From contig JAFGHI010000025.1 of assembly GCA_016930235.1 (NCBI GenBank), positions 16,437-80,436 of the forward strand: a stretch of 64,000 bases of DNA. The letters run 5' to 3'. This document shows positions 1-64,000 of the stretch, in pieces; within the stretch, counting starts at the first letter, position 1; the number at the start of each line of letters is the position of its first letter. The DNA is from Candidatus Omnitrophota bacterium (GTDB lineage: Bacteria > Omnitrophota > Omnitrophia > Omnitrophales > Aquincolibacteriaceae). The notes beneath the pieces were generated by a model. The model ran no database searches and was not told the DNA's origin. It was given only the letters and a program-made list of their open reading frames with translations. A program made the position numbers and the translations under genes.

Positions 1-730
1 ATTTAGCGTCCGGAAACTGTTCGCTTAACTTCAAAAATGCTTCGGCTAGGAGATGGACTCCCTTTTGTTTAACCAAACGACCCACAAAAAGGATGATCGG
101 CCCCGATGAAATTCCGTGCTTACGCAGCATATCTTCCTTCGAATAATCTTTGCGGGTCCTCCTCGCAAAATCATTGAGAATGATCCCATTATGAAAAATT
201 CTTGTCCGCTCTACTGCCGCAGGAAACCGTCGGCAAATTTCATCAACGATAAACTGGCTAACACCGGTAATGGTATCGCACATGCGGATATTCTTGTCCG
301 TCCATACTTGACCACAACTCAAACTGCTTAGTTGGTGAATACTCAAGATAATGCCCACCTTGGGTAATGCCTTTCGAATATGCGGCACATAATGCATCCG
401 CGACATCACATTGACGATATCGGGATTGATCTTTTTAATTTGCGCAGCCGCCCATTTACCATAAAAGCATTCAAACCAAGGCGAAGCACTACGCTTAAAA
501 GGCAGTTTATAGGTACCTAACAAAACTTTCTCAATCCACGATCTTTTGTGGCGGATATAAGTAACATGGCCTTTGCATTCACGTCGCGGAAGCTCCGGGT
601 CACTAATCCCCAAAACATAAACCTCGTGTTCGGAAAGCTGGGTGGTCATCTCATGAATGATATTTTCAATAGCGCCTCCACGGATCGGAGGGACCGGAAA
701 TATTTCAGGGGCGAGAATCACAATCTTCAT
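1..730 (-). CDS. Glycosyltransferase family 4 (group 1), C-terminally truncated by the window edge
   Basis: Reverse-strand ATG at 730-728 (ATGA overlap with the downstream gene stop) opens a frame reading MKIVILAPEIFPVPPIRGGAIENIIHEMTTQLSEHEVYVLG..., which is typical of the GT4 N-terminal domain. The frame is open to position 1. It is not in the ORF track because it has no stop inside the window. Confidence 0.7.
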   Translation of the reverse strand, partial: MKIVILAPEIFPVPPIRGGAIENIIHEMTTQLSEHEVYVLGISDPELPRRECKGHVTYIRHKRSWIEKVLLGTYKLPFKRSASPWFECFYGKWAAAQIKKINPDIVNVMSRMHYVPHIRKALPKVGIILSIHQLSSLSCGQVWTDKNIRMCDTITGVSQFIVDEICRRFPAAVERTRIFHNGIILNDFARRTRKDYSKEDMLRKHGISSGPIILFVGRLVKQKGVHLLAEAFLKLSEQFPDAK

Positions 731-1695
731 GATACCCGCCTCCCCAGGGTTTGAAACAAACAAGCGAGATAAACAAGATAAGGCTTTATCAGATTGATAC
801 CAATCTGAAAAATACCCGAAGATCCCTCTATAAACTGTTTACCGACACACCGATCACGCACAATCGCTTGCTGCACCCTCCTTAATGCCTCATGCGCATC
901 TCCCCGTTTCAAATATTCAATCCCGAGTAAATATTGATAGCGCGTAATATAATTCTCTATAACTTGACGGCGCTTTCTAGATAGACAAGCCTCATAACGT
1001 TGAACGAGGCGATGCTGAAAACGCAAATAACCTTCATAGAGGTTTAATCGATTCGAAGCGGAATCCTCCGCATGACGTCGGACATAACTCACAACTTTAG
1101 GAATAAAAACCACTGGGTATTTCTCAGCGATGCGAAGCCATAAATCGATATCTTGGGCAATTAGAAGCCACGGATCAAACACGCCAACTTGTTCCAAACA
1201 CGATTTCTTAATCGCGGTCGCACATGTGTAAATCGATTGATGATCTCCATTTAATAATTCCTCGAAGTTCTTAGCCCCTACCGTAGGTTTTATTTCCGCA
1301 TCGGTCGATTGACACTCACGTATAAATTCAACCTGTCCATAAAATAATCCCGCGCCGGGGTTTCTTGATATCGCATCCGCCACGGCTGAAAGCATCTCCG
1401 GATGCCAATAATCGTCAGAGTCTAAAAACACAATATGAGATGCTCTAGCCCTCTCAATGCCGCGATTTCTCGCAATTGATTTTCCAGCATTCTCCTGATA
1501 TAAATAGTGGATCCGATTATCCCGGTATTTTTCCACAATCTCTTTCGTATTGTCCGATGACCCATCATCGACAACAATCAATTCCCAATCCTGTTCGTGT
1601 TGAGCAATAACAGACTCAATAGCCTGCGCAATCAAATCGTAACGGTTATACGTGGGCATAACGATACTAAATTTTGGACTATCGATTTGCGTCAT
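727..1695 (-). CDS. Glycosyltransferase family 2
   Basis: 322 aa. N-terminus FSIVMPTYNRYDLIAQAIESVIAQ...LIVVDDGSSDNT...FLDSDD carries the GT2 DXD signature. Confidence 0.85.
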   Translation of the reverse strand: MTQIDSPKFSIVMPTYNRYDLIAQAIESVIAQHEQDWELIVVDDGSSDNTKEIVEKYRDNRIHYLYQENAGKSIARNRGIERARASHIVFLDSDDYWHPEMLSAVADAISRNPGAGLFYGQVEFIRECQSTDAEIKPTVGAKNFEELLNGDHQSIYTCATAIKKSCLEQVGVFDPWLLIAQDIDLWLRIAEKYPVVFIPKVVSYVRRHAEDSASNRLNLYEGYLRFQHRLVQRYEACLSRKRRQVIENYITRYQYLLGIEYLKRGDAHEALRRVQQAIVRDRCVGKQFIEGSSGIFQIGINLIKPYLVYLACLFQTLGRRVS

Positions 1696-2684
1696 GGCTC
1701 ACTTATCTTCCTCATATTTAATTTTGTTCTTACAAACTCTGCTTTCGATATCCGCTTCCTCAATCGATCCCACATGGCGCCTAAGTAATAATACCTTCGA
1801 AGCCAGTGCCACAACGCATCATCCTTACTGCCTTTCAGAAAGGATTTCAATGCCTCAAAATGGAGTTGTACGAAGAATCGCATCATCCAAATGGGTATTC
1901 CTAAAACAGATTTACTAGATTTGCATCTCTCCTCATATCCGGCATCCGTTCTCATTCCATGATGAAAGAATCGTTTAGCGAAATATTTTTTTGAAAGACT
2001 AGACGAACGAATCTTGTGACGGACCTTCATCCTAGGTTGATAGATCAATTTGCAACCGCAAGATAAGAAAAAACGATAAATTTCATAGTCTTGATTTTTA
2101 TGATTAAGCTCAAATCCACCATATTTCATAAATAATTCCCGTTTATATGCCATATTGGGACCTACAAAAGGTGTCTCCAATGTGTTAGATGCAAACAATT
2201 CATCACCATGATTAACAATCGCCAATTGCCGAATTAAGCTAGCGCCAAGCCATTTAGGTCGTTCACCAATCCATTCTGCTTCTATTGGACCGCCCACACC
2301 ATCTGCCGCTGTCTCTTCAAATGTTCGATAAATATGGGACAACCAATCCTTCGGTATAAGCACGTCATCATCCGTAAGCGCAATATACTTTCCTCGGGAT
2401 TTCTCTATTCCTAAATTAAGGGCATACCCTTTCCCTATCCTGCTTTCATAAAGATATTCGAGCGAGACCGGATAATCGTTAATGAGCGCTTTAACTTTTC
2501 GGTTGGTATCATCATCAGAATTGTTATCGACGATAATGACTTCATAGAAAAACTTGCCTTCTGTAATTTGATCTCGCAAAAAACTCAATACTTCACAGAT
2601 TTCTTTCGACCTATTGCGAGTTGCTATAATCACACTGCAATCGATCACGGCGTTTTGAGCCAGACTGAAACTACCCTCATTCAT
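1692..2684 (-). CDS. Glycosyltransferase family 2
   Basis: 330 aa. CSVIIATRNRSKEICEVLSFL...IIVDNNSDDDT...ALTDDD is a GT2-A fold signature. There is a 4-nt overlap with the downstream gene. Confidence 0.85.
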   Translation of the reverse strand: MNEGSFSLAQNAVIDCSVIIATRNRSKEICEVLSFLRDQITEGKFFYEVIIVDNNSDDDTNRKVKALINDYPVSLEYLYESRIGKGYALNLGIEKSRGKYIALTDDDVLIPKDWLSHIYRTFEETAADGVGGPIEAEWIGERPKWLGASLIRQLAIVNHGDELFASNTLETPFVGPNMAYKRELFMKYGGFELNHKNQDYEIYRFFLSCGCKLIYQPRMKVRHKIRSSSLSKKYFAKRFFHHGMRTDAGYEERCKSSKSVLGIPIWMMRFFVQLHFEALKSFLKGSKDDALWHWLRRYYYLGAMWDRLRKRISKAEFVRTKLNMRKISEP

Positions 2685-2764
2685 TTAACGCTACCGCCTT
2701 TTCGATAAAAGAAACGATGCTTGAATCATATAATCGCTATTCGTATTCTTGCAATCTTACTCAA

Positions 2765-4294
2765 TCACACATGGTCCGATTGTAATTCATTTGAGTATTC
2801 ATATGTCTGTTGAATGTCGTCTTTCTTTTTTGTTTTTGGTTGATGCCTAAACAACATATCAATAATTTCTTGCACCAACGTACGATCGGCCCAATATAAA
2901 GTCAGAAGATAAACACTACCACCAACAGCAGATAAAATGGCTAATTTCAACGCGTAGAGTTCCCGCATAACGTTCATCTGCCCCATACCATACTTCGATA
3001 AAACAATTATGCTCGACATGGCTACGCATGCAATGAAAGTCGATTTAATTCGAATAACGAGTTCTCTCAGTCGGTAATCAACGATTCGTTTTACAAGATA
3101 GAGATTGATGGGTACAAAAATTAACGAAGTCAGAATCATAGCATAAACTGCACCCTCGGCACCCCACACATAGGCGAACCCGATTAAAACAGGCAATCGA
3201 AAAATAACACGGGCCAGATTTAATCGAAATTGATAGTCCGGCTTACCGCATCCCATAAATATTGGCCATGAACTTGCACCTAATGGACTAATGATCTGCA
3301 CAATTCCGAATAATTGCATGAGCGGGATCATCGGCACCCATTTCGCTCCATAAATAGTCAAAACAATCTCCTCTGCCGCCAGAATAATGAAAAAACTGAA
3401 CGGAAATGAAAGGCACGATATGAAACTGACGATTTTTAAAAAGGTCTTTCGAACCGTTGCAAGATTGTTCTGAATCGCAGCATAGGCGGGGAACATCACA
3501 CGGGAAATAAGCTGGGTGAAATGACTGTTAATAAAATTACCGATGTTGGACGCTAACGCAAAATACCCCAGAATAGTCGTCCCCAGCATTTTTCCGACTA
3601 CAATATTGTTCATGTTATCCATCACATAACTCAGAATCGAGAGCCCGACTATAAATTTGCCGAAACTAAATAATTCTTTAGCCGCTTTCTTCTCATATTG
3701 AAATTTGACACGATACCCTGAAGAGAAGAACAGCAAGATGACCATGACCACGCCCTTAATGATATAAGCCCACACCAGACTCCAAATTGTCGGCGATATT
3801 AATGCAAAGGAAATTGCACAAATGGAATTGACAAAAGAACTGGCAAGGCGAATAAACGAAATCGTCCGAAACTTCATCCTTCTTGTTAAAAGCGCCGAAG
3901 GTACTTTCCCAAAACTATTGATGACGAAAATGATACCCAACGCCTGGACCACAACGGTGACTTCAGGATTTCCGAAAAATTTACCGGCTAATGGTGCCAA
4001 CAGCATACACAAACTAAAAACAACAACGCCAAAAAATAAGATAACGGAGAATGCCGTGTGGTTGGCAATGTCACGACTGTCTTTGCGTTGAATGAGCCCT
4101 GAATCGATACCAAAACTCTGGAAGATCCCTAACCCATCAATCAAGATAAACGCCATAGCAAACAACCCAAAAACAGAAGGCTCAAGAATCCTCGCTAGAA
4201 TGGCAAAAGTCACCACCGACGACATCTTTTGAGTTATTTTGACAATCATCATCCACTTCACGCCCGATACAGCTTTTTGCTTAAGACCTTTCAT
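2765..4294 (-). CDS. Wzx-type oligosaccharide flippase (MOP/polysaccharide biosynthesis protein family)
   Basis: 509 aa, about 12-14 predicted hydrophobic helices, Wzx-like length and composition. It sits among GT genes. Confidence 0.75.
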   Translation of the reverse strand: MKGLKQKAVSGVKWMMIVKITQKMSSVVTFAILARILEPSVFGLFAMAFILIDGLGIFQSFGIDSGLIQRKDSRDIANHTAFSVILFFGVVVFSLCMLLAPLAGKFFGNPEVTVVVQALGIIFVINSFGKVPSALLTRRMKFRTISFIRLASSFVNSICAISFALISPTIWSLVWAYIIKGVVMVILLFFSSGYRVKFQYEKKAAKELFSFGKFIVGLSILSYVMDNMNNIVVGKMLGTTILGYFALASNIGNFINSHFTQLISRVMFPAYAAIQNNLATVRKTFLKIVSFISCLSFPFSFFIILAAEEIVLTIYGAKWVPMIPLMQLFGIVQIISPLGASSWPIFMGCGKPDYQFRLNLARVIFRLPVLIGFAYVWGAEGAVYAMILTSLIFVPINLYLVKRIVDYRLRELVIRIKSTFIACVAMSSIIVLSKYGMGQMNVMRELYALKLAILSAVGGSVYLLTLYWADRTLVQEIIDMLFRHQPKTKKKDDIQQTYEYSNELQSDHV

Positions 4295-4446
4295 GCGTTT
4301 AATCCTTTCATAATTCCATCATATTGAATTTATAAAAACCGTTTGTCATAATGCCCAATCACTGTGTCAAATAAACACAAAGTTTCCGCCGGCGGAAAAA
4401 TTCAAAAATATAAAGGCAACCTATACGAAAAAATAAGTTACCCCTT

Positions 4447-5478
4447 TCACCCCACGGTTACGACCTCGCACTGCTTTTTGTCTTCCTCTACAATCGCTGC
4501 TTTCGCCAGATCTCTTGAACCTTGATTGAATCCAACAAGATAAATGACAGCGCCCGTAACAGCCATTAACACCATCAAAGAATAATTGACGATCGAAAAC
4601 AAAAAAGCATTCTCCGGGAGTACCCCTACCAGCCCAAGGAAGTAAACAAATCCATTTTCCCGTATACCGATCCCATTGACTGTGATCGGAAGCATCGTAA
4701 GCGTTACGACCAGCATGGTCATTACCGAGACTGTCGCGAAACTCAAATCGAACCCGAAAGCCTTGGCAACTAAAAAATACCGAAGAAAAACAAACAACTG
4801 CATGACTAATGAAATCAGAAAAGCTTCCAAAATGACCCCATGCTGATTTCGATACGCCCGCAAAGTTTCAACGGCCTTTCCAATAACGGTAATCCTCTTC
4901 CCGAGTTTCTCAATCCACGCGCTTGAACTCATCAACCCATACCCTAAGATCATCGCTCCGATTAATAGAACGCTGAAAAACACCACATTCCCCCTCGATA
5001 TGTTAAAGATCTTCATCAGCGTGCCTGACAGCGATAAACAAATAGCCGCCAAAACCAGTATGGCCACTGTTCCAATGAGCCGGCCAATTAAGACGATGGT
5101 CATCGAACGCGTCTTGCCTACACCGTATTTGGACATCGAGTACGCCCGCACAAAATCACCGCCGATAATCGTCGGTAGAAAGTGACCGAAAAAATAACCG
5201 ATCATGTAACATTTCAGTGTATAGCGATATGGAACCTGAGCTCCGTTCGCGTGAAGAAGCCGCTTCCATCTCAGTGAATGCAAGGCAAACAGTCCCCACA
5301 TGGCAACATAGCCCGCAAAACACCATTCCCAGCGAATACTTTTAAAAACCTCTGTAAGATCCGCCCAATTCAGGTTGCGGATTAAAAACCCAATTAAAAT
5401 CAGGCTTATGCCGAGCTTTAATACCCATGAACGATGCCGAACTTTGTCTATCCACGCTTTTACCCCAGTCAAAATCAT
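4447..5478 (-). CDS. Flippase-like / lysylphosphatidylglycerol-synthase TM-region family (UPF0104) membrane protein
   Basis: 343 aa polytopic membrane protein. The N-terminus has RHRSWVLKLGISLILIGFLI...DL..V; this family is commonly paired with GT2 genes in EPS loci. Confidence 0.6.
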   Translation of the reverse strand: MILTGVKAWIDKVRHRSWVLKLGISLILIGFLIRNLNWADLTEVFKSIRWEWCFAGYVAMWGLFALHSLRWKRLLHANGAQVPYRYTLKCYMIGYFFGHFLPTIIGGDFVRAYSMSKYGVGKTRSMTIVLIGRLIGTVAILVLAAICLSLSGTLMKIFNISRGNVVFFSVLLIGAMILGYGLMSSSAWIEKLGKRITVIGKAVETLRAYRNQHGVILEAFLISLVMQLFVFLRYFLVAKAFGFDLSFATVSVMTMLVVTLTMLPITVNGIGIRENGFVYFLGLVGVLPENAFLFSIVNYSLMVLMAVTGAVIYLVGFNQGSRDLAKAAIVEEDKKQCEVVTVG

Positions 5479-5514
5479 TGATCGGAAACCTTCCTGGACA
5501 AATCCTCTACTTAA

Positions 5515-6327
5515 TCATGTCACCATAAATCCAAAGATAAAAATCGATGCCTGAACTGCGCGCACAAACGCTACGGACTCATGAATCTTAATCCTTTCCC
5601 GCATTTCAACCAAAGCGCTCACAACGGACCATATCGAAAAAACAATTGCGAGTTCAAAAAAGACCGGCTTTAAAAATGCCGGACTCATGAGAAACAAAAG
5701 GAAATCCTGAAACCCTTCAATATGGTGTATCGCCACCCCCAGACGCCCGACCTTTAAAAAAGGCAGTGAATATCCGTAAAGCTTCGAAGAAAAAGGCCAA
5801 AACAAAGGCACACCATAAGCGCTGAACATATCGAGAATCACGTGGGTGGAATAAGCCAAGAAGCTGAGAGCGAAGAGACGTAGCTCCTGTGACTTTTCTC
5901 GTATAAATTTTGAAATTCGAATCTCGAAACTCGAAACAAATCCGAATAAATCAAATCCTAATATCGAAACGGTTCTTTTGGAAGCAAGCCTATTCGCCAA
6001 ACTCCGGCATTTTTTATTATTGCCTTCTTCGGATTTCTGATTTGCTTCGAAATTCGGATTTCGGATTTCGGATTTAAGGCTCTTGACAAAGTGATATCCC
6101 CCTACAATCATGAAGGCTACGATGAAAGCAGCCGCCAGACTATGGGAAGGTCCTCGGTGAAACCGTGCTGCCTGTTGGATGAAAAGCCCGGGGAGAAAAT
6201 CAAAATCGGCTAGAGCGGCGAGCAGGACAAAAAAGAGAAGGTAGGGCCATCTCGTTTTCCGGTCCTTTTGTTTTGCAAAACAATAAACCGAATAACCCGC
6301 AAACGAATGTATCACCGGTAATGGCAT
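5515..6327 (-). CDS. DUF457/YdjM-type membrane-bound metal-dependent hydrolase carrying an in-frame ~190-nt repeat-element insertion
   Basis: HRGPSHSL and YSTHVILDMFSAYGVPLFWP match the YdjM motifs HRGFTHSL and YLSHILADM..GVPLLWP. The protein is 270 aa versus about 190 aa expected for the family. The extra ~63 residues (EIRNPNFEANQ...FIREKSQE) are encoded exactly by the family-1 repeat at 5883-6075. Confidence 0.7.
   Translation of the reverse strand: MPLPVIHSFAGYSVYCFAKQKDRKTRWPYLLFFVLLAALADFDFLPGLFIQQAARFHRGPSHSLAAAFIVAFMIVGGYHFVKSLKSEIRNPNFEANQKSEEGNNKKCRSLANRLASKRTVSILGFDLFGFVSSFEIRISKFIREKSQELRLFALSFLAYSTHVILDMFSAYGVPLFWPFSSKLYGYSLPFLKVGRLGVAIHHIEGFQDFLLFLMSPAFLKPVFFELAIVFSIWSVVSALVEMRERIKIHESVAFVRAVQASIFIFGFMVT
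5883..6075. mobile_element. Family-1 inverted-repeat miniature element, copy A, inserted in-frame inside the DUF457 gene
   Basis: Left arm gaaattcgaatctcgaaactcgaaacaaatccgaata... and right arm ...cttcgaaattcggatttcggatttcggattt are inverted copies of the cgaaat/tcggattt heptamer arrays seen at 6985, 8212, 10845 and 41617. Confidence 0.6.
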
Positions 6328-6333
6328 AGCGCA

Positions 6334-6792
6334 TCATACCCCCCGAAAAGGTTCGTGAGACGATGAACTCGTCCCGCTCAGAACCGGTGATTCGGAGAAA
6401 CGGCGAGACGGCGATTTAATGACCCACTTATCCGCACTTTCTATCATCATGACAATTTGACCCATGATACGATCCGTTTCCTCTTCAAGATGTTCTGCCT
6501 CTTCCTTTGTAATATAATTACATCTCCTTGCGATTTCAGACCATACTTGTGTTTCGCAAGCTTCTGTCTCAGCATCGCTGAGCTTACTTATGAATGCCGC
6601 TTTATACCGGCGCTTCCGCCAAGCTTCTGCCAAGTTTGAACAAACCGACCTCGAAGACCTTTTCATTTGATCCGTCAAAGAATATTTTTCCTCACTCGGA
6701 AATCTCTTCGTTATTCGAAATATTTCCATTGCCATATTCATTGCACGATCATAAACATTAAGCTCTTTATAACTCGATATTATCTTCCCCAT
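6334..6792 (-). CDS. Four-helix-bundle protein (TIGR02436, '23S rRNA intervening-sequence protein' family), copy 1
   Basis: LTDQMKRSSRSVCSNLAEAW matches the family core QLxRAAxSIxxNIAEG, and ETEACETQVWSEIARRCNYI matches the C-terminal helix. About 30 aa C-terminal extension. Its stop is 6 nt from the DUF457 start. Confidence 0.8.
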   Translation of the reverse strand: MGKIISSYKELNVYDRAMNMAMEIFRITKRFPSEEKYSLTDQMKRSSRSVCSNLAEAWRKRRYKAAFISKLSDAETEACETQVWSEIARRCNYITKEEAEHLEEETDRIMGQIVMMIESADKWVIKSPSRRFSESPVLSGTSSSSHEPFRGV

Positions 6793-6799
6793 CTCTTTT

Positions 6800-6960
6800 C
6801 CCGTTGCGCCGCTTCTCCGTCTCTCCGGCTCACCCGCTCTCGTCTCTCGCCCCTTGCCCCTGCTCTTTCACCGGTTCTTCGTTTCGCCTACCCCCGTCTC
6901 GTGTCTCTCGCCCCTTGCACCTGCTCTTGCCCCTGCCCCCTTAGGGAATCATTTCTTGAG
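6800..6960. repeat. CT-rich imperfect tandem direct repeat, two copies about 58 bp apart, core ctctcgccccttgc(c/a)cctgctctt
   Basis: Read directly: ccgctctcgtctctcgccccttgcccctgctctt at about 6832-6866 and ccgtctcgtgtctctcgccccttgcacctgctctt at about 6890-6925. Confidence 0.6.
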
Positions 6961-6984
6961 AACTAAGAACACGACCTCTTATAA

Positions 6985-7170
6985 ATCCGAATCCCGAAAT
7001 CCTAAGCACGAAACAAATTCGAATATCGAAATTCAAACAAAACCAAACTCTTCATTATCTTAAACACACATTGCATTTCTTTGCTTTTTTCTTTGCCGCA
7101 ATGTTTTATATTTATCTTTCTTATTTCTGATTTCGATATTGCTTCGGATTTCGATATTCGTATTTCGAAT
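6985..7170. mobile_element. Family-1 miniature element, copy B (arms plus about 90-bp spacer; internal-deletion derivative)
   Basis: Left arm atccgaatcccgaaatcctaagcacgaaacaaattcgaatatcgaaattcaaacaaaacc and right arm ttatttctgatttcgatattgcttcggatttcgatattcgtatttcgaattt. The spacer reverse complement reads ttgcggcaaagaaaaaagcaaag..., a degraded 4HB start (MAA.KK..). The right end abuts the BY-kinase stop codon at 7171. Confidence 0.6.
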
Positions 7171-8157
7171 TTACAGCCTTTGTTCCGTGTTCTTAGTCCT
7201 TTCTTTCTTCAGCACTGCCTTTTCCCACCAGCCCTGGAACCGCTCTTCCATATCCTTCAAATTAAAGCCGGCCCGCTTAAAATGATAATGAGCACGGTTG
7301 CGGCCCTCATCACTATATTCATCGTAATAGTTGTAATAGCGGTAGTCGGGCGATGAAAACTCCACATTGGTAAGAACATAACCAAGCATCTTGGCCCCGG
7401 CCTGTTTGAATAAAACCTGGGCATGAGAAATGACACTCTTGGGCGTCCTTCCGACCTGGATCACGAATAAAACACCATCCACCTCTTTGCCCAAGATTCC
7501 GGCATCCGCCACGGACATGATCGGAGGCGAATCAATGATGATGTAATCAAAGTGATGACGAAGTTCCCGTATGAAATACTGCAGCTTTGAAGAGCTCACA
7601 AGTTCGGCGGATTTCCGGGTCGCTTCCCCTCTCGGGATAATCACAAGATTCTTTAAGGAATTCTTGCACATAACCTGCTTTGGATTCAAATCCTCACGAA
7701 GCAGCTCAGTCAGTCCCTTCTTCTTGTCACCAAAACCCATATAATCGGAAATGTTCCCGCGTCTCAAGTCGGCATCAATCAAGGCCACTCGCGCTTCGCC
7801 GTTCTCGGCCAGAGAAAGAGCCAAGTTTGTCGCGGTCACCGTCTTCCCCTCTGAGTGAATGGAACTGGAAACGAGAATCACTTGTGCCTGCTGTTTCGTC
7901 AGCTGCGCCTTCAAGGAGGTGCGAAACATCCTGTATTGCTCGGCCAGCATGGAGTCCGGAAACCTTAGCATGATCAACCGACTGTCCGGGTTTGTATTTT
8001 TAATTGTCGTAATCCCACGCTCAAAAGATGAAACATTGTCAACGGCTTCATCTTCATGTGCCGGAAGTCGCAACCCCGGACTGCCATCAGAACCAGCGGC
8101 TTTCGCCTGGTCCCTTTCCTCTTGTAGTTTTTCAAGTGCTTTCGTGTATTTACTCAT
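7171..8157 (-). CDS. BY-family protein tyrosine kinase (CpsD/EpsG-like cytoplasmic ATPase, separate from the co-polymerase)
   Basis: Walker A HSEGKT, Walker A' ALIDADLRRG, Walker B DYIIIDSPP, and a C-terminal tyrosine cluster YRYYNYYDEY. 328 aa. Confidence 0.85.
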   Translation of the reverse strand: MSKYTKALEKLQEERDQAKAAGSDGSPGLRLPAHEDEAVDNVSSFERGITTIKNTNPDSRLIMLRFPDSMLAEQYRMFRTSLKAQLTKQQAQVILVSSSIHSEGKTVTATNLALSLAENGEARVALIDADLRRGNISDYMGFGDKKKGLTELLREDLNPKQVMCKNSLKNLVIIPRGEATRKSAELVSSSKLQYFIRELRHHFDYIIIDSPPIMSVADAGILGKEVDGVLFVIQVGRTPKSVISHAQVLFKQAGAKMLGYVLTNVEFSSPDYRYYNYYDEYSDEGRNRAHYHFKRAGFNLKDMEERFQGWWEKAVLKKERTKNTEQRL

Positions 8158-8211
8158 TTTGGTATGTCTCCTTTATTCCTTTATGATAACTATTTGCTAT
8201 AACTAAACTCG

Positions 8212-8748
8212 TTAAATACGAATCTCGAAACTCGAAATCCGAAACAAATTCGAATATCGAAATACAAATAAAACAAATAACACTAAAACAATACTCGCTT
8301 GTTCCTTCAGATTGACTTTCGTACAATAGAACCGAAAATGTTCATCAATTCCGTCGATTCTTGAATCAATGACTGCACTTCTTTTTCTAAACCGTTCGTA
8401 CAAACGCCCTCCAAAAGTCGAAGCCAATAACGGCTTTCTTTTGCCTCTTTCCTGCAGATCGTGATACGCATGCCAAAATCTTTTTTCCCTAACGACTCGT
8501 TGGCTTCGATATAGTTTGCGCCAACAGAGCCGGAGGCCCTCAATAACTGTCGCATATCATCCTGCACAATCCAGGACTTGTTCGCCTTCGATAATAGATC
8601 GCGCACTTGTACGGCAAATTTATAAGTCCGTTCCTCTAAATCGTATTTCTTTTCTTTTTTATCCGCTGCCATAACGATTTCGTTTTCTCTTTCTTATTTC
8701 GAATTTCGAAATTCCTTCGGATTTCGTGATTCGGATTTCGTATTTTCT
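8212..8748. mobile_element. Family-1 composite element, copy C: inverted heptamer-repeat arms flanking an intact four-helix-bundle gene
   Basis: Left arm 8212-8285 (cgaatctcgaaactcgaaatccgaaacaaattcgaatatcgaaatacaaataaaac) and right arm 8690-8748 (ttatttcgaatttcgaaattccttcggatttcgtgattcggatttcg) are inverted relative to each other and enclose ORF 8307..8672. Confidence 0.6.
8307..8672 (-). CDS. Four-helix-bundle protein (TIGR02436 family), copy 2, carried inside the family-1 element
   Basis: 121 aa. DDMRQLLRASGSVGANYIEANE and KDFGMRITICRKEAKESRYWLRLL match the family's two conserved helices. Confidence 0.85.
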   Translation of the reverse strand: MAADKKEKKYDLEERTYKFAVQVRDLLSKANKSWIVQDDMRQLLRASGSVGANYIEANESLGKKDFGMRITICRKEAKESRYWLRLLEGVCTNGLEKEVQSLIQESTELMNIFGSIVRKSI

Positions 8749-8767
8749 GCTGTTGCGCCTACTTCGG

Positions 8768-9586
8768 TTATCCGTGTCGAATCGTCGTCATGGCATCGCG
8801 TACGATCGCCTCATCGATTTTCTTGGTTTCGGCGATATAGCCCGCCAGGAGCGAATGATCACACAGATTATTAATCACTCGCGGGATCCCTTTGGTGAAT
8901 TCATAAATCAATCGATAAGATCCTTCCGGAAAAAGCCCCGAATAATCTTCGCCGTTGAGCTTGGCATGGTTTAAGCGATGGACGATGTAATTCTTCGTGT
9001 CTTCCGGACTTAACGCATTCAGATGATACTGAATCGATATCCTTTGTTTTAACTGGGCCAAACTCGACAACTCAAGCTTTCTTCGCAGTTCCGGCTGGCC
9101 CAACAAGATAATTTGGATCAATTTCTCCTTTTCGGTCTCTAAGTTTGAGAGCATTCTTACCTCTTCGAGGCAGGCCGGGCTCAGGTTCTGTGCTTCGTCG
9201 ATCATGAGAACCACATTCTGGTCGGAAGCCATCTGCTCTAAAAGATAATTATTGAGCTGAATCAGTAACTTATCTTTTGAACCATTCCGGTAATGGATGC
9301 CCAAATCTTCCATGATGAGCGTCAGAATACCTTTCGGACTTATCGTCGTATTGGTCACCAGCGCTGTTTTTACATCGCGGTCCAACTTCCGTAAAAGCGT
9401 CCGTGCAATGGTTGTTTTACCGGCACCCACTTCGCCGGTAATCACCACAAAACCCTTTCGCTGCCGAATCGCAAAGAGAAGCGCATCCAGGGCCGTTTTA
9501 TGTCCCAAGGATTCAAAGAAAAAACCTGAATCGGGCGTCTGGTTGAATGGATTTTCCTTAAATCCAAAAAATTTGTTATACACCAC
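8768..9586 (-). CDS. ExeA-like AAA ATPase (putative secretion ATPase of the EPS/PEP-CTERM locus type)
   Basis: 272 aa. P-loop VITGEVGAGKTTIARTLL, and DEAQNL as the Walker B region. Its position between the co-polymerase and the BY-kinase matches the known PEP-CTERM-locus arrangement. Confidence 0.75.
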   Translation of the reverse strand: MVYNKFFGFKENPFNQTPDSGFFFESLGHKTALDALLFAIRQRKGFVVITGEVGAGKTTIARTLLRKLDRDVKTALVTNTTISPKGILTLIMEDLGIHYRNGSKDKLLIQLNNYLLEQMASDQNVVLMIDEAQNLSPACLEEVRMLSNLETEKEKLIQIILLGQPELRRKLELSSLAQLKQRISIQYHLNALSPEDTKNYIVHRLNHAKLNGEDYSGLFPEGSYRLIYEFTKGIPRVINNLCDHSLLAGYIAETKKIDEAIVRDAMTTIRHG

Positions 9587-10790
9587 TTCCGGCCTTTAAC
9601 CTTTCTCCGAGAATCAGTTCCTCGGGACGAATCGTTGCGATCGCTCCGAAAATCGGAAGATCGAGTAGATTTCTCGCCTCTTCCAGATTCCGGATCGAGT
9701 TATCGCTCAGTTCGATCAGGTAAATGATGATGAGCCCCAAGGCCACTCCGACAATCAAGCCGCCGATAAAAAAGAGTGTCTTATTGGGTTTGACGGGCTC
9801 GAGCGGCAGCCTCGCCGGTTCCAAAATCCTGAATTTTGTCCCGCTTTCCGAATCTTCCAGCGTCTGGGACATTTTTGCCGTCTCCAGTTTCTGTAAAAGC
9901 CTTTGATAGATCTCGGCATTGACCGCATAATTTCTCTGCAGTTTCGCCAATTGCTGTTCCTGATAGGGCACGCTCGAGACCATTTTAGCGTATTGTTCGG
10001 GCTTGATTTCCAAGCCTTGGACTTCAGCCTGCGCCAAGAAAGCATCGCGCTGCTGTTCCAACTGGCCGATCATATTACGGACCTGAATCACACGCGGATG
10101 GGCCTCGGTGTTATCCACCAGCAGCTGATTCAATTCCATTTTTAAAGCCACAAGCTGTTCGTTCAGTCTCGTCGCAATCGGCAGCGAGGACATATACACC
10201 TCACGAAACTCCCGGAGGGCATTTTCGGATTCCTCAAGCTTCACCCGGTAAGTTTCGAGTTGATCGTCAATGAAACGAATCGCGCTGTTTGCTTCAAGAT
10301 CCGCAGAGGTAATATTCCCCCCAATAATGATGTCGGCCAGCGTCTTCACAATCAGTTGGGCCTTTTTCGGGTCCGGGCCCTCGTAGGAGATCGTAATCAT
10401 GTCCGCCCCGCGGAGTTTGATATCAATCTTCTTTCTAAGATTCCGAATAAGCCGATCCCTCTGGATGGGCGTAATTGCCTTCTTATCCAACACTAATTTC
10501 TCAATCAGCAAAGTCAGCCGCTCCCAAGATAAAAGTTCCTCCCGAAGCGTACTCATCCTTGCCCTCATCGAGGGTGAAATCGCAAGCCCGCGAATCAAAG
10601 GGTTCAAAATAGTCTCGCTTTCAACCAGGAGGACGGTCTCAGCCCTATAAATTTTGGGCAGCGTAAAAGCCATCAAAAGCGCAATGACGACCGATACAAT
10701 CAGGGCACCAAAAAACCACCCTTTATGCCGGACCCCCATGTAGTAATATTCCCTCAATCTTAATGTTTGTGTCATGTTGTTTAGATTCAT
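9576..10790 (-). CDS. Polysaccharide co-polymerase (Wzz/chain-length determinant, PCP family)
   Basis: 404 aa. N-terminal TM followed by the Wzz motif (PKIYRAETVLLVE), a long coiled-coil periplasmic region, and a C-terminal TM LFFIGGLIVGVALGLIIIYLIE. Confidence 0.8.
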   Translation of the reverse strand: MNLNNMTQTLRLREYYYMGVRHKGWFFGALIVSVVIALLMAFTLPKIYRAETVLLVESETILNPLIRGLAISPSMRARMSTLREELLSWERLTLLIEKLVLDKKAITPIQRDRLIRNLRKKIDIKLRGADMITISYEGPDPKKAQLIVKTLADIIIGGNITSADLEANSAIRFIDDQLETYRVKLEESENALREFREVYMSSLPIATRLNEQLVALKMELNQLLVDNTEAHPRVIQVRNMIGQLEQQRDAFLAQAEVQGLEIKPEQYAKMVSSVPYQEQQLAKLQRNYAVNAEIYQRLLQKLETAKMSQTLEDSESGTKFRILEPARLPLEPVKPNKTLFFIGGLIVGVALGLIIIYLIELSDNSIRNLEEARNLLDLPIFGAIATIRPEELILGERLKAGSGV

Positions 10791-10844
10791 GTGTTATCTA
10801 TCTCCTTAATTATGATTTCATATATTCATAAAAACTAAGCTTAA

Positions 10845-11040
10845 TAAATTCGAAATGCGAAACACGAAATCCGAAACAAATTCAAATATCGAAATTCAAA
10901 TAAAACCGAACGCTTCATTTCCTTAAATACAAACCGTATTACCTTCTTTTTTATCCACCGCCATATCGTTTTATACTTTTTCTTTTTTATTTCTAATTTC
11001 GAATTTGTTTCGTGCTTCGAAATTCGAATTTCGGATTTTC
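10845..11040. mobile_element. Family-1 miniature element, copy D (deletion derivative), directly adjacent to 4HB copy 3
   Basis: Arms cgaaatgcgaaacacgaaatccgaaacaaattcaaatatcgaaattcaaataaaacc and ttatttctaatttcgaatttgtttcgtgcttcgaaattcgaatttcggatttt. The spacer reverse complement reads ATG GCG GTG GAT AAA AAA GAA GGT... (MAVDKKEG), almost identical to the MAADKKEKK start of 4HB copy 2, then stops. Confidence 0.6.
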
Positions 11041-11064
11041 ATGAACGCGGTACGCGGTCCATGC

Positions 11065-11502
11065 TCAGTGTGTCAACGCACCCTTCCAATCCGAGTGGAG
11101 CTGGGAATAAATACAATAGTTTTCATGTAAACGATGAATGCGCTTGGACAATTCCTGATAGCCTCGAGTAAGCTGATCATATTCGGTTTTTTCGATATAC
11201 CCGCAGTTCAAGGCCAGACCTAAGCACACCAGAACATGATTGGCCGCACCGCACGCGTCTCTTAAATGTCTGCGAAGGACGGTTTCACGACGTCTTTTCG
11301 CCCAGCCTTCGGCGATATGGGCAGAAACACGCCTCGAACTATTCAAAGTTTGACTAAAAAGCGTGTGCCTTTCATAGTCTGGAAATTTCCGGACACATTT
11401 AAATATCTGGCCGGCCAAAGTCATACTGATTTTGTAACTTTCCAAATCCTCGAACCCGCCGATTTCCATCTCCGATGTCAATTCACTTTCACTCGTCATC
11501 AT
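11065..11502 (-). CDS. Four-helix-bundle protein (TIGR02436 family), copy 3
   Basis: 145 aa. FSQTLNSSRRVSAHIAEGW and LRDACGAANHVLVCLGLALNCGYI match the family helices. It is more divergent than copies 1 and 2. Confidence 0.75.
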   Translation of the reverse strand: MMTSESELTSEMEIGGFEDLESYKISMTLAGQIFKCVRKFPDYERHTLFSQTLNSSRRVSAHIAEGWAKRRRETVLRRHLRDACGAANHVLVCLGLALNCGYIEKTEYDQLTRGYQELSKRIHRLHENYCIYSQLHSDWKGALTH

Positions 11503-11719
11503 TTCGATTACCCCTCAATCATGTTCCAAAGATTTAAGACAACCCGAAAGACCAGCTTGCCGCCCATTACAATAAGTGGCCAGATGATGAGATTACTATA
11601 GGCTCTCAAGATTGCTTCCCGGCCTCTCTTTAAACTATTCTTCTTTTTCATCGTCTTCCTTTTTCTTCTTGATTCGTTATTAGGCGCTGAAATTCTCTTC
11701 TGCTCCGGAAACGCATCAA

Positions 11720-12757
11720 TTAATCTCCCTTTAAATACCCGTCCTGGCCTCCATAAGCCAATTCGTAAACAGCCGAGGCCTGGAACAGCGGCCCGACCAA
11801 TCTTGAAAAGTTGTTCACAAACTTATCGAAATAACGCTGGTGAACAACAATAGTATCGCCGGGCATCAGCATGAAATCGTTCGCCGAATCCCCTTTGTAG
11901 AGCAATTCTTTTAAATTCACTTTCTTTTTCTCGGCTTCCCCGCTCTCGGTATACTGAGAAGGCCTTATCACATAAACCCGCTTCAAAGCCCCGTCATAAG
12001 TCGGCAGACCTGCCGCCACAACGGCCTCTTTCACCGTGATATTGTCACCCTTCATGGCAAATTTTCCGGGACGATTGACATATCCGAAGATATAGACGGC
12101 TTTACTCCGGTATTCGGAGATCATCACGGCCACTTCGGGATACCGGACAAACTTCTTGAGAGCGCTGACGACATCTGCCTTGAGTTCTTCCTTGGTCTTC
12201 CCTTCGGCCTTAATGTCACCCACAAAGTTGTATTGAATATTTCCCTCCGGATCGATCACAAATCGGCCAGAAAAGTCAGGCTGGTTGCGGACAATGACCG
12301 TCACGACATCATCAATCCCAAGGGTGTAATCAGATCCCTCCCCGATGACTTCGATATAGGGCGAATATTTTGAATAGGGCGAAACTTCAGAGGCCATAAA
12401 AGGATCCTGGTTGGCTGTCTGCTGACCCGGCGGCGGCGGTGTATATTGCGGCTGCCCCATGAATTGATATTGGGCCGACAAATTCCCCTGAGTGTAGGGA
12501 GAATTCATAAAGCTCGCGTATGGGGAAAATTGCGTTGAATAATTGGTACTGTAATTAACCGGCATCACATTCGAATACCCCGGTTGAGTATTCTGGGTCT
12601 GCATCTGTGACGGATCGTTTTCTCCCATATAGAGAAGATCCTCCGCAAAAACAGGGGCCGACAGGATGAATGCGATAAAAACTCCCAAAATGGCGATTTT
12701 AAATATTTTGCTTTGTGATTTCATTTCTTCTTTCCTAACCTTTCGATAATTTTTCAA
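11720..12757 (-). CDS. Polysaccharide export protein (Wza-like; Poly_export plus SLBB domains) with a ~90-aa Q/Y/P/S/N-rich low-complexity insert
   Basis: 345 aa. Signal peptide, then a low-complexity stretch PSQMQTQNTQPGYSNVMPVNYSTNYSTQFSPYASFMNSPYTQGN...YTPPPPGQQ, then a Wza-like core (GDI..EGKTKEELKADVVSALKKF...VAVMISEYRSKAVYIFGYVNRPG...PGDTIVV). Confidence 0.8.
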   Translation of the reverse strand: MKNYRKVRKEEMKSQSKIFKIAILGVFIAFILSAPVFAEDLLYMGENDPSQMQTQNTQPGYSNVMPVNYSTNYSTQFSPYASFMNSPYTQGNLSAQYQFMGQPQYTPPPPGQQTANQDPFMASEVSPYSKYSPYIEVIGEGSDYTLGIDDVVTVIVRNQPDFSGRFVIDPEGNIQYNFVGDIKAEGKTKEELKADVVSALKKFVRYPEVAVMISEYRSKAVYIFGYVNRPGKFAMKGDNITVKEAVVAAGLPTYDGALKRVYVIRPSQYTESGEAEKKKVNLKELLYKGDSANDFMLMPGDTIVVHQRYFDKFVNNFSRLVGPLFQASAVYELAYGGQDGYLKGD

Positions 12758-12960
12758 GACTCATAAACCGTGCTCACGATCTGCTGAAGGGCCTCGAGAT
12801 CTTCTTCCAGATAGATCCGCCAGCCTTTCCAGTCGCGCTTCGGTTTGCGTATTCTTCCGGCCTTTTCCCACCGAATGATGGTTTTGGCCGTGACGCCGAC
12901 TTTCTCGGCAACCTCAGTTATTGTCATTCTCTCTTCAATCACGCTCGTTTCCTCCATCAA
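12754..12960 (-). CDS. Small excisionase/MerR-type HTH DNA-binding protein (putative locus regulator)
   Basis: 68 aa. MTITEVAEKVGVTAKTIIRWEKAGRI is a helix-turn-helix of the excisionase-family DNA-binding domain type. It is the first gene of the export operon. Confidence 0.6.
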   Translation of the reverse strand: MMEETSVIEERMTITEVAEKVGVTAKTIIRWEKAGRIRKPKRDWKGWRIYLEEDLEALQQIVSTVYES

Positions 12961-13296
12961 TATGATCCTTTAATGAGACTTGGTTAAACCTAACAAAACT
13001 GTCATACCTTTTCGCCGAACGTCCTACTCTGTCCGGGTAAGTCCTAGTATGTACACATTCCATGCCAACAATTATCTGACATTATTATTTGATCTGTCAT
13101 TGATCCCAATTCATTGGTAAAATTGATGATACAATGTTGAGAATTTACTTGGGTCGGAACTTTTATAATAGATTTCATTAGCGGTTAGACCTTCATTTGT
13201 CTGAACAAAAATCTTTGCATTTTCATAACATGTTGTCATATAATAAGTTACAAATGTTGCCATTTCTAGACAACATAGCTATCAGGGTAAGGTTGA
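12961..13296. promoter_or_regulatory. AT-rich divergent promoter region between the HTH/export operon (minus) and the asnB-like gene (plus), with repeated tgtcat/atgttg motifs and a palindrome atgttgtc...gacaacat
   Basis: A 336-bp non-coding interval between divergent starts. Motifs were read directly; no -35/-10 elements were assigned. Confidence 0.35.
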
Positions 13297-14847
13297 ATGA
13301 ATCATAGCGTTCCATTTTTTCACGCCACATTTCAAAATGGGAAAACCATTACTCGCGGTATTTCCCATTGTAATTTAGGTCATAAAATTCCCATCGGTAC
13401 TGACCGCATAGATGGGATATACGTCGACTGGAATTGGGATGGTCAAAGACTAGAAGTCAAAAATGACCTATATGGATTTTATCCGCTTTATGTTTACCAT
13501 GATCAAAACGAGATATGCATCTCGCCATCGATTGTCAAATTGCTCGCCGAAGGCGCAAAACGGGATCTTAATTGGCCTGCCCTGGGCGTTTTTATGCGGG
13601 CGGGATTTTTCATTAAAGACGATACCCCCTTCCGCTACATCCGCGCATTGCCACCAAATGCCAAATTTCTTTGGGGAAATGGCAAACTCAAAATTTCTGG
13701 ATCTTACACTCTAAGGGATGAAAATAAGCTGACTCTTTCTCAAGCCTTAGACGACTACATTGATCTTTTCCGGCAAGCCATAAAGCGAAGATTACCCCGA
13801 AACCGCGAGTGTTTTCTACCATTAAGCGGAGGCCGGGATTCGCGGCATATACTTTTTGAACTTCTAAAAAACGGCATTCGACCTCAATCATGCATTACTG
13901 TCGAACATTACACGCAGGGCTCTAATGAAGATGCGCGCATCGCCCAACTGCTAGCGTCAACATTCAGCCTAAAACACATTTTGCTCCGGCAAACCGTTCC
14001 TTTTTTTAATTCAGAGTACAGGAAAAATTTTCTTACGAATATGTGCACGGATGAACACACGCATTTCTTAATCATGGCGGACATACTCGCCAACTCTAAC
14101 CACGCTATCTACGATGGCATCGGAGGCGATATCTTGACCTCAAGTCGGACGCTTTCAAACACGATTCTACAACTATTCCGTTCAAGAAATTTCAGGGAAT
14201 TATCTAATCTCATTTTTCGATGCGACGAAAACCTTTTAAAATGGCTGCTGAGAAGAAATATCTACTCAAAGATGAATCGTGAATCAGCTATCGAGTACCT
14301 CACGACAGAGCTTGAGCAGCATACGGATGTTCCAAATCCCCCCGGATCGTTTTATTTCTGGAATCGCACACGAAGAGAAATTTCACTTTCCAGCTATGCC
14401 CTCTGCGGTTTTAACTCGCTCATTCATATGCCTTATATTGATTATGATCTTTTCAATTTCTTGGCCGGGATACCTACTTCTTTGCTTCTCAACCAAGATT
14501 TTCATACACGCGCCATTAGCCGCGCTTTTCCTGAATTCGATAACATTCCCTACCAGGATAAAACCGTTAAAGATGTTGACCGCGAAAGTCTCCAGGATCG
14601 GTTTTTCTATGACGTCCTGGCCTATTTGATGCGATATCCATTTTATAAGACTGAGATGCTCCAACTTGAGTCCTTAATCCCTCGATGCCTTCACGCGTTG
14701 ATCAGCCCTTCCAAACGACGCGACAGCATATGGTTTACAAAACCATTACTCTATCTCCTGCAGCTTGAAGAGTTGGCGACGAAACCGGCAGTGATTTCCA
14801 ACGCCTTACGAATCGTTGAGCGCCGAGATACCGTCAAGACAACTTGA
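13297..14847 (+). CDS. Asparagine-synthetase-family (PP-loop ATP pyrophosphatase) protein lacking the N-terminal Cys glutaminase nucleophile; putative sugar amidotransferase
   Basis: 516 aa. PP-loop FLPLSGGRDSRHI. The start is MNHS, not the Met-Cys of class-II GATase. One of only two plus-strand genes. Confidence 0.7.
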   Translation: MNHSVPFFHATFQNGKTITRGISHCNLGHKIPIGTDRIDGIYVDWNWDGQRLEVKNDLYGFYPLYVYHDQNEICISPSIVKLLAEGAKRDLNWPALGVFMRAGFFIKDDTPFRYIRALPPNAKFLWGNGKLKISGSYTLRDENKLTLSQALDDYIDLFRQAIKRRLPRNRECFLPLSGGRDSRHILFELLKNGIRPQSCITVEHYTQGSNEDARIAQLLASTFSLKHILLRQTVPFFNSEYRKNFLTNMCTDEHTHFLIMADILANSNHAIYDGIGGDILTSSRTLSNTILQLFRSRNFRELSNLIFRCDENLLKWLLRRNIYSKMNRESAIEYLTTELEQHTDVPNPPGSFYFWNRTRREISLSSYALCGFNSLIHMPYIDYDLFNFLAGIPTSLLLNQDFHTRAISRAFPEFDNIPYQDKTVKDVDRESLQDRFFYDVLAYLMRYPFYKTEMLQLESLIPRCLHALISPSKRRDSIWFTKPLLYLLQLEELATKPAVISNALRIVERRDTVKTT

Positions 14848-14928
14848 TGAGATTGATTTATTTTAAAAACGGACACGCCGCTTTGAGAAATCTACAAAGG
14901 CTTCGGAAGGCTTAACTCATTCTATGAA

Positions 14929-16041
14929 TCAGGAATTAGGAATTAAAACCGCATATCCCCGATCGAGGAGTATCTGATTTAAATAGATCAGGCGGTTTGA
15001 TCCCTTTTTAGAATAGAAGATGTCCACGACGTAGCGGCCCCACTTGCCTTTCCTGCCGGAAACATTGGATTTGACGGTGAGATATTCGGCCTGCGCGAGT
15101 TCGGACTCCACAAACTTTTTGGCCGCTCGGCCTTCCGATGTCTTCACTTCCGGGCAATCGATCCCCTTCAAACGGAACTTGTCGGTGAACCGGTGACCGA
15201 ATCCCAAATGGAGTTCGAGCTTGAGTGTGTCACCGTCAATCACCTTTTCCACATAAGCTTTATAGGTGTAAAGCGGCGGATCGTTGGCATCAGCCCCAAG
15301 ATCAAACTGTACGGGAGCTTTTTCGAGCCGGTACTTGCCTTTTTTATCTTTCACGCTCGAGACAATCAAACCCTCGACAAATTTGACACCGGGGAAAATC
15401 CCCGCCTCCAAACGCTGCGAAAATCCAAGATCCAGAAGGAGTTCATTTTTTTGCGAGTGAATATTTTGACGCTTCACGACCGAATACGTCTCAAAACTCC
15501 CAAGACAGACAAGCGGCAGCCTTGCCTTCGATAGATCTGCCTTCTTTAAGATGTGACTGACCTTGGATTGAAGCTCCTCGCATGTCCATTCCTCTTTCAC
15601 GGCTTGCTCCGTCAAACGCAAACGTGCTTTATTATCCCCAACAGCCATGAGGATTCGATAATGTGTCCAGTTCAATTCCGACCGTACGGTCGGAATCTGG
15701 GGGTAGGTCCGATAAAATTGGAGTGTCCGCTCCAGGAGCCGTGTGTTCAGTCCGAGATCTCCGGCAAGACGCTGAAGCACACGGTTTCCGTAATCCGCGC
15801 GTTCTTGATGATGCAGGAAATGTTCGTGAATGTAACGGCCGGTACGCCAGTAGGTTTCGACCTTGAGCCGTTCAATCTCTCGCCGCCCCTGAATGAGGGT
15901 CTCCCGGATGAGAGCGAGTAAGCCCGAGTAGGTTTCGCTACCGGGTTTGACCCCGGACTCACTCTTGCGTTCAAGTGTTCTTACCTCAGCCATCTTACTT
16001 ACCTCCTGGAAGGAATGCCGCCTGAGTCTTGATTGAGGCAT
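14929..16041 (-). CDS. Fusion of a YhcG-like DUF1016 N-terminal domain with a C-terminal staphylococcal-nuclease (SNase/thermonuclease) domain
   Basis: The N-terminal region YSGLLALIRETLIQGRREIERLKVETYWRTGRYI...YGNRVLQRLAGDLG resembles DUF1016_N. The C-terminal VIDGDTLKL...RLKGIDCPE...GKWGRYVVDIFY...LLDRGYAV matches SNase motifs. The likely true start is the internal Met at about 15993. Confidence 0.55.
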   Translation of the reverse strand: MPQSRLRRHSFQEVSKMAEVRTLERKSESGVKPGSETYSGLLALIRETLIQGRREIERLKVETYWRTGRYIHEHFLHHQERADYGNRVLQRLAGDLGLNTRLLERTLQFYRTYPQIPTVRSELNWTHYRILMAVGDNKARLRLTEQAVKEEWTCEELQSKVSHILKKADLSKARLPLVCLGSFETYSVVKRQNIHSQKNELLLDLGFSQRLEAGIFPGVKFVEGLIVSSVKDKKGKYRLEKAPVQFDLGADANDPPLYTYKAYVEKVIDGDTLKLELHLGFGHRFTDKFRLKGIDCPEVKTSEGRAAKKFVESELAQAEYLTVKSNVSGRKGKWGRYVVDIFYSKKGSNRLIYLNQILLDRGYAVLIPNS

Positions 16042-16283
16042 ATTTTACTCTAGCCTGCACGGTCGAATAAAGATCTTTTATTCCCTTCAGATAGAACAGA
16101 CTATCGTTAAAGACTGAAACAAAATAAAGGTTGGGGGCAAAATTGGCAGCCGAAAAAAATAGGCTCTTTAGCGACACACGAAGCACCCTTCGAGACATCG
16201 ATTTAACAACAACCGTAAAAACTCTACGCCGTACGCAACGCTTTGGTCATCAAAAGAAATTGTTTAATTGCAAGACTAAAACA

Positions 16284-16322
16284 AAAAACCGCAGGCCGGA
16301 TTTTGCATCCAGCCTGCGGTTT
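16284..16322 (-). terminator. Rho-independent terminator downstream of gap
   Basis: The minus-strand reading ccgcaggctggatgcaaaatccggcctgcgg is a GC-rich hairpin followed by TTTTTTG, 30 nt after the gap stop. Confidence 0.6.
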
Positions 16323-16351
16323 CTAGGTTAAGGCTCTCGATCTTTTTTAAA

Positions 16352-17413
<1,062 letters not shown>

Positions 17414-17536
17414 CTAGAGAGCTCAGTCTGTGGGGGCAGAGTCACGTCTAAGCGGTCGTGATTACAGATTAGTGGGACATTATAGAGACTATTTAAGGGC
17501 TGTCAAGGGGGGTAATCGAGGAGCGCTGGGAACCGC

Positions 17537-17812
17537 GATTTGCGATTTTGGATTTTAGATTTTGGATTGCGGATTGCCCGTTTGGGCGAAAATCCGAAGT
17601 ATGAAGTTCGAGGTACGAAGTAAGAGGTAAGATGTATGAAATTTCGGATTTGGGATTTTGGATTTTAGATTTTGGATTGCGGATTGCCCGTTTGGGCGAA
17701 TTTAACCCCTCACCCTTTCCCTCTCCCCTTTGGGGAGAGGGCAGAGATGAGGTGATAAATTTGCCTAAGCGTATAATCGAAAATCCAAAATCCGCACTCC
17801 CAAATCTAAAAT
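17537..17812. repeat. Family-2 miniature element, copy E: left arm duplicated in tandem, with internal palindrome ccctctcccctttggggagaggg
   Basis: gattttggattttagattttggattgcggattgcccgtttgggcgaa occurs twice (17547-17592 and 17655-17700). The right arm at about 17776-17812 (tcgaaaatccaaaatccgcactcccaaatctaaaatgg) is inverted. A segment gaagtatgaagttcgaggtacgaagtaagaggtaag is shared with 19888-20008. Confidence 0.6.
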
Positions 17813-17827
17813 GGGCCTCTTAACACT

Positions 17828-18935
17828 CTAGCCTACCACTTCTTGATAAACCCCGAATATCTCTCCGGCCACCCGAGTCAGAGTAAACCGTTCGGTTACA
17901 AGTTTCCGCGCCTCGCCGATGAGCTTCCGGCGAATCCCGCCCTCATCTAAAATTACCCGCGCTAAAGCTTTTTCAAGGGCGTCTTCATCCTTCGGAGGGA
18001 CTAGGAGACCGGTTTTTTCGTTTTCGACAATTTTATCCAGTGCCGGGATGGCCGTCAAAACAACGGGCTTCCGGCAGGCCATTGCCTCGGCTATCGTCAG
18101 CCCGAAACCTTCGCGATAAGTGGGGGTAAATGCAAATAGATCGATCGCCGCATAAACCTCCGTCACGTCACTTAAATTCCCCAAAAAGACAACATGTTCT
18201 TCCAGTCGGAGATCCCTGACCAGGTTCTCTAATGCCTGCCGATAGGTTCCCTCTCCGGCAATAAGTAGTTTTAAATTTTGGAATTTTCTCCTTAAGTCCT
18301 TGACCGCGCGGATCAGGTAGGAGTGTCCTTTATCTTCGACAATTCGCGAGACGACACCGATAACCGTATCGGTGGGCTCAAAACCGTAGGAACGCTTAAG
18401 TTCACTGGCGTCCTTTTCCCCCATCCGTTCATCCAGCTCCTCGACATCAACACCGTTTTCGACTAAGCGAATTTTCGACTCCTCCACGTGAAAAGTCTCT
18501 CTTAACATCACACGCACCGGATCACTGATGGCAATGACCCGATTGCCCCATGCCGGATGTAAACGCCTGCCCAACCGCGGTTTGTAAAATCCGTGGCACG
18601 TTGTCACATAAGGAATGCCGGTCAACACATGGATCCACGATGCCAAAACCTCGGTCACACGCGTATGCGCATGAAGGAGATCGATCTTTTCCCCTTGGAT
18701 CATTCGAATTATTCCAGGCAGATTCCAATAAATCTTCGGATTCAATTCACTTTTGGTCCGGATCGGAAAGACCCAGGTCTTAAAACCTTCCTTTTCGAAT
18801 TCATTAAGGGCCGTGCCGCCGCTCGATAAAAATTGAGTTTCAACACCATATTTCCGGAGTCCTTGAGAAAGCTTGAAGACATAAACCGTAATCCCGCCCG
18901 TATTAAGGTGAGTCGTGAGGTGCAGGACTTTCATG
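17828..18935 (-). CDS. Glycosyltransferase family 4
   Basis: GT4 C-terminal motifs (EGFGLTIAEAMACRKPVV). The start was adjusted to the internal MKVLHL Met at 18935, giving an ATGA overlap with the fmt stop. Confidence 0.8.
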
Positions 18936-19872
18936 ATTGGCCGAGGCAATACCCGGCGGTTAACCGTTTACCGTTCGCATAATCGGCACCCGACATTTCT
19001 TTTCTGCCTTCGGGTCGTAAGCGATCAATAAGAAGATGTCCTTTTCCCGTTTGGACCCGGATAAAACCGTCCTTGGAAATCTCTTTGATTTCACCGGGTT
19101 TTCCTGCGCTTTCAGTTTTATTCCCGCAACGCGCCTTCAAAATAAGGATCTGCTTCTTTTGATCAAAGGTATACGCCCTCGGCCACGGAACAAGACCGCG
19201 AATTTGCCGATGAATTTCCTCTGCAGGCTTCGACCAATCGATATGCCCGTCTTCTTTTGTCAGCTTGCGCGCATACGATGATGTGATATCACTTTGCGGA
19301 ATCCGAAGCTCGGTCCCCTTGCCGATCTGTCTTAAGACAAAGGCCACCACCTGATAAGACAGCTCCGCCAACTTCCCGTTTAAAACTTCAGAATCCCAAT
19401 CAGGATCAAGCGGGATCCGTATTTGATGGAAAATATCCCCCGCATCCAGACGATGGGTCACTTCCGCCACGGATACTCCGGTTTCACTGTCGCCGTTTAA
19501 GATCGGCCAATTGATCGGAGCAGCACCTCGATACCGCGGCAAGATCGAGGGATGGACATTCAACGCATATTTTGCGGGTACCGTCAACCACGTTGAAGGG
19601 ATAAAGAGGCCGTAGGATGAAACCACAAAAAGGTCCGGCGTTAAAGCTTTGATCTTCTCCAACAAGGCTTCGTCTTTGAGAGTCTCCGGCATCTCGCAGG
19701 GAAGCTGTCTTTCTTCGGCAAAGAGACGAACCGGGGTCGGCTGCATCACAAGACCGCGGCCCTTTTTCTTGTCCGGCGTCGTAATGATAAGAACAACCTC
19801 GTGCCCGCTCTCCAAGCAGGCCTCCAATGCCTTCATTGAAAAATCCGAAGATCCAAAGAATATAATTTTCAT
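18931..19872 (-). CDS. fmt: Methionyl-tRNA formyltransferase
   Basis: 313 aa. MKIIFFGSSDFS...HPSLLPRYRGAAPI are the formyltransferase motifs, with the C-terminal Fmt domain. It lies upstream of def. Confidence 0.9.
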   Translation of the reverse strand: MKIIFFGSSDFSMKALEACLESGHEVVLIITTPDKKKGRGLVMQPTPVRLFAEERQLPCEMPETLKDEALLEKIKALTPDLFVVSSYGLFIPSTWLTVPAKYALNVHPSILPRYRGAAPINWPILNGDSETGVSVAEVTHRLDAGDIFHQIRIPLDPDWDSEVLNGKLAELSYQVVAFVLRQIGKGTELRIPQSDITSSYARKLTKEDGHIDWSKPAEEIHRQIRGLVPWPRAYTFDQKKQILILKARCGNKTESAGKPGEIKEISKDGFIRVQTGKGHLLIDRLRPEGRKEMSGADYANGKRLTAGYCLGQS

Positions 19873-19887
19873 GGTATTTCCTTTATG

Positions 19888-20008
19888 CCTCGAAGTATGA
19901 AAATTCCTACTTCCCGCCTCTTACTTCGTACTTCCTACCTCATACTTCCGGCTTCCTACTTCTTACCTCTTACTTCCGACTTCTTACTTCATACTTCCTA
20001 TTTCCTGC
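19888..20008. repeat. Family-2-related tandem array of tacttc(g/c)tacttcct(a/t)cct units filling the fmt-def intergenic space
   Basis: The 19888-20008 sequence is tacttcccgcctcttacttcgtacttcctacctcatacttccggcttcctacttcttacctcttacttccgacttcttacttcatacttcc. It is the reverse complement of the gaagtatgaag/gaagtacgaagta segments in family-2 arms. Confidence 0.55.
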
Positions 20009-20010
20009 CC

Positions 20011-20547
20011 TTAAAGTCTCCGTCCCTTTTCCTTCTGGATTTGTTCGTATTGGGCGAGCAACTCCTGGCGGGTCCCAAAATCCACGCGATCCACAAAAAG
20101 TTTGCCGTTCAGGTGGTCTGTCTCATGCTGAATGACGCGCGCGTAAAAATCCTTGGCCGTCATCTCGCATTTTGTTCCCTCCCGGTCATAATATCGAAGC
20201 CGAATGGATTTGGCCCGTGGGACCTTCGCCGATATATTGGGAAGACTCAAACAACCTTCGACGTCTGTCTCCTCACCCTGCATCTGATCAATCTCGGGGT
20301 TGATGACGATAATTTCTTCTCCCTGTTTCATCGTCGGGCATGCCACGAATATTTGTTTTGCAACTCCCACTTGAGTCGCCGCCAAACCGACACCATCCTC
20401 CACATACATGGTTTCGATAAGGTCCTCAATGAACTCCTGGGTTTCGGGACCAAAATCAGACACCCTTTTCGCGGTCTTCAGTAAAATCGGAGCCGGATAA
20501 ACATATATTTTTAATACAGCCATAGTTTCACGACCTCCTAAGCGCAT
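20011..20547 (-). CDS. def: Peptide deformylase
   Basis: GLAATQVGV, EGCLS and QHETDHLNG are the three Def motifs. Confidence 0.95.
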   Translation of the reverse strand: MRLGGRETMAVLKIYVYPAPILLKTAKRVSDFGPETQEFIEDLIETMYVEDGVGLAATQVGVAKQIFVACPTMKQGEEIIVINPEIDQMQGEETDVEGCLSLPNISAKVPRAKSIRLRYYDREGTKCEMTAKDFYARVIQHETDHLNGKLFVDRVDFGTRQELLAQYEQIQKEKGRRL

Positions 20548-20577
20548 TATAACGAAACGCCCGAAACCGGATCAACA

Positions 20578-22644
20578 TCATAAAATCGATAAGGGGTCCA
20601 CATCGATAGCGACTTGAACCGCTGCGGGCTTTCGCAAAGATGCAAGGCATTGACTCACTCTTCCCGCAAGTTTCATCCCTCGAGCGAATTTGATCATGAT
20701 ATGCCACCTAAAATGACCGCGTAATTTATAAAACGGCAAGGGTGAGGGGCCCACAATTTGTGCCCACTCCGATTGTCCCGGCGCGGGGTTATCCCCGCTC
20801 ATGATGCCTTGAAATTCCTTTCGCAACTGGTCCCGCAGCTCCCTTGAAAACAGATACACCTTTTTCTCCTCGCGGGAACGGACAATGATGTTCATCAGCT
20901 GGTAAGCCGGAGGATAATGGAAAAGATGCCTTTCGGGAAGTTCCTGCTTATAAAAATTTAAGTAATCGTGATTTTTTGAAAACTTAACGCTGGGATGATC
21001 AGGGGAAAACGTTTGAACATAAACGCGCCCCGGCTGACTTCCTCGGCCGGCCCGTCCGGCTACCTGCGTTAAAAGCTGAAAGGTCCTTTCGGCCGATCGA
21101 AAATCCGGAAGCATCAAACCAACATCGGCAAGGATGACTCCGACAAGGGTCACGTGGGGAAAATCAAAACCTTTCGCAATCATCTGGGTCCCGATCAGGA
21201 TATCCGAATTGCCTTCCCGAAATCCTTTCAATATTTTTTCATGAGACCCTTTCCGGCGGACACTGTCGGCATCCAAACGCGAAATACGCGCCGTGGGAAA
21301 TTGTTTTGCAACTTCGCTCTCCACTTTCTCGGTTCCAAATCCGGCAAATTTCAGCATCGGAGACTTACATTGGCCGCAAATGACCGGTACGGGCTTCTCG
21401 GCATTGCAGTAATGGCACAAAAGCGAGTTGTCCTCCTGGTGAAATGTCAGTGACACCTGGCAGGAATCGCATTGTTCGACATAACCGCACTTCGGACAGT
21501 GGATATGGGTCGAAAACCCTCTCCGGTTTAAAAGCAGCAGCGTGCCTTCCTTGGCTTTCAGATTTTTTTCAATTTCGGTGGCGAGCGGAAAGCTGAGTAT
21601 CCCTTTTTTTCTAAATGCCGGTCCGCTATTTTTTAAATCGACAATATGCACTTCCGGAAGAGGCCGGTCTTCGATCCGGCTGGTTAAATCCAAACGGACA
21701 ATTTCACCGGTCTCGGCCTTGTACATCGTCTCCAAGGAAGGCGTTGCAGATCCCAGGACCATCACTGCATTTTCATTTTGAGCGCGGAATTGGGCGACTT
21801 CTCTGGCATGATATCGTGGATTGGTCTCCTGCTTATAAGAGTTTTCATGCTCTTCATCGATAATAATCAAGCCTAAATTCGGGACCGGGGCAAAAATGGC
21901 CGAACGCGGCCCCAACACCACGCGCTTTCGTCCGCTTTCGAGACGCTTCCAAGCCAGAAACCTTTCGGTATCATTCAACTTACTGTGCAGGATTTCGAGT
22001 TCATCCCCGAAGTGATCGTGGAAAAACCTCTTAATCTGTTCGGTTAAAGCAATCTCCGGTACCAGACAGATGGCCGACTGATTCTGCTTCAAAATATCCC
22101 GGATGGCCCGAATGTAAACTTCGCTCTTCCCGCTGCCGGTGATCCCGTAGAGGAGAATGGGCTTCGGATTTTCCTCGAGGAATCCCGAACGAATGGCCTC
22201 AAGCGCCCTTTTCTGATCGTCCGTCAAATTGAAATCTTCCTTCTTTTCCCAATCAACGACTTCCGCGATGGATTCCTTCTGAAGGGCTCTCTCGGCCTTC
22301 TTGCCGTACTTCACCCAGCGCGGCAAGGCATTTTCGATCGCCTCACCCCAACTGGACCCATAATATTCAGAGATCCATTTAGTCAGCTCAAGAACTTTTC
22401 CGGACAGAACCGGCTCATCGTCAAGAATATCCTTGATGTCCTTACAAGAAATGTCATCGGCGGCTTCCTTGCGATCGACGAGATAACCAATCAATTCCCT
22501 GTTTCTGAAAGGAATCGAGACGCGAACCCCGCGCTTAATTTTGGGTTCTAGTTCAGCCGGAACCGCGTAAGTAAAAAGTCCTGTGACGGGAAGGGGTACC
22601 GCAATATCGATCAATAATTTCGTCACTTCGGTTGTTTGGGACAT
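20578..22644 (-). CDS. priA: Primosomal protein N' (replication restart helicase)
   Basis: 688 aa. Walker A GITGSGKSEVY, DEEH box, and a Cys-rich zinc region CPKCGY...CDSC...CHYC...CGQC. Confidence 0.9.
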   Translation of the reverse strand: MSQTTEVTKLLIDIAVPLPVTGLFTYAVPAELEPKIKRGVRVSIPFRNRELIGYLVDRKEAADDISCKDIKDILDDEPVLSGKVLELTKWISEYYGSSWGEAIENALPRWVKYGKKAERALQKESIAEVVDWEKKEDFNLTDDQKRALEAIRSGFLEENPKPILLYGITGSGKSEVYIRAIRDILKQNQSAICLVPEIALTEQIKRFFHDHFGDELEILHSKLNDTERFLAWKRLESGRKRVVLGPRSAIFAPVPNLGLIIIDEEHENSYKQETNPRYHAREVAQFRAQNENAVMVLGSATPSLETMYKAETGEIVRLDLTSRIEDRPLPEVHIVDLKNSGPAFRKKGILSFPLATEIEKNLKAKEGTLLLLNRRGFSTHIHCPKCGYVEQCDSCQVSLTFHQEDNSLLCHYCNAEKPVPVICGQCKSPMLKFAGFGTEKVESEVAKQFPTARISRLDADSVRRKGSHEKILKGFREGNSDILIGTQMIAKGFDFPHVTLVGVILADVGLMLPDFRSAERTFQLLTQVAGRAGRGSQPGRVYVQTFSPDHPSVKFSKNHDYLNFYKQELPERHLFHYPPAYQLMNIIVRSREEKKVYLFSRELRDQLRKEFQGIMSGDNPAPGQSEWAQIVGPSPLPFYKLRGHFRWHIMIKFARGMKLAGRVSQCLASLRKPAAVQVAIDVDPLSIL

Positions 22645-22659
22645 CCAATAGCACCTTAT

Positions 22660-22901
22660 ATTTTAGATTTCGGATTGCGGAATGCGGATTGCCCGCTTAG
22701 GCAAAAATCCGAAGTATGAAGTATGAAATGTGAAAAAAGATGAATCGTAAGTAAATGAGTCCATAGCGACTATTTTTTCGCTTTTCTCTCCTACCGCGCA
22801 CATCATATTTTTTACGTCATATTCCATGCGTCCTTCATACTTCATACCTCGTACCTCATATTTCTTTATTCAATCCAAAATCCGAATTCCAAAATCCAAA
22901 A
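22660..22901. mobile_element. Family-2 miniature inverted-repeat element, copy I, between priA and the UDG gene
   Basis: The left arm ttttagatttcggattgcggaatgcggattgcccgcttaggcaaaaatccgaagtatgaagtatg and the right arm catacttcatacctcgtacctcata...caatccaaaatccgaattccaaaatccaaaat are inverted copies. The right end abuts the UDG stop codon (22902). The 60-aa ORF inside it is probably spurious. Confidence 0.55.
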
Positions 22902-23645
22902 TTAGAGTTTCACATCGCCCAAGTTATCCATTTCCCCCTTGATCTTTTTCATATCCTCCCAGACCTTACGCTTCTCCCCGGGATTGCGCAAAAGATAAGC
23001 CGGATGGTACGTGCAAAGAACCGGAATCCCGCGGTAGTCGTGGAATCTTCCCCGCATTTGAGAAATGGACGAGCCCGTTTTGAGAAGGGCTTGTGCGGCA
23101 AATGTTCCTAAGGCACAGATGATTTTGGGTTGAATCAAATCAATGGTCCCGCTCAAAAAAGGTTCGCAATTTAAAATTTCTTCCGGCTTGGGGGTGCGGT
23201 TTCCGGGCGGACGGCAGCGCAGGCAATTCGCTATAAAAACATCCGAACGCTTGAGCCCGATCGATTCGATAATCTTCGTCAAAAGCTGTCCGGCTTTTCC
23301 CACAAAGGGCAGCCCTTGAATATCCTCATCACGGCCGGGCGCTTCCCCGACGAACATTAATTTAGCTTGAACATTGCCCGCCCCAAAAACGACTTTGTTG
23401 CGCGTCGACGCTAATTCTTCACAAGCGGTACATTTCAAGGCTTGTTCACGCAAATCGATCAGTTTTTCTCGAACACTTTTGGCTTCCGTTGAGGATTTTA
23501 CCCGAACCGGTCCGGCATCGGCTCGAACGGCTACAGGCTTCGATGCGGGGGCAAGGTAAACCTCCTCAATCCCATCCTCTTTCAGCATTTGCATAAAAAG
23601 CTTGGCTTCCGAGGTCTTAAGCGCTGTCTCCTGACTCGGGTTCAT
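22902..23645 (-). CDS. Uracil-DNA glycosylase, family 4, with an N-terminal extension
   Basis: GEAPGRDEDIQGLPFVGKAG (the family-4 GEAPG motif) and a C-terminal HPAYLLR-type segment. 4-nt overlap with the upstream GT28 gene. Confidence 0.8.
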   Translation of the reverse strand: MNPSQETALKTSEAKLFMQMLKEDGIEEVYLAPASKPVAVRADAGPVRVKSSTEAKSVREKLIDLREQALKCTACEELASTRNKVVFGAGNVQAKLMFVGEAPGRDEDIQGLPFVGKAGQLLTKIIESIGLKRSDVFIANCLRCRPPGNRTPKPEEILNCEPFLSGTIDLIQPKIICALGTFAAQALLKTGSSISQMRGRFHDYRGIPVLCTYHPAYLLRNPGEKRKVWEDMKKIKGEMDNLGDVKL

Positions 23646-24763
23646 TTCTCAACACCTCTTAATGCTTCTCGCACAAGATCATCGGACGCATTCGGTTTCG
23701 CCAATTCCCGGATAATCCTTTTTTTCTCTTCCAGCATTCCGGGATTCTTGAAAATCGTGCCCATAATCAATCGGACATCTTCCGGTTTTTTCATCATAAA
23801 AGCCGCATTTCTCGTTTTCAAAATCTTCGTGTTCCACATTTCCTGCCCGGGAATGGGGTCGATGACGATCATCGGAACACCTTTGGCCAGGCTTTCGGTT
23901 GTTGTTGCTCCGCCGGGTTTGGCAATCATCAAATCACTGGCTTCCATCAAATCGTGCATAAAGTCAACGAAACCGAAAATCTTGACCGGAAAACGATAAC
24001 TTTTCGTTTCCAGCTGCCTTTTCATTTCTTCGTTATATCCGCAAACAACAAAACATTGAACCCGGTCATGAAAATCATCCAGGGCCTTCAAAATACCCTC
24101 CTGCGGCCCCAATCCGAAACTGCCGCTTGTCACCAAAACCGTCAACCGATCGTCTTGAAATCCCCATTTTTTCAAAATCTCCGATTTCTTGCCTCTGGGC
24201 AGAAAAATCGGATCGACGGGAATTCCGCCCACGCGAATATTTTTCTCCTCGACACCCTTCTTCATGAGGGCTTCCTTGCCCTCCTCGCTCATGATCCAGT
24301 AAAGATCCGTTCCCCGGCTCAGCCAATAAGCATGGGGATAGAAATCGGTCACCACGGTAATTAATTTAGACCGGAGTTTCCCTTCGCGTTTTGCCCGCGC
24401 AAATAGCTCGGCCGGAAAAAAATGCGTCGAAATAATCGCGTGAGGCTTTTCCTTCATCACTTCTTCGAGAACCCCCCGCCCCATGACCCGGTTCGAAAAA
24501 CTGTTGATCGGTCCGAATAAACGATCCATCTTCGGTTGATCCAAGGTTTCATAGATCCATCCCCATAGCCCCGGGCAATATTTCACCATATAAAAATAAA
24601 CGGCCGGGTACGCCTTGCGAAAATAGGCCGGGGTATGATCCAGGATATCCTCAAGCTTAACATCCTGGGCCGATAAACCGCTCCTCAAAAAGGCCTTTTC
24701 GAGGACCTCCGCCACACGTTTATGCCCTTGTCCGGCATTGGCATGATAAAGACGAATCTTCAT
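23642..24763 (-). CDS. MGDG-synthase/MurG-like glycosyltransferase (GT28; processive diacylglycerol glycosyltransferase family)
   Basis: 373 aa. An N-terminal MGDG_synth-like region (KIRLYHANAGQGHKRVAEVL) plus a GT28 C-terminal domain (KPGGATTTESLAKGVPMI). Confidence 0.7.
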   Translation of the reverse strand: MKIRLYHANAGQGHKRVAEVLEKAFLRSGLSAQDVKLEDILDHTPAYFRKAYPAVYFYMVKYCPGLWGWIYETLDQPKMDRLFGPINSFSNRVMGRGVLEEVMKEKPHAIISTHFFPAELFARAKREGKLRSKLITVVTDFYPHAYWLSRGTDLYWIMSEEGKEALMKKGVEEKNIRVGGIPVDPIFLPRGKKSEILKKWGFQDDRLTVLVTSGSFGLGPQEGILKALDDFHDRVQCFVVCGYNEEMKRQLETKSYRFPVKIFGFVDFMHDLMEASDLMIAKPGGATTTESLAKGVPMIVIDPIPGQEMWNTKILKTRNAAFMMKKPEDVRLIMGTIFKNPGMLEEKKRIIRELAKPNASDDLVREALRGVEK

Positions 24764-24765
24764 CC

Positions 24766-25314
24766 CTAACGGATCCCTTTCTTTAAGATCTCGACGGCCG
24801 ATCTCAGATTATCACAAACAGCATCGGGTCTCGATTCCTCGGTTAAGCGGGTTTCGTCACGTCTTCCATACCCCGTTCGGACAAGTATCGTCTTAAGGCC
24901 AAAACGCTTCCCCGCTAAAATGTCCGAGACCTTATCCCCGATCATATAGGTTTTTTGAGGATCATACTGAATATCTTTGACGGCCTCTTCAAGGAGCCCG
25001 ACCTCCGGCTTGCGGCATTTACACTTCTCATCCTTCCCATGAATACAGTACATCGCATCACGAATCGACACACCATGTCTTTTGAGTTCGGCGAGCATTT
25101 TATGATGGATTTCCCAAAGAATATCTTCGGAAAAGAGTCCGTCCCCAACTCCCGCTTGATTCGATATCATTATGATTTCAAGCCCCATCCTGGAAATCAA
25201 CTGGAGAGCTTCGATAGCCCCTTCTTCAAATTGGAAGTCCTCCCACTTGGTCACATAGTCCATCAAATCAACATTGACGACACCATCACGGTCAATAAAA
25301 ATAATCTTTTTCAT
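24766..25314 (-). CDS. gmhB: HAD-IIIA phosphatase, D,D-heptose 1,7-bisphosphate phosphatase-like
   Basis: IFIDRDGVVN (HAD motif I), ISNQAGV, a Cys cluster HGKDEKCKCRKP, and GDKVSDILAG. The start was moved to the internal MKKIIF Met. Confidence 0.7.
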   Translation of the reverse strand: MKKIIFIDRDGVVNVDLMDYVTKWEDFQFEEGAIEALQLISRMGLEIIMISNQAGVGDGLFSEDILWEIHHKMLAELKRHGVSIRDAMYCIHGKDEKCKCRKPEVGLLEEAVKDIQYDPQKTYMIGDKVSDILAGKRFGLKTILVRTGYGRRDETRLTEESRPDAVCDNLRSAVEILKKGIR

Positions 25315-25337
25315 CTTGAAATTTCCCTTTTGCATGA

Positions 25338-26471
25338 TCACTTTCGCCGGTAAAATTCGCGCGCCGCTTGATAAACGCGGTCAATTTCGGACTCTTCCAT
25401 TTCCGGGAACATGGGCAAAGCAACCACTTCCCGGCACAAGCGATCGGTTATAGGCAATCGTTGTGATTTCCGGACAAATTGACGGTAAGCAGGATGCCGG
25501 TGGACCGGCACCTCATAATGTATCATGGTTTGCACCCCTTCTTCGGCAAGCTTTTGGCGGAAATCATCTCTTTTCCCGCTCGGCACACGAACAACGTACA
25601 AATGATAAACATGGCGTGCTTGTTCGGGACGATACGGCAGGATAAGAGGCGTCTCTTTGAGGTACTCATCGTAAACCCCCGCGATTTCCTGGCGCCGCTC
25701 CGTCAATTCATCAAGATGTTTGAGTTTGACCCTCAGAATGGCCGCCTGAACGGCATCCAGGCGCGTGGCCCATCCCGCAACAACGTATTTCCCAGCTTCA
25801 TTTCGACCTACATTCCGAAACTCGCGCACCTTATTTCGGGTCTTTTCCGAAAGCGTTGTCACCATCCCGCCGTCACCGAAGGCCCCTAAATTTTTGGTCG
25901 GATAAAAACTAAAACAGCCGGCATCGCCAAAGCTTCCGACTCTCCGGGCACTCCATTCGGCCCCGTGGGCCTGAGCGCAATCTTCGATCAATTTCAATTT
26001 CTTTGTCCGAACAATCTGCATCAAGGCGTCCATGTCCGCCGAAAGCCCGTATAAGTGAACCGGGAGAATCGCTTTCGTCTTTTTCGAAAGCAATCTTTCC
26101 ACCGAAACGGGATCCAAGTTGAACGTCTTCGGATCAACATCCGCAAAAACGGGTTTCGCTCCGACATGCGTAATTGCATAAACAGTAGAAACAAAGGTAT
26201 AAGAAGGAACCAGGATCTCGTCTTTGGGTTGAATACCGACAGCCTTAAGGGCCAGTATCAAGGCATCGGTTCCCGAGCCGATGCCGATCGCATCAGGCGT
26301 CGTGCAATAAGCCGCAAATTCTTCTTCAAACGCCCTGACGATATCGCTCAAGATATAATTTCCGGAATCGAGAACCTGCGCGATGGCCTGATCGATTTCC
26401 GTTTTGAAGCGAAGATATTGTCTTGTCGTATTAAAATAAGGGACCTTTGTCATTTCCCGATGAACAGCCAC
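25338..26471 (-). CDS. DegT/DnrJ/EryC1/StrS-family PLP-dependent sugar aminotransferase
   Basis: 377 aa. Family-typical layout; ATRLDAVQAAILRVKL is the dimer-interface helix. Confidence 0.85.
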   Translation of the reverse strand: MAVHREMTKVPYFNTTRQYLRFKTEIDQAIAQVLDSGNYILSDIVRAFEEEFAAYCTTPDAIGIGSGTDALILALKAVGIQPKDEILVPSYTFVSTVYAITHVGAKPVFADVDPKTFNLDPVSVERLLSKKTKAILPVHLYGLSADMDALMQIVRTKKLKLIEDCAQAHGAEWSARRVGSFGDAGCFSFYPTKNLGAFGDGGMVTTLSEKTRNKVREFRNVGRNEAGKYVVAGWATRLDAVQAAILRVKLKHLDELTERRQEIAGVYDEYLKETPLILPYRPEQARHVYHLYVVRVPSGKRDDFRQKLAEEGVQTMIHYEVPVHRHPAYRQFVRKSQRLPITDRLCREVVALPMFPEMEESEIDRVYQAAREFYRRK

Positions 26472-27238
26472 CTAGGCCACCTCTTTCTTTCGTTTCATTT
26501 CACGGTACTTTGCGTAGGAAAAAAGCTGATAGAGTCCATGAAAGACGGACATAAGAAACCCCATGAATCCGTGTTTCCATCCTTGCTTCAGGAAATAGTT
26601 CTTGAGGAAACGGTCTGCGGTCTTCCTCAAGATAGTCGCCATCCGGACTTTTCGTCCGTCCTGGATCCACTTGTCGGCCTCAAGCGTTGTCTCCCGGTTA
26701 AATTTGCATATCCATTGCTGCAAGGTTTCGCAGGAATAGTGAAGGATGTCGCCTTTCAGTTGACCGCAGGTTCCCTCATAAATTACCCGAGGATGCACAC
26801 GCGCTTCTTCATAACGGAACTGTCCCTTCCTGAAAAATCTGGCCTTCGCCGCCGGATAATACCCTGCGCCCTGAATCCACTCATCCCCAATAAAGGTTTT
26901 GATCGGAATCGCGTAGCAAACATGCGGGGAAGCATTCTCTCGAGCAATCTCAGAAATTTCAACCGCAAGTTCCGGCGTGACCCGTTCATCGGCATCAAGA
27001 CTCAAGACCCAATGCTGAGTCGCCTTGTCGTAACCGAAATTCCTGTGCCGGCCCTCGATGTCCATCGCCCGCTCGAACACCTTGGCTCCGCACTTTTTGG
27101 CAATTTCAACCGTGCGGTCGGTACTCTGGTCATCAATCACGATGATTTCCCGGGCCCATGCCGCACTCTTCAAACAATCCTCTAAACGTTTCTCTTCGTT
27201 CTTGGCAATCACCACAACAGAAACGGGTGCTTTACTCA
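26472..27238 (-). CDS. Glycosyltransferase family 2
   Basis: VSVVVIAKNEEKRLEDCL...IIVIDDQSTDRT...LSLDADE. The start was set to the internal MSKAPV Met (27238), because the 5' extension in the ORF track is encoded by the family-3 repeat arm. Confidence 0.8.
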
Positions 27239-27244
27239 TTTTGA

Positions 27245-27390
27245 CTCCTTCGTAACAGACCAAAGACCGAAGACTCAAGACAACAGACCGAATTCTAAAA
27301 AAATACCTTCATATTCAACTTTTTTAAACCCATTTAAATCTTTCTCACCAAAGTTTTTGGTCTTTAGTCTTTGGTCTCCAGTCTTCGGTC
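27245..27390. mobile_element. Family-3 miniature inverted-repeat element (gaccgaa/ttcggtc heptamer arms)
   Basis: Left arm cagaccaaagaccgaagactcaagacaacagaccgaa (27257-27293) and right arm tttggtctttagtctttggtctccagtcttcggtcttc (27350-27387) are inverted, with a spacer of about 57 bp. The element fills the gap between two genes. Confidence 0.55.
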
Positions 27391-27394
27391 TTCA

Positions 27395-28822
27395 TTAATA
27401 CGCGTTTTTAAAACCTCTTGAGGTTAACGTCATCAGTAAAATTTCAATATCAAACAAAAGAGACCAGTTTTCCATATAAAAAAGATCATACTTAATGCGT
27501 TCTTGAATGGAGGTATTTCCCCGGTAACCGTTCACCTGGGCCCAGCCCGTAATGCCCGCTTTAACCTTATGCCGTGACATATATCGGGGTATAGCTTCTC
27601 GAAATTGACTGATAAAATGCGGGCGTTCGGGACGAGGTCCGATTAAACTCATTTCGCCTTTGAGCACATTCAAAAACTGAGGCAATTCGTCAAGGTTCCA
27701 GCGCCGCAAGAAATTGCCGATCCGGGTGCGGCGAGCATCTTTGACATTGGCCCAAACCGGACCCGAATCCTTTTCTGCATCTACCCGCATCGTCCTGAAC
27801 TTGAGCAAATTAAAAACTTTTTCGTCGCGCCCCATTCTCTCCTGACTGTAGAAAATAGGACCTCCGTCATCAAGCTTAATGAGCACAATCACAAATAACC
27901 ACAAAGGGAAACTCAAAAGAAGCAAGATGGATACCGCCAGAAGATCAAAACACCGCTTGGCAAACCGATTCCAAATATCGTCCAACGGTAAAGGCCTGAA
28001 TCCGAGTAACGGGACCGTGCTAATATAATCCACGTCAACGTTGCGGGATAATAACCCGTAAAAATCGGCTCCGATTTTAAATTCGATGAATTTATCTTCG
28101 CAGGCAGCCACCAAATCGGTGATCCTTTCCCGCGTAAAACTCGTATCCAAGAGAATGACCTCGTTGGGCTTCAGATGATCAATAAAACTTTCGCATTGAT
28201 CCGAGATGCCAAGAATCGGAACCCCTTCGACATGTTTGCCGACAAGACCGGGATCCTTTGCGAGGACTCCCACGATTTCACGCCCATAATGAGGGTTGTT
28301 TTTCGCCCATTGAATGATTTGGCGCGTATTGCGATTACTCCCAAGAAGAAGGATCCGTTTAATGTCCCGCTTCTTGATTTTTCTCCTGTATTCCCATTGG
28401 ATCATGAGATAACGCGAAAAAGTCAAAATAATCCCCGAAATGACCCACAAAGTCACCAGGTAAATTCTTGAATAGGAAAAACCACGGTAAAAGAATGTCA
28501 CGGCCATTAGAATGACAACCGAAAAGGTCACCGCTTTAGAAACCAAAAAGATCTCTTCGATCCTTCGAATATGCCGGTACGTTGAATACAATCCATATTC
28601 TCTGAAGAAGTAAAGATAAACCGGAAGAATCACCATAAGCGCCTGAACATAAGGCAGGAAACTGGGGATATTTTCGCTCGAAATCCAACCCGTCACAAAC
28701 CGCACGTAATAAGCAAAAAAGACACTCGCAATCACCGCACCGCAGTCGGCAAGGACCGTCAGGAAAATAAAATGGAGTCTCTTTTCAGTTGTCGGCATCG
28801 GCCACCGGATTATCTTCCTCAA
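27395..28822 (-). CDS. Initiating polyprenyl-phosphate sugar-phosphate transferase (WbaP/EpsB-type 'bacterial sugar transferase')
   Basis: 475 aa. 4-5 N-terminal TMs, a central linker, and a C-terminal catalytic domain KRCFDLL...PIFYSQERMGRDEKVFNLLKFRTM...DELPQFLNVLKGEMSLIGPRP. Confidence 0.9.
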   Translation of the reverse strand: MRKIIRWPMPTTEKRLHFIFLTVLADCGAVIASVFFAYYVRFVTGWISSENIPSFLPYVQALMVILPVYLYFFREYGLYSTYRHIRRIEEIFLVSKAVTFSVVILMAVTFFYRGFSYSRIYLVTLWVISGIILTFSRYLMIQWEYRRKIKKRDIKRILLLGSNRNTRQIIQWAKNNPHYGREIVGVLAKDPGLVGKHVEGVPILGISDQCESFIDHLKPNEVILLDTSFTRERITDLVAACEDKFIEFKIGADFYGLLSRNVDVDYISTVPLLGFRPLPLDDIWNRFAKRCFDLLAVSILLLLSFPLWLFVIVLIKLDDGGPIFYSQERMGRDEKVFNLLKFRTMRVDAEKDSGPVWANVKDARRTRIGNFLRRWNLDELPQFLNVLKGEMSLIGPRPERPHFISQFREAIPRYMSRHKVKAGITGWAQVNGYRGNTSIQERIKYDLFYMENWSLLFDIEILLMTLTSRGFKNAY

Positions 28823-29885
28823 TCAATCCTAGCATCTCTTCTTTAAAGCAAGGCTTGTCAAAATCCCGAATGTCCCCCGGGACATTTCCCCGCTCCCATG
28901 TTTTAGTCTCAAAATCCAGTATCTTTTCGCGAATCGCCCCGGGGCTTTGCTCCTCAAAGAAGAGACCGTTCATCACGCTCTCAAGGGCCCCACCCTTTTT
29001 GAACGCGATCACCGGAGTCCCGCAAGCCTGGGCCTCAAGCGGAACAATCCCGAAATCTTCATCGGTCGGGAAAATAACGGCCCGCGCCTCCGAATACAAT
29101 TTCCGAAGCTCTTCGGCTTGGACCACTCCCAAGAACCGAACCTTGGAACCTCCGGTTTCTTTGGCTTTTCGGCGATAAACTTCCTCTAAGGGGCCCGATC
29201 CGACAATCCATAGTTCCCGATCTAATCCTTGAAAAGCATCAATCACCAGATCCACTTTTTTATAAGGCACAAAAGCCGAGACAACGAGATAATAATTTTT
29301 TGGCTCCCCATCGGGATAAAATCCGGTCAGGTCAACGGGCGGATATATAACTTCAGCCTCGCGATGATAAAAAACCTCGATTCGTCTTCTAACATTCTCG
29401 GAATTGGCGATAAACCGATCAACGCTTGCATTGACCTGAAAGTCCCATTTCCTCAGGCTTGATAAAATCCATGCGATGAGCGGACGAATCCAACGAGGGA
29501 ATTTCCCGAAATAATCCTCTTCGTATCCCCACGCATACCGCATGGGCGTATGGCAATAACAGTAATGCCGTGCCCCTTTGGGGATTCGGACACCTTTGGC
29601 AACGCAATGCGAACTCGATATGACAATATCGCAAGGTTTGATTTGAAGGGTACGGACCACCCAGGGCAAAACCGGCAGCAACCACCGGTAATATTTTTTA
29701 ATGCCCGGCAAATACTGCAAAAAAGACGTCTTCACTTTTCTTTTTTTTAGAGTTTCGCTGATTTTATTTTTATCATAAAACAAGGTATGAATCACGGCCT
29801 CGGGATAAAGTTCCGCCAATGCCTCCAAAACTTTTTCCCCGCCACGCATATGAATCAACCAATCATGGACGAGCGCTACTTTCAT
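28785..29885 (-). CDS. Glycosyltransferase family 4
   Basis: MKVALVHDWLIHMRGGEKVL, with a GT4 C-terminal half. Confidence 0.8.
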   Translation of the reverse strand: MKVALVHDWLIHMRGGEKVLEALAELYPEAVIHTLFYDKNKISETLKKRKVKTSFLQYLPGIKKYYRWLLPVLPWVVRTLQIKPCDIVISSSHCVAKGVRIPKGARHYCYCHTPMRYAWGYEEDYFGKFPRWIRPLIAWILSSLRKWDFQVNASVDRFIANSENVRRRIEVFYHREAEVIYPPVDLTGFYPDGEPKNYYLVVSAFVPYKKVDLVIDAFQGLDRELWIVGSGPLEEVYRRKAKETGGSKVRFLGVVQAEELRKLYSEARAVIFPTDEDFGIVPLEAQACGTPVIAFKKGGALESVMNGLFFEEQSPGAIREKILDFETKTWERGNVPGDIRDFDKPCFKEEMLGLIEEDNPVADADN

Positions 29886-29994
29886 CGTGCCATATCCCAG
29901 TGATAAGTTTTAAGCAATAAGTTGTAAGGAAAAACAAATTTATTCATCGGCCAGAACCTTTTTGTGAAATCCTGATATCATTCGACCCACTTCA

Positions 29995-30052
29995 TCCAAT
30001 CCAAAATCCGCATTCCCCGCCTGCCAGCAGACGGGCAGGCAAAATCCAAAAT
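29995..30052. repeat. Small palindromic family-2-like element (caatccaaaatccg...cctgcc agcagac gggcagg...caaaatccaaaat)
   Basis: Read directly. A hairpin gcctgcc/ggcaggc flanked by inverted aaaatcc/ggatttt units. Confidence 0.4.
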
Positions 30053-30064
30053 TCTCCTGCGTTC

Positions 30065-31180
30065 TTATTTCCCAAGCACCCGCTCATAAACTTCCGCGGT
30101 TTCTTTGGCTGCATTTTCCCAACGGAATTGAGAGACATGCCTCAGGCCGCGCTTCTTGAAGTCTTCGCGCAGCGAATCTGATTTCTCGAGACGCACAATA
30201 GCATCCATCATTTCATGGTGGGCGCATGAATCAATCAAGCAGGCGGCATCTCCGACAACTTCCGGGATCGATGCCGCACGGCAAGCTAAAACCGGTGTTC
30301 CGCAAGCCATGGCTTCAAGCAGCGTCAATCCGAAGCCTTCGTAGAGGGACGGATGAATCAAAGCCAAGGCACCGCTATACAAATGCAAGAGCTCATCCTC
30401 CTCAACATAAGGGATATGAACGATGCGGTCCTTATTTTTTAAAGCCGATAACGCCTCATATCCGGCCGGATATTTTTTATCCTTCCGTCCCACAAGCACA
30501 AGTCCGGCATCGACACGGTTTTCCTCAATCAGATTGCCGAACAAATGGAGCAACCATAATACGTTCTTATGCGGCTTGATCATTCCGACATAAAGAAAAT
30601 AGGTCTCCGGAAGATTATATTTATCTCGCACAGCTTCAATTTTATTCACGTCTTCTGTCGGCCGAAACCGCTCATCAACACCTTCGTAAATAACCGAAAT
30701 CTTTTCGGGGTCAGCATCGAAATGCGTAATCAAATCATCGCGGGTTTTGCGGGATACCGCGATGATTTGATCTGCTTTTTTGACTGTCCGGGTCAACATT
30801 TTTCCGGCGTAAAGAGCCTGGAGAGGCGTAAAAAAATCTTTGCGAAATATCCAGTGGATCAAATCATGGATCGTCACCACCAACTTGGCATTGCCTTTCC
30901 AATAAGGAATGTTGTAATGCGGCGCATGCCACAATTCGCACTGCTGCAAGCATAAAGGATATTCAAGTTGTTCGGCGATGGAATAAATCGATGACCGGAA
31001 CGGATGGCAGGAAACTATATTTTGACCGTCCGGATCTGCATAAGACCCAAAATACTTGATGCTCCTGGCATTGACAACACCCGTCGCACGAAAAGCTTCG
31101 ACTAGACCTTGGATATAGGTGCCGATTCCCGTGTTACGGCTCATCCTGACATCGAATCCTACGCGGCAATTTCGCCCCAT
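30065..31180 (-). CDS. Glycosyltransferase family 4
   Basis: 371 aa. C-terminal EGFGLTLLEAMACGTPVLA. Confidence 0.85.
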   Translation of the reverse strand: MGRNCRVGFDVRMSRNTGIGTYIQGLVEAFRATGVVNARSIKYFGSYADPDGQNIVSCHPFRSSIYSIAEQLEYPLCLQQCELWHAPHYNIPYWKGNAKLVVTIHDLIHWIFRKDFFTPLQALYAGKMLTRTVKKADQIIAVSRKTRDDLITHFDADPEKISVIYEGVDERFRPTEDVNKIEAVRDKYNLPETYFLYVGMIKPHKNVLWLLHLFGNLIEENRVDAGLVLVGRKDKKYPAGYEALSALKNKDRIVHIPYVEEDELLHLYSGALALIHPSLYEGFGLTLLEAMACGTPVLACRAASIPEVVGDAACLIDSCAHHEMMDAIVRLEKSDSLREDFKKRGLRHVSQFRWENAAKETAEVYERVLGK

Positions 31181-31185
31181 GACTC

Positions 31186-32655
31186 TTATGCCTCCCTACT
31201 CGACAAATATTCTTTTGCCGGGTTCGCCCGCGACTGAGATCCCGACGCCCCTGAACCCATCGAAGGATGATCTTTAGAACCGAGGGCCAACCGCACTTTT
31301 TCAACGACTTCATCGACAGTCATTTTATTCATACAGTCATGATGTCCCAAAGGGCATGTTTTTTCCTCGCACGGAGAGCACGATACGGTATGGGAAAGCA
31401 GATAGAGTTTACGTGAAACCGGATGCCAAGCCTGCCATGGATTCGTCCCGCTAAAGAGACAAACACACGGGATCCCTTGTGCGGCGGCTAAATGGGACGG
31501 CCCGGAATCATTACCAATAAAAAGATCACAGTGATCAAATAAAATCGGAAGATCCTCCAACCGGGTTTTTCCCCTCAAATCAACGATCGCTTTCCCGTTG
31601 AAACCATGTAGAGGATAACGCATCTTATCACGCTCGGACCCTATCACCACAACCTGCCCCACACCTTCCCCGACCATCCGATCAATTAACGTCTCATAAT
31701 TTTCGTGCGGCCATTCTTTGGATGGATATCCCGCATAGGGGTGAATCACAATCCTCAATTTCTCTTTGGGTTCCAAAACGCTTCCGAAGGACCGCCAAAA
31801 ACGCTCTTTTTTCTCTTGGGAATAAGTATACGGGGATTCCATGCTATTCGGATTGACTCCAAAACGTTCGAGCAAACGTAAATTAAGTCCCATCTGATGC
31901 AGATCCCGGGAATAATTTCCTTTCTCGGTTAATAGAAACCCTCCGCCTGTCTCCGCATAGCCCAACCGGTATGGGATACCGCTTGAAAACATGAGTAGGA
32001 TATTCCGGAGATCTCCTCGAAAATCAATCGCGAGATCATAATTCTTTTTCCGGATCATCGAAGCGGCACGAATAAAACTTCGCACCCTCTTTCCCAGATT
32101 CGATTGTCTTGAAAACCAGTGATCGTCCATTCCGATCACTTGGCGAATGCCCCGGGAATCCTCAAAGAGAGGCTTTATTTCATGCGAAACAAGAAGGTCA
32201 ATTTCCGACGTCGGGAATGCCCGGCATAAAGCCTCTAACGCGGGTTTCGTCATCGTCACATCGCCGATATGATCAAGGCGAATTACCAAGATACGTCTGA
32301 AACAGTCCGAGGATACTTTTTTTCTGAAAAGACTAAATGGAAAGACAAGGATGTAGCCCCCTAGATCCAGCAGCATCATGACCCAACGTTTCCATCGGCT
32401 TTTAAAAACATATCGTGGAAAGATACCCAACATTTCACCTCGAAATAACCTTTCGCTTTCAATGATCATCACCGAACCGGCATGATCTTTTTTGAAGAAA
32501 CCCATCCCGCACAGCAACCCTTTTTTAGAAACAGCCGTGCCGGATATCGATCTTAAAACAGTGTGTAAATAAAAGGAGTCACGGCTGAACCTTGTGTAAA
32601 AACAATTAATGCCCCGAGTAAAAGCATGACGAGGACGATCGGCGTCAGCCACCAT
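31186..32655 (-). CDS. Glycosyltransferase family 9 (heptosyltransferase-like) with a ~130-aa N-terminal membrane-associated extension
   Basis: ILVIRLDHIGDVTMTKPALEAL, GNDSGPSHLAAAQGIPCVCLF, and C-terminal CSPCEEKTCPLGHHDCM. 489 aa. Confidence 0.75.
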   Translation of the reverse strand: MVADADRPRHAFTRGINCFYTRFSRDSFYLHTVLRSISGTAVSKKGLLCGMGFFKKDHAGSVMIIESERLFRGEMLGIFPRYVFKSRWKRWVMMLLDLGGYILVFPFSLFRKKVSSDCFRRILVIRLDHIGDVTMTKPALEALCRAFPTSEIDLLVSHEIKPLFEDSRGIRQVIGMDDHWFSRQSNLGKRVRSFIRAASMIRKKNYDLAIDFRGDLRNILLMFSSGIPYRLGYAETGGGFLLTEKGNYSRDLHQMGLNLRLLERFGVNPNSMESPYTYSQEKKERFWRSFGSVLEPKEKLRIVIHPYAGYPSKEWPHENYETLIDRMVGEGVGQVVVIGSERDKMRYPLHGFNGKAIVDLRGKTRLEDLPILFDHCDLFIGNDSGPSHLAAAQGIPCVCLFSGTNPWQAWHPVSRKLYLLSHTVSCSPCEEKTCPLGHHDCMNKMTVDEVVEKVRLALGSKDHPSMGSGASGSQSRANPAKEYLSSREA

Positions 32656-32725
32656 TTTTTTCTGACTTTAAGAAAATCCCAAAATTCCTTCAGGATCGAT
32701 AGTTTTCCCATATGGTTTTCCTTTT

Positions 32726-33142
32726 TTAATACTGAACCTCATACTTTTTAGGATTAAACTCACATTGTTCTCGATGAATCCAATAACTTTCCTTATTCTC
32801 CCGAAAGGATAGGTCTAAGAATCGTTTTCCCAATATTCGACTCAATAGCCCGATCGGCGTTACGACAAGATAAAACAAGATTGTTAAAATAATCCGCGTC
32901 ATGACCCACCCCATCATGAGCGCCAGCGTCATCCAGATTTTGTGGATAGGCCATAGTAAGACGGGTGCTATGAAACCGGCAAGAAAGAAGAAAGCCGCAG
33001 CATAAATCAGCACCACGGGCCGGACGCCATGGAGCCACCAGGCAAGCCCAAAAATCACGACGGAAGCAATGGTCATAACCTTCGCAAACGATCGCAATTC
33101 CTTTTTCCCGCTTTTGATGGTTTTCATTTCATGCAAAAACAC
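32726..33142 (-). CDS. Small 3-4 TM membrane protein immediately downstream of the carbamoyltransferase (possibly SxtJ-like)
   Basis: 138 aa, hydrophobic helices. The SxtJ-like assignment is a guess from context only. Confidence 0.35.
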   Translation of the reverse strand: MFLHEMKTIKSGKKELRSFAKVMTIASVVIFGLAWWLHGVRPVVLIYAAAFFFLAGFIAPVLLWPIHKIWMTLALMMGWVMTRIILTILFYLVVTPIGLLSRILGKRFLDLSFRENKESYWIHREQCEFNPKKYEVQY

Positions 33143-33154
33143 TTTTTTTCTCCC

Positions 33155-34972
33155 CTAATCTAACTCAAATTCTTTCAACCAATCGATATCTTTATCTAAC
33201 GGTTTTTGCTCTGTCTTTTCCAGCAAATATCGACCCATAATCAAATAATCCATGTTCGTTCTCATAAAGCACAGATAGGCATGTTCCGGACTGCAGACAA
33301 TCGGCTCGCCGCGAACGTTAAACGATGTATTGATAATCACCGGGCAGCCATATTTGTCGTTGAAGATCTTGATCATTTTATAATACCGGGGGTTATCTTC
33401 CTCCTTAATCGTCTGCAATCTTGCCGAAAAATCGACATGCGTCACCGCAGGGATATCCGACCGGATGGTATTCAACTTCGCCAATCCGAATCTCTTCTCT
33501 TCTTCATCGGTAAGCTGTTTTCTCCTGCCCCCCTGGACATCGGCGACAAGCTGCATATAAGGACTTTCACAATCGATATCAAAATATTCTTTTGTCTTTT
33601 CATAAAGGACCGTCGGAGCAAACGGACGAAAACTCTCACGGAATTTGATTTTCAGGTTCATGATTTCCTGCATCTTGGGTGAACGCGCATCTCCGATGAT
33701 CGAACGGTTTCCCAAGGCCCTCGGACCAAATTCCATTTTGCCTTGGAACCATCCGATAACATTTTCGGCGGCAATCAAATCAGCAATCTTCTCAGGGACT
33801 TCTTCGTCTTTGAGTTCGACATAAGGGACTCCTTTTTTATCCAGAAAAGATTTGACCGCCTCATCGGAAAATTCAGGCCCCAAGTAAGAAGCGGCCATTT
33901 GATCTTTCCTAGAATCAACATTTCGTTGATTCCCAAGGTATTGATACCAGGCTAATAAAGCCGCCCCTAAGGCACCTCCCGCATCACCGGCGGCCGGCTG
34001 GATCCAGATATTTTCAAACGGGCCGTTACGGAGGATTTTCCCGTTCGCAACACAGTTAAGGGCAACCCCCCCTGCTAAGCATAAATTTTTCATTCCGGTT
34101 ATTTTGTGCGAATATCGCGCCATTTTCATCATGACTTCCTCGGTCACATCTTGGACGGACCGCGCTAAGTCCATGTCCCGTTGCGTCAGCTTGGATTCTG
34201 GTTTTCTCGGAGGCCCTCCAAACAATCGGTGGAACCGGTCATTCGTCATTCTCAAACCGGCGCAGTAATCAAAGTATTTCATATTAAGCTTAAAAGAGCC
34301 GTCATCCTTGACATCGATCAGTTCTCTGAGAATGACGTCTTTGTATTTTGGAATGCCGTACGGCGCCAGCCCCATCACCTTATATTCTCCGGAATTCACC
34401 TTGAATCCCGTGTAGTACGTAAAAGCCGAATACAGAAGCCCTAAAGAGTGCGGAAAACGAATCTCCGACAAAAGCTCGATACGGTTCCCACGCCCCACGC
34501 CAATACTGGCAGTGGCCCATTCACCCACACCATCAGCCGTAATCACGGCAGCTTCTTCGAAGGGCGACGCATAAAAGGCCGACGCGATATGCGATTCGTG
34601 ATGCTCAGGAAATAGGATTCGGCCCTCATAATCCAGTTTTTCATTGATCAAGGACTTGATCCAAAGCTTTTGCTTAATCCAAAGGGGCATAGCTTTGATA
34701 AAAGACTGGATCCCATAAGGAGCAAAAGTCAGGTAGGTTTCTAAAAGCCTCTCAAATTTTACAAACGGCTTGTCATAAAAGGCTGCAAGATCCAAATCTT
34801 TGCCTTGAATTCCCCCTGCTTCCAGACAAAAACGGATAGCATTCTCCGGAAATTCATGATCATGCTTTTTACGGGTAAACCGCTCCTCTTGGGCCGCGGC
34901 GACTATACGGCCGTCCTCGACAAGGCATGCGGCCGAATCATGATAGTAAGCTGAAATGCCTAGAATTTTCAT
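33155..34972 (-). CDS. NodU/CmcH-family carbamoyltransferase
   Basis: 605 aa. MKILGISAYYHDSAACLVEDGRIVAAAQEERFTRKKHD and ...GGVALNCVANG... are family hallmarks. Confidence 0.9.
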   Translation of the reverse strand: MKILGISAYYHDSAACLVEDGRIVAAAQEERFTRKKHDHEFPENAIRFCLEAGGIQGKDLDLAAFYDKPFVKFERLLETYLTFAPYGIQSFIKAMPLWIKQKLWIKSLINEKLDYEGRILFPEHHESHIASAFYASPFEEAAVITADGVGEWATASIGVGRGNRIELLSEIRFPHSLGLLYSAFTYYTGFKVNSGEYKVMGLAPYGIPKYKDVILRELIDVKDDGSFKLNMKYFDYCAGLRMTNDRFHRLFGGPPRKPESKLTQRDMDLARSVQDVTEEVMMKMARYSHKITGMKNLCLAGGVALNCVANGKILRNGPFENIWIQPAAGDAGGALGAALLAWYQYLGNQRNVDSRKDQMAASYLGPEFSDEAVKSFLDKKGVPYVELKDEEVPEKIADLIAAENVIGWFQGKMEFGPRALGNRSIIGDARSPKMQEIMNLKIKFRESFRPFAPTVLYEKTKEYFDIDCESPYMQLVADVQGGRRKQLTDEEEKRFGLAKLNTIRSDIPAVTHVDFSARLQTIKEEDNPRYYKMIKIFNDKYGCPVIINTSFNVRGEPIVCSPEHAYLCFMRTNMDYLIMGRYLLEKTEQKPLDKDIDWLKEFELD

Positions 34973-35196
34973 ATCTCGTTTATTAACCGACAGTTACAAA
35001 CTATATTTCGGCATGAAAATGGCACAGTTTTTCTGTGGTAAATGTGTAGAATACCTTTTTTTATATATCGAATCAAGCTTCATTATTCCTTGTCATTTCG
35101 TCACTTAGAGCAAACTGAGCCGAAAATTTTGAGGTGGATAAGTCTGGAGGGTCAAGGCGAGCTATAGGACGAAAATCTTGGAAAGACCTGCCTATT

Positions 35197-36441
35197 TTAT
35201 GGTTCGGAGGCAGAGGCCATGTTCTGATACGCCCATTGAATCCCCATAAGAAACCAAAATTGCATGACAGGTTGCGGGTTATGAAGTACGGTATCGATCA
35301 AAGCCATGATTAAGAAGTTGAATAAACCGACAAGTAATCCGAACCGTAATGTTGTCACTCCGAACCACTTAGCATGTCCGCGGCTTAGCACTCCCTTGAG
35401 CGCTTTTGAAAAATAAAGAATCAAAAACAACAAAAATAGCAGCAAGCTCGGAATTCCCGTTTCGGCTGCCATTTGCAGATAACCGTTATGAGCGTAATAT
35501 CCAATTACCCGCTTATTACGCGTCTTGTCATATTTCCCGTGGGCCATCGCATAAGTATTAATCCCTGTCCCGCCAAGAGGCGCAGCCTGAATCACATGGA
35601 TAGCCCGGTCCCACAAATAATATCTCTCAACAAGCGATTGTTCTTTCCCTTCTGCGTCTAAGTGGATAATCATCCCCTTGGGTAGAACCCAGAATCCCGC
35701 CAAGGCCAGAGCGCCTATAACCGTTAGCCATTTCCACTGTTTTGCCAAGATAAGAGCTGCCAAAAGGCCTATGATGAACGCTAGCAAACATCCTCGAGAA
35801 CGTGTCATAAAAAGTAAGACAAGTCCTAATATAACTAATATCCCGAAAAAAGCTGTGGCCGCTTTTGATTTTTTCTTTTTGATGTTATCCACAGCCAAGG
35901 ATGCCATCACGGGAATCGTCATGATCAAATAAGCGCCCAATAATCCGTAGCTCTTGAAAGAAGCCGAAATGCGCAATCCCGCGCTCGATTCTTCGGGCGC
36001 ATAGCCTCGCAAAAAATCGTGCCCGAATAAATATTGGACAAATCCATCGATAACCATGACGGCAAATAAGGCCATAAAGACTTTTTCGAATTGGTTAAGC
36101 GCCTTTTGAGCACAGAAGACATCGGCGACCATCCAAAAAAGCATGACCTGTTGTAAAACCTTAAAGATACCCCGGTAACTCAGTCCCGGATAACTTGACC
36201 CAAAATAGGAAAGTATACAAATCAGGACGAATCCGATCAGGGGCCAAAAAATCCCCCACTTTGAGATCCGAGGCAAGACCGATCGATGCAAAAATTTGTT
36301 CAGGAGCCAGCATCCGAAAGCGATGGAGAAAGAAATTTCAATAAGCGCAGGCGAAAAAGCGGAGGATGCCCAGAAAACAAGCAACGTGTAAAAAGTCACT
36401 TTCTCCAAAACAACTTCGCCCTTGACCACTCGATCGCTCAC
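35197..36441 (-). CDS. O-antigen ligase/polymerase (Wzy-like) family membrane protein
   Basis: About 10-12 TMs with a large periplasmic loop. The ORF-track start overlaps the upstream GT2 by 118 nt, so the start was moved to a GTG just past that gene's stop. The exact start is uncertain. Confidence 0.6.
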   Translation of the reverse strand: MSDRVVKGEVVLEKVTFYTLLVFWASSAFSPALIEISFSIAFGCWLLNKFLHRSVLPRISKWGIFWPLIGFVLICILSYFGSSYPGLSYRGIFKVLQQVMLFWMVADVFCAQKALNQFEKVFMALFAVMVIDGFVQYLFGHDFLRGYAPEESSAGLRISASFKSYGLLGAYLIMTIPVMASLAVDNIKKKKSKAATAFFGILVILGLVLLFMTRSRGCLLAFIIGLLAALILAKQWKWLTVIGALALAGFWVLPKGMIIHLDAEGKEQSLVERYYLWDRAIHVIQAAPLGGTGINTYAMAHGKYDKTRNKRVIGYYAHNGYLQMAAETGIPSLLLFLLFLILYFSKALKGVLSRGHAKWFGVTTLRFGLLVGLFNFLIMALIDTVLHNPQPVMQFWFLMGIQWAYQNMASASEP

Positions 36442-36446
36442 GGTTT

Positions 36447-37196
36447 TCAAGAGCCCCCCCGACCGAAAGCTTTCAAGAAGCGCTGATATTTTAAAAAAAC
36501 ATAATAAGCCGACAGTCGAGCATACTGAAAACCTGCCCAACCGTCCCGCCAACCCGACTTCCAAATATAAAGAAAAAGAAATTTCCCCGAAGCTCTCAGG
36601 TACGGGTCCATTCTTCGTACTGACTGTCCCCGGTTTTGGATTACCTTCAATTCCAAAGGAATATATCGATCAAGCTTTTCTTGATAATGTTTCCGGTCTT
36701 GCGTGCTGAAATGAACAATGGTTTGATGCAAATATTCAACATCCAGCTTTGTCACCAGCTCTTCATGGACGGGTTGTGCATAATGAGCCTTGCCTCGGGG
36801 AAATAACCGGATCGGATAATCATCCTGTGTCCCGCTGAAACCGAGCCTCTTGCCGAAAAAAAAAGTCTGCCGCTTAATCCCATAAACACATTCTTCTTTG
36901 TCCTGCTGGACAATCTCTGATATTTCGGATTTGAGTCTCGGCGTGACCCTCTCATCGGCATCCAGAATCAATATCCAGTCTCCGGAGGCCTTTCGGATGG
37001 CTTCATTCTTCTGAGTTGAGAAATCCTTGAAGGGTATCCGAAAAACCTTGTCCGTATACTTTCTTGCAAGGGCCATGGTTTCATCACGGCTTCCCCCATC
37101 CACGACCACAATCTCATCGGCCCAACGCACCGACTCCAGACAGGATTCAATGTTTTCTTCTTCATTTAACGTGATCACAACCGCTGACAAGGTCAT
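36447..37196 (-). CDS. Glycosyltransferase family 2
   Basis: LSAVVITLNEEENIESCLESV...IVVVDGGSRDET...LILDADE. Confidence 0.85.
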   Translation of the reverse strand: MTLSAVVITLNEEENIESCLESVRWADEIVVVDGGSRDETMALARKYTDKVFRIPFKDFSTQKNEAIRKASGDWILILDADERVTPRLKSEISEIVQQDKEECVYGIKRQTFFFGKRLGFSGTQDDYPIRLFPRGKAHYAQPVHEELVTKLDVEYLHQTIVHFSTQDRKHYQEKLDRYIPLELKVIQNRGQSVRRMDPYLRASGKFLFLYIWKSGWRDGWAGFQYARLSAYYVFLKYQRFLKAFGRGGS

Positions 37197-38068
37197 CGTT
37201 CCCCCTTAAACCACAAAGCTTGCCAGAACCCCCTCACGAAAGCAACGTTTCCTCTCAGTAGTGAAAAAAGAATCCGCGGTGGCAAAAAAACAAGATGAGC
37301 TGTCCAGAAAGCGAACTCTCGAAAATTTTTCCACATGAAAAGAAAGGTATTCCGATAAGCTAAAACAGCAACTTCTCCGGCCCCAAAACGGCGCTTAAAA
37401 CTCACTTGCCCAAGATGATAGACAACACTCTTGGGTTCATAATAAAGCCGGTAACCGGCACGACGCGCCCGATGACACAAATCAACATCCTCCAGGATTC
37501 CCGGCAGATATCGCTCATCATATCCCCCCAATTCTAAAAATATCTTTCTTGAAAAGGCCCCGAAACCGGAGGAATAGGTTTCCGAAGCCTGATCTGCTTC
37601 CTTGTCATATCCCGGATATCTGGCATCACACCAAAACATTCCCCAGCGCATCCCCGCTTTTGAACGGGCTGCCTGAATTTCAGCGCCATCAAAACTCATC
37701 ACTTTCGGCGCAACCAAGAAAGTCTTCGAATCCTGCCGAAATCTCTCGATCAACGGATCGACAAAACCTTTGTCGACCCGGATATCGTTATTCAGCAAAA
37801 TGGCCACGGGCTCCTGCATAACCGTCAAATAATCGTTATAAGAGCAAAGAAGCTTGTTCGCCGGAGAGGTCCATAATTCGACCTCGGGATAATTTTTTCT
37901 GACATAATCAAGTCCGTCATCCGTGCTTAAATTGTCCAGGATAGTCACCCCTGTCGGACACTCCGCTTTTCTTGCCGCTTCGACGATACTCGGAAGACAC
38001 TGCGGCAAAAGATCTTGGCCGTTATAATTCAAGATGACTATTCGTGCTCTTAGCGTTTCAGTGCCCAT
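37193..38068 (-). CDS. Glycosyltransferase family 2
   Basis: IVILNYNGQDLLPQCLPSI...LLNNDIRV. Confidence 0.8.
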   Translation of the reverse strand: MGTETLRARIVILNYNGQDLLPQCLPSIVEAARKAECPTGVTILDNLSTDDGLDYVRKNYPEVELWTSPANKLLCSYNDYLTVMQEPVAILLNNDIRVDKGFVDPLIERFRQDSKTFLVAPKVMSFDGAEIQAARSKAGMRWGMFWCDARYPGYDKEADQASETYSSGFGAFSRKIFLELGGYDERYLPGILEDVDLCHRARRAGYRLYYEPKSVVYHLGQVSFKRRFGAGEVAVLAYRNTFLFMWKNFREFAFWTAHLVFLPPRILFSLLRGNVAFVRGFWQALWFKGER

Positions 38069-38240
38069 ATCCTCTTTTCGCGATCGCTTGATTCCCGTTT
38101 CAAACTACAAATGACATAGTCTAGCGGAAAACATTTCATTCGCAATGCTTTCTTCAATCTCCATCCGTACCCACTTCCCTGCCTCTATCCTCTTAAGCTT
38201 TCCCTTGACAATTTCTCCTCGTTTCGCTATTTTCCGGGTC

Positions 38241-39029
38241 ATGACAGCCAAGAATCCTTTTGTCAGCTTTATCATCCCCGTCTTCAACGAAGAGCTGAAC
38301 ATTACAGGCGTTTTCAAGGATCTCTACGACATTCTCCACCGCCACCCCGAATGGAACTGGGAAGTCATTGTGATCGAAGACGGCTCCAAAGACAATACCC
38401 GCCGAGTAATTCTTGACCTCGTTAAAACTTATCCCGAAACTCAATTAATTCTTCACGACCAGAACCGGGGCTACTGCGCCTCCATGCGTGACGGTCTGGC
38501 CAAGGCCCAGGGAGATTACTTGATGTATATCGGCGCCGACGAGGAATTCGATTGTTCAGAACTCCCTGCCTTCGTCGAGCCTTTACGTCAAGAAGGCGCC
38601 GGGCATGCGGACATTGTCCTGGGCGTACGATGGCAACGAAATGCCTATAAACTCCACCGTTTCTTTCTTTCCGTCATCTACATTTTCCTTTTGAATGCCA
38701 TGTTTCGAATGCGCGTCAACGACTACAACTGGTCTCAGGTGTGGTCCAGGGATTTCATCGACCGTTCACAAATTGAATCCAAATCCCTTTTTATGCTTCC
38801 CGAAATTATCATCAAAGCTTACGATGCGGGATATAAGATCAAGGAAGTCCCCTCCAATCACCGGGGTCGAAAATGGGGAAAATCATCACTCAATATGAAG
38901 ATCATGACGCATGCCCTTCTGGATGCCTTCCGCTTCTGGATTCATCGCCGTTCAAAAAAATACCGGCCGCTTAAACCATCTTCTCCGTCAAAAGAACTTG
39001 TGGAATCCCCCCAAGAAATCAAAAAGTAG
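38241..39029 (+). CDS. Glycosyltransferase family 2 (polyprenyl-phosphate sugar synthase-like)
   Basis: VSFIIPVFNEELNI...VIVIEDGSKDNT...IGADEE. The start is at the internal MTAKNPF Met. This is the only plus-strand gene in this block and is divergent from 37193..38068. Confidence 0.8.
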   Translation: MTAKNPFVSFIIPVFNEELNITGVFKDLYDILHRHPEWNWEVIVIEDGSKDNTRRVILDLVKTYPETQLILHDQNRGYCASMRDGLAKAQGDYLMYIGADEEFDCSELPAFVEPLRQEGAGHADIVLGVRWQRNAYKLHRFFLSVIYIFLLNAMFRMRVNDYNWSQVWSRDFIDRSQIESKSLFMLPEIIIKAYDAGYKIKEVPSNHRGRKWGKSSLNMKIMTHALLDAFRFWIHRRSKKYRPLKPSSPSKELVESPQEIKK

Positions 39030-39072
39030 GCACATGTTTTATCGTGGCGCTTAAAATCAAACCATCGAATTC

Positions 39073-40761
39073 CTAACTTCGCTTGGACACTCCGCGTAAT
39101 TGCATGGGACCGCCATTCATGATTCGATGCTCGGTCATGACATAGAAGTCATCTTCTTCATGAATGAGAAAATAACCGGCCTTCATCAGATCCGTCAGCT
39201 CTTCGGGAAGGCCCCGGGAATTCGGCTCCCAAAACTCCCGGTCAAAGATGACATAATCAGCCTGCTTTTGCTTGGCAATCTCCGCTTTCGTCGGCACGGC
39301 ATTATAATCAAACTGATAAATTTCCTTTCGATGAGCCAGTTGCGGAATAAAATTGTTATGGGTCAGCACGGAAGCTTCTTGCGGTACATCTTTTAAGATA
39401 AAACGAATATATTGACGCCTCGGACTGTTGTGTTGAGCGCTTTGCCAATAATAATAATATTCGGATGGCCCTGACCTCAAAAGACTCACAATCATCAAAC
39501 CGGCCGCGACACCATAACGATAACGATGAAACCAATTGTATTTTTCGGTCAAACGCTGAAAACCATAGATGGCGGATATGAATACGAAGGGAGTCAACCC
39601 CGCCGTGTAATGGTAAGCAAAGGACCTCATGACGGGATTCTCTGAGAGAAGATTTTGCGTCAGGATTGGCAAGGTCAACATCCAGGTCGGAAAATGAAAG
39701 AATGATAAAAACATGAGCGGCGAATAGACCTTCAAAATATATTCCCAGGTGTCCCCCGAAAAAATGACTTTGAGAATCCCTAAGGGCGAATTCATGAGAT
39801 ACACATAGAAACCCTGATACAAATAAGGTTTTTGGCTCAGTTTGGGAATGATCCAGGAAACCTCCGCCCAAAATAAAAGGGCCGCGAAGATCATGACGGA
39901 TAAACCCAGACGATATGCTTTTTTAAACGAAACGGCATAAAGCCCCAGCATAAAAGCTACCGCCAGCATATTTTCCTTGGCCAAAATAACAACGCCAAGC
40001 GTTAGCAGAAAACCCGTCCACTTTCGCTTCTCAAGAAATATAAAAGCTAAAAAGATGAACGGTTCCGCTAAGACTTCGGGGTGAAAATCCTCATGCAAGG
40101 CATTACGGGAAGGGAGAAAGAAAAAATACGCGATGACAAAAACAAATGCCAGGAAATAATCCCCGGTTCGTTCTTTCGCAATTTTTCCAATCAGGAAAAC
40201 GCAGCTTGCCGTCGCAAGCGCTTGAAGAATCAAGAGCATCCTCGGATCCGGCCAAATCAGATAAAATGGCGTTGCGACAAGCAGAATGGGACTCATATGA
40301 TCGCCCAACAGGCAGATTCCATCCTTGATCGAAGAATAAAGGAAATGCCCTTGCATCGTATTCCAAACTGCCTGGTCAAAGATCCCGAGATCAAAGGCAC
40401 GCGTTTCAAGAGCAAGGTGGCGAATCCACCCCACCGAAATGGTCATGCCGCTATAAAGCAAAAAAACTAAGCTCACAAAAACCCAGAAACTCCAGCCTTT
40501 CAATCCCTGAATCAAGCGCACAAACCATAACTGCCGGAAAACCTCGGGACACTTCCACCTAAGAAACAACAAGGGAACAGCTAGAAGCGCCACCCCCATA
40601 CGCATCATATTGACATATCGCGTTTTCGAACTCAATTCGCTCATGAGGCCCATCTGGATCAAAGGAATACCGTTGGTGAGGATGAAAAAAAGGCCGGCCA
40701 ATCCAAGAAATGTTGTTAACAACTGCCAATGGAATGTTCTAAAATCTGACTTCAAACTCAC
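39073..40761 (-). CDS. Large polytopic membrane protein, DUF2079-like (putative GT-C-type transferase)
   Basis: 562 aa, at least 12 TMs, an AFDLGIFDQAVWN motif, and a C-terminal soluble domain. The family assignment is from memory and was not verified. Confidence 0.4.
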   Translation of the reverse strand: MSLKSDFRTFHWQLLTTFLGLAGLFFILTNGIPLIQMGLMSELSSKTRYVNMMRMGVALLAVPLLFLRWKCPEVFRQLWFVRLIQGLKGWSFWVFVSLVFLLYSGMTISVGWIRHLALETRAFDLGIFDQAVWNTMQGHFLYSSIKDGICLLGDHMSPILLVATPFYLIWPDPRMLLILQALATASCVFLIGKIAKERTGDYFLAFVFVIAYFFFLPSRNALHEDFHPEVLAEPFIFLAFIFLEKRKWTGFLLTLGVVILAKENMLAVAFMLGLYAVSFKKAYRLGLSVMIFAALLFWAEVSWIIPKLSQKPYLYQGFYVYLMNSPLGILKVIFSGDTWEYILKVYSPLMFLSFFHFPTWMLTLPILTQNLLSENPVMRSFAYHYTAGLTPFVFISAIYGFQRLTEKYNWFHRYRYGVAAGLMIVSLLRSGPSEYYYYWQSAQHNSPRRQYIRFILKDVPQEASVLTHNNFIPQLAHRKEIYQFDYNAVPTKAEIAKQKQADYVIFDREFWEPNSRGLPEELTDLMKAGYFLIHEEDDFYVMTEHRIMNGGPMQLRGVSKRS

Positions 40762-41576
40762 GAACCCCTCGGCTCCTCGCCGATTGAACGCTCATAGTCG
40801 TTATCGATTTTTCGGGATGAAATCCAATACACCGTTTTTGTGACAGCCATCAAGGGTGCGGCAGCACTATAATAAATAAAACACAGTATCCGCACATCAA
40901 AATCTTTGAAAACCAACCCCTCGAGGACCGCACCGATTGTAAGGACGTTCATCACCACGTGGATTTCGCAACTCTTATGCAGCCAGGAAAAGACATCCCG
41001 GAAGCGCCCTTTCTTCACTTGATTCAGATGGTTATCAACGTGAGCGGCCTTGAAATAAAAAGATGTTTTTTCATGCGTCGACATTTTTTCATAAAATGTT
41101 TTATATTTCACGTCATGAAGGAGATTAAAAAGCGTAATGGCTAAGGCCGGGAGAAACCCCCATTTGATAAAAAAGGCAATGCCCGTCTCGTGATAAGCAT
41201 AAAGGCCAAATCCGAAGAACAAAGCCGCATGAATAAGATGATGGGTCAGGAAATCGAAAAACCGACCGGTCAAAGTCACCTGCTTGCGATACCTGGCTAT
41301 TTGGCCGTCCACATGATCGAGCAAATACCAAAGCTGAAGCAAAACAACCCCAATAAAAAAACCGCTCATCGCAGGCACCGTCAACCACGCAATTCCGAGA
41401 AACCCGATCCCGAGTGACATCAAAGTCACCTGATTCGCCGTTACGTTTGTATGCAAAAACAGCCAAGTGACCGGCAAGGCCGCATCCCGTACAAGATGAC
41501 GCGCCATCCAGTTCCCCTTCTTCTTATAATCAGGTTTTTGGACTATTTTGTTGAGTTCTTTGAGTGATTCCATCAT
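40758..41576 (-). CDS. CDP-alcohol phosphatidyltransferase family protein
   Basis: DHVDGQIARYRKQVTLTGRFFDFLTHH matches the D-x2-DG-x2-AR...G-x3-D motif. Multi-TM. Confidence 0.8.
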   Translation of the reverse strand: MMESLKELNKIVQKPDYKKKGNWMARHLVRDAALPVTWLFLHTNVTANQVTLMSLGIGFLGIAWLTVPAMSGFFIGVVLLQLWYLLDHVDGQIARYRKQVTLTGRFFDFLTHHLIHAALFFGFGLYAYHETGIAFFIKWGFLPALAITLFNLLHDVKYKTFYEKMSTHEKTSFYFKAAHVDNHLNQVKKGRFRDVFSWLHKSCEIHVVMNVLTIGAVLEGLVFKDFDVRILCFIYYSAAAPLMAVTKTVYWISSRKIDNDYERSIGEEPRGS

Positions 41577-41616
41577 AGCGTCTTCCTTTTATTGAGCCCG
41601 CCATTTTGGCGGATGT

Positions 41617-41782
41617 AAAATCCGAATCTCGAATTTCGAAGCACAAAACAAATACGAATATCGAAATTCAAATAAGGCAAACAAAAGATCTGTGTCCTAT
41701 GCCCTTCGTACCTTGTTTTTTTCTTTCCTATTTCGAATTTTGATATTTCTTCGAATTTCGGGATTCGCGCTTCGGATTTCCC
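41617..41782. mobile_element. Family-1 miniature element, copy G (35 kb away from the other copies)
   Basis: Arms aaaatccgaatctcgaatttcgaagcacaaaacaaatacgaatatcgaaattcaaataagg and ctatttcgaattttgatatttcttcgaatttcgggattcgcgcttcggattt. It abuts the methyltransferase stop at 41788. Confidence 0.55.
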
Positions 41783-41787
41783 TGTGC

Positions 41788-42483
41788 TTACGCTTGTTTG
41801 TTGCAAAAAAAGCAAAAGTGATAGGAAAAACGAGTCGGGATAAGCCAATCCTTGATCTGCTGTTTCCAGGATTGGCGAGCTATACCGTTATATTTTTCCG
41901 TTTTCATGACTTTAAGTCCGTGGTCTTCTAAGATTTGCTTCCACTCGCCCCAGCTGGCAAACTTTTCATGGGTTTGGTTCCTGGCGAATCGATCTCCTTT
42001 CAACAAAACCGAAAGGATGTCCTTATACCAAAAGATATTCGGAACCAGGATCAAAAAAAGGGCATCCCTTTTAGCTACCCTTTTCATCTCACGGATCGCT
42101 TCACCGATATCGAGAAAATGCTCCAGGCTGCCTAAACAAGTCACGCTGTCAAAAATCGCATCACCAAACGGCAATTTTTCCGCAACCGAATGAAGATAAG
42201 ACGCTTCCGGACATTCCTTCCTGGCAATTTCAAGAGCCCTTTCAGAAATATCAACACCCGTAAGGGATACCTTTCCTTGTACAACATGCCGGATATGTTT
42301 TAAAAAATAACCGCCGCCGCAAGCAATGTCCAAGACGGATTTCACCGATGGCTGATATTGAATCAGGCGGTTAGCAAACCACGCATAGGCCCGGTCTTCG
42401 TCCCGAATGGGTTCTTTCTCGTACAGCTGATTGTATTCCGCTTGGATATCTTTAAACTCTTTTTGATCGATTTCAACACTCAT
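41788..42483 (-). CDS. Class I SAM-dependent methyltransferase
   Basis: VLDIACGGGYF (motif I) and DAIFDSVTCL. Confidence 0.8.
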   Translation of the reverse strand: MSVEIDQKEFKDIQAEYNQLYEKEPIRDEDRAYAWFANRLIQYQPSVKSVLDIACGGGYFLKHIRHVVQGKVSLTGVDISERALEIARKECPEASYLHSVAEKLPFGDAIFDSVTCLGSLEHFLDIGEAIREMKRVAKRDALFLILVPNIFWYKDILSVLLKGDRFARNQTHEKFASWGEWKQILEDHGLKVMKTEKYNGIARQSWKQQIKDWLIPTRFSYHFCFFCNKQA

Positions 42484-42486
42484 GTC

Positions 42487-43572
42487 TCACACCGTCGATT
42501 CATACACTTTTATTGTTTCCCGAGCTGCCTTGTCCCAGGAAAAATTCTTGATCTGTTGGAATCCCTTTTCGACGAAATCACTCCGAACCGATTCATCATG
42601 ACCGAACGTGATCATACCTTCCACGATCTGCTGAGTTTGTGTGGGATCCACCAGCCAGGCGGCACTTCCTGCGACTTCCGGCAACGAGGATGTCTTCGAT
42701 GTCAACACCGGTGTCCCCGAAGCCATGGCCTCCAGAACCGGGATCCCGAATCCTTCATAAAGAGACGGAAAAATCAACGCTTGCGAGTTAGAGTATAACA
42801 AATTCAGTTCCTCTTGGCTCAAGTAATCCGTAAAAAGGATATCGTCCAGATTAGCCTGAGAACCATGCACAAGCAACTCGTACGCGCGCCCCTGCGCGAA
42901 AGATCTTGAACCGGCAATCACTAGCTGAAACCGCACATCGCCACGCTTTTGCTTTAAAAACTCGTCAAAAGCACGGATAACACGTTCCAAATTTTTTCTG
43001 GGTTCGAGCGTCCCGACGGACAGGAAATATTTCTCCGCAATGTTGAGACGTTTTTTCAGAATCTCCCACTTGGGATGATTTTTCATGTTCGAAAAACCTT
43101 CATGCCCTGAAGGATAGACGAGATGAATCTTCTTTTCAGGGATGCGTAATTCTTGCATGATATCGCGCTTGCTATTTTCAGAATCAGTAATGATCGCGTT
43201 CGCCGATCGAACAGCCACCGGGAGCCATTTCCCCCAGTAGAAACGGCTGGGCCAACCCATCTGATTGGGGAACTTCATCCCGATAAGGTCGTGCACCGTA
43301 ACGACAACTTTAAACGGTCTGATAATCGGAGGGGCAAAACAGGGTACATGCAAAAGACGGATCCTATCCTTGAAGGCAATCGAAAGGAGCTCATAATTCT
43401 CCCACTGCATACGTTCTGCGGTATTCCAATCTTTCTCACGTGGTTTTGCATAGCAGCGAATAATATGTCGATCGCGAGATTCCCGGATGATGGAGCGCAC
43501 AAGATTTTCGGTATAAACCCCAAGCCCCGTCTTCTGCCCAAAACAAGAGTGCGTATCAATACCTATCTTCAT
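42487..43572 (-). CDS. Glycosyltransferase family 4
   Basis: EGFGIPVLEAMASGTPVL. Confidence 0.85.
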   Translation of the reverse strand: MKIGIDTHSCFGQKTGLGVYTENLVRSIIRESRDRHIIRCYAKPREKDWNTAERMQWENYELLSIAFKDRIRLLHVPCFAPPIIRPFKVVVTVHDLIGMKFPNQMGWPSRFYWGKWLPVAVRSANAIITDSENSKRDIMQELRIPEKKIHLVYPSGHEGFSNMKNHPKWEILKKRLNIAEKYFLSVGTLEPRKNLERVIRAFDEFLKQKRGDVRFQLVIAGSRSFAQGRAYELLVHGSQANLDDILFTDYLSQEELNLLYSNSQALIFPSLYEGFGIPVLEAMASGTPVLTSKTSSLPEVAGSAAWLVDPTQTQQIVEGMITFGHDESVRSDFVEKGFQQIKNFSWDKAARETIKVYESTV

Positions 43573-45074
43573 AGCGCGTCACTCTCTGGCCGTTTTCCCA
43601 TTTTGTTTAACTGATCGGTCATGACCTTGCCCATCACGGTAAGCAGGCCTGTACGGCGATTCACATACCAGGCGCACGGTACCGTCAAAAGTACGTACAG
43701 CCCGCACCTAAGCAAGACGCCCAGAAAAGAAAAATCATTTCCGACCCGACTCAACAAAAATGTCAGCACGAAGAAATATCCGAGCATCAGAAAAAGCGCT
43801 CCGATAAACCGTATCACTTCGGCACTTCCCGAAAAATGACTTTTGGCATAAATAAGCATCATGAGATTATAAATCATAGAACCCAAAACGACACCCCAGG
43901 CAACTCCCACTAACCCCATGCCTGAGCGCACAAAAACAAAATCAAAAAGAGCAATGAGAAAAACTCCTACCATTAAAATGGGAAGCATTCGCCACTGCTT
44001 GTCAAGCGTAATCAAAAAAGTATTAGCTTGTTGGCCGATCGCCATAAAAAAAGTCGACAGTAGCAGCACTTTCATGGCCGGAAGACCCGCTGTGAATTTC
44101 GGAAGCAATGTGTGTATCAAAATAGGCCCTGCCAGAATAGCCAGTCCGATCAGGAATGCCGTTATCAAACCGACAACCCAGACGGGATAAAGCAAATATC
44201 CCTGGATCCCTGCCGCACTACCGCTTTCTCCGTATTTTTCTTGTAGCCGCGGGTACAGTACAATCGCCAGCATATTGGGAATTCCGATAATATACTGATG
44301 AAACATCAGTGCAATGGAATAATTTCCCAGGGCCGTGACACCCAAATAGGTAGCAATCATAATTTTATCGACGCTGCGAATAGTCTGCTGGCTAAGGCCG
44401 ACCAACAAAAGTGGGATACCGATGCCCATGATTTTTTGGAGTCCTTCACTCGAGAGTTTAAGCTTGAATCCATAATGCGTGCGCACATGAACAAAAAGAA
44501 GCCCAAGGGCTGTGCTCAAATACGACGCAACGAACAAACCGTATATTTTGAAAGGCTTCACCAAGATAAAAACAAATATCAAATTTAGAATTGCGCTGAG
44601 GACAGTAACTTGAGCGATATAATAAAACTCTTTATTCGCCCTCATGATGGTCGTGTAGTAGTCGTAAACGCGCTGGATTAGGATAATGGCTGCTACATAA
44701 AGCAATCCGATATACAAATAATTCGAGTGCTTTTCTTTCGTCCAGAAAGCGTAAATCGCAATACCAATCGCAGGGAGAAGGGCCATGAGCACCGTAAAAG
44801 TAAAAACCTCGTTCTTGATCTGCTCGGCCTTGTCCCATTCCTTGCGTCCACGGTAATAAGGTATTTCCCGAAAGGCGGCTTTGGAAGCCCCTAACGTCGC
44901 ATAATCGCAGTATCCGAGGATCACCTGCACAACATTCCAAACACCGACCATGGTAGGTCCCAAAAATCGCTTCGTTGCGACACTGATCACAAATCCCAGA
45001 AATTGCGCAATATAGTTGCTTGAAATGTAGAGCGACGAATCTTTAAATATAGCTTTCTTAGTTGCATGTCCCAT
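43569..45074 (-). CDS. Wzx-type flippase / polysaccharide biosynthesis protein (MOP superfamily), second copy
   Basis: 501 aa, about 14 TMs. Confidence 0.7.
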   Translation of the reverse strand: MGHATKKAIFKDSSLYISSNYIAQFLGFVISVATKRFLGPTMVGVWNVVQVILGYCDYATLGASKAAFREIPYYRGRKEWDKAEQIKNEVFTFTVLMALLPAIGIAIYAFWTKEKHSNYLYIGLLYVAAIILIQRVYDYYTTIMRANKEFYYIAQVTVLSAILNLIFVFILVKPFKIYGLFVASYLSTALGLLFVHVRTHYGFKLKLSSEGLQKIMGIGIPLLLVGLSQQTIRSVDKIMIATYLGVTALGNYSIALMFHQYIIGIPNMLAIVLYPRLQEKYGESGSAAGIQGYLLYPVWVVGLITAFLIGLAILAGPILIHTLLPKFTAGLPAMKVLLLSTFFMAIGQQANTFLITLDKQWRMLPILMVGVFLIALFDFVFVRSGMGLVGVAWGVVLGSMIYNLMMLIYAKSHFSGSAEVIRFIGALFLMLGYFFVLTFLLSRVGNDFSFLGVLLRCGLYVLLTVPCAWYVNRRTGLLTVMGKVMTDQLNKMGKRPESDAL

Positions 45075-45112
45075 AGTTACAGTCCTATCTAAATTAACCG
45101 GGATGCCAAGAT

Positions 45113-45769
45113 CTAAACGGTCCCCTTATTCTCCTCGTAAGCCCTCAAAACACTATCTCCTCTTATCACTTTGGGAGCATAAGTAACTAAACGGGGATCC
45201 TGGGGCCACCCTTGCGGGATTTTGCCGCCCCGAAAGAGATCGATTAAATCTGGAATCATGGAAGCTGCGAGAACGGCCGTTTTTTGAATCACCCTATTTT
45301 CTGTATCGCTTTCGGAAAGCGGCAGGGATCGCTGCAGAAGAATGTCACCTGCATCCAATTCCTCGGTAAGGTAATGGATGGAAACGCCTGTCTCCTTTTC
45401 TTTATTCTTGACGACGGCATAAAACGGACATGGCCCACGATACTTCGGCAGCAGAGAAGGATGGATATTCACAATTCCAAATTTCGGAATGTTAATGATT
45501 TGCCTGGGTACGATCTGGGCGAATGTTGCAACAATGATCAGATCGGGTTCCAGCGTTTTGATCAAATCAACCGAATTTAAAATTTTTTCGCCAGAACAGG
45601 TGATTTTCATTCGCTTGCATAAATCGACCAATGCTTCTTCCTCGTAATAAGGAAACTTGTTCTTGTAAATCGTCGTGAAAACAGCCGTAACCCAAACATC
45701 GGGGATATTAAGCAAAGCAGGAAGCACCGTATTTCCAAAACCCGTCAGACTGAACAAAATAATTTTCAT
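45113..45769 (-). CDS. Formyltransferase (Fmt N-terminal catalytic domain only; sugar N-formyltransferase candidate)
   Basis: IVNIHPSLLPKYRGPCP...ETGVSIHYLTEELDAGDIL. It lacks the Fmt C-terminal tRNA-binding domain. Confidence 0.75.
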   Translation of the reverse strand: MKIILFSLTGFGNTVLPALLNIPDVWVTAVFTTIYKNKFPYYEEEALVDLCKRMKITCSGEKILNSVDLIKTLEPDLIIVATFAQIVPRQIINIPKFGIVNIHPSLLPKYRGPCPFYAVVKNKEKETGVSIHYLTEELDAGDILLQRSLPLSESDTENRVIQKTAVLAASMIPDLIDLFRGGKIPQGWPQDPRLVTYAPKVIRGDSVLRAYEENKGTV

Positions 45770-45787
45770 GGCGGATATCCTCTTTCC

Positions 45788-46498
45788 CTAGCCCAATTTT
45801 TTAATCGCTTTTGCCGGAACCCCAACCGCAACAACGTGCGGCGGAACATCCTTTGTAACGACACTCCCGGCTCCTACAATGGCACCCGATCCGATGGTAA
45901 CCTTTTTCAGAATAACCGTTCTCGCTCCGATCCACGCATTCGATTCAATCCGGATGGGTCCGTGAATTTCCCCATGCATGCTAATTTGTCCCGTAGAAGA
46001 ATCCACTCGATGATCTGCATCAATGAGGAAAACGCCGGGTCCGATGATCACATGGTCCTCAATACTAAGATCTTTCCCGCCGATCCAGCAATCCCGGGCA
46101 ACCCATACTTCTTTCCCGATCCGTGAATTTCCCAAACTGGAAATCTGAGAATTTTTCAATAGCGATAAACGTTCCCCGATTGTCAAATGTCCTTCAACAA
46201 CAATCTGTGATTGGGCGCCAATAAAAGAAGAATCACCGACCACAAGTTCTCCGTCGGAAACGAAAAAGGAACTTCCCTCTTCAATGACCACGTTGCTGCC
46301 GATGATCGTCTTCTTAGCACCACGCAGAGAGATATATCCCGTAACGATCGAACCGCGCCCGAAAGCTCTGAAACGGCGCCGGTAATAAGCAGACCAAAAG
46401 ATTTTTTTTAGTCGGAAGAGTATTTTCTCCAAAACACCCAAAATCCCATCGGATTCATGCAACGTCTTAAGTTTGCTCATATTTTTGTCATTCCCCAA
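45788..46498 (-). CDS. Left-handed beta-helix (hexapeptide-repeat) acetyltransferase
   Basis: Repeated [LIV]G.....[IV] hexapeptides. IGARTVILKKVTIGSGAIVGAGSVV. Confidence 0.8.
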   Translation of the reverse strand: MGNDKNMSKLKTLHESDGILGVLEKILFRLKKIFWSAYYRRRFRAFGRGSIVTGYISLRGAKKTIIGSNVVIEEGSSFFVSDGELVVGDSSFIGAQSQIVVEGHLTIGERLSLLKNSQISSLGNSRIGKEVWVARDCWIGGKDLSIEDHVIIGPGVFLIDADHRVDSSTGQISMHGEIHGPIRIESNAWIGARTVILKKVTIGSGAIVGAGSVVTKDVPPHVVAVGVPAKAIKKLG

Positions 46499-46527
46499 TG
46501 TGCGTTTTTAAAATTGTGTGTATGAAT

Positions 46528-47586
46528 TTATTCGACCAAATCCCAACTTACCGGAATCCCGCGCTTCACATCCAATCTCACTTTCCGGCCGACGATCTCC
46601 TTCAAATATTTCGGAGCCAAACCGTCGGATGGCCTTATCGAACGGATATCCTCCGGAACAATGCAAGATCCTTTGCGGATATCCCGAGCAAAGAACAAAG
46701 AACGTCTGTAACGTTTATACGGTTTCTCATCTTCACTTAACTCATAACGAATCGATCCCACGGCCTCATGAGCAGCCTTGGATTCATCAACAAGAAGTTT
46801 TAACTCCGAAGGTTCGAGCGCATAAAAGTCATCCAAACCGCGATCCTTTCTGCTGAGAGTAAAGTGGCGTTCGATCAAAACAGCACCGAGTGCAGTTGCA
46901 GCGAGCGAGGCCCCAATACCCACAGTATGATCGGAAAACCCAGTCAAAACATGAAACGACTCCGCGAGATGATTCATGATCTTCAAATTGCTCAAACCGG
47001 CTGGAGAGGGATAGACCGTGGAACATCTCAAGAGGACAAGATCGCAGGGACCCACTTCCCGCGCGGTCTCCACCGCTTCCTTGATCTCATCAAAAGAGGC
47101 CATACCCGTCGACATAATTAAGGGTTTTCCTGTCCTTGCGCAGCATCGAATCAGTTCTAGATCCACGAGTTCACAGGATGCGATTTTGTAGGCAGGCGCA
47201 TCAAGCTTTTCAAGGAAATCAACCGCTGTCGAATCAAAAGGTGAACTAAAAACAGTGATTCCGATCTTTTTCCCAAGGTCGAAAATTTCTTTGTGCCATT
47301 CCCACGGCAAAGATGCCCGTTGGTAAAGTTCAAATAAGGACTGCCCCGCCCATGGATTGTCATTCGATACCCTAAATCGGGGATGATTGCTACGCATTGT
47401 GATCGTTTCCGCAGTAAATGTCTGCAACTTGACTGCGTGCGCACCTGCCTTCTGGGCCGCTTCGACAATTTGCAGGGCCCTTTTTAATGATCCGTTATGA
47501 TTTGCAGACATTTCTGCCACAATCATCGGCGGATGCGAAGGTCCGACCTTGTGATCACCGATTTGAATATCCCCTAAAGATATCAC
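46528..47586 (-). CDS. NeuB-family nonulosonic acid synthase (pseudaminic/legionaminic acid synthase-like)
   Basis: IGDHKVGPSHPPMIVAEMSANHNGSLKRALQIVEAAQKAGAHAVKLQTF, with a C-terminal SAF domain. Confidence 0.85.
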   Translation of the reverse strand: MISLGDIQIGDHKVGPSHPPMIVAEMSANHNGSLKRALQIVEAAQKAGAHAVKLQTFTAETITMRSNHPRFRVSNDNPWAGQSLFELYQRASLPWEWHKEIFDLGKKIGITVFSSPFDSTAVDFLEKLDAPAYKIASCELVDLELIRCCARTGKPLIMSTGMASFDEIKEAVETAREVGPCDLVLLRCSTVYPSPAGLSNLKIMNHLAESFHVLTGFSDHTVGIGASLAATALGAVLIERHFTLSRKDRGLDDFYALEPSELKLLVDESKAAHEAVGSIRYELSEDEKPYKRYRRSLFFARDIRKGSCIVPEDIRSIRPSDGLAPKYLKEIVGRKVRLDVKRGIPVSWDLVE

Positions 47587-47619
47587 TCAAATTCCCCCGA
47601 TTCGATAAGATCAGAAGTT

Positions 47620-48510
47620 TTAGGTTCGCACCGCGTAGGCAATGACCTGTCTTCCGAGATTCTGCTCGGCGAGCGATTGATAAAAACGCCTGAGTTCCCT
47701 CTGCCTACCGAGTTTCCGCATATTATTTTCAAAAGCCATTCGGCGTTCGTGGCATTGCCTTCCCAGATTTCCATCGCCAACATAGTTGTCTCCAAACAAC
47801 AAAAAAAGTTCCATCGGGAAAGAGGATTCGACAAGCCGAACCGAAAAACCTGTACCTTCAAGAAGTTTTTTTAACGAATCTGCGCTGAAGTAATTAAGAT
47901 GCCCCGGCGGAGCGACCCACCATTCCCCCAAATGATGCAGTTCTTTGGCACAAATCTGAAATACATTGAATTCGTTTGGAACGTCGATCGCCAAAACACC
48001 ACCCGGCTTAAGAACTTTCTTATAGATTTCTTCCAGAACGGTCACGGGATCAGCGAAATGTTCCAGAACGTTTAAAAGGGTTACGATATCAAAACGCTTA
48101 TCACCGAAAACCGCCATTTCTTCCATGCCCGCGGTGACGACATTCAATCCCTGTTTGCGGCCATACTCGATGGCTTCGGGCGCGGGATCAAAACCATAGC
48201 AGCTCAATCCGGTTTCCCTAAAAAAGAGCAACGCCTGTCCCCAGCCGCATCCGATATCAAGAATACTCTTTGATTTCAGTGACTCACCTAAAATATCGGA
48301 AAAAGCCTGTGTCATATCACTATAATGGCCCTGGTAAAAATCCCTGTCGCGTAATTGAATGTCTAAGGACGAATCATTAAACCGTTTGTAATCACCCGAA
48401 TAAAATTCATCAGTGTAGAATTTCGCTATTTCTTCCGCAGTTGGCGTTGGGTTGATTTGATAAAAACCGTACCGTGGATTTTTCTTCAATTGATAGGATT
48501 TTATATTCAT
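47620..48510 (-). CDS. Class I SAM-dependent methyltransferase
   Basis: ILDIGCGWGQALLFF and VLAIDVPN. Confidence 0.8.
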   Translation of the reverse strand: MNIKSYQLKKNPRYGFYQINPTPTAEEIAKFYTDEFYSGDYKRFNDSSLDIQLRDRDFYQGHYSDMTQAFSDILGESLKSKSILDIGCGWGQALLFFRETGLSCYGFDPAPEAIEYGRKQGLNVVTAGMEEMAVFGDKRFDIVTLLNVLEHFADPVTVLEEIYKKVLKPGGVLAIDVPNEFNVFQICAKELHHLGEWWVAPPGHLNYFSADSLKKLLEGTGFSVRLVESSFPMELFLLFGDNYVGDGNLGRQCHERRMAFENNMRKLGRQRELRRFYQSLAEQNLGRQVIAYAVRT

Positions 48511-48546
48511 TTCGACTCCCTTTCTCTGTTAACACAATGACCGAGC

Positions 48547-49491
48547 TTACTGTCTTCTCGGCTTGCAGTTGGTAAAAATCTCATATGCCATAAAATTTCC
48601 TCGCCAGTCGTGGTCGTCGTACATTTCAAGCGCAGCATGTGCGAGATCGTAACTTTTTTCGTCTCCATCCTTCAACAAAGGTGGCATGGGTTCCCAAAGA
48701 GAAAAACGCTTATCTTTGACCTCGAAACCGTAAGAAAGCAAATGCTTTTCTATCGTCAAAGGATTGTGCAATATCACCAGGTTTTTGTCCCGCAAGGAAT
48801 GGGCCCTGACAACCGGTTCTTCCGGATGGGTAATGAGTTGACGAAAACGAGAGACGGCTTTCTCCGGATCCACGTACTGCTCAATCGGTTTGAATGTTAG
48901 GACATTTCTTTTAAAAAAATCGACGGTATACCGGTTGAAGGACCAGACATCGAAAAGTTCATTCGTGAAGGTTACAACGAAACGGCCCGAGGGCTTCAAA
49001 ACTCTTCTGACCTTTCGGTAAAACTTCCGTTCCTCTTCCCGGTTCAAATAACGAACCAAGCCGGCCGCGGTTACAAAATCCAGGGAATTGGATCTGAATC
49101 GATCGAGAAAAGACAGATCAGCGCAAACTGCGCGCTCGGCGTTCAAATCAGATTTTTTAAGAAAGTCTTTTGCTTGTCTGATCATGTTGTCACTGTAATC
49201 AAAACCATAAGCATCATGGCCAAGTTGCAAAAGCCGTACAAGCAAATAGCCCGTTCCACATCCGACATCAACAATTCGATATTTCCTATGGTTCGAAATC
49301 GCTTCCAAAAACATTCGAAACCGGTGCATGGACTGGCGGTCTTCTTTGCGCTGGATATCCTCAAGCTGTTCCCCTTTGTAAAAATCCGCATACCATTTTG
49401 CCCAGTTATCGAACATTTTGATTTTTTGTCTCTTTTTAGCCTGACAAACGGATTTTACCTTTTTTCTATTCACTTTCGTTAATGCGCTCAT
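48547..49491 (-). CDS. Class I SAM-dependent methyltransferase
   Basis: IVDVGCGTGYLLVRL. Confidence 0.8.
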   Translation of the reverse strand: MSALTKVNRKKVKSVCQAKKRQKIKMFDNWAKWYADFYKGEQLEDIQRKEDRQSMHRFRMFLEAISNHRKYRIVDVGCGTGYLLVRLLQLGHDAYGFDYSDNMIRQAKDFLKKSDLNAERAVCADLSFLDRFRSNSLDFVTAAGLVRYLNREEERKFYRKVRRVLKPSGRFVVTFTNELFDVWSFNRYTVDFFKRNVLTFKPIEQYVDPEKAVSRFRQLITHPEEPVVRAHSLRDKNLVILHNPLTIEKHLLSYGFEVKDKRFSLWEPMPPLLKDGDEKSYDLAHAALEMYDDHDWRGNFMAYEIFTNCKPRRQ

Positions 49492-49495
49492 TAAA

Positions 49496-50233
49496 TCATC
49501 CTTTCAGATTGGTTGTATCAAATGTTGTTTTATCTGCGATATAATTTCCTGTTTTAACATAATGGGAAGCGGCTTCCCATCCGATATTAGCAATAACATC
49601 CAGAACCGACAAAAAACCGACGAATTTTTGAACATTTTTTTGAGGATATTCCCCCGGAATATAATTTTGAAATTGCAGACGGATGCATGAATGTTGAAAC
49701 GCCCCATCGTCCATGAGGTAATCACGAGAACCCAAAGGGCTCAAATATTCGTCACACGAGAAATGTCGGCAAATCGCAAGAAGCCTCTCCGAACGGGATC
49801 CCCCGATATCTAGCGCGCTTGATCTTGTAAATGTTTTCGCTAAACCAAGGCGTTCCGCAAGAGCCACAATGATCCTTATGTTCAAATCCGCCAACCGATT
49901 CGTCGAAGCATCCGCAATGATCTCAGTCACAAACGAAAATTCCTGGCCGTACGGGTGCTTGGAAAATTCTTGCGTAATGAGTCGGCAATGTTTTTCTCTC
50001 CAGCGCTGATGATCATCCAACCCTATCGTCATAATCAAGTCATTGAGGCCGGAGCGGACCGCTGGCACGGTTAGCCACTGCGGTTTCCCTTTCACAAGCA
50101 CTCGGTTGCGGTTCTGCCATGATGTTTTTTTATACTGCACGTCATCGAGGAAAACGAACGTATCCGACGATGCAATCAAATTAAAATAGCCTGCCCAAGG
50201 CAGATAAGTCGGCTGCATAATGACGCATCGCAT
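49496..50233 (-). CDS. WbqC-like family protein
   Basis: MRCVIMQPTYLPWAGYFNLIASSDTFVFLDDVQY. Typical WbqC N-terminus. Confidence 0.75.
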   Translation of the reverse strand: MRCVIMQPTYLPWAGYFNLIASSDTFVFLDDVQYKKTSWQNRNRVLVKGKPQWLTVPAVRSGLNDLIMTIGLDDHQRWREKHCRLITQEFSKHPYGQEFSFVTEIIADASTNRLADLNIRIIVALAERLGLAKTFTRSSALDIGGSRSERLLAICRHFSCDEYLSPLGSRDYLMDDGAFQHSCIRLQFQNYIPGEYPQKNVQKFVGFLSVLDVIANIGWEAASHYVKTGNYIADKTTFDTTNLKG

Positions 50234-50235
50234 AT

Positions 50236-51285
50236 TCAGTTACCTAAATGGTTGAGCAAATAATCCACAACCCGTTCAGTCCCCCTTCCGTCGACAGCCT
50301 GAAAACTCAAATCCCGCATCCGGCTTAATTGTCCGGTCTCCATCACAAATTTCCTGAACTGATTCAAAAACTCATTTTCGGTTATGGTTTCCGCGCTGCC
50401 GAAATATTCACAAAATCCGCTTTCTTTTAACCGCTTGAGGATAGGGATCTGATTTTGCGAAATCGACAGATAGGCACCGACGAGCCCCATGCACGCACGT
50501 TCCCATGTTGTCGTCCCCGGTGCGCCCACGGCCATGTTGCAAGGCAACATCGTCGATGCCATATTCTGCACGTCCTGCTGAAACCGGAATCGCGTTTCGT
50601 AAGACCTCTGCAAGCTCATGAGATCTTTCGGATAACGATAAGCTTTGCTCACTACAGCCGTTATCTCGATATCACTCAAAGATTCAAGAAGAAGCTTCGA
50701 AAAGCGGACCGTATGATTTCGTGTATCCATACCTCCAAAGAAAAGATGAATGTGGCGTCTATCCCACGTACGAGCGTTCGATCGAATGCATGCTCGTTCC
50801 TTCCGGAATTCGCTTTTCAACAAAACATATTTCGAACCAAAAAGCCCATGGCAATGTCCAGAGATCAAACCGCAGTATCTCGTACCATCTTCTCCGAACG
50901 TTGAATCAATTATGAGATCCCCTTCATGACGCCGGTTTGCGAGATCATCAATGATAATGATCTTACCGACACAATCCTTCACACGGTTTTCGCCCCGATG
51001 ATCCCATCCATAGTGATCAACAATGAGCCATTGCGCATCGCACCCTTCGCTCTCCAGTAACCGTCTGGTTTCTTCTGCATCCGCCGCCCAATTCGAAGCC
51101 GATATCAAATAAAATCGAAAGCCATGTTTCTGGAGCATTTGACTAGTATACCCTTCAGAATCATTGGTAATAAAAAAAACTTCGGCTCCGATATCTCTTA
51201 CAGCCTCTGCTAAAACCGTACAACGGATCAAATGCCCTGTCCCTATACGATTGGATGCATCGACTCTGAATGCAACCTTCAACAT
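50236..51285 (-). CDS. pseG: PseG-like UDP-sugar hydrolase (GT28-fold)
   Basis: MLKVAFRVDASNRIGTGHLIRCTVLA matches the PseG N-terminus (RADAS..IG.GH..R...LA). Confidence 0.7.
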   Translation of the reverse strand: MLKVAFRVDASNRIGTGHLIRCTVLAEAVRDIGAEVFFITNDSEGYTSQMLQKHGFRFYLISASNWAADAEETRRLLESEGCDAQWLIVDHYGWDHRGENRVKDCVGKIIIIDDLANRRHEGDLIIDSTFGEDGTRYCGLISGHCHGLFGSKYVLLKSEFRKERACIRSNARTWDRRHIHLFFGGMDTRNHTVRFSKLLLESLSDIEITAVVSKAYRYPKDLMSLQRSYETRFRFQQDVQNMASTMLPCNMAVGAPGTTTWERACMGLVGAYLSISQNQIPILKRLKESGFCEYFGSAETITENEFLNQFRKFVMETGQLSRMRDLSFQAVDGRGTERVVDYLLNHLGN

Positions 51286-52040
51286 AATGTCTCTTTGGCG
51301 CGGGACTTTGCATACCCCTCATTCCGTCCAACATGTTCGTTGATTTTCGTCATCTCAGGATGCCTCTTCAGCCAGTTGAGCACATCCTGCCAATCAAATT
51401 CCGGATTTCTGAAGTATAACGCTTCGTAAATTTTCGTGATCAACTCAAAATCCTCAGATTCGTCAACGGTCCAGCGCAAGCGTGAATAATCAATCGGCGA
51501 TTTAAAATTGCCAATTCGAAATTTCTCTTTATGATGATAAATAAAGGCCGTAACATGCTCGCGTTCTGATTTCAAGGCGGCTTCCTTCCACATACGTTTA
51601 AGACATGAATAGGTTAAAACTTCCGCATCAAGCCCGTCGGGATAGGTTGGCTCAAAAGCATTGCTTGTATAATCGTAGCCTCCACGCAAATGAAACTCGA
51701 TAATCTGATCAATCAGACCGGGATCCGCCAGAGGACAATCGCCTGTCAGACGCACGATCTGCCGCGCCTGGGTTTTCTGTGCCGCCTGATAAAACCGGTC
51801 CAGAACATCATCCAGAGATCCCCGGAAGCAATCGATGCTTTCTTTTTGACAAATTTTTTCGATTGGATCATCATCCTGGAGCTCGCTCGTCGCGACGATC
51901 AACTTGTCTATCCGGCGCGACCTTTTCAAGCGTTCAATTTGGCGAAGCAGCATGGGAACACCCAGCAAAGGTTTCAGAACTTTCTCGGAAAGCCTGCTGG
52001 ATGATGTTCTAGCCTGAAGAATACCGAGAATCATGAACAT
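51279..52040 (-). CDS. CMP-nonulosonic acid synthetase / acylneuraminate cytidylyltransferase-family protein (PseF/SpsF-like)
   Basis: ILQARTSSSRLSEKVLKPLLGVPML and RLTGDCPL. Confidence 0.75.
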   Translation of the reverse strand: MFMILGILQARTSSSRLSEKVLKPLLGVPMLLRQIERLKRSRRIDKLIVATSELQDDDPIEKICQKESIDCFRGSLDDVLDRFYQAAQKTQARQIVRLTGDCPLADPGLIDQIIEFHLRGGYDYTSNAFEPTYPDGLDAEVLTYSCLKRMWKEAALKSEREHVTAFIYHHKEKFRIGNFKSPIDYSRLRWTVDESEDFELITKIYEALYFRNPEFDWQDVLNWLKRHPEMTKINEHVGRNEGYAKSRAKETLC

Positions 52041-52079
52041 TTTCAGCTCCCCATTGAGGCACCTTCCGAAAAAACAATA

Positions 52080-53147
52080 TCAAATGTCATAGTCGGTGCA
52101 ATGTCTGCAGATCTCAATTTCTGCCATACGCCCTTGTTCATTGAGTTCGAGCAGCTTTCGTCTTTCATCGGAATTCCAGATATCGTATAGAGTCCGTTTC
52201 TGAATATTTCCCAGGCAGATCTCTCCATTATAAGCCGCATCACATGGGACAACTGAACCATCGGAACAAATGAAGCAGTCATTTCGGGAAATGCGGATAC
52301 AGTTCTTCAATTCCTTGCGCAAACGCTGTTTAGCCCCGAAAGCATTACTCGTAAAATGAACATACTCAAGCATATTGACTGAAACGATCTCGGCTTTGTC
52401 AAAATGCGCCTGAATAAAGCCATCGACTTCATATTGCGTCGCCTCCTGCTCAATCATTTGACAATGGAGAAAGGGTTTGCTGAGGATCCCGTTTTTGCCT
52501 TTCATTTTGTAAAACAGCTTCAGATTATCCTGGACAGTCTTGAAATCTCCTCTCGGAACCACCTTTTTATAGGTTTCTTCGGTAATAGCATGGGCTGAAA
52601 AATTGACGTAATCGATACACGAGCCGAGAACATATCGGATCGCTTCGGCATCGAATTTATGGCCATTCGTGCTCATCCAAATGTAGCCCAGATTCCTTTT
52701 CGTTGAAATATAGTCAACTAATTCTCTGAAATCCGGATGCAAAAGAGATTCTCCGAGGTGATATGTCGCGAGATATTCGATTCCGTATTGATCGATTTCA
52801 TCAAGAACTTTTTTGTAGAGCGCCTTATCGATATCCATACTCGCCCTTTTGAGTTCCTGGCGGGGGCACATATGGCAAAGCACATTGCAATGGCTCGTCA
52901 TTTCGAAAAGAATCCTTCGGGGAAATGTTAATCGATCTTTAAAATTCCGTTCCGGCAAAATCCGGCGGATCGGAACAACTCGAATTCCCTTTTTAGATAA
53001 TTCTTCGACATAACGAAGGTTAGCCTCTTCCTGGACCATCTGAAGTTCCTGGGTCAAATGGACCGGTTTCATTTTAAGCAATTCTTGAAAAGGCGGGATC
53101 TTCCCCTCATTGATTTTTGTATATCTTCCCAAGTCGGTAAATTCCAC
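52080..53147 (-). CDS. Radical SAM protein with a SPASM-type C-terminal Cys cluster
   Basis: CNVLCHMC (C-x3-C-x2-C), and C-terminal CFICSDGSVVPCD...CRHCTD. Confidence 0.8.
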   Translation of the reverse strand: MEFTDLGRYTKINEGKIPPFQELLKMKPVHLTQELQMVQEEANLRYVEELSKKGIRVVPIRRILPERNFKDRLTFPRRILFEMTSHCNVLCHMCPRQELKRASMDIDKALYKKVLDEIDQYGIEYLATYHLGESLLHPDFRELVDYISTKRNLGYIWMSTNGHKFDAEAIRYVLGSCIDYVNFSAHAITEETYKKVVPRGDFKTVQDNLKLFYKMKGKNGILSKPFLHCQMIEQEATQYEVDGFIQAHFDKAEIVSVNMLEYVHFTSNAFGAKQRLRKELKNCIRISRNDCFICSDGSVVPCDAAYNGEICLGNIQKRTLYDIWNSDERRKLLELNEQGRMAEIEICRHCTDYDI

Positions 53148-53181
53148 AAATTCCCTCCTAACTAATTTTTTAACTAGTTTT

Positions 53182-55014
53182 TCATAGATGAGACTGTTTC
53201 AAATGAAAAGCAATCACATCTTCCGGAGCCGCCTGCTGTCCCCTATTCAAGCAATCCCGGTAGGCTCCTTCACGATCCCCGATTGCTAACGTTTCAACGT
53301 CTTCGCACAACCGTTTAATCCAATTTGCAAGTGAACGCTTATCCTCCGCATAATGAAGCACCTGATATTTCCGATATTCGACAAGTAATGGGCTCCATTC
53401 GTCATGAAGCCAGATAACGGGTGTTCCCATCGCGAAGCCTTCGACGGCAAGGGTCGAACCATAGACGATCAGGAAATCGGCAGCCTTGGCTAATAGGAGT
53501 GGGTCATAATCCTCTACAATGATCAGCCGCTTTTCCAATTGGTGATCACTGATCCATTTCTCGCTGTAATTTCTGACCTCACAGTCCGATTTCCTTTTGA
53601 TCTTGATTAGAAATTGAACATCGGGAATTGAAGAAACCACTTGCAGCACTTCATAAAAGAATTCTTTCCATTTTTGTTCAAAAAACCTTAAACGGGAATA
53701 TTTGATCGGAGGAAATGCGATCACCGCCAATTTATTTCTACAATCGAGTTTCATATCCCGAACAACACGCTCCCGGATTTCTCTCTTATTCATATGAAGA
53801 TAAGCCGTATACCGGGTACAGCCGGACACTATAATTTTTTCTTCAGGAACTCCCCACGCTGCAAGTTTTACCTTTTGTGCAGTGCCCCAGACAAATATAA
53901 TATCGGCTGTTACTGGCGCGAATCCGCTCTTTTCTCCAAGAGCTCCGTGGCATTCCACAAAGGATCGGACACCGCAAAGACGGGCGATCTGGCACGCCGC
54001 ATTCTTGGTCGGGGCAACGTCCTCGTCCAGCAAGATTGAACGAATCGCCTTTTGACCGTTGAATAGTCGAAACAAGGCATCGATATCATAAAGGAGTTTC
54101 GGCAGCATCGGCCGGAATAACGATTCCAATCCAAGGCCTAAAAGCTTTCCTGCATCGAATCCATCAAAACCACTATTGGTAAATGGATTTTGGGTTTTCA
54201 GTCTTTCGATAAATTCCGAGGCTAAAGCCTTATATTTATGATCAGCTGAATGCTGGTAATTGTATTGATAAAATCCAAATCCTTTCAAGCGCGATTGAAG
54301 AAAAAGCCTAGGTGCTTTCACGTCGGTATAAAAAGCAACATTTCTCCAATTGAGTTTTTCAGAAACTCTGCGGACTTTCGAGAAATCTGAAAAGAGCAGG
54401 TATTCCAAAGAGCCCTGCGTCTTTGGACCGATTCTGGAAGGCCAAAAGCCTAGACCTCTTGACCAAGACATTCCATTGCCCGTCCGGTATCGATTTGTTT
54501 GGGAGGATTGGATATCGATCATCCTGGTCACCGACTTCAGCGAACTATTTTCATAAATCAACCGCGTCGGAACATTCACCTCGCTATCTTCGATGCAAAA
54601 ATCGGCGGGACCATATTTTTCCGCTATTTTCGATAATACAGCATAGCGGATTGCGAAATCGTTGGCGTAATTGAAAAGCTTTTTCTTAAAACACCAAAGG
54701 AGATCAACGCCCCGGTAAGAAAAGAATTCGCGAAATGCATTATTTTCAATCTGTTCGAGAAAAGCCTCATAAACTCGATAATAAATCTCCTGATACTGGG
54801 CCAGATCCAAATAATCACTCGGAAAAGAATCTGCGTTGTTCGGAAAAAACGAAAAAACATGATCGAAATTTTCCTTTATCTTCGGAATCCGATGCTCGAC
54901 GATCAAGATTCGATTTCGCCTATCCGTTTTCTCATTGAATGATGATTGAACCAACTCTTTCGAGCTCATCTTGTCCTCAACCTTGCTCTCCTTTAAAATT
55001 CGTTGCGAAAACAA
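53182..55014 (-). CDS. Large (610 aa) soluble protein of uncertain family inside the nonulosonic-acid block; candidate glycosyl/glycerophospho-transferase (TagF/KpsC-like or Maf-like)
   Basis: No family signature is certain. A weak resemblance of LIVYGSTLAVEGFAMGTPVIWL to TagF-type C-termini is a low-confidence guess. Confidence 0.3.
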   Translation of the reverse strand: MFSQRILKESKVEDKMSSKELVQSSFNEKTDRRNRILIVEHRIPKIKENFDHVFSFFPNNADSFPSDYLDLAQYQEIYYRVYEAFLEQIENNAFREFFSYRGVDLLWCFKKKLFNYANDFAIRYAVLSKIAEKYGPADFCIEDSEVNVPTRLIYENSSLKSVTRMIDIQSSQTNRYRTGNGMSWSRGLGFWPSRIGPKTQGSLEYLLFSDFSKVRRVSEKLNWRNVAFYTDVKAPRLFLQSRLKGFGFYQYNYQHSADHKYKALASEFIERLKTQNPFTNSGFDGFDAGKLLGLGLESLFRPMLPKLLYDIDALFRLFNGQKAIRSILLDEDVAPTKNAACQIARLCGVRSFVECHGALGEKSGFAPVTADIIFVWGTAQKVKLAAWGVPEEKIIVSGCTRYTAYLHMNKREIRERVVRDMKLDCRNKLAVIAFPPIKYSRLRFFEQKWKEFFYEVLQVVSSIPDVQFLIKIKRKSDCEVRNYSEKWISDHQLEKRLIIVEDYDPLLLAKAADFLIVYGSTLAVEGFAMGTPVIWLHDEWSPLLVEYRKYQVLHYAEDKRSLANWIKRLCEDVETLAIGDREGAYRDCLNRGQQAAPEDVIAFHLKQSHL

Positions 55015-55015
55015 T

Positions 55016-55948
55016 CTAAGACAAGGTCCACTTTCTTGGATCCGTCAAGTTGGAATCCTCGATCCGGATATCTTCTAACTCTTTCCGGATAGGGTGAAAT
55101 TCGTGGATTCGTTTGAGAGCGTTGACATTGTCAACAACTTCCGCCCTCGATTTCATTCCGATTAGCGTTGAATGAATTCCATCGCAGGTGACCGCAAAAA
55201 GCAGTGCCATTTCGCTGATGCTGAATCCTCGCTTCAAGGCAAGTCTCTCAAGGGATTTCTTGTAATCCAGCATGCCACCCAACTCGTCCGGCAATTGATC
55301 CATAGCCGCGGGAATCATTCCCTTCAAAAATACCGATCGACTGATCACGCCGATATTCAATTTCCGGAATGCCGGCAAAAATAGATCGAATGAATTATCG
55401 AAAATATTATAAGGAATTTGAATAAAATCAACTTCTTTTCCGGGATTTTTGATAATGCCCTCCACTTCCCGGGGTTCATAAACAGAAACACCGAAAAAAC
55501 GGATCCGCCCCATGTTTTTGGCCCGGTGAATTTCCTCCCAAAAAATATCCGAATCAGCCAGGCTTCCTATTGATTGGTGCAGTTGAAGAATGGGAATACA
55601 ATTCAAATCAAGCGACTCCATCGATTTTTCTATCGACTTCCAGATCCACTTTTTGAGCTTGTCTGGTTCTTGCTCCATCCCCTTTGGAATGACTTCCAGT
55701 TTTGTCGCGACAAGGAAGTCCGCATCTTGATGTCTCCTCTTAAAATTGCCGATTTTATTTTCGCTGTCGCCATAGCCCCGTGCCGTATCAATTAAATTAA
55801 TCCCCTCTGCGAGACTCGCCTCAAGCACAGCATCGGCTTCATCCTGAGATATTCGCTTCGTCAATCCGTAATCCATTCCGAATTGAACTGTTCCAAGGCC
55901 GATTATTGAAATTCGAATATCCGTTAACGGAACATGCTGGTAAATCAT
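55016..55948 (-). CDS. Aldo/keto reductase
   Basis: IGLGTVQFG...DTARGYGDSE. Confidence 0.85.
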   Translation of the reverse strand: MIYQHVPLTDIRISIIGLGTVQFGMDYGLTKRISQDEADAVLEASLAEGINLIDTARGYGDSENKIGNFKRRHQDADFLVATKLEVIPKGMEQEPDKLKKWIWKSIEKSMESLDLNCIPILQLHQSIGSLADSDIFWEEIHRAKNMGRIRFFGVSVYEPREVEGIIKNPGKEVDFIQIPYNIFDNSFDLFLPAFRKLNIGVISRSVFLKGMIPAAMDQLPDELGGMLDYKKSLERLALKRGFSISEMALLFAVTCDGIHSTLIGMKSRAEVVDNVNALKRIHEFHPIRKELEDIRIEDSNLTDPRKWTLS

Positions 55949-55955
55949 CGATTTA

Positions 55956-57308
55956 TCAATTTAACCTCATGAAACCCGAATGGCAAACGGGTCCTTCAAG
56001 GATTCTTTCAAGCGAACCACTTTTTAAACAGGCAGCGATTTTCCCAAAAACACCGTTCGCCGTTTCCAGATATCGTGTAATAATTTGGGGCGTATGAGCA
56101 TCCGATACAAAGATGACCGTTGAGGCAAGAAATCCCTTTTTCAACATTTCCTGTGTAAAAATGGTCTTAACCAAAAGAGGACTGCTTTCCTGGATGAGAA
56201 TCGTCGGAACACACGTAAGACCGCCAATTTCAATCTTCAAACCATGGCTTGAGAATATTTTTTTTAAGCCCGAACGAATTTGTTCTCCCCGCACCTGGAT
56301 ACGGTCCACAACTTGATGATTCTCGAATTGGTCAATTACAGCAAGAGCAGCTGCGAAACCAACTCGCTCGGTCCAATAAGTACTGCTGATAAATGTCCTC
56401 TGAGCTGCTTCCATAATGTCTTTCTTGCCGATCACTGCTGCGATCGGATAACCATTCCCCAGTGCTTTTCCCAGAACCACGATGTCAGGCTGCAAATCAT
56501 ACAAGACATGCATGCCACCTGTTCTTAACCGGAATCCGGATGTGACTTCATCGTAAATGAGAACGGCCCCAATACGTCTGGCAATTTTTTGCACGGCCCG
56601 CAAAAATTCAAGATCAATGTCTTTTGTCCGCTGAACCTCCATCATGATGACTCCAATATCTTCATTTTTTTTTAGGATATCTTCTAAACTCCGGATTTTT
56701 CCATAATAAAATGGAATAGAGGTTCCTTTTAAAGCCTTGGGAACCCCAATCGGTTCCAATCCCGGCAAGAGCTGCTCACGCAGATTTTCAGGATCTTCAA
56801 GATTCGCGGCTAAATACCAATCATTCCAGCCATGGTATCCGCAAAACGCAACTTTATCACGGCCCGAGAAAGCCCTGCCGATCCTGATTGCTAGCGCACA
56901 TGCCTCCCCACCTGTTCTTGCAAATCGAACCGAATCTGCCCACGAATGCAGGTCGATCAACTTTTCCGCAAGAACGACTTCTTCATAACAGTTCAAAGTG
57001 CTCATGTTTCCCAGTTTAATTGCTTGTCTGACTGCTCGGTTCACCGCCTGGTTGGCATATCCCAAAACACAACAACCCACTCCCATCAAACTCATATCAG
57101 TATATTGAACATTGTCGAGATCCCAAACCTGAACGCCCTTGGCTTTTTTGAAATAACTTGGCCAATAATCCGGCAAAAACATCTCAGGACGTTTTGAAAG
57201 TAACTGGTTTCCACCAGGAATAACCTTCTTTGCTCTACGCCATAACTCAATCCCCTGACAACTAGGCATCATACTGCCGGCTCCTTGTTTATTTTTCTTG
57301 CTCATCAA
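55956..57308 (-). CDS. Class-III PLP aminotransferase (glutamate-1-semialdehyde aminomutase-like)
   Basis: YDEVTSGFR and LGKALGNGYPIAAV (probable PLP-Lys region). Confidence 0.8.
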   Translation of the reverse strand: MMSKKNKQGAGSMMPSCQGIELWRRAKKVIPGGNQLLSKRPEMFLPDYWPSYFKKAKGVQVWDLDNVQYTDMSLMGVGCCVLGYANQAVNRAVRQAIKLGNMSTLNCYEEVVLAEKLIDLHSWADSVRFARTGGEACALAIRIGRAFSGRDKVAFCGYHGWNDWYLAANLEDPENLREQLLPGLEPIGVPKALKGTSIPFYYGKIRSLEDILKKNEDIGVIMMEVQRTKDIDLEFLRAVQKIARRIGAVLIYDEVTSGFRLRTGGMHVLYDLQPDIVVLGKALGNGYPIAAVIGKKDIMEAAQRTFISSTYWTERVGFAAALAVIDQFENHQVVDRIQVRGEQIRSGLKKIFSSHGLKIEIGGLTCVPTILIQESSPLLVKTIFTQEMLKKGFLASTVIFVSDAHTPQIITRYLETANGVFGKIAACLKSGSLERILEGPVCHSGFMRLN

Positions 57309-57416
57309 TAGCGAAATTCCCGGTTAACTGCTCCCCATACAAAAAAGAGTGAAGCATCGTTTTGTGAAAACTTTTAAGATTTCCAACAACAACTGCACCC
57401 ACCTCATCCATCGAAT

Positions 57417-58958
57417 TCATACCCGAGTCGATAAAGAATAAACAATTGCTCGCGGTGAATCGTCGACTCGTTCGTAATTGTCTTCCAAATACCTTTTCAA
57501 CATCGGCTCTCGATTGAGCTGATGCCGATCCGAAACTGCGAAATATTCAGCACCTTGCGATTTATAAAGTTCCAACTGATTGATTGAATTTGATTCTAAT
57601 TCGTCCTTGAAACGAACTGCGCGCTTCTTGCCAGAGCTGATTTGAAAAGCCCAGCCATCACGTTCGGTATAATACAAAAAAGATGTCGAGCTGCCATGAG
57701 ATGCAATCACCCGGCTAGCCTCTGGGACAATCTCTTTGACTTCCGACGAAGCCTCTAAAACATATCGGTCTTCGGCTGGTATGATTAAAAGCGGTGAAAT
57801 AGAAAACCGTATAGATAAGAGAATATTAAAAAATATAACGCTCGCTCCAATCATTCGCTTAAAGTGGAAACGGCGTAACAGATTAAATATTGATAAGCCG
57901 GCAAGAACAGCCAAAAAAGGAACCAAAGGTAAATAATAATACTCGAACTCAATAAATTTTCTGGGAGCGATCCAAAAACCAAGCGAGAATGCAAAAATGC
58001 TAAACCACAGGAAAGCAATTATATTTCTTCGGCCGCGCTGCATCATGAATACTGAAATAATCACAAAAACTATGCCGACTGGGGTTAAAAGCTTGTTCAT
58101 CATAATGTAAAAAACCGGCTTATAATAATCAATCCCATAAGCCATCTTGCTTCGGGTGGGATCATCGAGAACAAAGACACGTAAATTATCCAATAGACTG
58201 CTTTCAACATCGAGCGCCATTCCCTTATAGTACGCATATACATGCCATGCTATCGGAAGTGAAGATGAAATGAATATCAAAAGAAGACTATCCCTTATTT
58301 TGGAAATTCTCGGAGGACATCGTAAGAGCATCAGGAGAAGCGGCGGCATTAATAAAAGTGCGTAATAAATTCTCAAACTGATCATCACAGCAAAAAACAG
58401 TCCGCTGAAAATAAAATATCTTTTGGATGAATCCCAATATCCTTTTAAAAATAAACTATAGGCAAACAGGCCCGCTGTCAAAGCTGGGATTTCCAAAAGA
58501 AACGCTTGACCATAGATAACGGTTAGCGGAGAAAAAACATAAAAAAAAATGACCCATCCGACAACTTCTTTGTCTGGAAATATTCTTCGGAGAATGAAAT
58601 AGAAAGGAATCAGTGACAAAAAAAATAAAAAGGCTGAAAACCCGCGGCCCGATACTTCAATACCCAAACCGGTAATCTTACAAATTATTGCCACGATTGT
58701 CATGGTAAAGGGAATATCACCCAAGAATAAACGGGGCCGGCCATGCGCTAAAAAACGCATAGCGGGATGAAGGGGATCAATTCCTGTTTTTAACCATTTT
58801 TGAACAACCGTTGCATAATCCGTCTGATGTTGAGCAAAATTTCCAAGGAAAGGCTGTCCAATGCCGATTAAGTGAAGAGTTGTACCCAATAAAAGGACAA
58901 CTAAGATTAGAACAACGTTTGGTCGTAGAATATTTATTCCTTTTCGAGATTTAATCAT
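57417..58958 (-). CDS. GT-C-fold (ArnT/PMT-like) polytopic membrane glycosyltransferase with a C-terminal soluble domain
   Basis: 513 aa, about 11 TMs. Its C-terminal domain FSISPLLIIPAEDRYVLEA...HGSSTSFLYYTERDGW is shared with the partial gene at 63508+. Confidence 0.5.
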   Translation of the reverse strand: MIKSRKGINILRPNVVLILVVLLLGTTLHLIGIGQPFLGNFAQHQTDYATVVQKWLKTGIDPLHPAMRFLAHGRPRLFLGDIPFTMTIVAIICKITGLGIEVSGRGFSAFLFFLSLIPFYFILRRIFPDKEVVGWVIFFYVFSPLTVIYGQAFLLEIPALTAGLFAYSLFLKGYWDSSKRYFIFSGLFFAVMISLRIYYALLLMPPLLLMLLRCPPRISKIRDSLLLIFISSSLPIAWHVYAYYKGMALDVESSLLDNLRVFVLDDPTRSKMAYGIDYYKPVFYIMMNKLLTPVGIVFVIISVFMMQRGRRNIIAFLWFSIFAFSLGFWIAPRKFIEFEYYYLPLVPFLAVLAGLSIFNLLRRFHFKRMIGASVIFFNILLSIRFSISPLLIIPAEDRYVLEASSEVKEIVPEASRVIASHGSSTSFLYYTERDGWAFQISSGKKRAVRFKDELESNSINQLELYKSQGAEYFAVSDRHQLNREPMLKRYLEDNYERVDDSPRAIVYSLSTRV

Positions 58959-59043
58959 GAAAGTCGTTGTGCCAACATTTCAATTGCATATTGATTTTCA
59001 TTTTCTACAATCTAAATAACTTTTCGAATTCGCATAAGCCCAA

Positions 59044-60240
59044 CTAAAACACAACCGGTTTTTTCCGTTTCTTGCTTTTATTAAAAACACCATCAAGTAT
59101 TTCCTTGACTGCGGCAATAACCAACTGAACATCCCTTGACGTTAACCTTGGATACATCGGCAGACTTACAACTTCCTGGTAATACCGTTCGGTTTTAGGA
59201 TGCCTAAGGCTGGACTTCGCTAGATGCCTTTGGTAATAAGGATGATGCGTGATAGGAATATAATGAACCTGTGACATGACCCCGTACTCTTGTAAAGCTT
59301 CATAAAACCGCCGGCGATGAATGGAAGTTTTCTTTAAGTTGAGACGGAATAAATAGAGATGCCACGCATGTTTTCGATCGGGATAATGGAGTTTCGGTAA
59401 GATCACCTTTTCGCCCAAACTTTGGAGGGCTTCGCCATACTGTTCGGCGATTTCCCGTCTTCGCTTCAAAAAAAAGTCAAGCTTTCGTAACTGTGATAAT
59501 CCTAAAGCCGCCTGAAAATCCGTAATACGATAATTAAAACCGATATTGTTCATCTGATAAAACCAGTTTCCCACCCGCCTCCGAGCCGATTGAGGACGCC
59601 CGATCCCGTGATGCCTCATCTGTAACATCTTCTTGTAAAAATCCCTATTGTTGGTCGTAATACAGCCACCTTCACCGGTCGTAATGTGCTTAACGGGATG
59701 AAAGCTGAAGACAGTTATATCGGAATACTGGCAGGAGCCTATCTTTTTCCCGCGGTACTCAGCTCCGAGGGCATGACATGCATCCTCGATCACAATCAGA
59801 TCTCGACGGCGGGCAATCGCGGCGATCTCCTTGAGATCGACCGGTAATCCCGCAAAATGAACCGGAACAATCGCCTTCGAGCGTTTCGTAAGCTTCTTTT
59901 GGATTTCTTCAGGATCAATATTGACTGTGTCATAATCAATATCGGCGAAAATCGGTGTGGCTCCGGTAAAGACAGCAGCGTTGGCGGTTGCAAGAAAAGA
60001 CATGGGAGTCGTAATCACCTCATCGCCTTTTCCCATTCCCGCAACACAATAAGCCAAATGAAGACCCGCCGTTCCGCTCGAAACGGCAACGGCATATTTC
60101 GCTCCGCAATATTTCGCAATGGCTTCTTCAAATTCCCTAATTTTGGGTCCTTGAGACAGCCAATCGGATTTGAGAACTTTTACGACTTCATTGATATCAG
60201 ACTGATCGATCCATTGCCGCCCATATGGAATTTTCTTCAT
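59044..60240 (-). CDS. pseC: PseC-like DegT-family aminotransferase
   Basis: IPYGRQWIDQSDINEVVKVLKSDWLSQGPKI is a PseC-type N-terminus. The start was set at MKKIPY. Confidence 0.8.
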   Translation of the reverse strand: MKKIPYGRQWIDQSDINEVVKVLKSDWLSQGPKIREFEEAIAKYCGAKYAVAVSSGTAGLHLAYCVAGMGKGDEVITTPMSFLATANAAVFTGATPIFADIDYDTVNIDPEEIQKKLTKRSKAIVPVHFAGLPVDLKEIAAIARRRDLIVIEDACHALGAEYRGKKIGSCQYSDITVFSFHPVKHITTGEGGCITTNNRDFYKKMLQMRHHGIGRPQSARRRVGNWFYQMNNIGFNYRITDFQAALGLSQLRKLDFFLKRRREIAEQYGEALQSLGEKVILPKLHYPDRKHAWHLYLFRLNLKKTSIHRRRFYEALQEYGVMSQVHYIPITHHPYYQRHLAKSSLRHPKTERYYQEVVSLPMYPRLTSRDVQLVIAAVKEILDGVFNKSKKRKKPVVF

Positions 60241-61249
60241 TTTTTGTTTCTTCCTCATTGATCATGGTTTCGAGTTCCGGCACACTCAGCTGCCATTCTT
60301 GACCATCACTGCGGTAACCTTCAAAATCAGGTCCTAATGGCTTGGGTAAATCTTTCCGGGTCTGAGAAATAACTTTGGGGTAAGTAATGTAACGGTCTTT
60401 AAATTCATACGTAAAAGGGCCATCGTCGGATGCAATTAAAACCTCATGGAGTTTTTCACCGGGCCGTATCCCGACAACCTTCTGACGGCATCCCGGACAA
60501 ACAGCCTTGGCCAAATCGGTTATACGGATACTCGGTAATTTTGGAATAAAGATTTCTCCACCGACCATCTCTTCAAGTGATTGGATGACAAAATCCACTC
60601 CCTGGGGCAATGTAATCCAGAATCGTGTCATTCTTTCATCCGTAATAGGAACTTCTCCTTTGACCCTGCATTCCTTAAAAAAAGGCACAACGCTTCCTCT
60701 GGAGCCAAAAACATTTCCATAACGAACTACTGAAAATTTTGTCCCGAGAGGAGAATAGTTGTTCCCGGCGACAAACATCTTTTCGGCACAAAGCTTTGTG
60801 GCACCGTAAAGGTTGACCGGATTGGCGGCCTTGTCCGTGCTGAGAGCAAGCACCTTTTCAACGCCGTTATCGATCGCCACATTGATCACATTCTCTGCGC
60901 CAATAATGTTGGTTTTTACCGCTTCAAAAGGATTGTACTCGGCCGTCGGAACGATTTTTAAAGCCGCTGCGTGAACGATAATGTCGACGTTCTCAAAAGC
61001 ACGGTGCAACCGGTCAGCATCACGGACATCTCCGATAAAAAAACGAACCCGCCGTTCCGGGTCGTGGAGCTTCTGTTTCATCTCATATTGTTTCATCTCA
61101 TCGCGGCTGAATACGATGAGTTTTTTAGGGAGGCGTGTTTTTAACATCGTCTGAACAAACTGCTGTCCGAAGGAGCCCGTCCCTCCCGTTATCAAGACAA
61201 CTTTGCTTTTCCAATCAATCCCCATGTCGTAGCCCTCACTTTTCGTCAT
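60197..61249 (-). CDS. pseB: PseB-like UDP-GlcNAc 4,6-dehydratase (SDR, inverting type)
   Basis: VLITGGTGSFG...DVRD...YGATKLCAEK (Y-x3-K). Confidence 0.85.
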   Translation of the reverse strand: MTKSEGYDMGIDWKSKVVLITGGTGSFGQQFVQTMLKTRLPKKLIVFSRDEMKQYEMKQKLHDPERRVRFFIGDVRDADRLHRAFENVDIIVHAAALKIVPTAEYNPFEAVKTNIIGAENVINVAIDNGVEKVLALSTDKAANPVNLYGATKLCAEKMFVAGNNYSPLGTKFSVVRYGNVFGSRGSVVPFFKECRVKGEVPITDERMTRFWITLPQGVDFVIQSLEEMVGGEIFIPKLPSIRITDLAKAVCPGCRQKVVGIRPGEKLHEVLIASDDGPFTYEFKDRYITYPKVISQTRKDLPKPLGPDFEGYRSDGQEWQLSVPELETMINEEETKNEENSIWAAMDRSV

Positions 61250-61529
61250 TAATCTTCTGTTTCGCTTCGCTCACCACGTCGTCTTCGTGAAGCCATCGTC
61301 TTCCCTTGTTATAAATCTTCCCCACCCGGTCCTCAAGTTTCGGAGAAACCATCCTTAAGATTTCTTTTCCCAATATCCTGTATTGTTTACCCACTTTAGC
61401 CGCCCGGATAATACCCTTTTTGATTAATCGGGTCATCGTACTCGAGCTGACCTTAAGGATTTTCTGCGTCTCTTCCAGCGTATAGATCTCGTTTTCATTC
61501 ACGATCATAGGAAACCTCACAAACTGCAT
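61236..61529 (-). CDS. Small excisionase-family HTH DNA-binding protein (paralogous in type to 12754..12960)
   Basis: YTLEETQKILKVSSSTMTRLIKKGII. It is the first gene of the pse operon. Confidence 0.55.
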   Translation of the reverse strand: MQFVRFPMIVNENEIYTLEETQKILKVSSSTMTRLIKKGIIRAAKVGKQYRILGKEILRMVSPKLEDRVGKIYNKGRRWLHEDDVVSEAKQKINDEK

Positions 61530-61657
61530 TCGTAAATTATTAAACTAAGGGAAGGATTATAATCTACTCAATGCAACATGTCAATAGACGTCATCAGTAG
61601 TCATTGGTAGTCAATATCAGCATAACTCATAGGATAATTTGCCGTTCGATCATTAAC

Positions 61658-63511
61658 TTAGATGGGCTTTGTGGTGCGTCGGTAGACATCATACTTCAAG
61701 CCCTGAGATCCGACCTTTTCGCTGATATTCTCATAATAGCCAACTCGAGTTAATTCCTTAAAATACGGCTCAGGACGGAAACGATCTTCTGATTGTCTCG
61801 ATTGGGAATACGGATGAGAATCAGCCACAATCGCAATATGGCGGATGTCGTTTTTATCGAGCAATTGAACCGTTTTTTCTTCTCGGTCAAAATCAGGGTA
61901 TCGAGTAAAATTTCTAAAGGTCATCTCTCTTATCGCGATTAAATCATAATAATAGGCCTTGTTATCCCCCACGAGGAGCACTTTTTCCTTCGGGTTATTA
62001 ATCCTAGCGCTAACCCATTGCCCCATTCCTCGAGCAGGATCACTCGTGCGAACAAAAAAATCCTTTTTCACATGATAACCCGCCCATAGAAGCTGGATGA
62101 AGCCAATCAATACGAATGTTGCCCCCATCACTTGGGCCAAACGGGCATATCGCTTCTGAACGTTCGCAAATCCAATACCGGAAAGTACCGCCACTAAGGC
62201 CAAACCTGGAAGAAGATATCTTGTATATTGCGAAAGATTAAACCAGATCACTGTATAAACCAACAAAAAACACCACAGATACAAATGTTTTCGAAATGAA
62301 AAAAGCATAAGCGGAAAAGAGACCAGAAAAAGAAGGCCCAATTTGTCGCCTCCAAACAAAGCTGGCTTGAATGTCATGGAAACTGGAAGAAGAATAAAAT
62401 CAAGGACTCCTTTTCCTGTCCCTGCAATAAAATGACTGACATTCGAACCCACTAACCCAGCCTGAGTAAGCCCGTAACCAAAAGGCGTGCCGAATATCTT
62501 CTGCGCAAAAGGAAAGACAGGATTCCCATAAACTATCCAGGATCGGAGATAAAAAGGCAAGCCGGCCAACGTCAAACCAAACAAAAAGAGTAAGTTATTC
62601 CTGAAAACCTGTTTTTTTTGATGTCCTTGAAACCATTCCAACAAAATCACGGGGGACATTGCAACAACACCATAGAGCGCCAGATATTTTGTCGCAACCG
62701 CAGCGCCGCAGAAAAGACCTGCGAGAAAACTTACCCCCCATCCCTTTCCTTTGGAACTTTCCATTCTCATCAGAAGCAAAGCCATGATTAAGAAAGTAGA
62801 GAAAAATATATCATTGTAGGTCGACGGAGCATGGAAGAAAAAAACGGGACCGCCTGCAATTAGCAATGTAGTCAAAAGCGATGCTGTCATATTTTGAGTT
62901 CGAGTCCATACAAAATATCCGCACGAAAGACTGAGGGCCACGTAAAGCAAAAAGGAGACAGCCTTCGACAATACAATCGTATGGAGAACCTCGCCGGGCA
63001 CAAAACTCATTTCGGCAAGAAGCGGCCAAAAAGCGTGCTCCGAATAAGGAATATGCCAAATTTTTCCCATCAAGACGAACATTTTCGGCAAATAGAGATG
63101 GTATACAAGAGAATCGCCATCGACATAGGAAGCCCAGCATCGGGAAAACGTAAATAAAAAAATGACGAAAATCTCCGATGCAATAAGGACATTGATCCAT
63201 CCTGCATGTCGGATCTTCAGAAAAAACTTGCGAAAGGCTGCGGGCAAAAAACTAAGCTGCTTCCAACCCAAAATCAGGGATACAAGAGAAATTCCTCCAT
63301 AAAACCAGACCGAGTAGAGCCCAAGTAACCCTACGAGCCCCGTAACGAACCAAAAGTAGGCATAAAAAATAACTCCTGTAACAAACGCCGCTATAGAAAA
63401 GAAGAAAGAGGGTAAGTCATCATTCATGCGGAGGCGAATAATTTTCAGAAAAATGGTCCCATTAGCTAGGAAACTCAGACCCATAAATAAGAAGAGGAAA
63501 AGTTCCATCAT
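61658..63511 (-). CDS. Large polytopic membrane protein (617 aa; GT-C-like, family unknown) with a C-terminal soluble domain
   Basis: About 13 TMs and a C-terminal hydrophilic domain of roughly 150 aa. Confidence 0.4.
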   Translation of the reverse strand: MMELFLFLFMGLSFLANGTIFLKIIRLRMNDDLPSFFFSIAAFVTGVIFYAYFWFVTGLVGLLGLYSVWFYGGISLVSLILGWKQLSFLPAAFRKFFLKIRHAGWINVLIASEIFVIFLFTFSRCWASYVDGDSLVYHLYLPKMFVLMGKIWHIPYSEHAFWPLLAEMSFVPGEVLHTIVLSKAVSFLLYVALSLSCGYFVWTRTQNMTASLLTTLLIAGGPVFFFHAPSTYNDIFFSTFLIMALLLMRMESSKGKGWGVSFLAGLFCGAAVATKYLALYGVVAMSPVILLEWFQGHQKKQVFRNNLLFLFGLTLAGLPFYLRSWIVYGNPVFPFAQKIFGTPFGYGLTQAGLVGSNVSHFIAGTGKGVLDFILLPVSMTFKPALFGGDKLGLLFLVSFPLMLFSFRKHLYLWCFLLVYTVIWFNLSQYTRYLLPGLALVAVLSGIGFANVQKRYARLAQVMGATFVLIGFIQLLWAGYHVKKDFFVRTSDPARGMGQWVSARINNPKEKVLLVGDNKAYYYDLIAIREMTFRNFTRYPDFDREEKTVQLLDKNDIRHIAIVADSHPYSQSRQSEDRFRPEPYFKELTRVGYYENISEKVGSQGLKYDVYRRTTKPI

Positions 63512-64000
63512 GAAGATTTCTTCAGCAAGTAGACAAGAGAATGCTCCGATTGGTCGATGCGTTCATAATTCTGTGCCAGGTATTCATAAAATTCCGGAAC
63601 AGACGATATCTGACTTTTATCGGCCAACGCGAAATAATCGGCTCCTTGCGAGCGATATTTCTCAAGCTGAGCAATGGGCGTCGCTTCTTTATCATAAAAT
63701 TTACGGACAAGATTTCTCTCCTCACTTCTTGGACTGAGAGTCCAACCGTCCCGATTCGTGTAGTATAGAAAAGAAGTTGAACTTCCGTGTCTCGTCACCA
63801 CCTTTGACCTTTCGGGCACTAATGAACGAACCATCTCGGCCGCTTCCAGAACATATCGATCCTCAGCAGGAATAATTAAAAGCGGACTGATTGAAAAACG
63901 ACAAGCCAGCATGGCGTTAAAAAGAAGAATAGAAATCGTCAGAAACTTTCGAAATGACGGCGCTAAAGCGTAAATCCCCTGGACAGCGGTAGCAGCAAGA
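63508..64000 (-). CDS. C-terminal part of a second ArnT/PMT-like membrane protein, paralog of 57417..58958; N-terminus beyond the window
   Basis: FSISPLLIIPAEDRYVLEAAEMV...HGSSTSFLYYTNRDGW is nearly identical in pattern to the C-terminus of 57417..58958. The frame is open to the window end. Confidence 0.6.
   Translation of the reverse strand, partial: LAATAVQGIYALAPSFRKFLTISILLFNAMLACRFSISPLLIIPAEDRYVLEAAEMVRSLVPERSKVVTRHGSSTSFLYYTNRDGWTLSPRSEERNLVRKFYDKEATPIAQLEKYRSQGADYFALADKSQISSVPEFYEYLAQNYERIDQSEHSLVYLLKKSS

Follow-up and report, generated by a model that had tools for sequence, protein, structure and literature searches.

A family-1 hairpin repeat lying in frame within a YdjM/DUF457 membrane protein gene of an Omnitrophota genome

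To our knowledge, Rickettsia is the only textbook case of palindromic repeats that have colonised genes in frame. The Rickettsia palindromic elements (RPEs; Ogata et al. 2000), as presented in PMC10969869, are palindromic repeats of ~150 nt that are stop-free and lie in frame in unrelated genes, where the added peptide occupies positions judged fold-compatible, and they also exist as non-coding copies. In the 23S rRNA intervening sequences (IVSs) of Leptospira and Coxiella, inverted repeats enclose an S23p/PF05635 ORF, and RNase III removes these IVSs (PMC4990558). Lastly, the Correia and ERIC MITEs are short, multi-copy deletion derivatives with terminal inverted repeats, occasionally fused in frame within genes, whose hairpins are processed by RNases, Correia elements in mRNAs being cleaved by RNase III (PMC10969869).

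The repeats described here, termed family-1, include a copy (copy D) located within the gene of a YdjM membrane protein in a 64-kb window, that is, the whole stretch of Omnitrophota DNA analysed. Like the RPEs, family-1 elements are palindromic, occur in frame and without stops in unrelated genes, add a peptide at positions judged fold-compatible, and have non-coding copies. However, they belong to another sequence family and are likened to RPEs by behaviour alone: their hosts are Omnitrophota and many other phyla, not Rickettsia, their arms are heptamer runs, they have a full-length relative carrying a PF05635 gene and a member that is an rRNA IVS, and their intragenic copies look rare (one out of ~25 paired elements). 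With the 23S IVSs, family-1 shares a long stem formed from terminal inverted repeats, an optional PF05635 ORF in the sense orientation and, in one member (L020), insertion into 23S rRNA, where it occupies a hairpin tip. In contrast, copy D is located in the coding region of an mRNA and has lost the ORF, and RNase III acting there would cut the mRNA, not mature it. Like the Correia and ERIC MITEs, family-1 elements are short, multi-copy (five in 64 kb), bounded by terminal inverted repeats and derived by deletion from a longer element, but they differ from classical MITEs in having no target-site duplication, a parent cassette without transposase, and an arm sequence conserved across phyla. The PARCEL repeats (PMC2996958), which are 25-residue tandem protein repeats, were considered and rejected as a different thing. 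Within the literature searched, whose coverage is incomplete, no description of this heptamer-hairpin element was found.

The ydjM host gene and its extra segment

The features of the locus, with positions counted along the window, are as follows.

5515-6327, minus strand: YdjM/DUF457 membrane protein gene, 270 aa (ORF list; PF04307; 100% identical to P0001)
6334-6792, minus strand: second PF05635 gene (PF05635, E 3.1e-32), its end separated from the downstream ydjM start codon by 6 nt; context only, outside the insertion
5896-6081, minus strand: 62 extra codons, S83-E144 (alignment A1; absent from 16 out of 16 aligned homologues)
5905-6075: core AAAT...ATTT of the hairpin element (copy D), 171 nt, exactly codons K85-F141
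5907-5948, plus strand: arm 1, heptamers of CGAAAT type, located 3' in the ydjM mRNA hairpin (nhmmer E 3.6e-8, 31.5 bits)
5949-6038: spacer between the arms of copy D, encoding the least confidently modelled part of the loop (pLDDT 42-55 over residues 100-130)
6039-6077, minus strand: arm 2, heptamers of ATTTCG type on the plus strand (nhmmer E 5.5e-5), the 5' arm in the mRNA

A sequence-only reading of this DNA had assigned the 270-aa ORF to the DUF457/YdjM family, an identity borne out by its match to PF04307 (YdjM inner-membrane protein, DUF457; E 1.5e-19, 70.6 bits against a cutoff of 29), and the conserved motifs that it listed are present, HRGPSHSL at residues 57-64, YSTHVILDMF at 159-168 and GVPLFWP at 172-178. 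The protein is 100% identical to P0001, recorded at NCBI as a 'metal-dependent hydrolase' from a Candidatus Omnitrophica MAG, where its annotation is that of a normal protein, and the same record is found in NCBI and in Logan. Residues 6-230 map onto profile positions 5-163 of PF04307, and as this 225-residue stretch falls on 159 positions, roughly 65 surplus residues are implied. The databases searched hold no relative of the window protein at >42% identity. They returned 25 other YdjM homologues (28-42% identity where aligned, 158-232 aa), 16 of which (28-42% identity, 174-232 aa) form alignment A1 together with the window protein; a PDB search by sequence gave no solved relative of the family. 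The host gene is without sign of decay. All 15 residues that are invariant in A1, among them H7, D41, D43, H57, H62, S63, H162, D166, W177, P178, and E225, are retained on both sides of the extra segment, and the in silico removal of S83-E144 yields a 208-aa protein that is collinear with PF04307 and scores 79.8 bits, above the eight out of eight homologues scored likewise (50.8-74.5). The gene sits within a minus-strand polysaccharide export/biosynthesis cluster, together with Poly_export, GNVR, AAA_22, AAA_31 ATPase, LPG_synthase_TM, Polysacc_synt_3, and two GT2 genes. Inspection by eye had suggested GC-rich inverted repeats on either side of the PF05635 gene at 6334-6792, but a search at seed 8 did not bear them out.

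Regarding the extent of the segment, the distance from H62 to H162 is 100 residues in the window protein and 38 in the homologues P0003 and P0004. In the homologues, the helix after HRGxSHS passes to the helix before SH..LD through a short basic link, e.g. LKKTSFFK, and the 16 aligned ones have no loop of comparable length or sequence. The insertion of about 63 residues proposed earlier is therefore real, with a count corrected to 62. Of these codons, 57 coincide with the element core, while the remaining five (S83 and L84 on one side; I142, R143, and E144 on the other) are not clearly element, so that an insert 'encoded exactly' by the repeat holds for the 57 and is slightly overstated for the whole. 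Likewise, the boundary placed at 6075 is exact, and the one placed at 5883 lies 13-22 nt too far left. The insert is bordered by ...CACTTTGTCAAG and AAGTCACAGGAG..., and the search for a target-site duplication, suggested as a check of the insertion, came out negative: there is no direct repeat at either candidate pair of boundaries of copy D (5896/6082 or 5905/6076), and 5890-5901 and 6076-6087, compared by eye, do not match at the 186-nt spacing. The other copies likewise gave no target-site duplication, and no flanks common to copies A-E were found. Separately, CTCGTAT, the 7 nt left of the copy D core, resembles CTCTTAT at copy A and CTCGTT at copy E, and may be element sequence in this genome.

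Family-1 hairpins in the window and in other genomes

Copy D is a member of a family with five copies in the 64 kb (A to E), all with the same orientation on the plus strand. The other copies are the following.

6979-7176: miniature copy A, intergenic, abutting the stop codon of the gene at 7171-8157, with a remnant of the start of the intervening-sequence protein (IVP) gene
8205-8748: full-length element E, with a 121-aa gene enclosed by family-1 arms
8307-8672, minus strand: gene within E for a 23S rRNA-intervening-sequence protein (four-helix-bundle, PF05635; E 3.9e-11, 43.5 bits, cutoff 33.8)
10842-11042: miniature copy B, intergenic, in which the first ~12 codons or so of the IVP gene survive, MAVDKKEGNTVCI*
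41614-41790: miniature copy C, intergenic

Both arms of copy D match, in inverted orientation, an nhmmer profile built from 37 family-1 arms, and the segments at 5912-5954 and 6020-6062 are inverted copies of each other over 43 nt, with 72% complementarity. Arm 2 encodes KSEIRNPNFE and contains an exact TTCGGATTTCGGATTTCGGATTT at 6053-6075; counting near-matches, heptamer runs of this type number eight in the window and zero in shuffles. Arm identity among the window copies is 74-88%, copy D being about as diverged as the others and not an outlier. A 27-mer, AAACAAATNCRAATATCGAAATNCAAA, is common to copies A, B, C, and E and is not intact in copy D, which reads AAACAAATCCGAATAAATCAAATCCTAATATCGAAAC in arm 1, a degenerate or rearranged core. 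Judged by this core, copy D would be a less typical member, its membership being unaffected. A possible 15-nt tandem duplication inside it (5934-5963) is not separable from the heptamer periodicity.

The window elements are long imperfect hairpins, with z values from -2.7 (D) to -5.0 against dinucleotide shuffles, that of copy D being the weakest. On the mRNA strand, the copy D hairpin has a minimum free energy (MFE) of -45.7 kcal/mol (z = -2.65), and together with its flanks (216 nt) it reaches z ~ -1.2, not distinguishable from shuffles. RNAalifold analysis of 22 arm pairs for covariation reports a poor consensus, owing to differences in heptamer register from copy to copy, and cognate arms have only a slight pairing advantage over non-cognate ones (-40.4 vs -36.7 kcal/mol), hence no copy-specific compensation in the arms. 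Searches for a terminator or a promoter inside the element returned nothing above shuffles, and Rfam reports no family at gathering score over the window and none at E<=1 over 5800-8800. A group I/II intron or a Hint-type intein was rejected, with no Rfam match at E<=1 (5800-8800) and only YdjM seen by Pfam in the protein. A pre-existing hairpin as the target of copy D was rejected as well, the complementarity of its flanks amounting to -9.2 kcal/mol (rank 0.64); strong flank complementarity is found in a few copies only (L020, L030, L024, L031, and copy A of the window).

The family can be related to a gene-carrying cassette. Copies A and B align with the first ~12 codons of the gene of element E, which reads MAADKKEKKYDLEE in this part, and since they keep this PF05635 gene start, the miniatures are deletion derivatives of the cassette. 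Copy D has no PF05635 ORF remnant recognisable with confidence. Element E encodes the PF05635 protein only, no transposase being associated with it, and its neighbourhood holds a further two PF05635 genes, one at 6334-6792 and the other at 11065-11502.

Beyond this genome, exact matches to the 27-mer were found in 33 species-representative genomes from many phyla, with host groups including Dehalococcoidia, Planctomycetota, Verrucomicrobiota, Nitrospirota, Desulfobacterales, Calditrichota, Patescibacteria, and Saganbacteria, and most of these matches are complete hairpins; the 27-mer is absent from 2.9 million viral contigs. In the Patescibacterium Candidatus Chisholmbacteria (L020), a family hairpin is located inside a 23S rRNA gene, where cmscan reports 160 nt replacing a 6-nt hairpin loop of the LSU rRNA near model position 283. 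The repeat family is therefore also a genuine rRNA intervening sequence, which fits the PF05635 link because the IVSs of Leptospira and Coxiella carry such an ORF. The 64-kb window itself contains no rRNA or other Rfam family, and copy D occupies a protein gene, not a 23S rRNA gene. The 27-mer strand is opposite to the flanking genes in 23 out of 29 unambiguous cases (19 out of 25 without the window copies). For this 23:6 bias a binomial estimate gives ~0.002 two-sided, but as the gene calls are crude (long ORFs) and some loci are related, the bias is only a lead, one that hints at an RNA-level step in the spread or processing of family-1. Copy D, the rRNA copy, and the PF05635 gene of E all share this majority orientation.

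Copies lying in frame within unrelated proteins were collected with an HMM of the peptides encoded by copies D, B, and C, searched against 1.84 billion representative proteins; a word-indexed protein search with the 62-aa insert alone had returned no candidates, and the exhaustive HMM search was needed. It reports 190 proteins at E<=1e-3, mostly short spurious ORFs, but several of them are real proteins that contain the element internally, in the host frame. A 950-aa Ser/Thr kinase (L035) has 48 element residues between HRDLKPANILL and DFG, encoded by DNA that forms a clean hairpin (1866-2010), and a 1930-aa HEAT protein from an Omnitrophica MAG contains an in-frame family copy. In the NRPS adenylation (A) domains of Candidatus Deferrimicrobium (L036), the element lies between the A2 and A3 motifs. 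Six NRPS A domains have it at one site, all open, with inserts that are 62-84% identical, while the next 110 residues are only 29-43% identical. As these inserts stay open next to diverged flanks, in-frame copies can outlast a deep divergence of their host proteins.

Open frame, insertion site and competing readings

Copy D is open in one out of six frames, and this is the frame used by ydjM, so the earlier claim of a frame that stays open across the insertion stands. The canonical runs (AAATCCG)n and (CGGATTT)n are stop-free in every frame, and the stop risk therefore sits in the variant heptamers and the spacer; with such heptamers and a core of 171 nt, the insertion preserved the ydjM reading frame. 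In the ~25 paired elements, 15 out of 150 element frames are stop-free (about 10%), copies B and C also being so in the KSEIR frame. The ORF would thus survive a random intragenic insertion in ~3% of cases (15/150 x 1/3 for a length divisible by 3). This value suggests a selective filter but falls short of proof, the arms being intrinsically stop-poor and the open frame not astronomically unlikely. Copy D is the only one of the ~25 paired elements in a mid-ORF position, with 85 codons upstream and 129 downstream, while the element of L023 supplies the C-terminal end of an ORF of 614 codons. With 62 residues absent from 16 homologues, arms that match the family and an open frame, the in-frame insertion of a family-1 element within the YdjM gene, as first proposed from the sequence, is confirmed.

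The site of insertion has been struck more than once. A homologue from another sample, P0002 (232 aa), has its own 27-aa insert, IVCRRGAPLCAPDLSNGRTHGSAPTLD, whose DNA (L034 457-542) forms a GC-rich palindrome unrelated to family-1, its arms of 37 nt being 78% complementary. It lies in frame from residue 82/83, which is the insertion codon of copy D within one codon. In a gene of ~208 codons, the arrival of two different palindromes at a single codon is what a filter for permissive sites predicts. Regarding topology, the YdjM insert has a net charge of +5, its first half being hydrophilic and net-positive and its second half mildly hydrophobic. Its Kyte-Doolittle hydropathy over 19 residues peaks at 1.09, short of the threshold usually set for transmembrane segments, and the insert is predicted to add no new transmembrane helix. 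The KQKDRKTR loop, two helices upstream of the insert loop, is strongly basic, and by the positive-inside rule alone the insert-bearing loop probably lies on the same, cytoplasmic side. AlphaFold (AF2) keeps the helical bundle in a YdjM model computed from the shallow alignment of 17 sequences (pLDDT 77, pTM 0.70). The insert is modelled as extensions of the two flanking helices (residues 64-88 and 127-166) separated by a low-confidence tip (residues ~90-130), for which the 10-residue block means over residues 91-130 are 63, 55, 42, and 44, with residues 114-128 below 50. A disordered tip between helix extensions is thus what the model depicts.

Taken as a whole, these data make it probable that copy D is a tolerated, selection-filtered, RPE-like in-frame insertion in a permissive and probably cytoplasmic loop. 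A non-autonomous family-1 hairpin copy has inserted, probably at the DNA level, into ydjM, at the short basic loop joining two transmembrane helices, and has preserved the frame while adding ~62 residues to that loop. Such behaviour is on record for RPEs and for some intragenic MITEs (PMC10969869). The loop would be permissive and the protein would still be working, with copy D surviving a selection that purges frame-breaking insertions. The hairpin would also form in the ydjM mRNA, where, by analogy, it may be an RNase III site that lowers expression without abolishing the gene.

The alternative that survives best moves the emphasis to the RNA and is compatible with a tolerated insertion: RNase III would cut the AU-rich hairpin, thereby splitting or destabilising the polycistronic mRNA of the EPS operon, and the coding fit would be secondary. 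The stability of the mRNA-strand hairpin given above points in this direction, as do the 23S rRNA insertion of L020, the co-orientation with flanking genes in 23 out of 29 unambiguous copies, shared by copy D, and the fact that both rRNA IVS stems (PMC4990558) and Correia elements in mRNAs (PMC10969869) are RNase III substrates. However, copy D has the weakest z of the window copies and falls to ~ -1.2 with its flanks, and a purely RNA-level effect leaves the preservation of the frame unexplained. It is a possible account, to which we give a minor share of credence.

Somewhat less likely still is a young, undecayed pseudogene, in which the insertion would have inactivated ydjM, the ORF being open by luck and its product misfolded or useless. 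About one element frame in ten is open anyway, including those of B and C in the KSEIR frame, the insert is long for a site where the loop has only ~4 residues, and pLDDT is 42-63 across the insert, all of which such a pseudogene would accommodate. Against it stand the ~3% joint chance of keeping the ORF and the undegenerated host gene, with every invariant residue kept and 79.8 bits once the insert is deleted. The unrelated palindrome of P0002 at the same codon fits a permissive-site filter, not random hits in dead genes, and the NRPS copies have remained in frame through deep divergence. Where the sequence-only reading had left open a tolerated loop insertion or a fresh pseudogene, the same observations favour the former.

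The two remaining alternatives are excluded for practical purposes. A repeat copy misjoined into ydjM during assembly would be conceivable in a metagenome-assembled genome, where repeats are assembly hazards, but it is highly improbable, as the flanks share a reading frame and make up the collinear halves of a single gene, the window copies (74-88% identical) are too diverged to be collapsed, and the identical protein is recorded in both NCBI and Logan. Still weaker, a native coding loop that merely resembles the repeats or gave rise to them, the outcome that would have overturned the original proposal, has nothing but the low complexity of the sequence in its favour and can be dismissed, none of the 16 homologues having the segment and the inserted DNA recurring as a repeat between genes, in rRNA, and in unrelated proteins across phyla.

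Implications for family-1 and its hosts

Palindromes that insert in frame are a phenomenon already known. New, as far as the literature searched shows, is the element itself, with its heptamer arms, its descent from a PF05635 cassette, its identity as an rRNA IVS, its conservation across phyla, and its recurrent in-frame copies in unrelated proteins. We raise as a possibility, less likely than not, that family-1 represents an undescribed pan-bacterial, IVS-like class of selfish elements, made up of non-autonomous derivatives of an Avd-like four-helix-bundle (PF05635) cassette. Arms free of stops in all frames and on both strands would allow such elements to settle in rRNA helices, in operon spacers, and at in-frame protein sites such as those of YdjM, the kinase catalytic core, and the NRPS A domains. 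The finding joins three topics that are usually kept separate, namely rRNA IVSs, the multi-copy genes for PF05635 'four-helix-bundle' proteins, so far unexplained, and selfish DNA that codes for protein. For annotation, it serves as a warning that 'KSEIRNPK...FGFRISDF' segments in MAG proteins are repeat-derived. The YdjM loop, struck independently by two different palindromes, offers a test case for the tolerance, and possible recruitment, of inserts by proteins, and a Rickettsia-like colonisation of genes now extends to an uncultivated phylum, with a repeat that is a bona fide rRNA IVS.

Hairpins within protein-coding genes

In-frame hairpin insertion recurs in proteins from other genomes and samples, both with family 1, the repeat whose arms consist of CGAAAT/ATTTCG heptamers, and, in a homologue of YdjM, with another sequence.

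Hairpins in protein-coding genes outside the window
L034 (Logan SRR12113385), 457-542: GC-rich palindrome, YdjM homologue P0002
L035 (JGI 3300035183), 1866-2010: family-1 hairpin, Ser/Thr kinase P0171
L036 (Ca. Deferrimicrobium DATGXF010000354.1), 3870-4040: family-1 hairpin, NRPS P0027
L023, 4609-4746: family hairpin, 614-codon ORF

In P0002, the palindrome (37-nt arms, 78% complementary) is not related to family 1, and lies in frame at residue 82/83, which is, within one codon, the site of the insertion in the window ydjM. The catalytic core of the kinase P0171 holds an in-frame family-1 insert of 48 residues between its HRDLKPANILL and DFG motifs. Six NRPS adenylation domains, in P0027, P0062, P0070, P0097, and P0124, carry an in-frame family-1 hairpin between motifs A2 and A3. 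Because identity among the six domains falls from 49-80% upstream of the hairpin to 29-43% downstream, the element possibly marks a recombination boundary. The L023 ORF runs on through its hairpin, and the element encodes the C-terminal ~45 residues of the protein and provides its stop region.

PF05635 genes and hairpins in the EPS operon

Between positions 6300 and 11520 of the window, three PF05635 genes (23S rRNA IVS protein) and three miniature hairpins lie in the spaces between the genes of a single EPS operon on the minus strand, and all share the orientation of that operon.

6334-6792, minus strand: PF05635 gene
8307-8672, minus strand: PF05635 gene
11065-11502, minus strand: PF05635 gene
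6979-7176, 10842-11042, and 8205-8748: family-1 copies A, B, and E (full-length element, hairpin formed by its arms)

Copy A is flanked on both sides by an additional 12-nt inverted repeat (6962-6973 and 7186-7197; ACTAAGAACACG / CGTGTTCTTAGT), the right half of which lies within the final codons of the gene 7171-8157, whose stop codon adjoins the end of the copy. A pre-existing hairpin may have served as the landing site of copy A. Further repeat families, distinct from family 1 and made of GGATTGCGGATTGCCCGTTTGGGCGAAAATCCGAAGTATGAAG-type units, occur at 17560-17700 and 22660-22900, the latter as an inverted pair separated by a spacer.

An rRNA copy, arm variants, and orientation

L020 (Candidatus Chisholmbacteria, MHCJ01000007.1), 1152-1311: family-1-type hairpin inside 23S rRNA

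This 160-nt insertion sits near position 283 of the LSU model, where it takes the place of the 6-nt loop that closes a hairpin in the 23S rRNA; it contains no ORF and is a true rRNA intervening sequence. In both arms of the Dehalococcoidia copies (L001, L008, L024, L025, L029, and L031), the CGAAAT/ATTTCG heptamers are replaced by CCAAAT/ATTTGG and CTAAAT/ATTTAG; these copies often adjoin a different repeat (GCGAAGCGAAGAATC...). Across the window and L001-L033, 29 cases are unambiguous, and in 23 of these the conserved arm 27-mer and the flanking genes are on opposite strands, a bias that hints at a transcript-level constraint.

Follow-up and report, generated by a model that had tools for sequence, protein, structure and literature searches.

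The window (the whole 64-kb stretch of DNA analyzed) contains hairpin elements in which both arms are runs of 7-base units, and these fall into three families (Table 1). Family 1 occurs in five copies, one long (el3) and four short, that align across both arms and the inner flanks. The ORF between the arms of el3 encodes a four-helix-bundle (4HB) protein matching PF05635 (E 3.9e-11) and TIGR02436 (E 1.1e-16), i.e., the long form carries the PF05635/S23p gene found in the long forms of rRNA intervening sequences (IVSs). The four short copies are internal-deletion derivatives of the long copy that keep the arms and the ORF edges, including the ATG region: the spacer of el4 preserves the ATG and first codons (ATGGCGGTGGATAAAAAAGAA) of a deleted 4HB ORF, and that of el2 still shows the 4HB start region in degenerate form. 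The Pfam YdjM match of the gene that contains el1 is broken at the element, a segment absent from homologues and situated in a loop that tolerates insertions. Of the other 4HB genes in the window, gene 1 has arms with a period of about 8 rather than 7, and no arms of its own were found for gene 3.

Family 2 is nested, with GGATTTT-type outer arms around inner arms of a fourth unit type, GAAGTAT, and its polarity is opposite to that of family 1, the T-rich arm coming first. The composite element f2a also includes a GAAGTAT-type arm (17589-17640) and an unrelated GC-rich hairpin (about 17705-17750). The seemingly lone TTCCTAC-type array between def and fmt pairs with this GAAGTAT-type arm over a distance of 2.26 kb (42 of 51 positions paired; score 57, with shuffles reaching at most 29). 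Enclosed by this pair are fmt and a GT4 glycosyltransferase gene. In three syntenic relatives the f2a site is an array-free 82-84 nt; in relatives, def and fmt either overlap or are separated by 10 nt. The arrays around fmt-GT4 are missing from the three syntenic relatives and thus are a lineage-specific insertion. No gene-bearing (PF05635) relative of families 2 and 3 was found, and their architecture suggests that they belong to the same class as family 1.

Table 1. Hairpin elements, arrays and 4HB genes in the window
Feature	Position	Strand	Description
el1, family 1 short	5905..6078	-	174-nt (58-codon) stop-free in-frame insertion in ydjM-family gene 5515-6327(-); family 1 alignment
4HB gene 1	6334..6792	-	152 aa; own weak inverted arms 6380-6413, 6807-6840
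el2, family 1 short	6983..7175	-	Arms 6983-7037, 7120-7175; between tyrosine-kinase-like gene and 4HB gene 1
el3, family 1 long	8214..8748	-	Arms 8214-8268, 8695-8748 (43/50 paired) around ORF 8307-8672(-)
4HB gene 2, cargo of el3	8307..8672	-	121 aa; PF05635 23S_rRNA_IVP / TIGR02436
el4, family 1 short	10846..11041	-	Family 1 alignment; RNA fold z -3.9
4HB gene 3	11065..11502	-	145 aa; el4 directly downstream
f2a, family 2 composite	17539..17812		Two tandem T-rich arms 17539-17575, 17641-17685; A-rich arm 17775-17812
TTCCTAC-type array	19904..20006		14.7 units, 103 nt; between def and fmt
f2b, family 2 nested	22663..22906		Outer arms 22663-22692, 22872-22906; inner GAAGTAT arms 22699-22735, 22833-22866; RNA fold z -5.7
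Family 3 element	27254..27396		AGACCGA-type units; arms 27254-27301, 27352-27396; RNA fold z -7.3
el5, family 1 short	41619..41782	-	Family 1 alignment

Periodicity and inversion of the arms

The heptamer periodicity proposed in the sequence-only reading was significant by autocorrelation. Each arm of families 1, 2 and 3 showed a lag-7 identity of 0.52-0.84 (z 3.5-7.8 versus shuffles), and the pooled arms gave 0.63, 0.58 and 0.51 at lags 7, 14 and 21, with 0.20-0.37 at the remaining lags. A scan with 35-nt windows that required a lag-7 identity of 72% or more gave 12 segments in the 64 kb and none in 50 shuffles of it; the same criterion at other lags returned 0-1 segments, except for lag 14 with 8. 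Tandem Repeats Finder (TRF) independently reported a period of 7 (or 14) at the array sites. As in repeats of the cyanobacterial STRR kind, the arrays consist of tandem 7-nt intergenic units with lineage-specific sequence.

The arms of all three families are inverted, as had been claimed, with inverted-repeat scores of 28-57 when tested against shuffles, and the elements fold far better as RNA than dinucleotide shuffles (z -3.9 to -7.3). They thus possess terminal inverted repeats capable of forming a long enclosing stem, a feature of the IVS class. The proposal of one architecture shared by the three families holds and is more general than first stated, although the 4-6 units per arm are wrong for family 1 (51-57 nt, or 7-8 units), and the measured spacers span 50-426 nt instead of 55-370. 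A common ancestry of the family 1 and family 2 units is plausible given a one-base difference (CGGATTT versus TGGATTT/CGGATTG), but the polarity of the arms is reversed.

Family 1 arms, the 4HB gene and rRNA intervening sequences

We examined a metagenomic sample of 80 loci chosen by protein similarity alone and therefore unbiased as to arms. Among the 73 genes with both flanks, 59 (81%) were flanked by inverted repeats scoring at least 30, compared to a shuffle average of about 16. These arms were the same sequences as the family 1 arms, and their pooled lag-7 identity was 0.59-0.61, compared to 0.27 for a coding control at the same lag. The start codon of the sampled cassettes lies within the 5' arm (CAAATGACC) and is paired with the sequence directly after the stop codon. 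4HB gene 2 shares 57-67% identity with its counterparts in cassettes of other phyla that have family 1 arms, and arms co-segregate with protein subfamily (57-67% versus 26% identity).

A 22-nt arm core was found in 110 stretches among species-representative genomes from many phyla, mostly as short hairpins in tight intergenic gaps. Like MITEs, the elements are dispersed in many copies and vary in presence and absence between genomes. Neighboring genes were strongly co-oriented with them (upstream 50 of 57, downstream 37 of 44), consistent with a position inside host transcription units. Elsewhere, family 1 arms also bracket ordinary genes, such as a flgG-like gene and a CheY-like receiver gene. 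In 10 Syntrophales species that share an orthologous site, arm identity was 0.97-0.99, compared to 0.83-0.94 over most of the coding sequence on either side.

Related copies lie within rRNA genes. In a Chisholmbacteria genome the 23S rRNA gene contains the short form as a 160-nt insert in place of a 6-nt helix loop, and in a Saccharibacteria genome the arm core falls inside the 23S rRNA gene region. These gene-less copies inside CPR 23S rRNA genes are true intervening sequences. The elements of the window resemble the 23S rRNA IVSs of Coxiella, Leptospira, Salmonella and CPR bacteria in having terminal inverted repeats that give a long stem, in a PF05635 (S23p/IVP) ORF that is present in long forms and missing from short ones, in a sporadic and apparently horizontally spread distribution, and in the family 1 sequence itself, copies of which reside in CPR 23S rRNA genes. 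They differ in location: no rRNA genes were found in the window, and its copies occupy intergenic spacers of a polysaccharide/housekeeping operon region or, once, the protein-coding ydjM gene, rather than an rRNA helix loop. The Coxiella IVS combines terminal inverted repeats and an S23p ORF with tandem GACAGAT heptamers in its 5' stem, and an RNase III site was demonstrated experimentally at the first repeat (PMC4990558).

Arm complementarity and competing explanations

In other 4HB subfamilies (Nostoc, Planktothrix, Chloroflexota, Firmicutes) the arms consist of other heptamers, namely GGGTCAG, AGGGCAx, AGTCGGA, AATTCAA, AATTCGT, AATCCCC, GAAGGAT, AATTAGG and CAGTTAC. In these lineages the mean complementarity of a cassette's own arms was 41.4, versus 17.4 for arms of different cassettes, and in 12 of 16 cases no arm matched better than the own partner. 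Complementarity has thus survived turnover of the units, which points to base pairing rather than to one sequence-specific reader. Within the family 1 lineage, own arms were only slightly more complementary than arms of different cassettes (44.4 versus 38.5), and the likeness of arms across copies (46.9) exceeded the match to the own partner, a pattern compatible with a recent spread of the family or with a primary sequence that is itself recognized. Sense-strand mismatches in 62 oriented cassettes showed no excess of G.U over A.C (150 versus 164), transversion mismatches were frequent (470), and loci selected by arm core likewise lacked a G.U excess; these counts therefore give no sign that pairing takes place in RNA rather than in DNA.

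We consider it probable that the elements, which belong to a widespread class that has been little described, are promoterless, IVS-type selfish hairpin cassettes, together with their miniatures, that ride on the transcripts of host operons. In a read-through transcript the two arms would anneal to give a long, imperfect stem, which in family 1 would measure about 40-60 bp. By analogy with the Coxiella 23S rRNA IVS, this stem is a candidate RNase III substrate that probably is cut; the cut would remove the cassette RNA, so that the host could tolerate the insertion. Pairing at the RNA level, cleavage and the manner of spread are what we infer here. The period of seven may reflect replication slippage, which in bacteria is known to favor units of 7 nt: arrays would lengthen, shorten and homogenize by slippage, and selection (or templated copying) would maintain the complementarity of the arms. 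In bacteria no class of long simple repeats is more abundant than the heptanucleotides, a predominance ascribed to slippage of the polymerase (reviewed in PMC4679880 and PMC4692102).

Several observations run against the cassette interpretation. El1 is in frame inside a coding gene, where an RNase III cut would destroy the mRNA. Ordinary genes between family 1 arms are not predicted for a simple selfish cassette. Families 2 and 3 are without a known gene-bearing relative and family 2 is reversed in polarity, and the arms of 4HB gene 1 are not heptameric.

Other described systems share some of these properties. Correia/NEMIS elements of Neisseria are MITEs known from a single genus; in mRNAs their inverted ends form hairpins that RNase III cleaves, a TA target is duplicated, and the 26-bp ends lack tandem repeats. 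The elements described here are similarly short, abundant, mostly gene-less inverted repeats co-transcribed with host genes and with a stem that is a possible RNase III target, but they are without a duplication, have heptamer-array arms and are distributed across phyla. El1 recalls the Rickettsia palindromic elements as an in-frame, stop-free palindromic insertion at an insertion-tolerant loop of a coding gene; those elements are not built from heptamers, have no known gene-bearing form and are unrelated to el1 in sequence. Integron cassettes are likewise promoterless, co-oriented and bounded by hairpin-forming sites, but attC stands on one side of the cassette only, and no IntI was found in the scanned ORFs of the window. 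Cyanobacterial STRR heptamers, the TAACTGA repeats of Beggiatoaceae and the GGGNATC repeats of Xanthomonas and Nostoc are also intergenic tandem heptanucleotide arrays with lineage-specific units, and arrays of the STRR kind bracket 4HB genes carried by Nostocales plasmids. Those repeats have been described as direct arrays, with no inverted pairing or link to a gene family reported (PMC4679880, PMC4692102).

The idea of a single mobilizing or DNA-binding protein common to all heptamer arrays found no support: no transposase was detected among the scanned ORFs, target-site duplications were absent, and the units differ between families. The cassette's own protein may, instead, act as a lineage-specific array reader. 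In one such model, which we regard as unlikely, the arms are putative binding arrays for the 4HB protein, each heptamer being occupied by one subunit of a pentameric ring (cf. TRAP and CspB); the protein-nucleic acid complex, rather than a naked hairpin, would be the working unit in mobility, protection or autoregulation, and gene-less copies would use the protein in trans. Co-segregation of arms with protein subfamily, conservation of primary sequence beyond the needs of pairing and the roughly 4-8 units per arm are consistent with this model, as are the five chains in the entry of the sole solved homologue (2RLD). Avd, moreover, is a nucleic-acid-binding pentamer. One CspB protein is bound per heptamer (PMC4679880). 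The model does not require arm complementarity, yet complementarity is maintained across lineages; the unit number also varies widely (4 to 13), and many genomes may carry short copies without the matching gene.

It is still less probable that the elements are MITEs moved by a transposase encoded elsewhere that binds subterminal heptamer arrays at both ends, as the sequence-only reading envisaged. Subterminal repeat arrays are transposase-binding sites in Ac/Ds and Tn7, and the multiple copies, inverted ends, short deletion derivatives and lineage-specific insertions would be expected of such elements. However, target-site duplications were absent at the 5 window copies and at 43 well-bounded cassettes, and no transposase, recombinase or reverse transcriptase was present among the 40 main ORFs scanned (0.7-45 kb), which leaves the window without a transposase-encoding autonomous parent in that range. 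El3, the only long copy whose cargo was scanned for protein families (that of other long copies being identified by 4HB homology or by eye only), encodes the 4HB protein alone. The units also vary among families and lineages, and the strong co-orientation with host genes is unexpected for DNA transposons.

We assign a similarly low probability to host-serving RNA structures (processing stalks, mRNA stabilizers or terminators, akin to REP/BIME or rRNA processing stems) built locally from slippage heptamers, with the 4HB gene as an occasional passenger. Such a role would account for arms that bracket ordinary genes, for the site conserved in 10 Syntrophales species with arms conserved more than their coding flanks, and for the placement of most elements between co-directional or convergent, rarely divergent, genes. 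A local origin cannot give near-identical 50-60-nt arms at non-orthologous sites in distant phyla, nor does it suit arms at 81% of a protein-selected sample, and a scan for consensus terminators showed no excess.

REP/BIME elements with RAYT transposases are also intergenic imperfect palindromes in operons, but a REP unit is a palindrome of 20-40 nt and not an array of repeats; the arms here are 30-57-nt tandem arrays, and no RAYT or other Y1 transposase was found among the scanned ORFs of the window. Iterons were set aside as well, there being no rep gene found and the arrays being inverted pairs scattered through operons. Neutral slippage-made repeats whose inversion is coincidental, despite heptanucleotides being the commonest long simple-repeat class in bacteria, are very improbable and in effect refuted by the protein-selected sample, the shuffle tests in which each array has an inverted partner well above expectation, own-partner complementarity, sequence conservation across phyla and the consistent association with one gene family.

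Significance for intervening sequences and heptanucleotide repeats

Elements of this kind break short-read assemblies and mimic split genes, and ORF calls are stretched by them because the arms are stop-free in all frames; annotators should recognize them. To our knowledge, rRNA intervening sequences and the S23p/IVP protein have had no function or known mode of spread for more than 30 years, and we know of no explanation for the bacterial excess of heptanucleotide repeats, cyanobacterial STRRs included. The window links both puzzles: the same unit of gene and heptamer arms occurs in operons, in a coding gene and, in relatives, in rRNA genes, and it is distributed over many phyla. We tentatively suggest, as a broader possibility that is less likely than the cassette interpretation itself, that 4HB genes in inverted heptamer arrays and their far commoner gene-less miniatures form one widespread, little-described selfish class of which the classical 23S IVS is a special case, that this class explains a good part of the heptanucleotide excess, STRRs included, and that the pentameric protein reads its own array, one unit per subunit, thereby aiding spread or processing. 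Hundreds of natural variants, in which the units differ and the arms are still complementary, are available for comparison.

Heptamer periodicity and geometry of the arms

A scan of the window with 35-nt frames, each required to reach 72% identity or more at the lag tested (lags 2 to 15), returned 12 segments at lag 7, 8 at lag 14, and 0-1 at every other lag; 50 shuffles of the window produced zero lag-7 segments. Within individual arms of families 1-3, the hairpin elements with inverted arms of tandem heptamers, the lag-7 identity was 0.52-0.84 (z of 3.5-7.8). The pooled autocorrelation of the arms peaked at 0.63, 0.58, and 0.51 at lags 7, 14, and 21 against a background of 0.20-0.37, and Tandem Repeats Finder reported a period of 7 or 14 at the same sites. 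These results bear out the heptamer periodicity proposed in the sequence-only reading, and the inverted arrangement of the arms also held; the observation of heptamer-armed inverted elements is confirmed and extended. The dimensions required correction, as family 1 arms contain 7-8 units rather than 4-6 and the spacers measure 50-426 nt rather than 55-370 bp. RNA folds of three elements were much better than those of dinucleotide shuffles (z of -3.9, -7.3, and -5.7).

Family 2 is nested, with GGATTTT-type outer arms and GAAGTAT-type inner arms, and its arm polarity is opposite to that of family 1. The seemingly solitary 103-nt array pairs with a partner segment at a distance of 2.26 kb (42 of 51 positions paired; score of 57 versus a shuffle maximum of 29), and this array pair brackets fmt and GT4. 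Each T-rich arm of family 2 is followed by a small hairpin, GCCCGTTTGGGC, and a likewise placed hairpin, GCCCGCTTAGGC, was seen further along the window; the family 2 composite also encloses a GC-rich hairpin that bears no relation to the heptamer arms.

The large ORFs of the window lie mostly on the minus strand, and most of those scanned function in glycan biosynthesis and export (Wzz/GNVR, a tyrosine-kinase-like ATPase, Poly_export, many glycosyltransferases, flippases, and Wzy); a priA-def-fmt-GT4-gap block is likewise present. This otherwise uniform minus-strand glycan locus is interrupted by a trio of genes, and an inverted repeat directly 3' of gap, which is not heptameric, is probably an ordinary terminator-like hairpin. 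No tRNA genes were found in the window, no Rfam family matched it either by gathering score or with E as high as 1, and a scan for consensus promoters and terminators revealed no excess and zero sites within the elements.

Coordinates of the elements and associated features (window positions unless a handle, L, denotes a locus fetched from another genome or contig)
Feature	Position	Strand	Description
el1	5905-6078		Family 1 copy, 174 nt
el2	6983-7175		Family 1 copy
el3	8214-8748		Family 1 copy, long
el4	10846-11041		Family 1 copy
el5	41619-41782		Family 1 copy
Four-helix-bundle gene 1	6334-6792		PF05635
Four-helix-bundle gene 2	8307-8672	-	PF05635 and TIGR02436; cargo of el3, 121 codons
Four-helix-bundle gene 3	11065-11502		PF05635
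Interrupting trio	13297-14847; 14929-16041; 12754-12960	+; -; -	516-aa ORF (13297-14847), no Pfam match; near it, DUF1016 (PDDEXK-type nuclease) gene and 68-aa MerR/excisionase-like HTH gene
Inverted repeat 3' of gap	16273-16335		AGACTAAAACAAAAAACCGCAGGCCGGAT / ATCCAGCCTGCGGTTTCTAGGTTAAGGCT; 29-nt arms, 79% complementary
Promoter motif upstream of gap	17470-17498	-	TTGACA-17 nt-TATAAT
Family 2 composite	17539-17812		
Partner segment of 103-nt array	17589-17640		
GC-rich hairpin	17700-17760		CCTCACCCTTTCCCTCTCCCC-TTT-GGGGAGAGGGCAGAGATGAGG
103-nt array	19904-20006		
Small hairpin	22690		GCCCGCTTAGGC
L014 (Planctomycetota)	~5020-6070		Cargo: flgG-like 306-aa ORF
L057	~4170-5030		Cargo: CheY-like 128-aa receiver
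L095			Cargo: 280-aa ORF and four-helix-bundle gene
L064 (Chisholmbacteria)	1152-1312		160-nt insert, 23S domain I
L020 (Saccharibacteria)	~6139-6160		Family 1 core, 23S gene region
L100	6540-6760		Arrays CGGTTTC/GAAAACG and AAGACCA

Family 1 as a cassette for a four-helix-bundle gene

Both arms and the inner flanks could be aligned across all five family 1 copies. El3, the sole long copy, contains a minus-strand ORF that matches models PF05635, for the protein of intervening sequences in 23S rRNA, and TIGR02436, for the four helix bundle protein; we refer to such products as 4HB proteins. The short copies derive from the long form by internal deletion. Where el3 has the opening codons of its ORF, from the start codon onward, el4 retains ATGGCGGTGGATAAAAAAGAA, and a degenerate version of it is present in el2. 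Two further PF05635 genes adjoin elements: gene 1 has weak, non-heptameric arms of its own, and none were found when arms were sought for gene 3. Exact-sequence look-ups of the window 4HB proteins matched no record. An 84%-identical paralogue (P0002) is encoded in the 20 kb of the source contig that lie outside the window.

We examined 80 metagenomic loci chosen by protein pattern alone, blind to the arms; the gene 2 subfamily is very large, numbering 7,980 proteins or more at a cutoff of E 1e-10. Inverted repeats were scored between 180 nt upstream and 180 nt downstream, and a score of at least 30 was obtained for 59 of the 73 genes with both flanks (81%), compared to a shuffle mean of ∼16. 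The sampled arms were family 1 arm sequences with a pooled lag-7 identity of 0.59-0.61. The ATG of the ORF lies within the inner 5' arm (CAAATGACCAAAAC), the complement GTTTTGGTCATTTG follows the stop codon, and the gene-less hairpins of the genome scan retain exactly these inner sequences. Element ends were uniform (AAATYCGAA...TTCGRATTT), and no target-site duplication was visible at the five window copies or at 43 well-bounded cassettes. The cassettes are co-oriented with their upstream (50/57) and downstream (37/44) neighbors, from which they are separated by a median of 91 and 83 nt, respectively, with the arms occupying these intervals, as in groES-groEL-[4HB]-dnaJ-grpE. Some cassettes (L138, L134, and L135) have, directly upstream, arms in duplicate or one more short hairpin, and a tRNA gene is found close downstream of the 3' arm in L134 and L140.

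Within the species-representative genome collection, 110 stretches contained the 22-nt arm core, AAACAAATNCRAATATCGAAAT, with hosts that include Syntrophales, Desulfobacterales, Planctomycetota, Dehalococcoidia, Omnitrophota, Verrucomicrobiota, and Nitrospirota, as well as several CPR lineages and one Thermoplasmata archaeon; a few matches in Bacillus coding sequence are probably due to chance. AAATCCG-like heptamers precede the core in almost all stretches, and an inverted partner 30-300 nt downstream completes an imperfect hairpin, whose arms reach ∼60 nt at most. Tight intergenic gaps holding these hairpins were co-directional in 34 cases, convergent in 7, and divergent in 2 according to crude ORF calls. 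At four core-bearing loci, a 4HB gene lies between the arms, and its product is 57-66% identical to that of gene 2, which itself shares merely 26% identity with gene 1. In ten Syntrophales species, one orthologous hairpin has arms that are 0.97-0.99 identical and coding flanks that are mostly 0.83-0.94 identical. Family 1 arms also surround ordinary genes, alone or alongside a 4HB gene, as named by eye from translations (table). Planctomycete loci (L014, L068, L099, and L021) carry another palindromic repeat, TAGGGTGGGCA...TGCCCACCCTA, that lies beside the family 1 arm or surrounds it.

An Rfam scan of 20 fetched loci showed that, in two CPR genomes, the core of family 1 falls inside a 23S rRNA gene region. 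In the Chisholmbacteria locus, the short hairpin replaces a 6-nt helix loop, and there, at least, family 1 acts as a true intervening sequence (IVS); the Saccharibacteria region has other large insertions too. The Coxiella burnetii IVS offers a close parallel, as its 428 nt include a 28-bp stem made by the terminal inverted repeats, an S23p ORF, and tandem GACAGAT heptamers whose number varies among strains, and RNase III cuts it at the first repeat (PMC4990558). PF05635 ORFs have also been reported from rRNA insertions in CPR bacteria.

Turnover of the heptamer unit and lineage-specific insertion

Other 4HB lineages possess arms built of other heptamers: GGGTCAG/CTGACCC and AGGGCAx in two metagenomic loci, AGTCGGA in Nostoc punctiforme, four perfect AATTCAA units in N. 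flagelliforme, four AATTCGT units in a perfect 39-nt inverted repeat in Nostoc sp. C052, AATCCCC and AATCGTA in Planktothrix, GAAGGAT in Chlorohelix, AATTAGG in Monoglobus, and CAGTTAC against (CTGGTCA)13 in Euhalothece. The best within-arm lag was 7 in all 8 plasmid cassettes examined. Across 16 diverse cassettes, arms scored 41.4 with their own partner versus 17.4 between cassettes, and the own partner was the top match in 12; therefore, complementarity outlasts the turnover of the units. In 1.07 Mb of fetched loci, 92 lag-7 arrays were detected versus 9-19 at neighboring lags, and many arrays with unrelated units formed inverted pairs. Nostocales, in which the heptamer STRR repeats were first described, dominate the plasmid matches to the 4HB protein. 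Plasmid cassettes were noted inside defence and transport operons (L211, L214, L217, L218, and L219), with the arrangements cas2-[4HB]-cas1 (antisense in Anabaena), [4HB] upstream of cas1 (Pseudanabaena), helicase-[4HB]-N6 methylase, hsdS-[4HB]-hsdR, and RND adaptor-[4HB]-RND permease. Phage records yielded a single weak partial match to the 4HB protein and thus no evidence for a phage vector.

Three relatives retain the priA-def-fmt-GT4-gap order, with Fmt 57-59% identical. Their def and fmt genes overlap or have 10 nt between them, the GT4-gap interval is 82-84 nt in the two relatives having gap there, and no lag-7 arrays occur at the syntenic sites in any of the three. The corresponding window intervals measure 139 and 450 nt and are taken up by the 103-nt array and the family 2 composite, respectively, which shows that the arrays are insertions specific to this lineage. 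A promoter motif upstream of gap resembles one in two syntenic relatives without heptamer arrays; by its position, the composite has the end of the def-fmt-GT4 unit on one side and the gap promoter on the other.

El1 is an in-frame, stop-free insertion within a ydjM-family membrane hydrolase gene, at a position where most YdjM homologues have nothing inserted. One homologue (P0122) bears a different ∼30-residue insertion (...GAPLCAPDLSNGRTHGSAPT...) in the same loop (alignment A3 columns ∼119-150), which suggests that the loop tolerates insertions and may host those of two or more repeat families. The arrays at L100, located inside a 191-aa P-loop-like ORF, look like another in-frame insertion; the AAGACCA array there has a 24-nt exact match to a family 3 arm. 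When compared to the fetched loci by blastn, family 2 and 3 arms gave solely short array-level matches, and no 4HB remnant was recognizable by eye in their loops, whose short length precludes profile searching; by their architecture, both families are putative members of the IVS-type class.

Nature of the elements

The sequence-only reading had likened the arms to iterons recognized by a common protein, possibly a transposase-like one, and this interpretation is only partly supported. The heptamer-arm architecture stands, but the 40 main ORFs that were scanned, all within the first 45 kb, include no transposase, recombinase, or reverse transcriptase. We also rejected integron cassettes and REP/BIME, for which no IntI and RAYT, respectively, was found and whose repeat anatomy differs.

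For IVS-type cassettes, the arms would pair in the read-through transcript and RNase III would cut the arm stem, by analogy with rRNA IVSs. The period of 7 may be the outcome of slippage bias toward heptanucleotides, which is known in bacteria (PMC4679880, PMC4692102). A sense-strand excess of G.U pairs, sought as a sign of RNA-level selection, was not seen (150 G.U versus 164 A.C mismatches, and 110 versus 110 in a second set). Among 8 window elements, 6 had the better fold energy on the sense strand, with no such preference in the wider set. The lack of G.U excess, the weak co-variation of arms within the family 1 lineage, the bracketing of ordinary genes, the one copy inside a coding gene, and the placement of families 2 and 3 by architecture only are weak points of the IVS-type description.

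Two Logan contigs (L001 and L002, both from a second sample, SRR13394437) encode proteins identical to those of the window and end at or inside heptamer arrays, with L001 starting within an AAAATCC array, which suggests that heptamer elements break short-read assemblies. The heptamer-armed elements are best described as IVS-type cassettes and their miniatures, and such cassettes are unusually widespread.

Follow-up and report, generated by a model that had tools for sequence, protein, structure and literature searches.

4HB genes in an Omnitrophota exopolysaccharide operon probably belong to a widespread promoterless cassette with inverted short-period arrays

Results

The exopolysaccharide operon of an Omnitrophota MAG holds three small four-helix-bundle (4HB) genes interspersed with short heptamer palindromes, which raises the question of how the genes and the repeats are related. 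In the window (the whole 64-kb stretch of DNA analysed), the trio lies inside a minus-strand XrtA/PEP-CTERM operon (2765..12757; wza, an XrtA-type chain-length determinant, a PEP-CTERM ATPase, a tyrosine autokinase, ydjM, LPG-synthase-TM and wzx), and no promoter or terminator enrichment was found for this region. All three 4HB ORFs are on the minus strand and pass both Pfam PF05635 and NCBIfam TIGR02436: copy 1 (6334..6792, 152 aa, PF05635 E 3e-32), copy 2 (8307..8672, 121 aa, E 4e-11) and copy 3 (11065..11502, 145 aa, E 5e-19). A search of the 64 kb with a profile built from the three copies returned no further 4HB ORF. Five family-1 heptamer palindromes (elements A to E) were found in the window, four of them among the trio. 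Under a uniform model, three 4HB genes within 5.2 kb has p ~0.018, four of the five family-1 elements within 5.1 kb p ~0.009, and six of the seven units together p ~1e-4. These results confirm the first-pass annotation, which had reported three 4HB genes within 5 kb among family-1 elements. Copy 1 lies left of B, with 188 nt from its end to B, copy 3 begins 24 nt to the right of D, and 6 nt separate the copy 1 stop codon from the YdjM (DUF457) start. A Logan contig, assembled independently, matches the order wza-orf47-copy 3 and breaks within D. The window also contains ORF-less heptamer palindromes of other motifs.

Copy 2 is the ORF of element C (8212..8746, minus strand), an intact cassette in which the 4HB ORF stands between a 5′ arm and a 3′ arm; the arms are 51 nt long and 80% complementary. 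The 5′ arm (8686..8745) is an array of AAATNCG heptamers in the sense orientation with a period of 7, and the 3′ arm (8213..8273), identified by the arm profile and the inverted repeat, is an array of CGNATTT heptamers; the arm profile matches both arms (E ~5e-13 and ~5e-11). Copy 2 has more than 593 relatives in GTDB genomes. CGAAAT-heptamer arms flank relatives that are 53-65% identical to copy 2 at ~80 of 90 loci in more than a dozen bacterial phyla, and the period is 7 in all 55 copy-2-type arms (55/55). When 90 copy-2-type loci of other genomes were searched with the arm profile, 61 had both family-1 arms and 21 had one, so the link between 4HB genes and family-1 repeats that had been proposed from this locus holds beyond it. 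Among the genome-scan loci, ~70 of 80 have significant flanking inverted repeats. Compact copies are mostly 461-476 nt long (commonest 474), some copies being longer, and the element ends read TAAAT...ATTTA. In 38 of 65 loci the inner 5′ arm contains the ATG plus the first 8 codons. The copy-2-type protein shows strong conservation (33 invariant columns). Taken together, these results show that family-1 arms are the conserved termini of a copy-2-type cassette across many phyla and not independent elements.

The first-pass annotation had also suggested that 4HB proteins bind the heptamer arrays. In the copy-2 subfamily, switches from CG to CT in the arms recur without a correlated change in any protein residue, and base-specific co-evolution of protein and array would therefore not be favoured. 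The complementarity of an arm to its own partner was 0.707 in the profile-column comparison, the same as to the arms of other elements (0.707), and the local-alignment test of CG-type arms gave only 44.7 within elements and 41.7 between them. Since pairing within an element is hardly better than pairing between elements, a conserved consensus explains it rather than compensatory change in situ. No signature of pairing at the RNA level was found, as G-U-compatible mismatches were balanced between the sense and the antisense strand (184 vs 177; 57 vs 55).

Copy 1 has a different kind of arm. Its 5′ arm region (6793..6960, minus strand) is an 8-nt-period array that is G-rich in the sense orientation and contains an internal 61-nt duplication (repeat D7), and TRF reports period 8 at 6814-6841. 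Its 3′ arm (6380..6413) lies inside the extended ORF and is identified by an inverted match to 6807-6840, a weak one (score 28; shuffles 16.3 ± 2.3, maximum 27). Significant arms were found at ~50 of 77 copy-1-type loci, and 28 of 30 have a period of 8. The two arms of an element of this type co-vary, since own-arm complementarity is 35.8 compared to 23.1 with other elements, a value that none of 5000 permutations reached. On these data copy 1 evidently belongs to a second subfamily with its own 8-nt-period arm family. It had been stated earlier that only copy 2 lies inside arms, which is correct for family-1 arms but not for arms in general. The C-terminal extension of copy 1, noted before together with the 6-nt distance to the DUF457 start, is real because the protein has 152 aa compared to 126 aa in its relatives, some of which have similar SP..R..SE.P tails; its ~26 last codons are read-through into the gene’s own 3′ arm.

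No inverted repeat was detected flanking copy 3, and a word-indexed search for its relatives returned nothing but copy 3 itself. Among 1.8 billion representatives, 49 matches were found at E<=1e-10, the best of them 44% identical. Thus, copy 3 is a rare, divergent 4HB lineage without detectable arms. Additional arm motifs are seen at other 4HB loci. Among cultured strains, plasmid 4HB genes of Nostoc punctiforme and N. flagelliforme have inverted heptamer arrays on either side (scores 58 and 62 vs ~18 ± 2.3).

The remaining family-1 elements, all on the minus strand, are short. Element D (10844..11040) retains the two arms of a copy-2-type cassette together with its leader, ATG and ~12 codons, which identifies it as a cassette with an internal deletion; its interior aligns with the leader and ORF start of C with a score of 46 (shuffles 18.3 ± 2.8, maximum 34). 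Element B (6981..7173) is an ORF-less sister of D that keeps the arms and the leader, and the two interiors align with a score of 41; the tyrosine-kinase gene uses the terminal TAA of B as its stop codon. D, and through D also B, evidently derive from cassettes by internal deletion, and the earlier description of the elements as a separate family beside the 4HB genes does not hold. Element A (5905..6076) and element E (41618..41779) are short palindromes recognized by arm-profile matches. A lies in frame within the YdjM ORF, which is continuous through it, and the Pfam match stretches 225 residues over 159 profile positions; E lies in a different intergenic gap on the minus strand and is distant from all 4HB genes.

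These short elements bear on the possibility that the palindromes came first, as non-autonomous MITEs mobilized by an unlinked transposase, with 4HB ORFs as captured passengers or with palindromes landing beside 4HB genes. The cassette encodes no transposase, alignment of the interiors of A and E revealed no ORF remnant, cassettes in other genomes have arm pairs without an ORF and tandem arrays of arms in their vicinity, and the palindromes of other motifs in the window also lack an ORF, all of which such a scenario would accommodate. However, what is conserved as a unit across phyla is the form that carries the 4HB gene, with a uniform length in most copies and a start codon embedded in the arm. 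In addition, D, to which B is homologous, still has the start of the ORF, so the change ran from full-length to short, and each 4HB subfamily has its own arm motif and period, which random capture does not predict. We therefore regard a MITE origin as unlikely.

Where the cassettes sit was compared across genomes. Copy 2 relatives located in the groEL-dnaJ gap or downstream of rnc carry the same CGAAAT-heptamer arms, and the host sites are functionally unrelated (groEL|dnaJ, leuC|leuD, V-ATPase B|D, hydrogenase and EPS); in the present operon, too, cassettes sit in the intercistronic gaps. The upstream neighbour is co-directional at 67 loci and opposite at 7, the downstream neighbour co-directional at 61 and opposite at 9, and the upstream neighbours at the 67 loci fall into 54 families. 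The gap filled by the cassette extends from a few nt past the upstream stop codon to 5-20 nt short of the next start codon. At the leuC|leuD site, 4HB identity and LeuC identity are uncorrelated (rho 0.02), and the 4HB genes are 66-71% identical even where LeuC is only 40% identical. The cassette phylogeny departs from that of the host genes, and on this comparison the cassettes evidently move horizontally. We know of no catalytic motif for DNA transposition in 4HB proteins, and no empty site or target-site duplication was established for the cassettes.

The placement of the cassettes also raises the possibility of a domesticated host module, in which a 4HB oligomer binds the arrays of the polycistronic mRNA in the manner of TRAP and thereby governs how the next cistron downstream is processed, how stable it is or how it is translated, the cassette being kept for the benefit of the host. 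The AF2 model of copy 2 has four helices (pLDDT 87.6), and the folds closest to it are those of 2rld, 2gsc and Avd in the ribonucleoprotein of diversity-generating retroelements (DGRs). A ring-shaped oligomer would be well matched to short-period arrays, because 2rld and 2gsc are pentameric with 5 chains each, and Avd binds RNA. The strict sense orientation inside operons, the stop of the 3′ arm 5-20 nt ahead of the next start codon and the 33 invariant protein columns also agree with a regulatory role. In contrast, the host operons share no function (chaperones, leucine synthesis, V-ATPase, hydrogenase, EPS), the cassette phylogeny is uncoupled from the host genes, many decayed ORF-less copies persist, and several cassettes of different subfamilies share one operon here. 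A function kept for the host therefore has only a small chance of being the explanation.

Much less probable still is that the trio are tandem paralogs that diverged in place, with repeats nearby by chance. All three genes share a strand and lie within 5.2 kb, but this origin is contradicted by the pairwise identities (24% for copies 1 and 2, 35% for copies 1 and 3, no detectable similarity for copies 2 and 3); moreover, copy 1 and copy 2 both have relatives in other phyla at 60-72% identity, and each of them falls in its own subfamily with its own type of arm. Judged by sequence, the clustering appears to reflect cassettes of different subfamilies and not local duplicates. That the 4HB genes encode Avd proteins of DGRs is scarcely credible: copy 1 weakly matches bAvd PF22296 (30.2 bits) and the NCBIfam Avd model (30.1 bits), and the 4HB fold resembles Avd, but both scores are under the cut-offs (40 and 80), no template/variable repeat pair was seen, and no reverse transcriptase was present among the scanned ORFs of 2765-12960 (EPS, membrane, MerR-type HTH), the 516-aa ORF at 13297-14847 being left out.

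Discussion

We consider it probable that the 4HB genes are copies of a widespread promoterless cassette with inverted 7- or 8-base arrays on either side, and that the neighbouring short elements are gutted copies of it. As parts of this explanation, which we favour as a whole, the cassette is ~460-480 nt long and consists of a PF05635 ORF between inverted tandem-array arms with a period of 7 (AAATNCG, copy-2 type) or 8 (copy-1 type), and the exopolysaccharide operon is an accumulation site for several copies of one element type. The cassette would be transcribed by read-through from the host operon, and pairing of its arms would give an imperfect duplex of 50-60 bp, in which the 4HB start codon is sequestered as well. 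By analogy with rRNA intervening sequences (IVS), RNase III may cut this duplex and free the flanking cistrons unharmed, and insertions would be tolerated because the cistrons are freed intact. It is plausible, given the homology to the RNA-binding Avd pentamer, that the 4HB protein binds the heptamer arrays; a pentameric 4HB protein bound to the arms may help to maintain or spread the element. In other genomes, additional arms or 4HB genes are seen close to cassettes, and together with the clustering here they fit preferential insertion next to existing copies, one of the possibilities raised before; the alternative is a permissive operon.

Several known systems share features with the cassette. 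Like integron gene cassettes, it is a promoterless single-ORF unit with an imperfect palindromic site, co-oriented with the host transcript; unlike them, it has two inverted arms instead of one attC, lacks IntI and an attI array, and is scattered in housekeeping operons. Transcribed bacterial MITEs include the Correia elements of Neisseria, whose hairpins are RNase III substrates, the enterobacterial ERIC/IRU and the Rickettsia palindromic elements, which insert in frame in coding sequence as element A does. Elements A, B, D and E resemble these as 160-200-nt palindromes in transcribed intergenic gaps with a fixed orientation, but their full-length parent encodes a 4HB protein and no transposase, and their arms are 7-8-nt-period arrays.

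Xanthomonas and Nostoc/Anabaena are rich in S23p/4HB genes. Intergenic heptamers are described in both, GGGAATC in Xanthomonas, often as convergent inverted pairs, and the STRR-type GGGGA(C/T)T in Nostoc/Anabaena (PMC4692102), a paper in which a text search found no mention of S23 or intervening sequences. Like the family-1 arms, these heptamers form 7-nt-period arrays that are intergenic within operons, often as inverted pairs, and in Nostoc plasmids such inverted arrays lie on either side of 4HB genes. Avd (PDB 4DWL, 8UB7), a pentameric basic barrel, has a homologous four-helix-bundle fold, binds RNA stem-loops and acts in a DGR RNA in which the distal flanks base-pair with each other around the cargo; unlike Avd systems, the present locus has no reverse transcriptase among the scanned ORFs and no template/variable repeats, and its Avd scores fall under the family cut-offs.

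IVS with an S23p/PF05635 ORF are found in the 23S rRNA of Coxiella burnetii, Leptospira, Xanthomonas and Brucella (PMC4990558). The Coxiella IVS is 428 nt long and holds an S23p ORF; its terminal stem measures 28 bp, and its heptamers are GACAGAT. RNase III cleaves it at the first repeat, and its protein appears not to be made (PMC4990558). Like these IVS, the cassette has a PF05635 protein family in the loop, terminal inverted repeats that would form a long stem, tandem heptamers on the 5′ side of the ORF, and a promoterless ORF, sense within the host transcript, that decays in some copies; the sizes are 428-444 nt for the IVS and ~461-476 nt for the cassette. The IVS lie in helix 25 or 45, whereas the cassettes lie in protein-coding operons, intercistronic and once in frame in a gene, their arms are almost wholly periodic arrays with subfamily-specific motifs, and their many copies are spread horizontally over phyla. 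RNase III excision is known for the rRNA IVS and would, by analogy, extend to the cassettes. As the last part of the explanation that we judge probable, the cassette has the architecture of a 23S rRNA IVS, placed between the protein genes of mRNA operons.

4HB genes and family-1 elements in an exopolysaccharide operon

The window carries three minus-strand four-helix-bundle (4HB) genes, copy 1 (6334-6792), copy 2 (8307-8672) and copy 3 (11065-11502). All three exceeded the curated cut-offs of PF05635 (33.8 bits) and TIGR02436 (24 bits), with respective scores of 111.4 (E 3e-32) and 105.5 bits for copy 1, 43.5 (E 4e-11) and 61.0 bits for copy 2, and 69.1 (E 5e-19) and 59.1 bits for copy 3, and a profile made from these copies found no fourth 4HB ORF in the 64-kb window. 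An arm profile detected ten arms, which make up five family-1 elements (heptamer palindromes with inverted arms) in one common orientation: A (5905-6076), B (6981-7173), C (8212-8746), D (10844-11040) and E (41618-41779). Element C holds copy 2, while the other four of the five have no ORF and are 160-200 nt each. The first-pass annotation had placed copy 1 immediately left of B, copy 3 immediately right of D and only copy 2 inside arms, and these distances were borne out on the window coordinates. The 6-nt spacing between copy 1 and ydjM was likewise reproduced, as was the C-terminal extension of copy 1, whose relatives are typically 126 aa long.

Copies 1-3 lie in intercistronic gaps of a minus-strand XrtA/PEP-CTERM exopolysaccharide operon with the order wza, chain-length determinant, PEP-CTERM ATPase, tyrosine autokinase, ydjM, LPG-synthase-TM and wzx. 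Against a uniform expectation, the clustering had p values of 0.018 (genes), 0.009 (elements) and about 1e-4 (all units pooled). Local tandem duplication was ruled out, as the pairwise identities of the three copies were 24%, 35% and undetectable. An independent Logan assembly confirmed the wza-orf47-copy 3 region and breaks within D; the 47-aa ORF in the gap between wza and copy 3 (11508-11651) has no family match and was also gene-called in this Logan contig. An NCBI protein encoded on an 83,976-bp contig is 100% identical to the copy 2 protein. Beyond the window, the source contig has a second copy (P0002) that is 84% identical to copy 2. Element E, 30 kb away from the cluster, occupies an intergenic gap on the minus strand; it has the same orientation as the other elements, and no 4HB gene is near it. 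Promoters and terminators of the cassettes were not enriched over shuffles, and PADLOC gave no match to a defence system.

Family-1 arms are the termini of a copy-2-type gene cassette

A scan of one genome per GTDB species returned more than 593 relatives of copy 2, the best 80 of which came from Gammaproteobacteria, 'Deltaproteobacteria', Planctomycetota, Verrucomicrobiota, Patescibacteria (CPR), Chloroflexota, Bacteroidota, Nitrospirota, Omnitrophota and WOR-3. Significant flanking inverted repeats were present in about 70 of these 80. When the arm profile was applied to 90 loci, both arms were found in 61, one arm in 21 and neither in 8, the last being mostly a CTAAAT variant that the profile misses. 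In unrelated metagenomes, relatives with 63-65% identity to copy 2 lie between groEL and dnaJ or directly after rnc, co-directional with their neighbours and with CGAAAT-heptamer arms identical in type. The compact cassettes (arm, 4HB ORF, arm) have a total length of around 461-476 nt, most commonly 474, with a minority longer; they have the ends TAAAT...ATTTA, start a few nucleotides past the upstream stop codon and end 5-20 nt ahead of the next start. At 38 of 65 loci, the inner 5' arm takes in the ATG and the first eight codons (MTKIQNSK...). Taken together, these findings identify the family-1 arms as the termini of a copy-2-type gene cassette.

Several of these loci have further features. 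In the groEL/dnaJ gap of one locus (L005:3067-4431), family-1 arms also enclose a 229-aa ORF upstream of the 4HB gene; it has no Pfam match and may be extra cargo. A copy-2-type cassette directly 3' of the RNase III gene rnc was recovered from three samples (L008-L010:3247-4360). In a Cyclobacteriaceae locus (L080:3662-4251), the cassette is followed downstream by runs of up to 11 family-1 arms in tandem, and multiple extra arms are also present in L090 and L069.

Other 4HB subfamilies and their arms

The inverted match around copy 1 is weak in the window (6380-6413 versus 6807-6840, score 28 versus 16.3 ± 2.3). Among 80 metagenomic copy-1-type loci, significant flanking arms were found in about 50 of 77, with arrays such as GACGCGGG or GAAACGGA. 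The array period was 8 in 28 of 30 copy-1-type loci versus 7 in all 55 of the 55 copy-2-type loci. A few relatives share the tail of copy 1 (SPSRRFSESPVLSG...), as the ORF runs on into the 3' arm. The 5' arm region of this gene contains, at 6837-6933, a 61-nt direct duplication with 36-nt cores that are 86% identical. Copy 3 has no flanking inverted repeats or arms, and its lineage is rare, with a best relative at 44% identity and 49 matches at E ≤ 1e-10 among 1.8 billion representatives.

In the fetched loci, the arms of additional divergent 4HB genes carry yet other motifs, and the extra 4HB genes near index genes were co-oriented with the index gene in 10 of 10 cases. In cultured Nostoc punctiforme and N. 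flagelliforme, annotated plasmid-borne 4HB genes lie between inverted arrays of the heptamers GTCGGAG and AATTCAA (scores 58 and 62 versus about 18 ± 2.3). The 4HB genes of Bernardetia and of Anabaena plasmids showed unclear or direct arrangements and no clean inverted arms. In Anabaena cylindrica pANACY.01 and Nostoc punctiforme pNPUN01 (L172 and L173), one 4HB gene is situated between cas2 and cas1 and encoded on the opposite strand, and the other plasmid 4HB gene adjoins tnsA and xisH/xisI. Work published in 2013 on catalogues of cas genes reportedly also mentions 23S_rRNA_IVP.

Complementarity and periodicity of the arms

In the copy-1 type, the two arms of one element co-vary: the complementarity to the own arm was 35.8 versus 23.1 to arms of other elements (0 of 5000 permutations), and the own arm was the best partner in 15 of 71 loci. 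For the copy-2 type, own-arm and other-arm complementarity over the profile columns were equal (0.707 versus 0.707), because both arms lie near one cross-phylum consensus, and a local-alignment test of CG-type arms gave 44.7 versus 41.7, the observed value being reached in 147 of 5000 permutations. A switch from CGAAAT to CTAAAT was found in at least six protein lineages and affected both arms each time; the aligned sites comprised 138 G-C pairs, 43 T-A pairs and 20 discordant cases (Spearman 0.59). Cases were too few to support position-specific covariation in mixed CG/CT elements, where 19 of 27 matched versus 16.1 expected, which was reached in 436 of 2000 permutations. The arm type (CG or CT) showed no tie to the clade of the protein or to a specificity residue.

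Each strand folds into long hairpins. A wobble test was symmetric, with 184 versus 177 and 57 versus 55 G-U-compatible mismatches between strands, and neither supports nor refutes selection for pairing at the RNA level. From the own-arm, consensus, switch and wobble data, complementarity and periodicity of the arms are therefore preserved features. The data fit three alternatives alike, namely that pairing is selected in RNA, that it is selected in DNA, or that it is regenerated by the mobility mechanism. A match between repeat number and the pentamer was dropped, since the strictly periodic stretch spans only about 3-4 units. Avoidance of CpG or TCGA by the host as the cause of CT-type arms was unsupported (p = 0.84 and 0.23).

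Short elements without an ORF

The interior of element D aligns with the leader, the ATG and the first ~12 codons of element C, with a score of 46 versus 18.3 ± 2.8 (maximum 34) for shuffles; the aligned stretch reads ATGGCGGTGGATAAAAAAG-AAGG in D and ATGGCAGCGGATAAAAAAGAAAAG in C. Element B is homologous to D over its entire interior (score 41). These alignments show D, and through its homology to D also B, to be internally deleted cassettes, and elements A and E have kept the arms alone. In other genomes, ORF-less arm pairs and tandem arm arrays were found up to 3 kb from cassettes.

Two of the elements overlap host genes. Element A is in frame inside the ydjM ORF (5515-6327), to which it adds ~57 residues and no stop codon, an arrangement resembling Rickettsia palindromic elements; the YdjM Pfam match spreads 225 residues across 159 profile positions. 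The stop codon TAA of the tyrosine autokinase (7171-7173) forms the first three bases of element B (TAAATTCG...), and the TAA at the end of the 5' arm is likewise placed to terminate the upstream gene at several other loci.

Other intergenic arrays or palindromes with a 7-nt period lie at 17539-17812, 19904-20006, 22666-22902 and 27257-27394, none with an ORF; their motifs are GATTTTG/GATTGCG, GAAGTAT/TTCCTAC (a single array of 14.7 units) and AGACCAA. These arrays may be relics of other 4HB-cassette subfamilies, and the fetched loci gave no link between these heptamer families and 4HB genes.

Orientation, context and movement of the cassettes

Genes next to copy-2-type cassettes were in the same versus the opposite orientation in 67 versus 7 cases upstream and 61 versus 9 downstream, and for the copy-1 type in 61 versus 7 and 54 versus 10 cases, respectively. 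The cassettes are in sense orientation within co-directional gene strings. Their contexts are diverse (54 upstream families among 67 loci), and some cassettes separate genes whose products belong to a single enzyme, for example leuC|leuD and V-ATPase B|D. The leuC|leuD site recurs, and 4HB identity and LeuC identity were uncorrelated there (rho 0.02): the Kiritimatiellota copy is 66-71% identical to the planctomycete copies in 4HB and about 40% in LeuC. The cassette has therefore moved independently of its host genes. Spread by phages or plasmids was rejected: no copy-2-type gene was found in IMG/VR or in GenBank phages, and the only plasmid relatives were cyanobacterial, at 41% identity or less. 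Taken together, these results show that the cassettes are horizontally mobile and probably depend on host transcription, and that the locus consists of IVS-type 4HB cassettes (after the intervening sequences of 23S rRNA, in which an S23p ORF lies in a hairpin) and their deletion derivatives, which accumulated in a probably permissive operon.

The 4HB protein and a proposed mechanism

AF2 modelled copy 2 as a four-helix bundle (pLDDT 87.6), the helices spanning residues 13-29, 34-59, 63-88 and 96-120. Its top Foldseek matches were 2rld (TM 0.73-0.82) and 2gsc, followed by Avd, the accessory protein of diversity-generating retroelements (DGRs), alone and in the DGR ribonucleoprotein; the 2RLD/2GSC-like fold was seen for copy 2 only, in an AF2 monomer. 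The 2rld and 2gsc entries have five chains each, and by analogy with these solved relatives the 4HB protein is a putative homopentameric toroid. Avd, a basic barrel of five subunits, binds an RNA stem-loop and acts on RNA in which distal flanks pair across the cargo.

We propose that in the polycistronic RNA the arms would pair into an imperfect duplex of 50-60 bp, which would hide the 4HB start codon. RNase III would cut this duplex as it does in rRNA, and the insertion would then be harmless to the flanking cistrons. The 4HB pentamer is predicted to bind the arms.

To our knowledge, the origin of the rRNA IVS and the role of its S23p protein have stayed unexplained for the ~30 years since their discovery, and we know of no explanation for the heptamer arrays of cyanobacteria and xanthomonads either. 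A far broader reading, which we consider rather doubtful, is that PF05635 genes would as a rule be the sole gene of unrecognised, transposase-less hairpin elements in transcribed gaps, with the rRNA IVS as the first-noticed case. The pentamer would recognise its own arm arrays and drive maintenance or spread, and ORF-less heptamer palindromes and arrays, such as the other families of the window, the cyanobacterial STRR-type repeats and the Xanthomonas GGGAATC pairs, would be non-autonomous relics.

The ORF-in-hairpin architecture is common outside rRNA, in more than a dozen phyla; arm motifs are particular to each 4HB protein subfamily, and decayed copies without an ORF derive from the cassettes. 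Three puzzles would thereby become one testable object, with thousands of natural variants from which the requirements on the arms could be derived. RNase III mapping and protein-binding assays would be practicable in hosts such as Nostoc punctiforme, Xanthomonas campestris (S23p gene XCC0516) and Bacteroides thetaiotaomicron (BT_0352). For annotation, genes for a 'four helix bundle protein' in operons are probably insertions rather than pathway members, and odd peptide tails like that of copy 1 are translated arms.

Comparison with known systems

The closest known system is the rRNA IVS. In Coxiella, the 23S rRNA IVS is 428 nt long and has an S23p ORF, a 28-bp terminal stem and tandem GACAGAT heptamers, and RNase III cleaves at the first repeat (PMC4990558). 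CPR bacteria likewise carry S23p-type ORFs within rRNA insertions. Element C shares the ORF-enclosing terminal inverted repeats, with arms of 51 nt that are 80% complementary, and has tandem repeats on the 5' side of the ORF as in Coxiella. Stem-forming repeats around the ORF are present for copy 2 and absent for copy 3, whereas those of copy 1 are weak in the window and clear in relatives. The cassettes differ from an IVS in location: their flanks are protein genes and not a helix of 23S or 16S rRNA, and no rRNA or other Rfam family was found at E ≤ 1 over 5-12 kb or at gathering score across the window. They are therefore not members of the strict rRNA-IVS class.

Like MITEs, the five family-1 elements are short and multi-copy, with terminal inverted repeats and no transposase. 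A transposase-encoding parent was not found, as the parent of D and B encodes a 4HB protein and no recognisable transposase. The ends TAAAT...ATTTA fit a TA target-site duplication, yet are themselves palindromic.

The cassette is neither a DGR nor an integron cassette. Among the three copies, only copy 1 matched Avd, below the cut-offs (PF22296, 30.2 bits versus 40; NF033474, 30.1 versus 80). No reverse transcriptase was found among the scanned ORFs at 2765-12960, which are all assigned to other functions (the scan left out ORF 13297-14847), and a repeat search gave no TR/VR-like pair. An integron cassette, which has one attC and belongs to an array at an intI/attI platform, does not fit two inverted arms, neighbours without an integrase and cassettes scattered in unrelated operons.

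By text search, 'S23' and 'intervening' are absent from a description of heptamer repeats in Xanthomonas and Nostoc (PMC4692102), in which X. campestris has 70-75 convergent GGGAATC pairs. The searched literature, of incomplete coverage, held no description of non-rRNA 4HB cassettes with array arms, and an earlier description is possible. By analogy with these systems, the cassette would work like an IVS, and its short forms look like transcribed MITEs.

Follow-up and report, generated by a model that had tools for sequence, protein, structure and literature searches.

The window, a stretch of 64,000 nucleotides from an uncultured Omnitrophica bacterium, contains a minus-strand operon for polysaccharide (sugar-polymer) export, which is host to copies of a hairpin element. 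A Pfam scan of nine flanking genes in the interval 4447–12757 identified them as polysaccharide-export, ATPase and membrane proteins. A profile built from the window's own arms and searched across the whole 64 kb recovered exactly ten arms, equivalent to five copies (A–E; Table 1). On re-examination the coordinates and sequences of the copies were as described in a first-pass annotation of this DNA.

Table 1. Hairpin copies, cargo gene and coding remnants in the window.
Feature	Position	Strand	Description
Copy A	5906–6076	−	Recognised by arm profile; short, in-frame insert within YdjM-family ORF 5515–6327
Copy B	6982–7173	−	Upstream arm 7113–7173, downstream arm 6982–7040, loop 72 nt; probable internal deletion
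Decayed gene remnant, copy B	7070–7102	−	First 11 codons; ATT replaces ATG
Copy C, full element	8213–8746	−	Upstream arm 8687–8746, purine-rich leader, four-helix-bundle gene, downstream arm 8213–8272
Intact cargo gene of copy C	8307–8672	−	121 aa; PF05635, Pfam E = 3.9e-11
Copy D	10845–11039	−	Upstream arm 10981–11039, downstream arm 10845–10905, loop 75 nt; probable internal deletion
Gene remnant, copy D	10931–10964	−	First 11–12 codons; ATG at 10962–10964
Copy E	41617–41780	−	Loop 42 nt; leader kept; without recognisable coding remnant

The full element has a pair of inverted arms, about 60 nt long and composed of tandem CGAAAT(C/T)-type heptamers, which enclose a short leader and the 121-aa gene. 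In copy C both arms match the profile (E about 4e-15 and 7e-15), and the inverted repeat (I5) spans 51 nt with 80% complementarity. Across the window the arms are 51–60 nt long and 73–80% complementary, forming the terminal inverted repeats of a long stem. Four of the five copies are small (164–195 nt). The first-pass annotation had given copies B and D a spacer of about 90 bp; the arm limits leave the shorter loops listed in Table 1, and the larger figure is reached when the purine-rich leader is counted as well. The TAA stop codon (7171–7173) of the kinase-like gene upstream of copy B comes from the outer end of that copy. The segment of about 57 aa encoded by copy A is absent from eight homologues, and the inserted stretch is visible in the Pfam alignment of its host ORF.

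PF05635, the family of the cargo gene, is the family of 23S rRNA intervening sequence or four-helix-bundle proteins, first known from 23S rRNA intervening sequences. [quoted passage not shown] It retains every one of the 48 columns invariant among 20 homologues, and its closest solved structure is PDB 2rld (E = 2e-10). The cargo gene has an 84% paralogue. A neighbouring paralogue (6334–6792) matches the bAvd model PF22296, although below threshold, and the cargo gene itself has no match to this model. The full form in the 64-kb window encodes the four-helix-bundle protein only. Searches of plasmid and phage collections returned only distant relatives of the cargo protein (at most 41% identity) and no vector.

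Copies B and D each retain the beginning of this gene. The remnant in copy D (minus strand, ATGGCGGTGGATAAAAAAGAAGGTAATACGGTTT) is identical to the first 35 nt of the copy C gene at 29 of 35 positions with one gap, bearing out the claim that its spacer opens with the first codons of the cargo gene. Its local score of 22 lies above the maximum of 20 reached in the null (10.4 ± 1.8; p<0.0005), which was drawn from 2000 dinucleotide shuffles of the first 20 codons of the copy C gene. Copy D keeps the ATG together with an open frame of 13 codons, MAVDKKEGNTVCI, at 10923–10964, terminated by TAA at 10923–10925. The remnant in copy B (minus strand, ATTGCGGCAAAGAAAAAAGCAAAGAAATGCAAT) matches the start of the copy C gene at 26 of 33 positions without a gap (score 17; null 10.6 ± 1.8; p=0.0055), consistent with the decayed gene start proposed for this copy. 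In both copies similarity is lost at about codon 11–12.

The region is purine-rich (AAAAAAGAA), and copies A and E, tested in the same manner, gave no significant match (p=0.85 and p=0.10, respectively). Both points would suit an explanation in which the remnants are a chance likeness of A/G-rich low-complexity stretches. We regard this as extremely unlikely: the matches exceed dinucleotide shuffles in both copies, are collinear with the copy C gene, keep an equal spacing to the upstream arm and to the conserved leader (GAAATAAGAAAGA...), and include positions beyond the A/G run (ATGGC, GGAT and TACG.TTT). The question of whether the copies share collinear codons or mere low complexity is thus answered in favour of the codons. 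Two further resemblances were set aside. A closer kinship of the copy B remnant to the paralogue P0002 (AKK versus EKK) hinges on a single nucleotide, and an in-frame match by eye between the last codons and stop of the copy D frame and the C-terminus of the copy C gene failed to reach significance, and we make no claim on it.

The point at which similarity ends is the onset of the conserved YDLEER motif, where the codons read K-K-C-N-V in copy B and N-T-V in copy D, against K-K-Y-D-L in copy C; the YDLE.RT motif is invariant across 20 homologues. The remnants are located outside the inverted repeat, which in copy C ends 5 nt ahead of the ATG. Since they extend past the variable N-terminus into the first invariant codons, their origin is to be sought in a coding gene rather than in a hairpin loop. 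The reverse history is very unlikely. Here the hairpin would be ancestral and the gene captured into its loop, so that the short form preceded the full one and the shared codons were part of a conserved inner stretch of the hairpin itself. It is true that the ATG and 3–4 codons after it (AAATGACCAAAAC) fall within the inverted repeat in many relatives, paired with GTTTTGAACATTT past the stop, and among matches to the arm motif gene-less copies outnumber gene-bearing ones. In the lineage of the window, however, the repeat ends before the ATG, yet similarity runs 33–35 nt into the gene, as far as the invariant YDL codons. Gene capture is also disfavoured by a copy in another genome (L011) that has N-terminal and C-terminal gene codons around a gap, and by one (L001) whose frameshifted gene is caught in mid-decay.

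Copies B and D very probably descend, as non-autonomous forms with an internal deletion, from a hairpin element of about 0.5 kb. The first-pass annotation had likewise derived the short copies from the gene-carrying form by internal deletion, and this is supported both by the remnants and by truncated copies elsewhere. L011 retains both ends of the coding sequence (MTKIKNPKQYDLEE...GSILRRSE, followed by the stop), one arm and 21 codons remain at L045, and at L001 and L002 a full copy with a frameshift and a hairpin of 154 nt occupy what is apparently the same intergenic site. These are independent truncated copies in other genomes.

The loops of copies B and D are homologous from end to end (score 29; null 10.5 ± 2.0) and the two copies are 77% identical; homology ends at the element edges, and the flanks differ. 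At the sequence level this demonstrates a deletion shared by B and D, with the short form copied afterwards. Two independent deletions at one hotspot, in separate full-length insertions, are unlikely. Copies B and D both adjoin other PF05635 genes in one operon, and hairpin-promoted slippage could favour recurrent breakpoints, but the alignment covers the full length of the loop, including about 30 nt past the junction without counterpart in copy C, and the other deletions (L011, L045 and copy E) have different junctions. Under a shared deletion, a single ancestral event would have cut the gene off at about codon 12, and the resulting element of about 195 nt, with both arms kept, would later have been copied into two or more intergenic sites of this one minus-strand operon. 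A search for the 3′ deletion junction on copy C gave no significant match (p=0.3–0.8); nothing in the 3′ half of the B/D loop resembles copy C significantly, and the mapping thus covers one deletion endpoint. Divergence among the window copies is 13–36%, with arms differing by 13–33% from copy to copy, and copy C is a relative of B and D that need not be their parent. The proposal of an evolutionary series within 5 kb consequently stands as regards deletion and is overstated as regards the series, which is not a fresh one formed in situ.

Outside the window, arms of CGAAAT-type heptamers recur with hardly any change in many phyla. An exact 23-nt arm motif was found in 30 loci of species-representative genomes, the majority of them gene-less hairpins. 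Hosts include Alcaligenaceae, Planctomycetota, Desulfobacterales, Chthoniobacterales, Chisholmbacteria and Saganbacteria, with GC contents of 38–65%. At least one arm was recognised beside 54 of 65 metagenomic subfamily genes with a profile derived from the window arms only, and the inverted-repeat score between sequences upstream and downstream of subfamily genes had a median of 26, compared to 13 for a direct-repeat control. Elements share the orientation of the upstream neighbour in 54 of 62 cases and of the downstream neighbour in 44 of 61 (p=2e-11), the neighbour's strand being a crude call taken from its longest ORF. The family lies mostly outside rRNA, just 3′ of a host gene and co-oriented with it, a position which suggests that the element is probably transcribed by read-through. 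Arms stay AT-rich in hosts of 58–70% GC, while the third-codon GC of the gene follows the host (rho 0.88). We infer that a trans-acting factor, which could be the encoded protein or some recombinase, recognises the arms by their sequence. No Rfam family matches the window hairpins, and in a literature search of limited reach neither this arm family nor operon-borne elements of the intervening-sequence type turned up.

The distribution of the elements suggests mobility; for the window copies the analysis found neither a transposase nor a target-site duplication nor an empty orthologous site. Among 62 non-redundant elements, 2-nt flank repeats were present in two (about 3.9 expected) and 3-nt flank repeats in one (about 1 expected); ends compatible with a TA duplication were present in only 12 of the 62.

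A short copy with window-type arms (L021) lies within an LSU (23S) rRNA gene (RF02541 in Rfam, 1166 bits), tying the element family to the classical rRNA intervening sequences, with which it is the same kind of object. An Rfam scan of the window detected no rRNA, and the window copies reside in a protein-coding operon rather than in an rRNA helix. The sense-strand RNA of copy C folds with a terminal stem (MFE −155.7 kcal/mol, z = −4.6), and those of copies D and B have MFEs of −50.4 kcal/mol (z = −3.8) and −46.8 kcal/mol (z = −3.75). The stronger folding of the sense strand in B and D does not generalise: of the short copies in other places, 10 are in agreement and 8 are not. By analogy with rRNA intervening sequences the long stem, once transcribed, would be cut by RNase III. 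Arm mismatches in 48 full elements lend no support to this idea, as G:U-compatible and A:C mismatches are equally frequent (143 versus 142), revealing no RNA-specific pairing bias. Promoter and terminator scans returned nothing beyond chance.

A more far-reaching model, to which we attach only a small chance, would treat the classical rRNA intervening sequence as no more than the part residing in rRNA of a large class of mobile hairpins, spread across phyla and devoid of a transposase. Their conserved CGAAAT-heptamer arms would be recognised by their own pentameric four-helix-bundle protein, an Avd relative. This protein would drive or permit the copying of both forms, with and without the gene, possibly through RNA or a single-stranded intermediate, and the new copies would enter transcribed regions immediately downstream of host genes.

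Where rRNA intervening sequences come from and what their small ORF does have been open questions since the early 1990s (PMC4990558). The present material places the arm-plus-gene module mainly outside rRNA, strongly oriented with host transcription, with an arm sequence that holds against host base composition, and indicates that the module has lost its gene repeatedly, with the hairpin-only copies left behind still spreading. Experiments can draw on a conserved protein, on the conserved heptamer array and on naturally occurring pairs of full and deleted forms. For annotation, it is relevant that hairpins of this kind can provide a gene with its stop codon (copy B), be translated as protein inserts (copy A) and produce spurious N-terminal extensions of predicted proteins.

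Several known systems invite comparison. Rickettsia palindromic elements are palindromic repeats found in frame inside protein-coding genes and read through as an extra peptide. Copy A resembles them in both respects, although its sequence family is unrelated and it is the only in-gene case in the window. MITEs, such as the Correia elements of Neisseria, are short, multi-copy, non-autonomous elements with terminal inverted repeats, which derive from a longer form by internal deletion and occur in operons. The short copies share all of these features, including an operon location in which a transcript hairpin is expected; unlike MITEs, window-type elements lack a target-site duplication and their parent form lacks a transposase. 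REPINs and BIMEs are hairpin-forming inverted doublets, extragenic and positioned just after stop codons, which occur in many copies without target-site duplication and are mobilised in trans by RAYT. The window-type elements are likewise hairpin-forming, extragenic inverted doublets just past stop codons, numerous, without target-site duplication and presumably mobilised in trans, but their arms are tandem heptamers of about 60 nt and the full form encloses a gene, whereas a REPIN is built on a single palindrome of about 25–35 nt.

Avd, the accessory protein of diversity-generating retroelements, belongs to the four-helix-bundle superfamily (PMC10053308), as does the cargo protein; no reverse transcriptase was found in the nine scanned genes (4447–12757, a set that leaves out short ORFs such as 12754–12960). 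Intervening sequences of 23S rRNA with an S23p or four-helix-bundle ORF have been described in Leptospira, Coxiella, Xanthomonas and Brucella; they have inverted-repeat stems cut by RNase III, heptamer repeats beside the start codon and an ORF prone to decay (PMC4990558). The present elements share with them a terminal inverted-repeat stem around a sense-oriented PF05635 ORF, a size of about 0.4–0.5 kb, heptamer repeats beside the start codon, a decay-prone ORF and a sporadic distribution. Copy C carries the ORF that characterises an intervening sequence, while copies B, D and E are without a PF05635 ORF, B and D keeping 11–12 codons of it. The present elements differ from those in rRNA in that the window copies lie between protein-coding genes, and in one case inside one, in an mRNA operon, and in that the window-type arms are a conserved CGAAAT-heptamer array common to many phyla.

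The stretch between 5.9 and 11.1 kb forms part of a minus-strand polysaccharide-export operon, as judged from gene calls and Pfam matches. A search of the 64-kb window with a profile built from its own repeat arms (the inverted heptamer runs of ~60 nt at both ends of an element) found exactly ten arms. These make up five hairpin copies, A–E, whose common polarity is that of the strand of the surrounding genes. The PF05635 cargo gene of copy C encodes a protein with an identical NCBI entry, a 'four helix bundle protein' from a Candidatus Omnitrophica MAG.

Element copies recognised by the arm profile, and genes of the surrounding operon
Feature	Position	Strand	Description
Copy A	5906-6076	minus	short, gene-less
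Copy B	6982-7173	minus	short, gene-less
Copy C	8213-8746	minus	sole gene-holding copy
Copy D	10845-11039	minus	short, gene-less
Copy E	41617-41780	minus	short, gene-less
Operon genes		minus	Wzz/GNVR chain-length protein; AAA_22 ATPase; ParA/AAA_31 kinase-like protein; Poly_export/SLBB protein

In D and B, read on the minus strand, the loop (the sequence between the arms) starts at an equal offset from the upstream arm and its purine-rich leader, and then tracks the first 33–35 nt of the C coding sequence. The match to C is 29 of 35 positions with one gap in D (score 22, null 10.4 ± 1.8, p<0.0005) and 26 of 33 without gaps in B (p=0.0055). D has kept the ATG (10962-10964) and an open frame of 13 codons; B has ATT at the ATG position. 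No significant remnant of the C coding start was found in copies A and E. The matches in B and D are collinear and significant rather than a product of low-complexity sequence, bearing out the first-pass annotation's claim that both contain a decayed start of the cargo gene.

Short copies could have lost the gene by deletion, or a short hairpin could have captured it; several results point to deletion as the probable direction of change. Among 20 homologues of the cargo subfamily (~62% identity), the first nine residues are variable and Y10-D11-L12-E13-x-R15-T16 is invariant. Both remnants extend to the Y-D-L codons, beyond which similarity is lost (B: TGC AAT GTG; D: ACG GTT T). In the window lineage the inverted repeat stops 5 nt before the ATG, and the remnants are therefore derived from coding rather than arm sequence. 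Elsewhere, a Desulfobacteraceae locus (L011) encodes MTKIKNPKQYDLEE between its arms, followed by a short gap and then GSILRRSE*, while at another (L045) an arm and 21 codons precede a complete copy. Two related metagenomic contigs (L001 and L002) seem to share an intergenic site that is occupied on one by a frameshifted full-length element and on the other by a 154-nt hairpin. The proposal that short copies arose from the gene-carrying form by internal deletion is thus supported. Slippage across the hairpin may be how such deletions arise.

B and D have loops that are homologous over their whole length (score 29, null 10.5 ± 2.0), and homology between the two loci ceases at the element boundaries; a single deletion therefore preceded copying to two sites. 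The window copies are old: identity is 77% between B and D and 67–87% for the arms of different copies. Because of this age, and because an 84% paralogue of the cargo gene, absent from the window, is found in the database, copy C is a relative of B and D but not demonstrably their parent. In the B/D loop, the 3' half has no match to copy C. Of the evolutionary series within 5 kb that had been suggested, the deletion origin stands, but a recent local series does not fit these identities.

The kinase-like gene (7171-8157, minus strand) ends in a TAA stop (within 7171-7175) that copy B supplies with its outermost bases; at several other loci, such as L005, the element likewise begins at the upstream gene's stop codon. 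Copy A lies in frame within a YdjM-family membrane hydrolase ORF (5515-6327, minus strand), adding ~57 aa (SLKSEIRNPNFEANQ...FEIRISKFI) that are missing from eight homologues. In the homologue P0122, a different insert, of ~30 aa, occupies the corresponding loop. Two more PF05635 genes of a different subfamily, both on the minus strand, lie directly beside short copies, one (6334-6792) by A and B and the other (11065-11502) by D. The former has its own weak GC-rich inverted repeat (~6347-6411 versus 6800-6855; score 18, null 9.8 ± 1.5) and adjoins 36-nt direct repeats (6837-6872 and 6898-6933). Other hairpin repeats occur in the window at 17641-17812 (GGATTTT-type heptamers) and 27263-27392 (AAGACNN-type), the latter recalling the GACAGAT heptamers reported for the Coxiella intervening sequence.

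Each arm is a series of heptamers such as CGAAATC, CGAATAT and CGAAACAAATT, which recur inverted in the opposite arm. When species-representative genomes were searched, the 23-nt arm motif GAAACAAATWCRAATATCGAAAT had exact matches in 30 loci, from Betaproteobacteria, Planctomycetota, Desulfobacterota, Verrucomicrobiota, CPR (Chisholmbacteria), Saganbacteria and others (host GC 38–65%), most copies being gene-less hairpins of ~105–210 nt. The arms are under sequence-level constraint: they remain AT-rich CGAAAT arrays in hosts with 58–70% GC, while third-codon GC of the cargo tracks host GC (rho 0.88). The genes are therefore long-term residents under purifying selection. In variant lineages both arms are altered together (CTAAAT/ATTTAG). 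Unusual arrangements also occur: a single arm (SEILNPKSETNSNIEIQN when translated), with no evident partner, that seems to lie in frame in an ORF similar by eye to a cysteinyl-tRNA synthetase (L038, a Saganbacteria MAG, ~6396-6418); a gene preceded by three 32-nt arm units in tandem (L026, 6487-6573); arms that are nested or in tandem, together with a second small ORF that is unrelated (L032, 237-480); and a full gene with no upstream arm of its own, to whose upstream side a short hairpin is directly fused (L042, ~2880-3000).

A protein-first survey covered 80 metagenomic loci found from the cargo protein rather than the arms. With the profile from the window only, at least one arm was recognised at 54 of 65 genes, and the median inverted-repeat score between upstream and downstream flanks was 26 (direct-repeat control, 13). 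Typical elements measure 470–540 nt, and their ends read AAATCCGAAAT...ATTTCGGATTT. The ATG and the few codons after it (AAATGACCAAAAC) are in many elements part of the inner stem, where they pair with GTTTTGAACATTT just past the stop codon. Upstream neighbours share the gene's orientation in 54 of 62 cases and downstream neighbours in 44 of 61 (p=2e-11); the gene often begins right at the neighbour's stop codon. Three database proteins of the subfamily (P0046, P0103 and P0106) have N-terminal extensions, such as NPKSEYRNSKQIR, that are translated upstream arm; these are start-codon miscalls due to the element. On one related contig (L002, 645-1046), a small PDDEXK_3 (PF13366) ORF lies near the four-helix-bundle element.

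No target-site duplication was found at the elements, and no transposase within them. A trans-acting factor may bind the arms, be it the encoded protein or some recombinase. A stem maintained only as RNA was not supported: arm mismatches G:U-compatible in the sense transcript numbered 143, versus 142 compatible in the antisense only. B, C and D have stronger folds on the sense strand; as a general bias this was not supported, since on a reading of the tabulated folds 10 short copies elsewhere agree and 8 do not.

On its own, the finding is an ordinary case of deletion derivatives; it is of value as a way into a form of the intervening-sequence element outside rRNA that is widespread and, it seems, undescribed. 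In a Chisholmbacteria locus (L021), a short copy lies inside an LSU rRNA gene (RF02541, 1166 bits); the locus exceeds the model span by ~140 nt, in agreement with the 136-nt insert. The family therefore has a member of intervening-sequence type inserted in 23S rRNA. A limited literature search found no account of heptamer-armed elements residing in operons or of their gene-less derivatives. PF05635 ORFs have been noted in CPR rRNA insertions (PMC11270868), and the family is related to Avd of diversity-generating retroelements (PMC10053308). The rRNA intervening sequences are selfish elements of unknown origin which carry a sense-oriented S23p (four-helix-bundle) ORF, suggested in 1993 to serve mobility; heptamer repeats adjoin its start codon, and ORF decay is seen (PMC4990558). 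Their inverted-repeat stems are cut by RNase III (PMC4990558), and by analogy the stem-carrying transcripts of the present elements may also be RNase III substrates.
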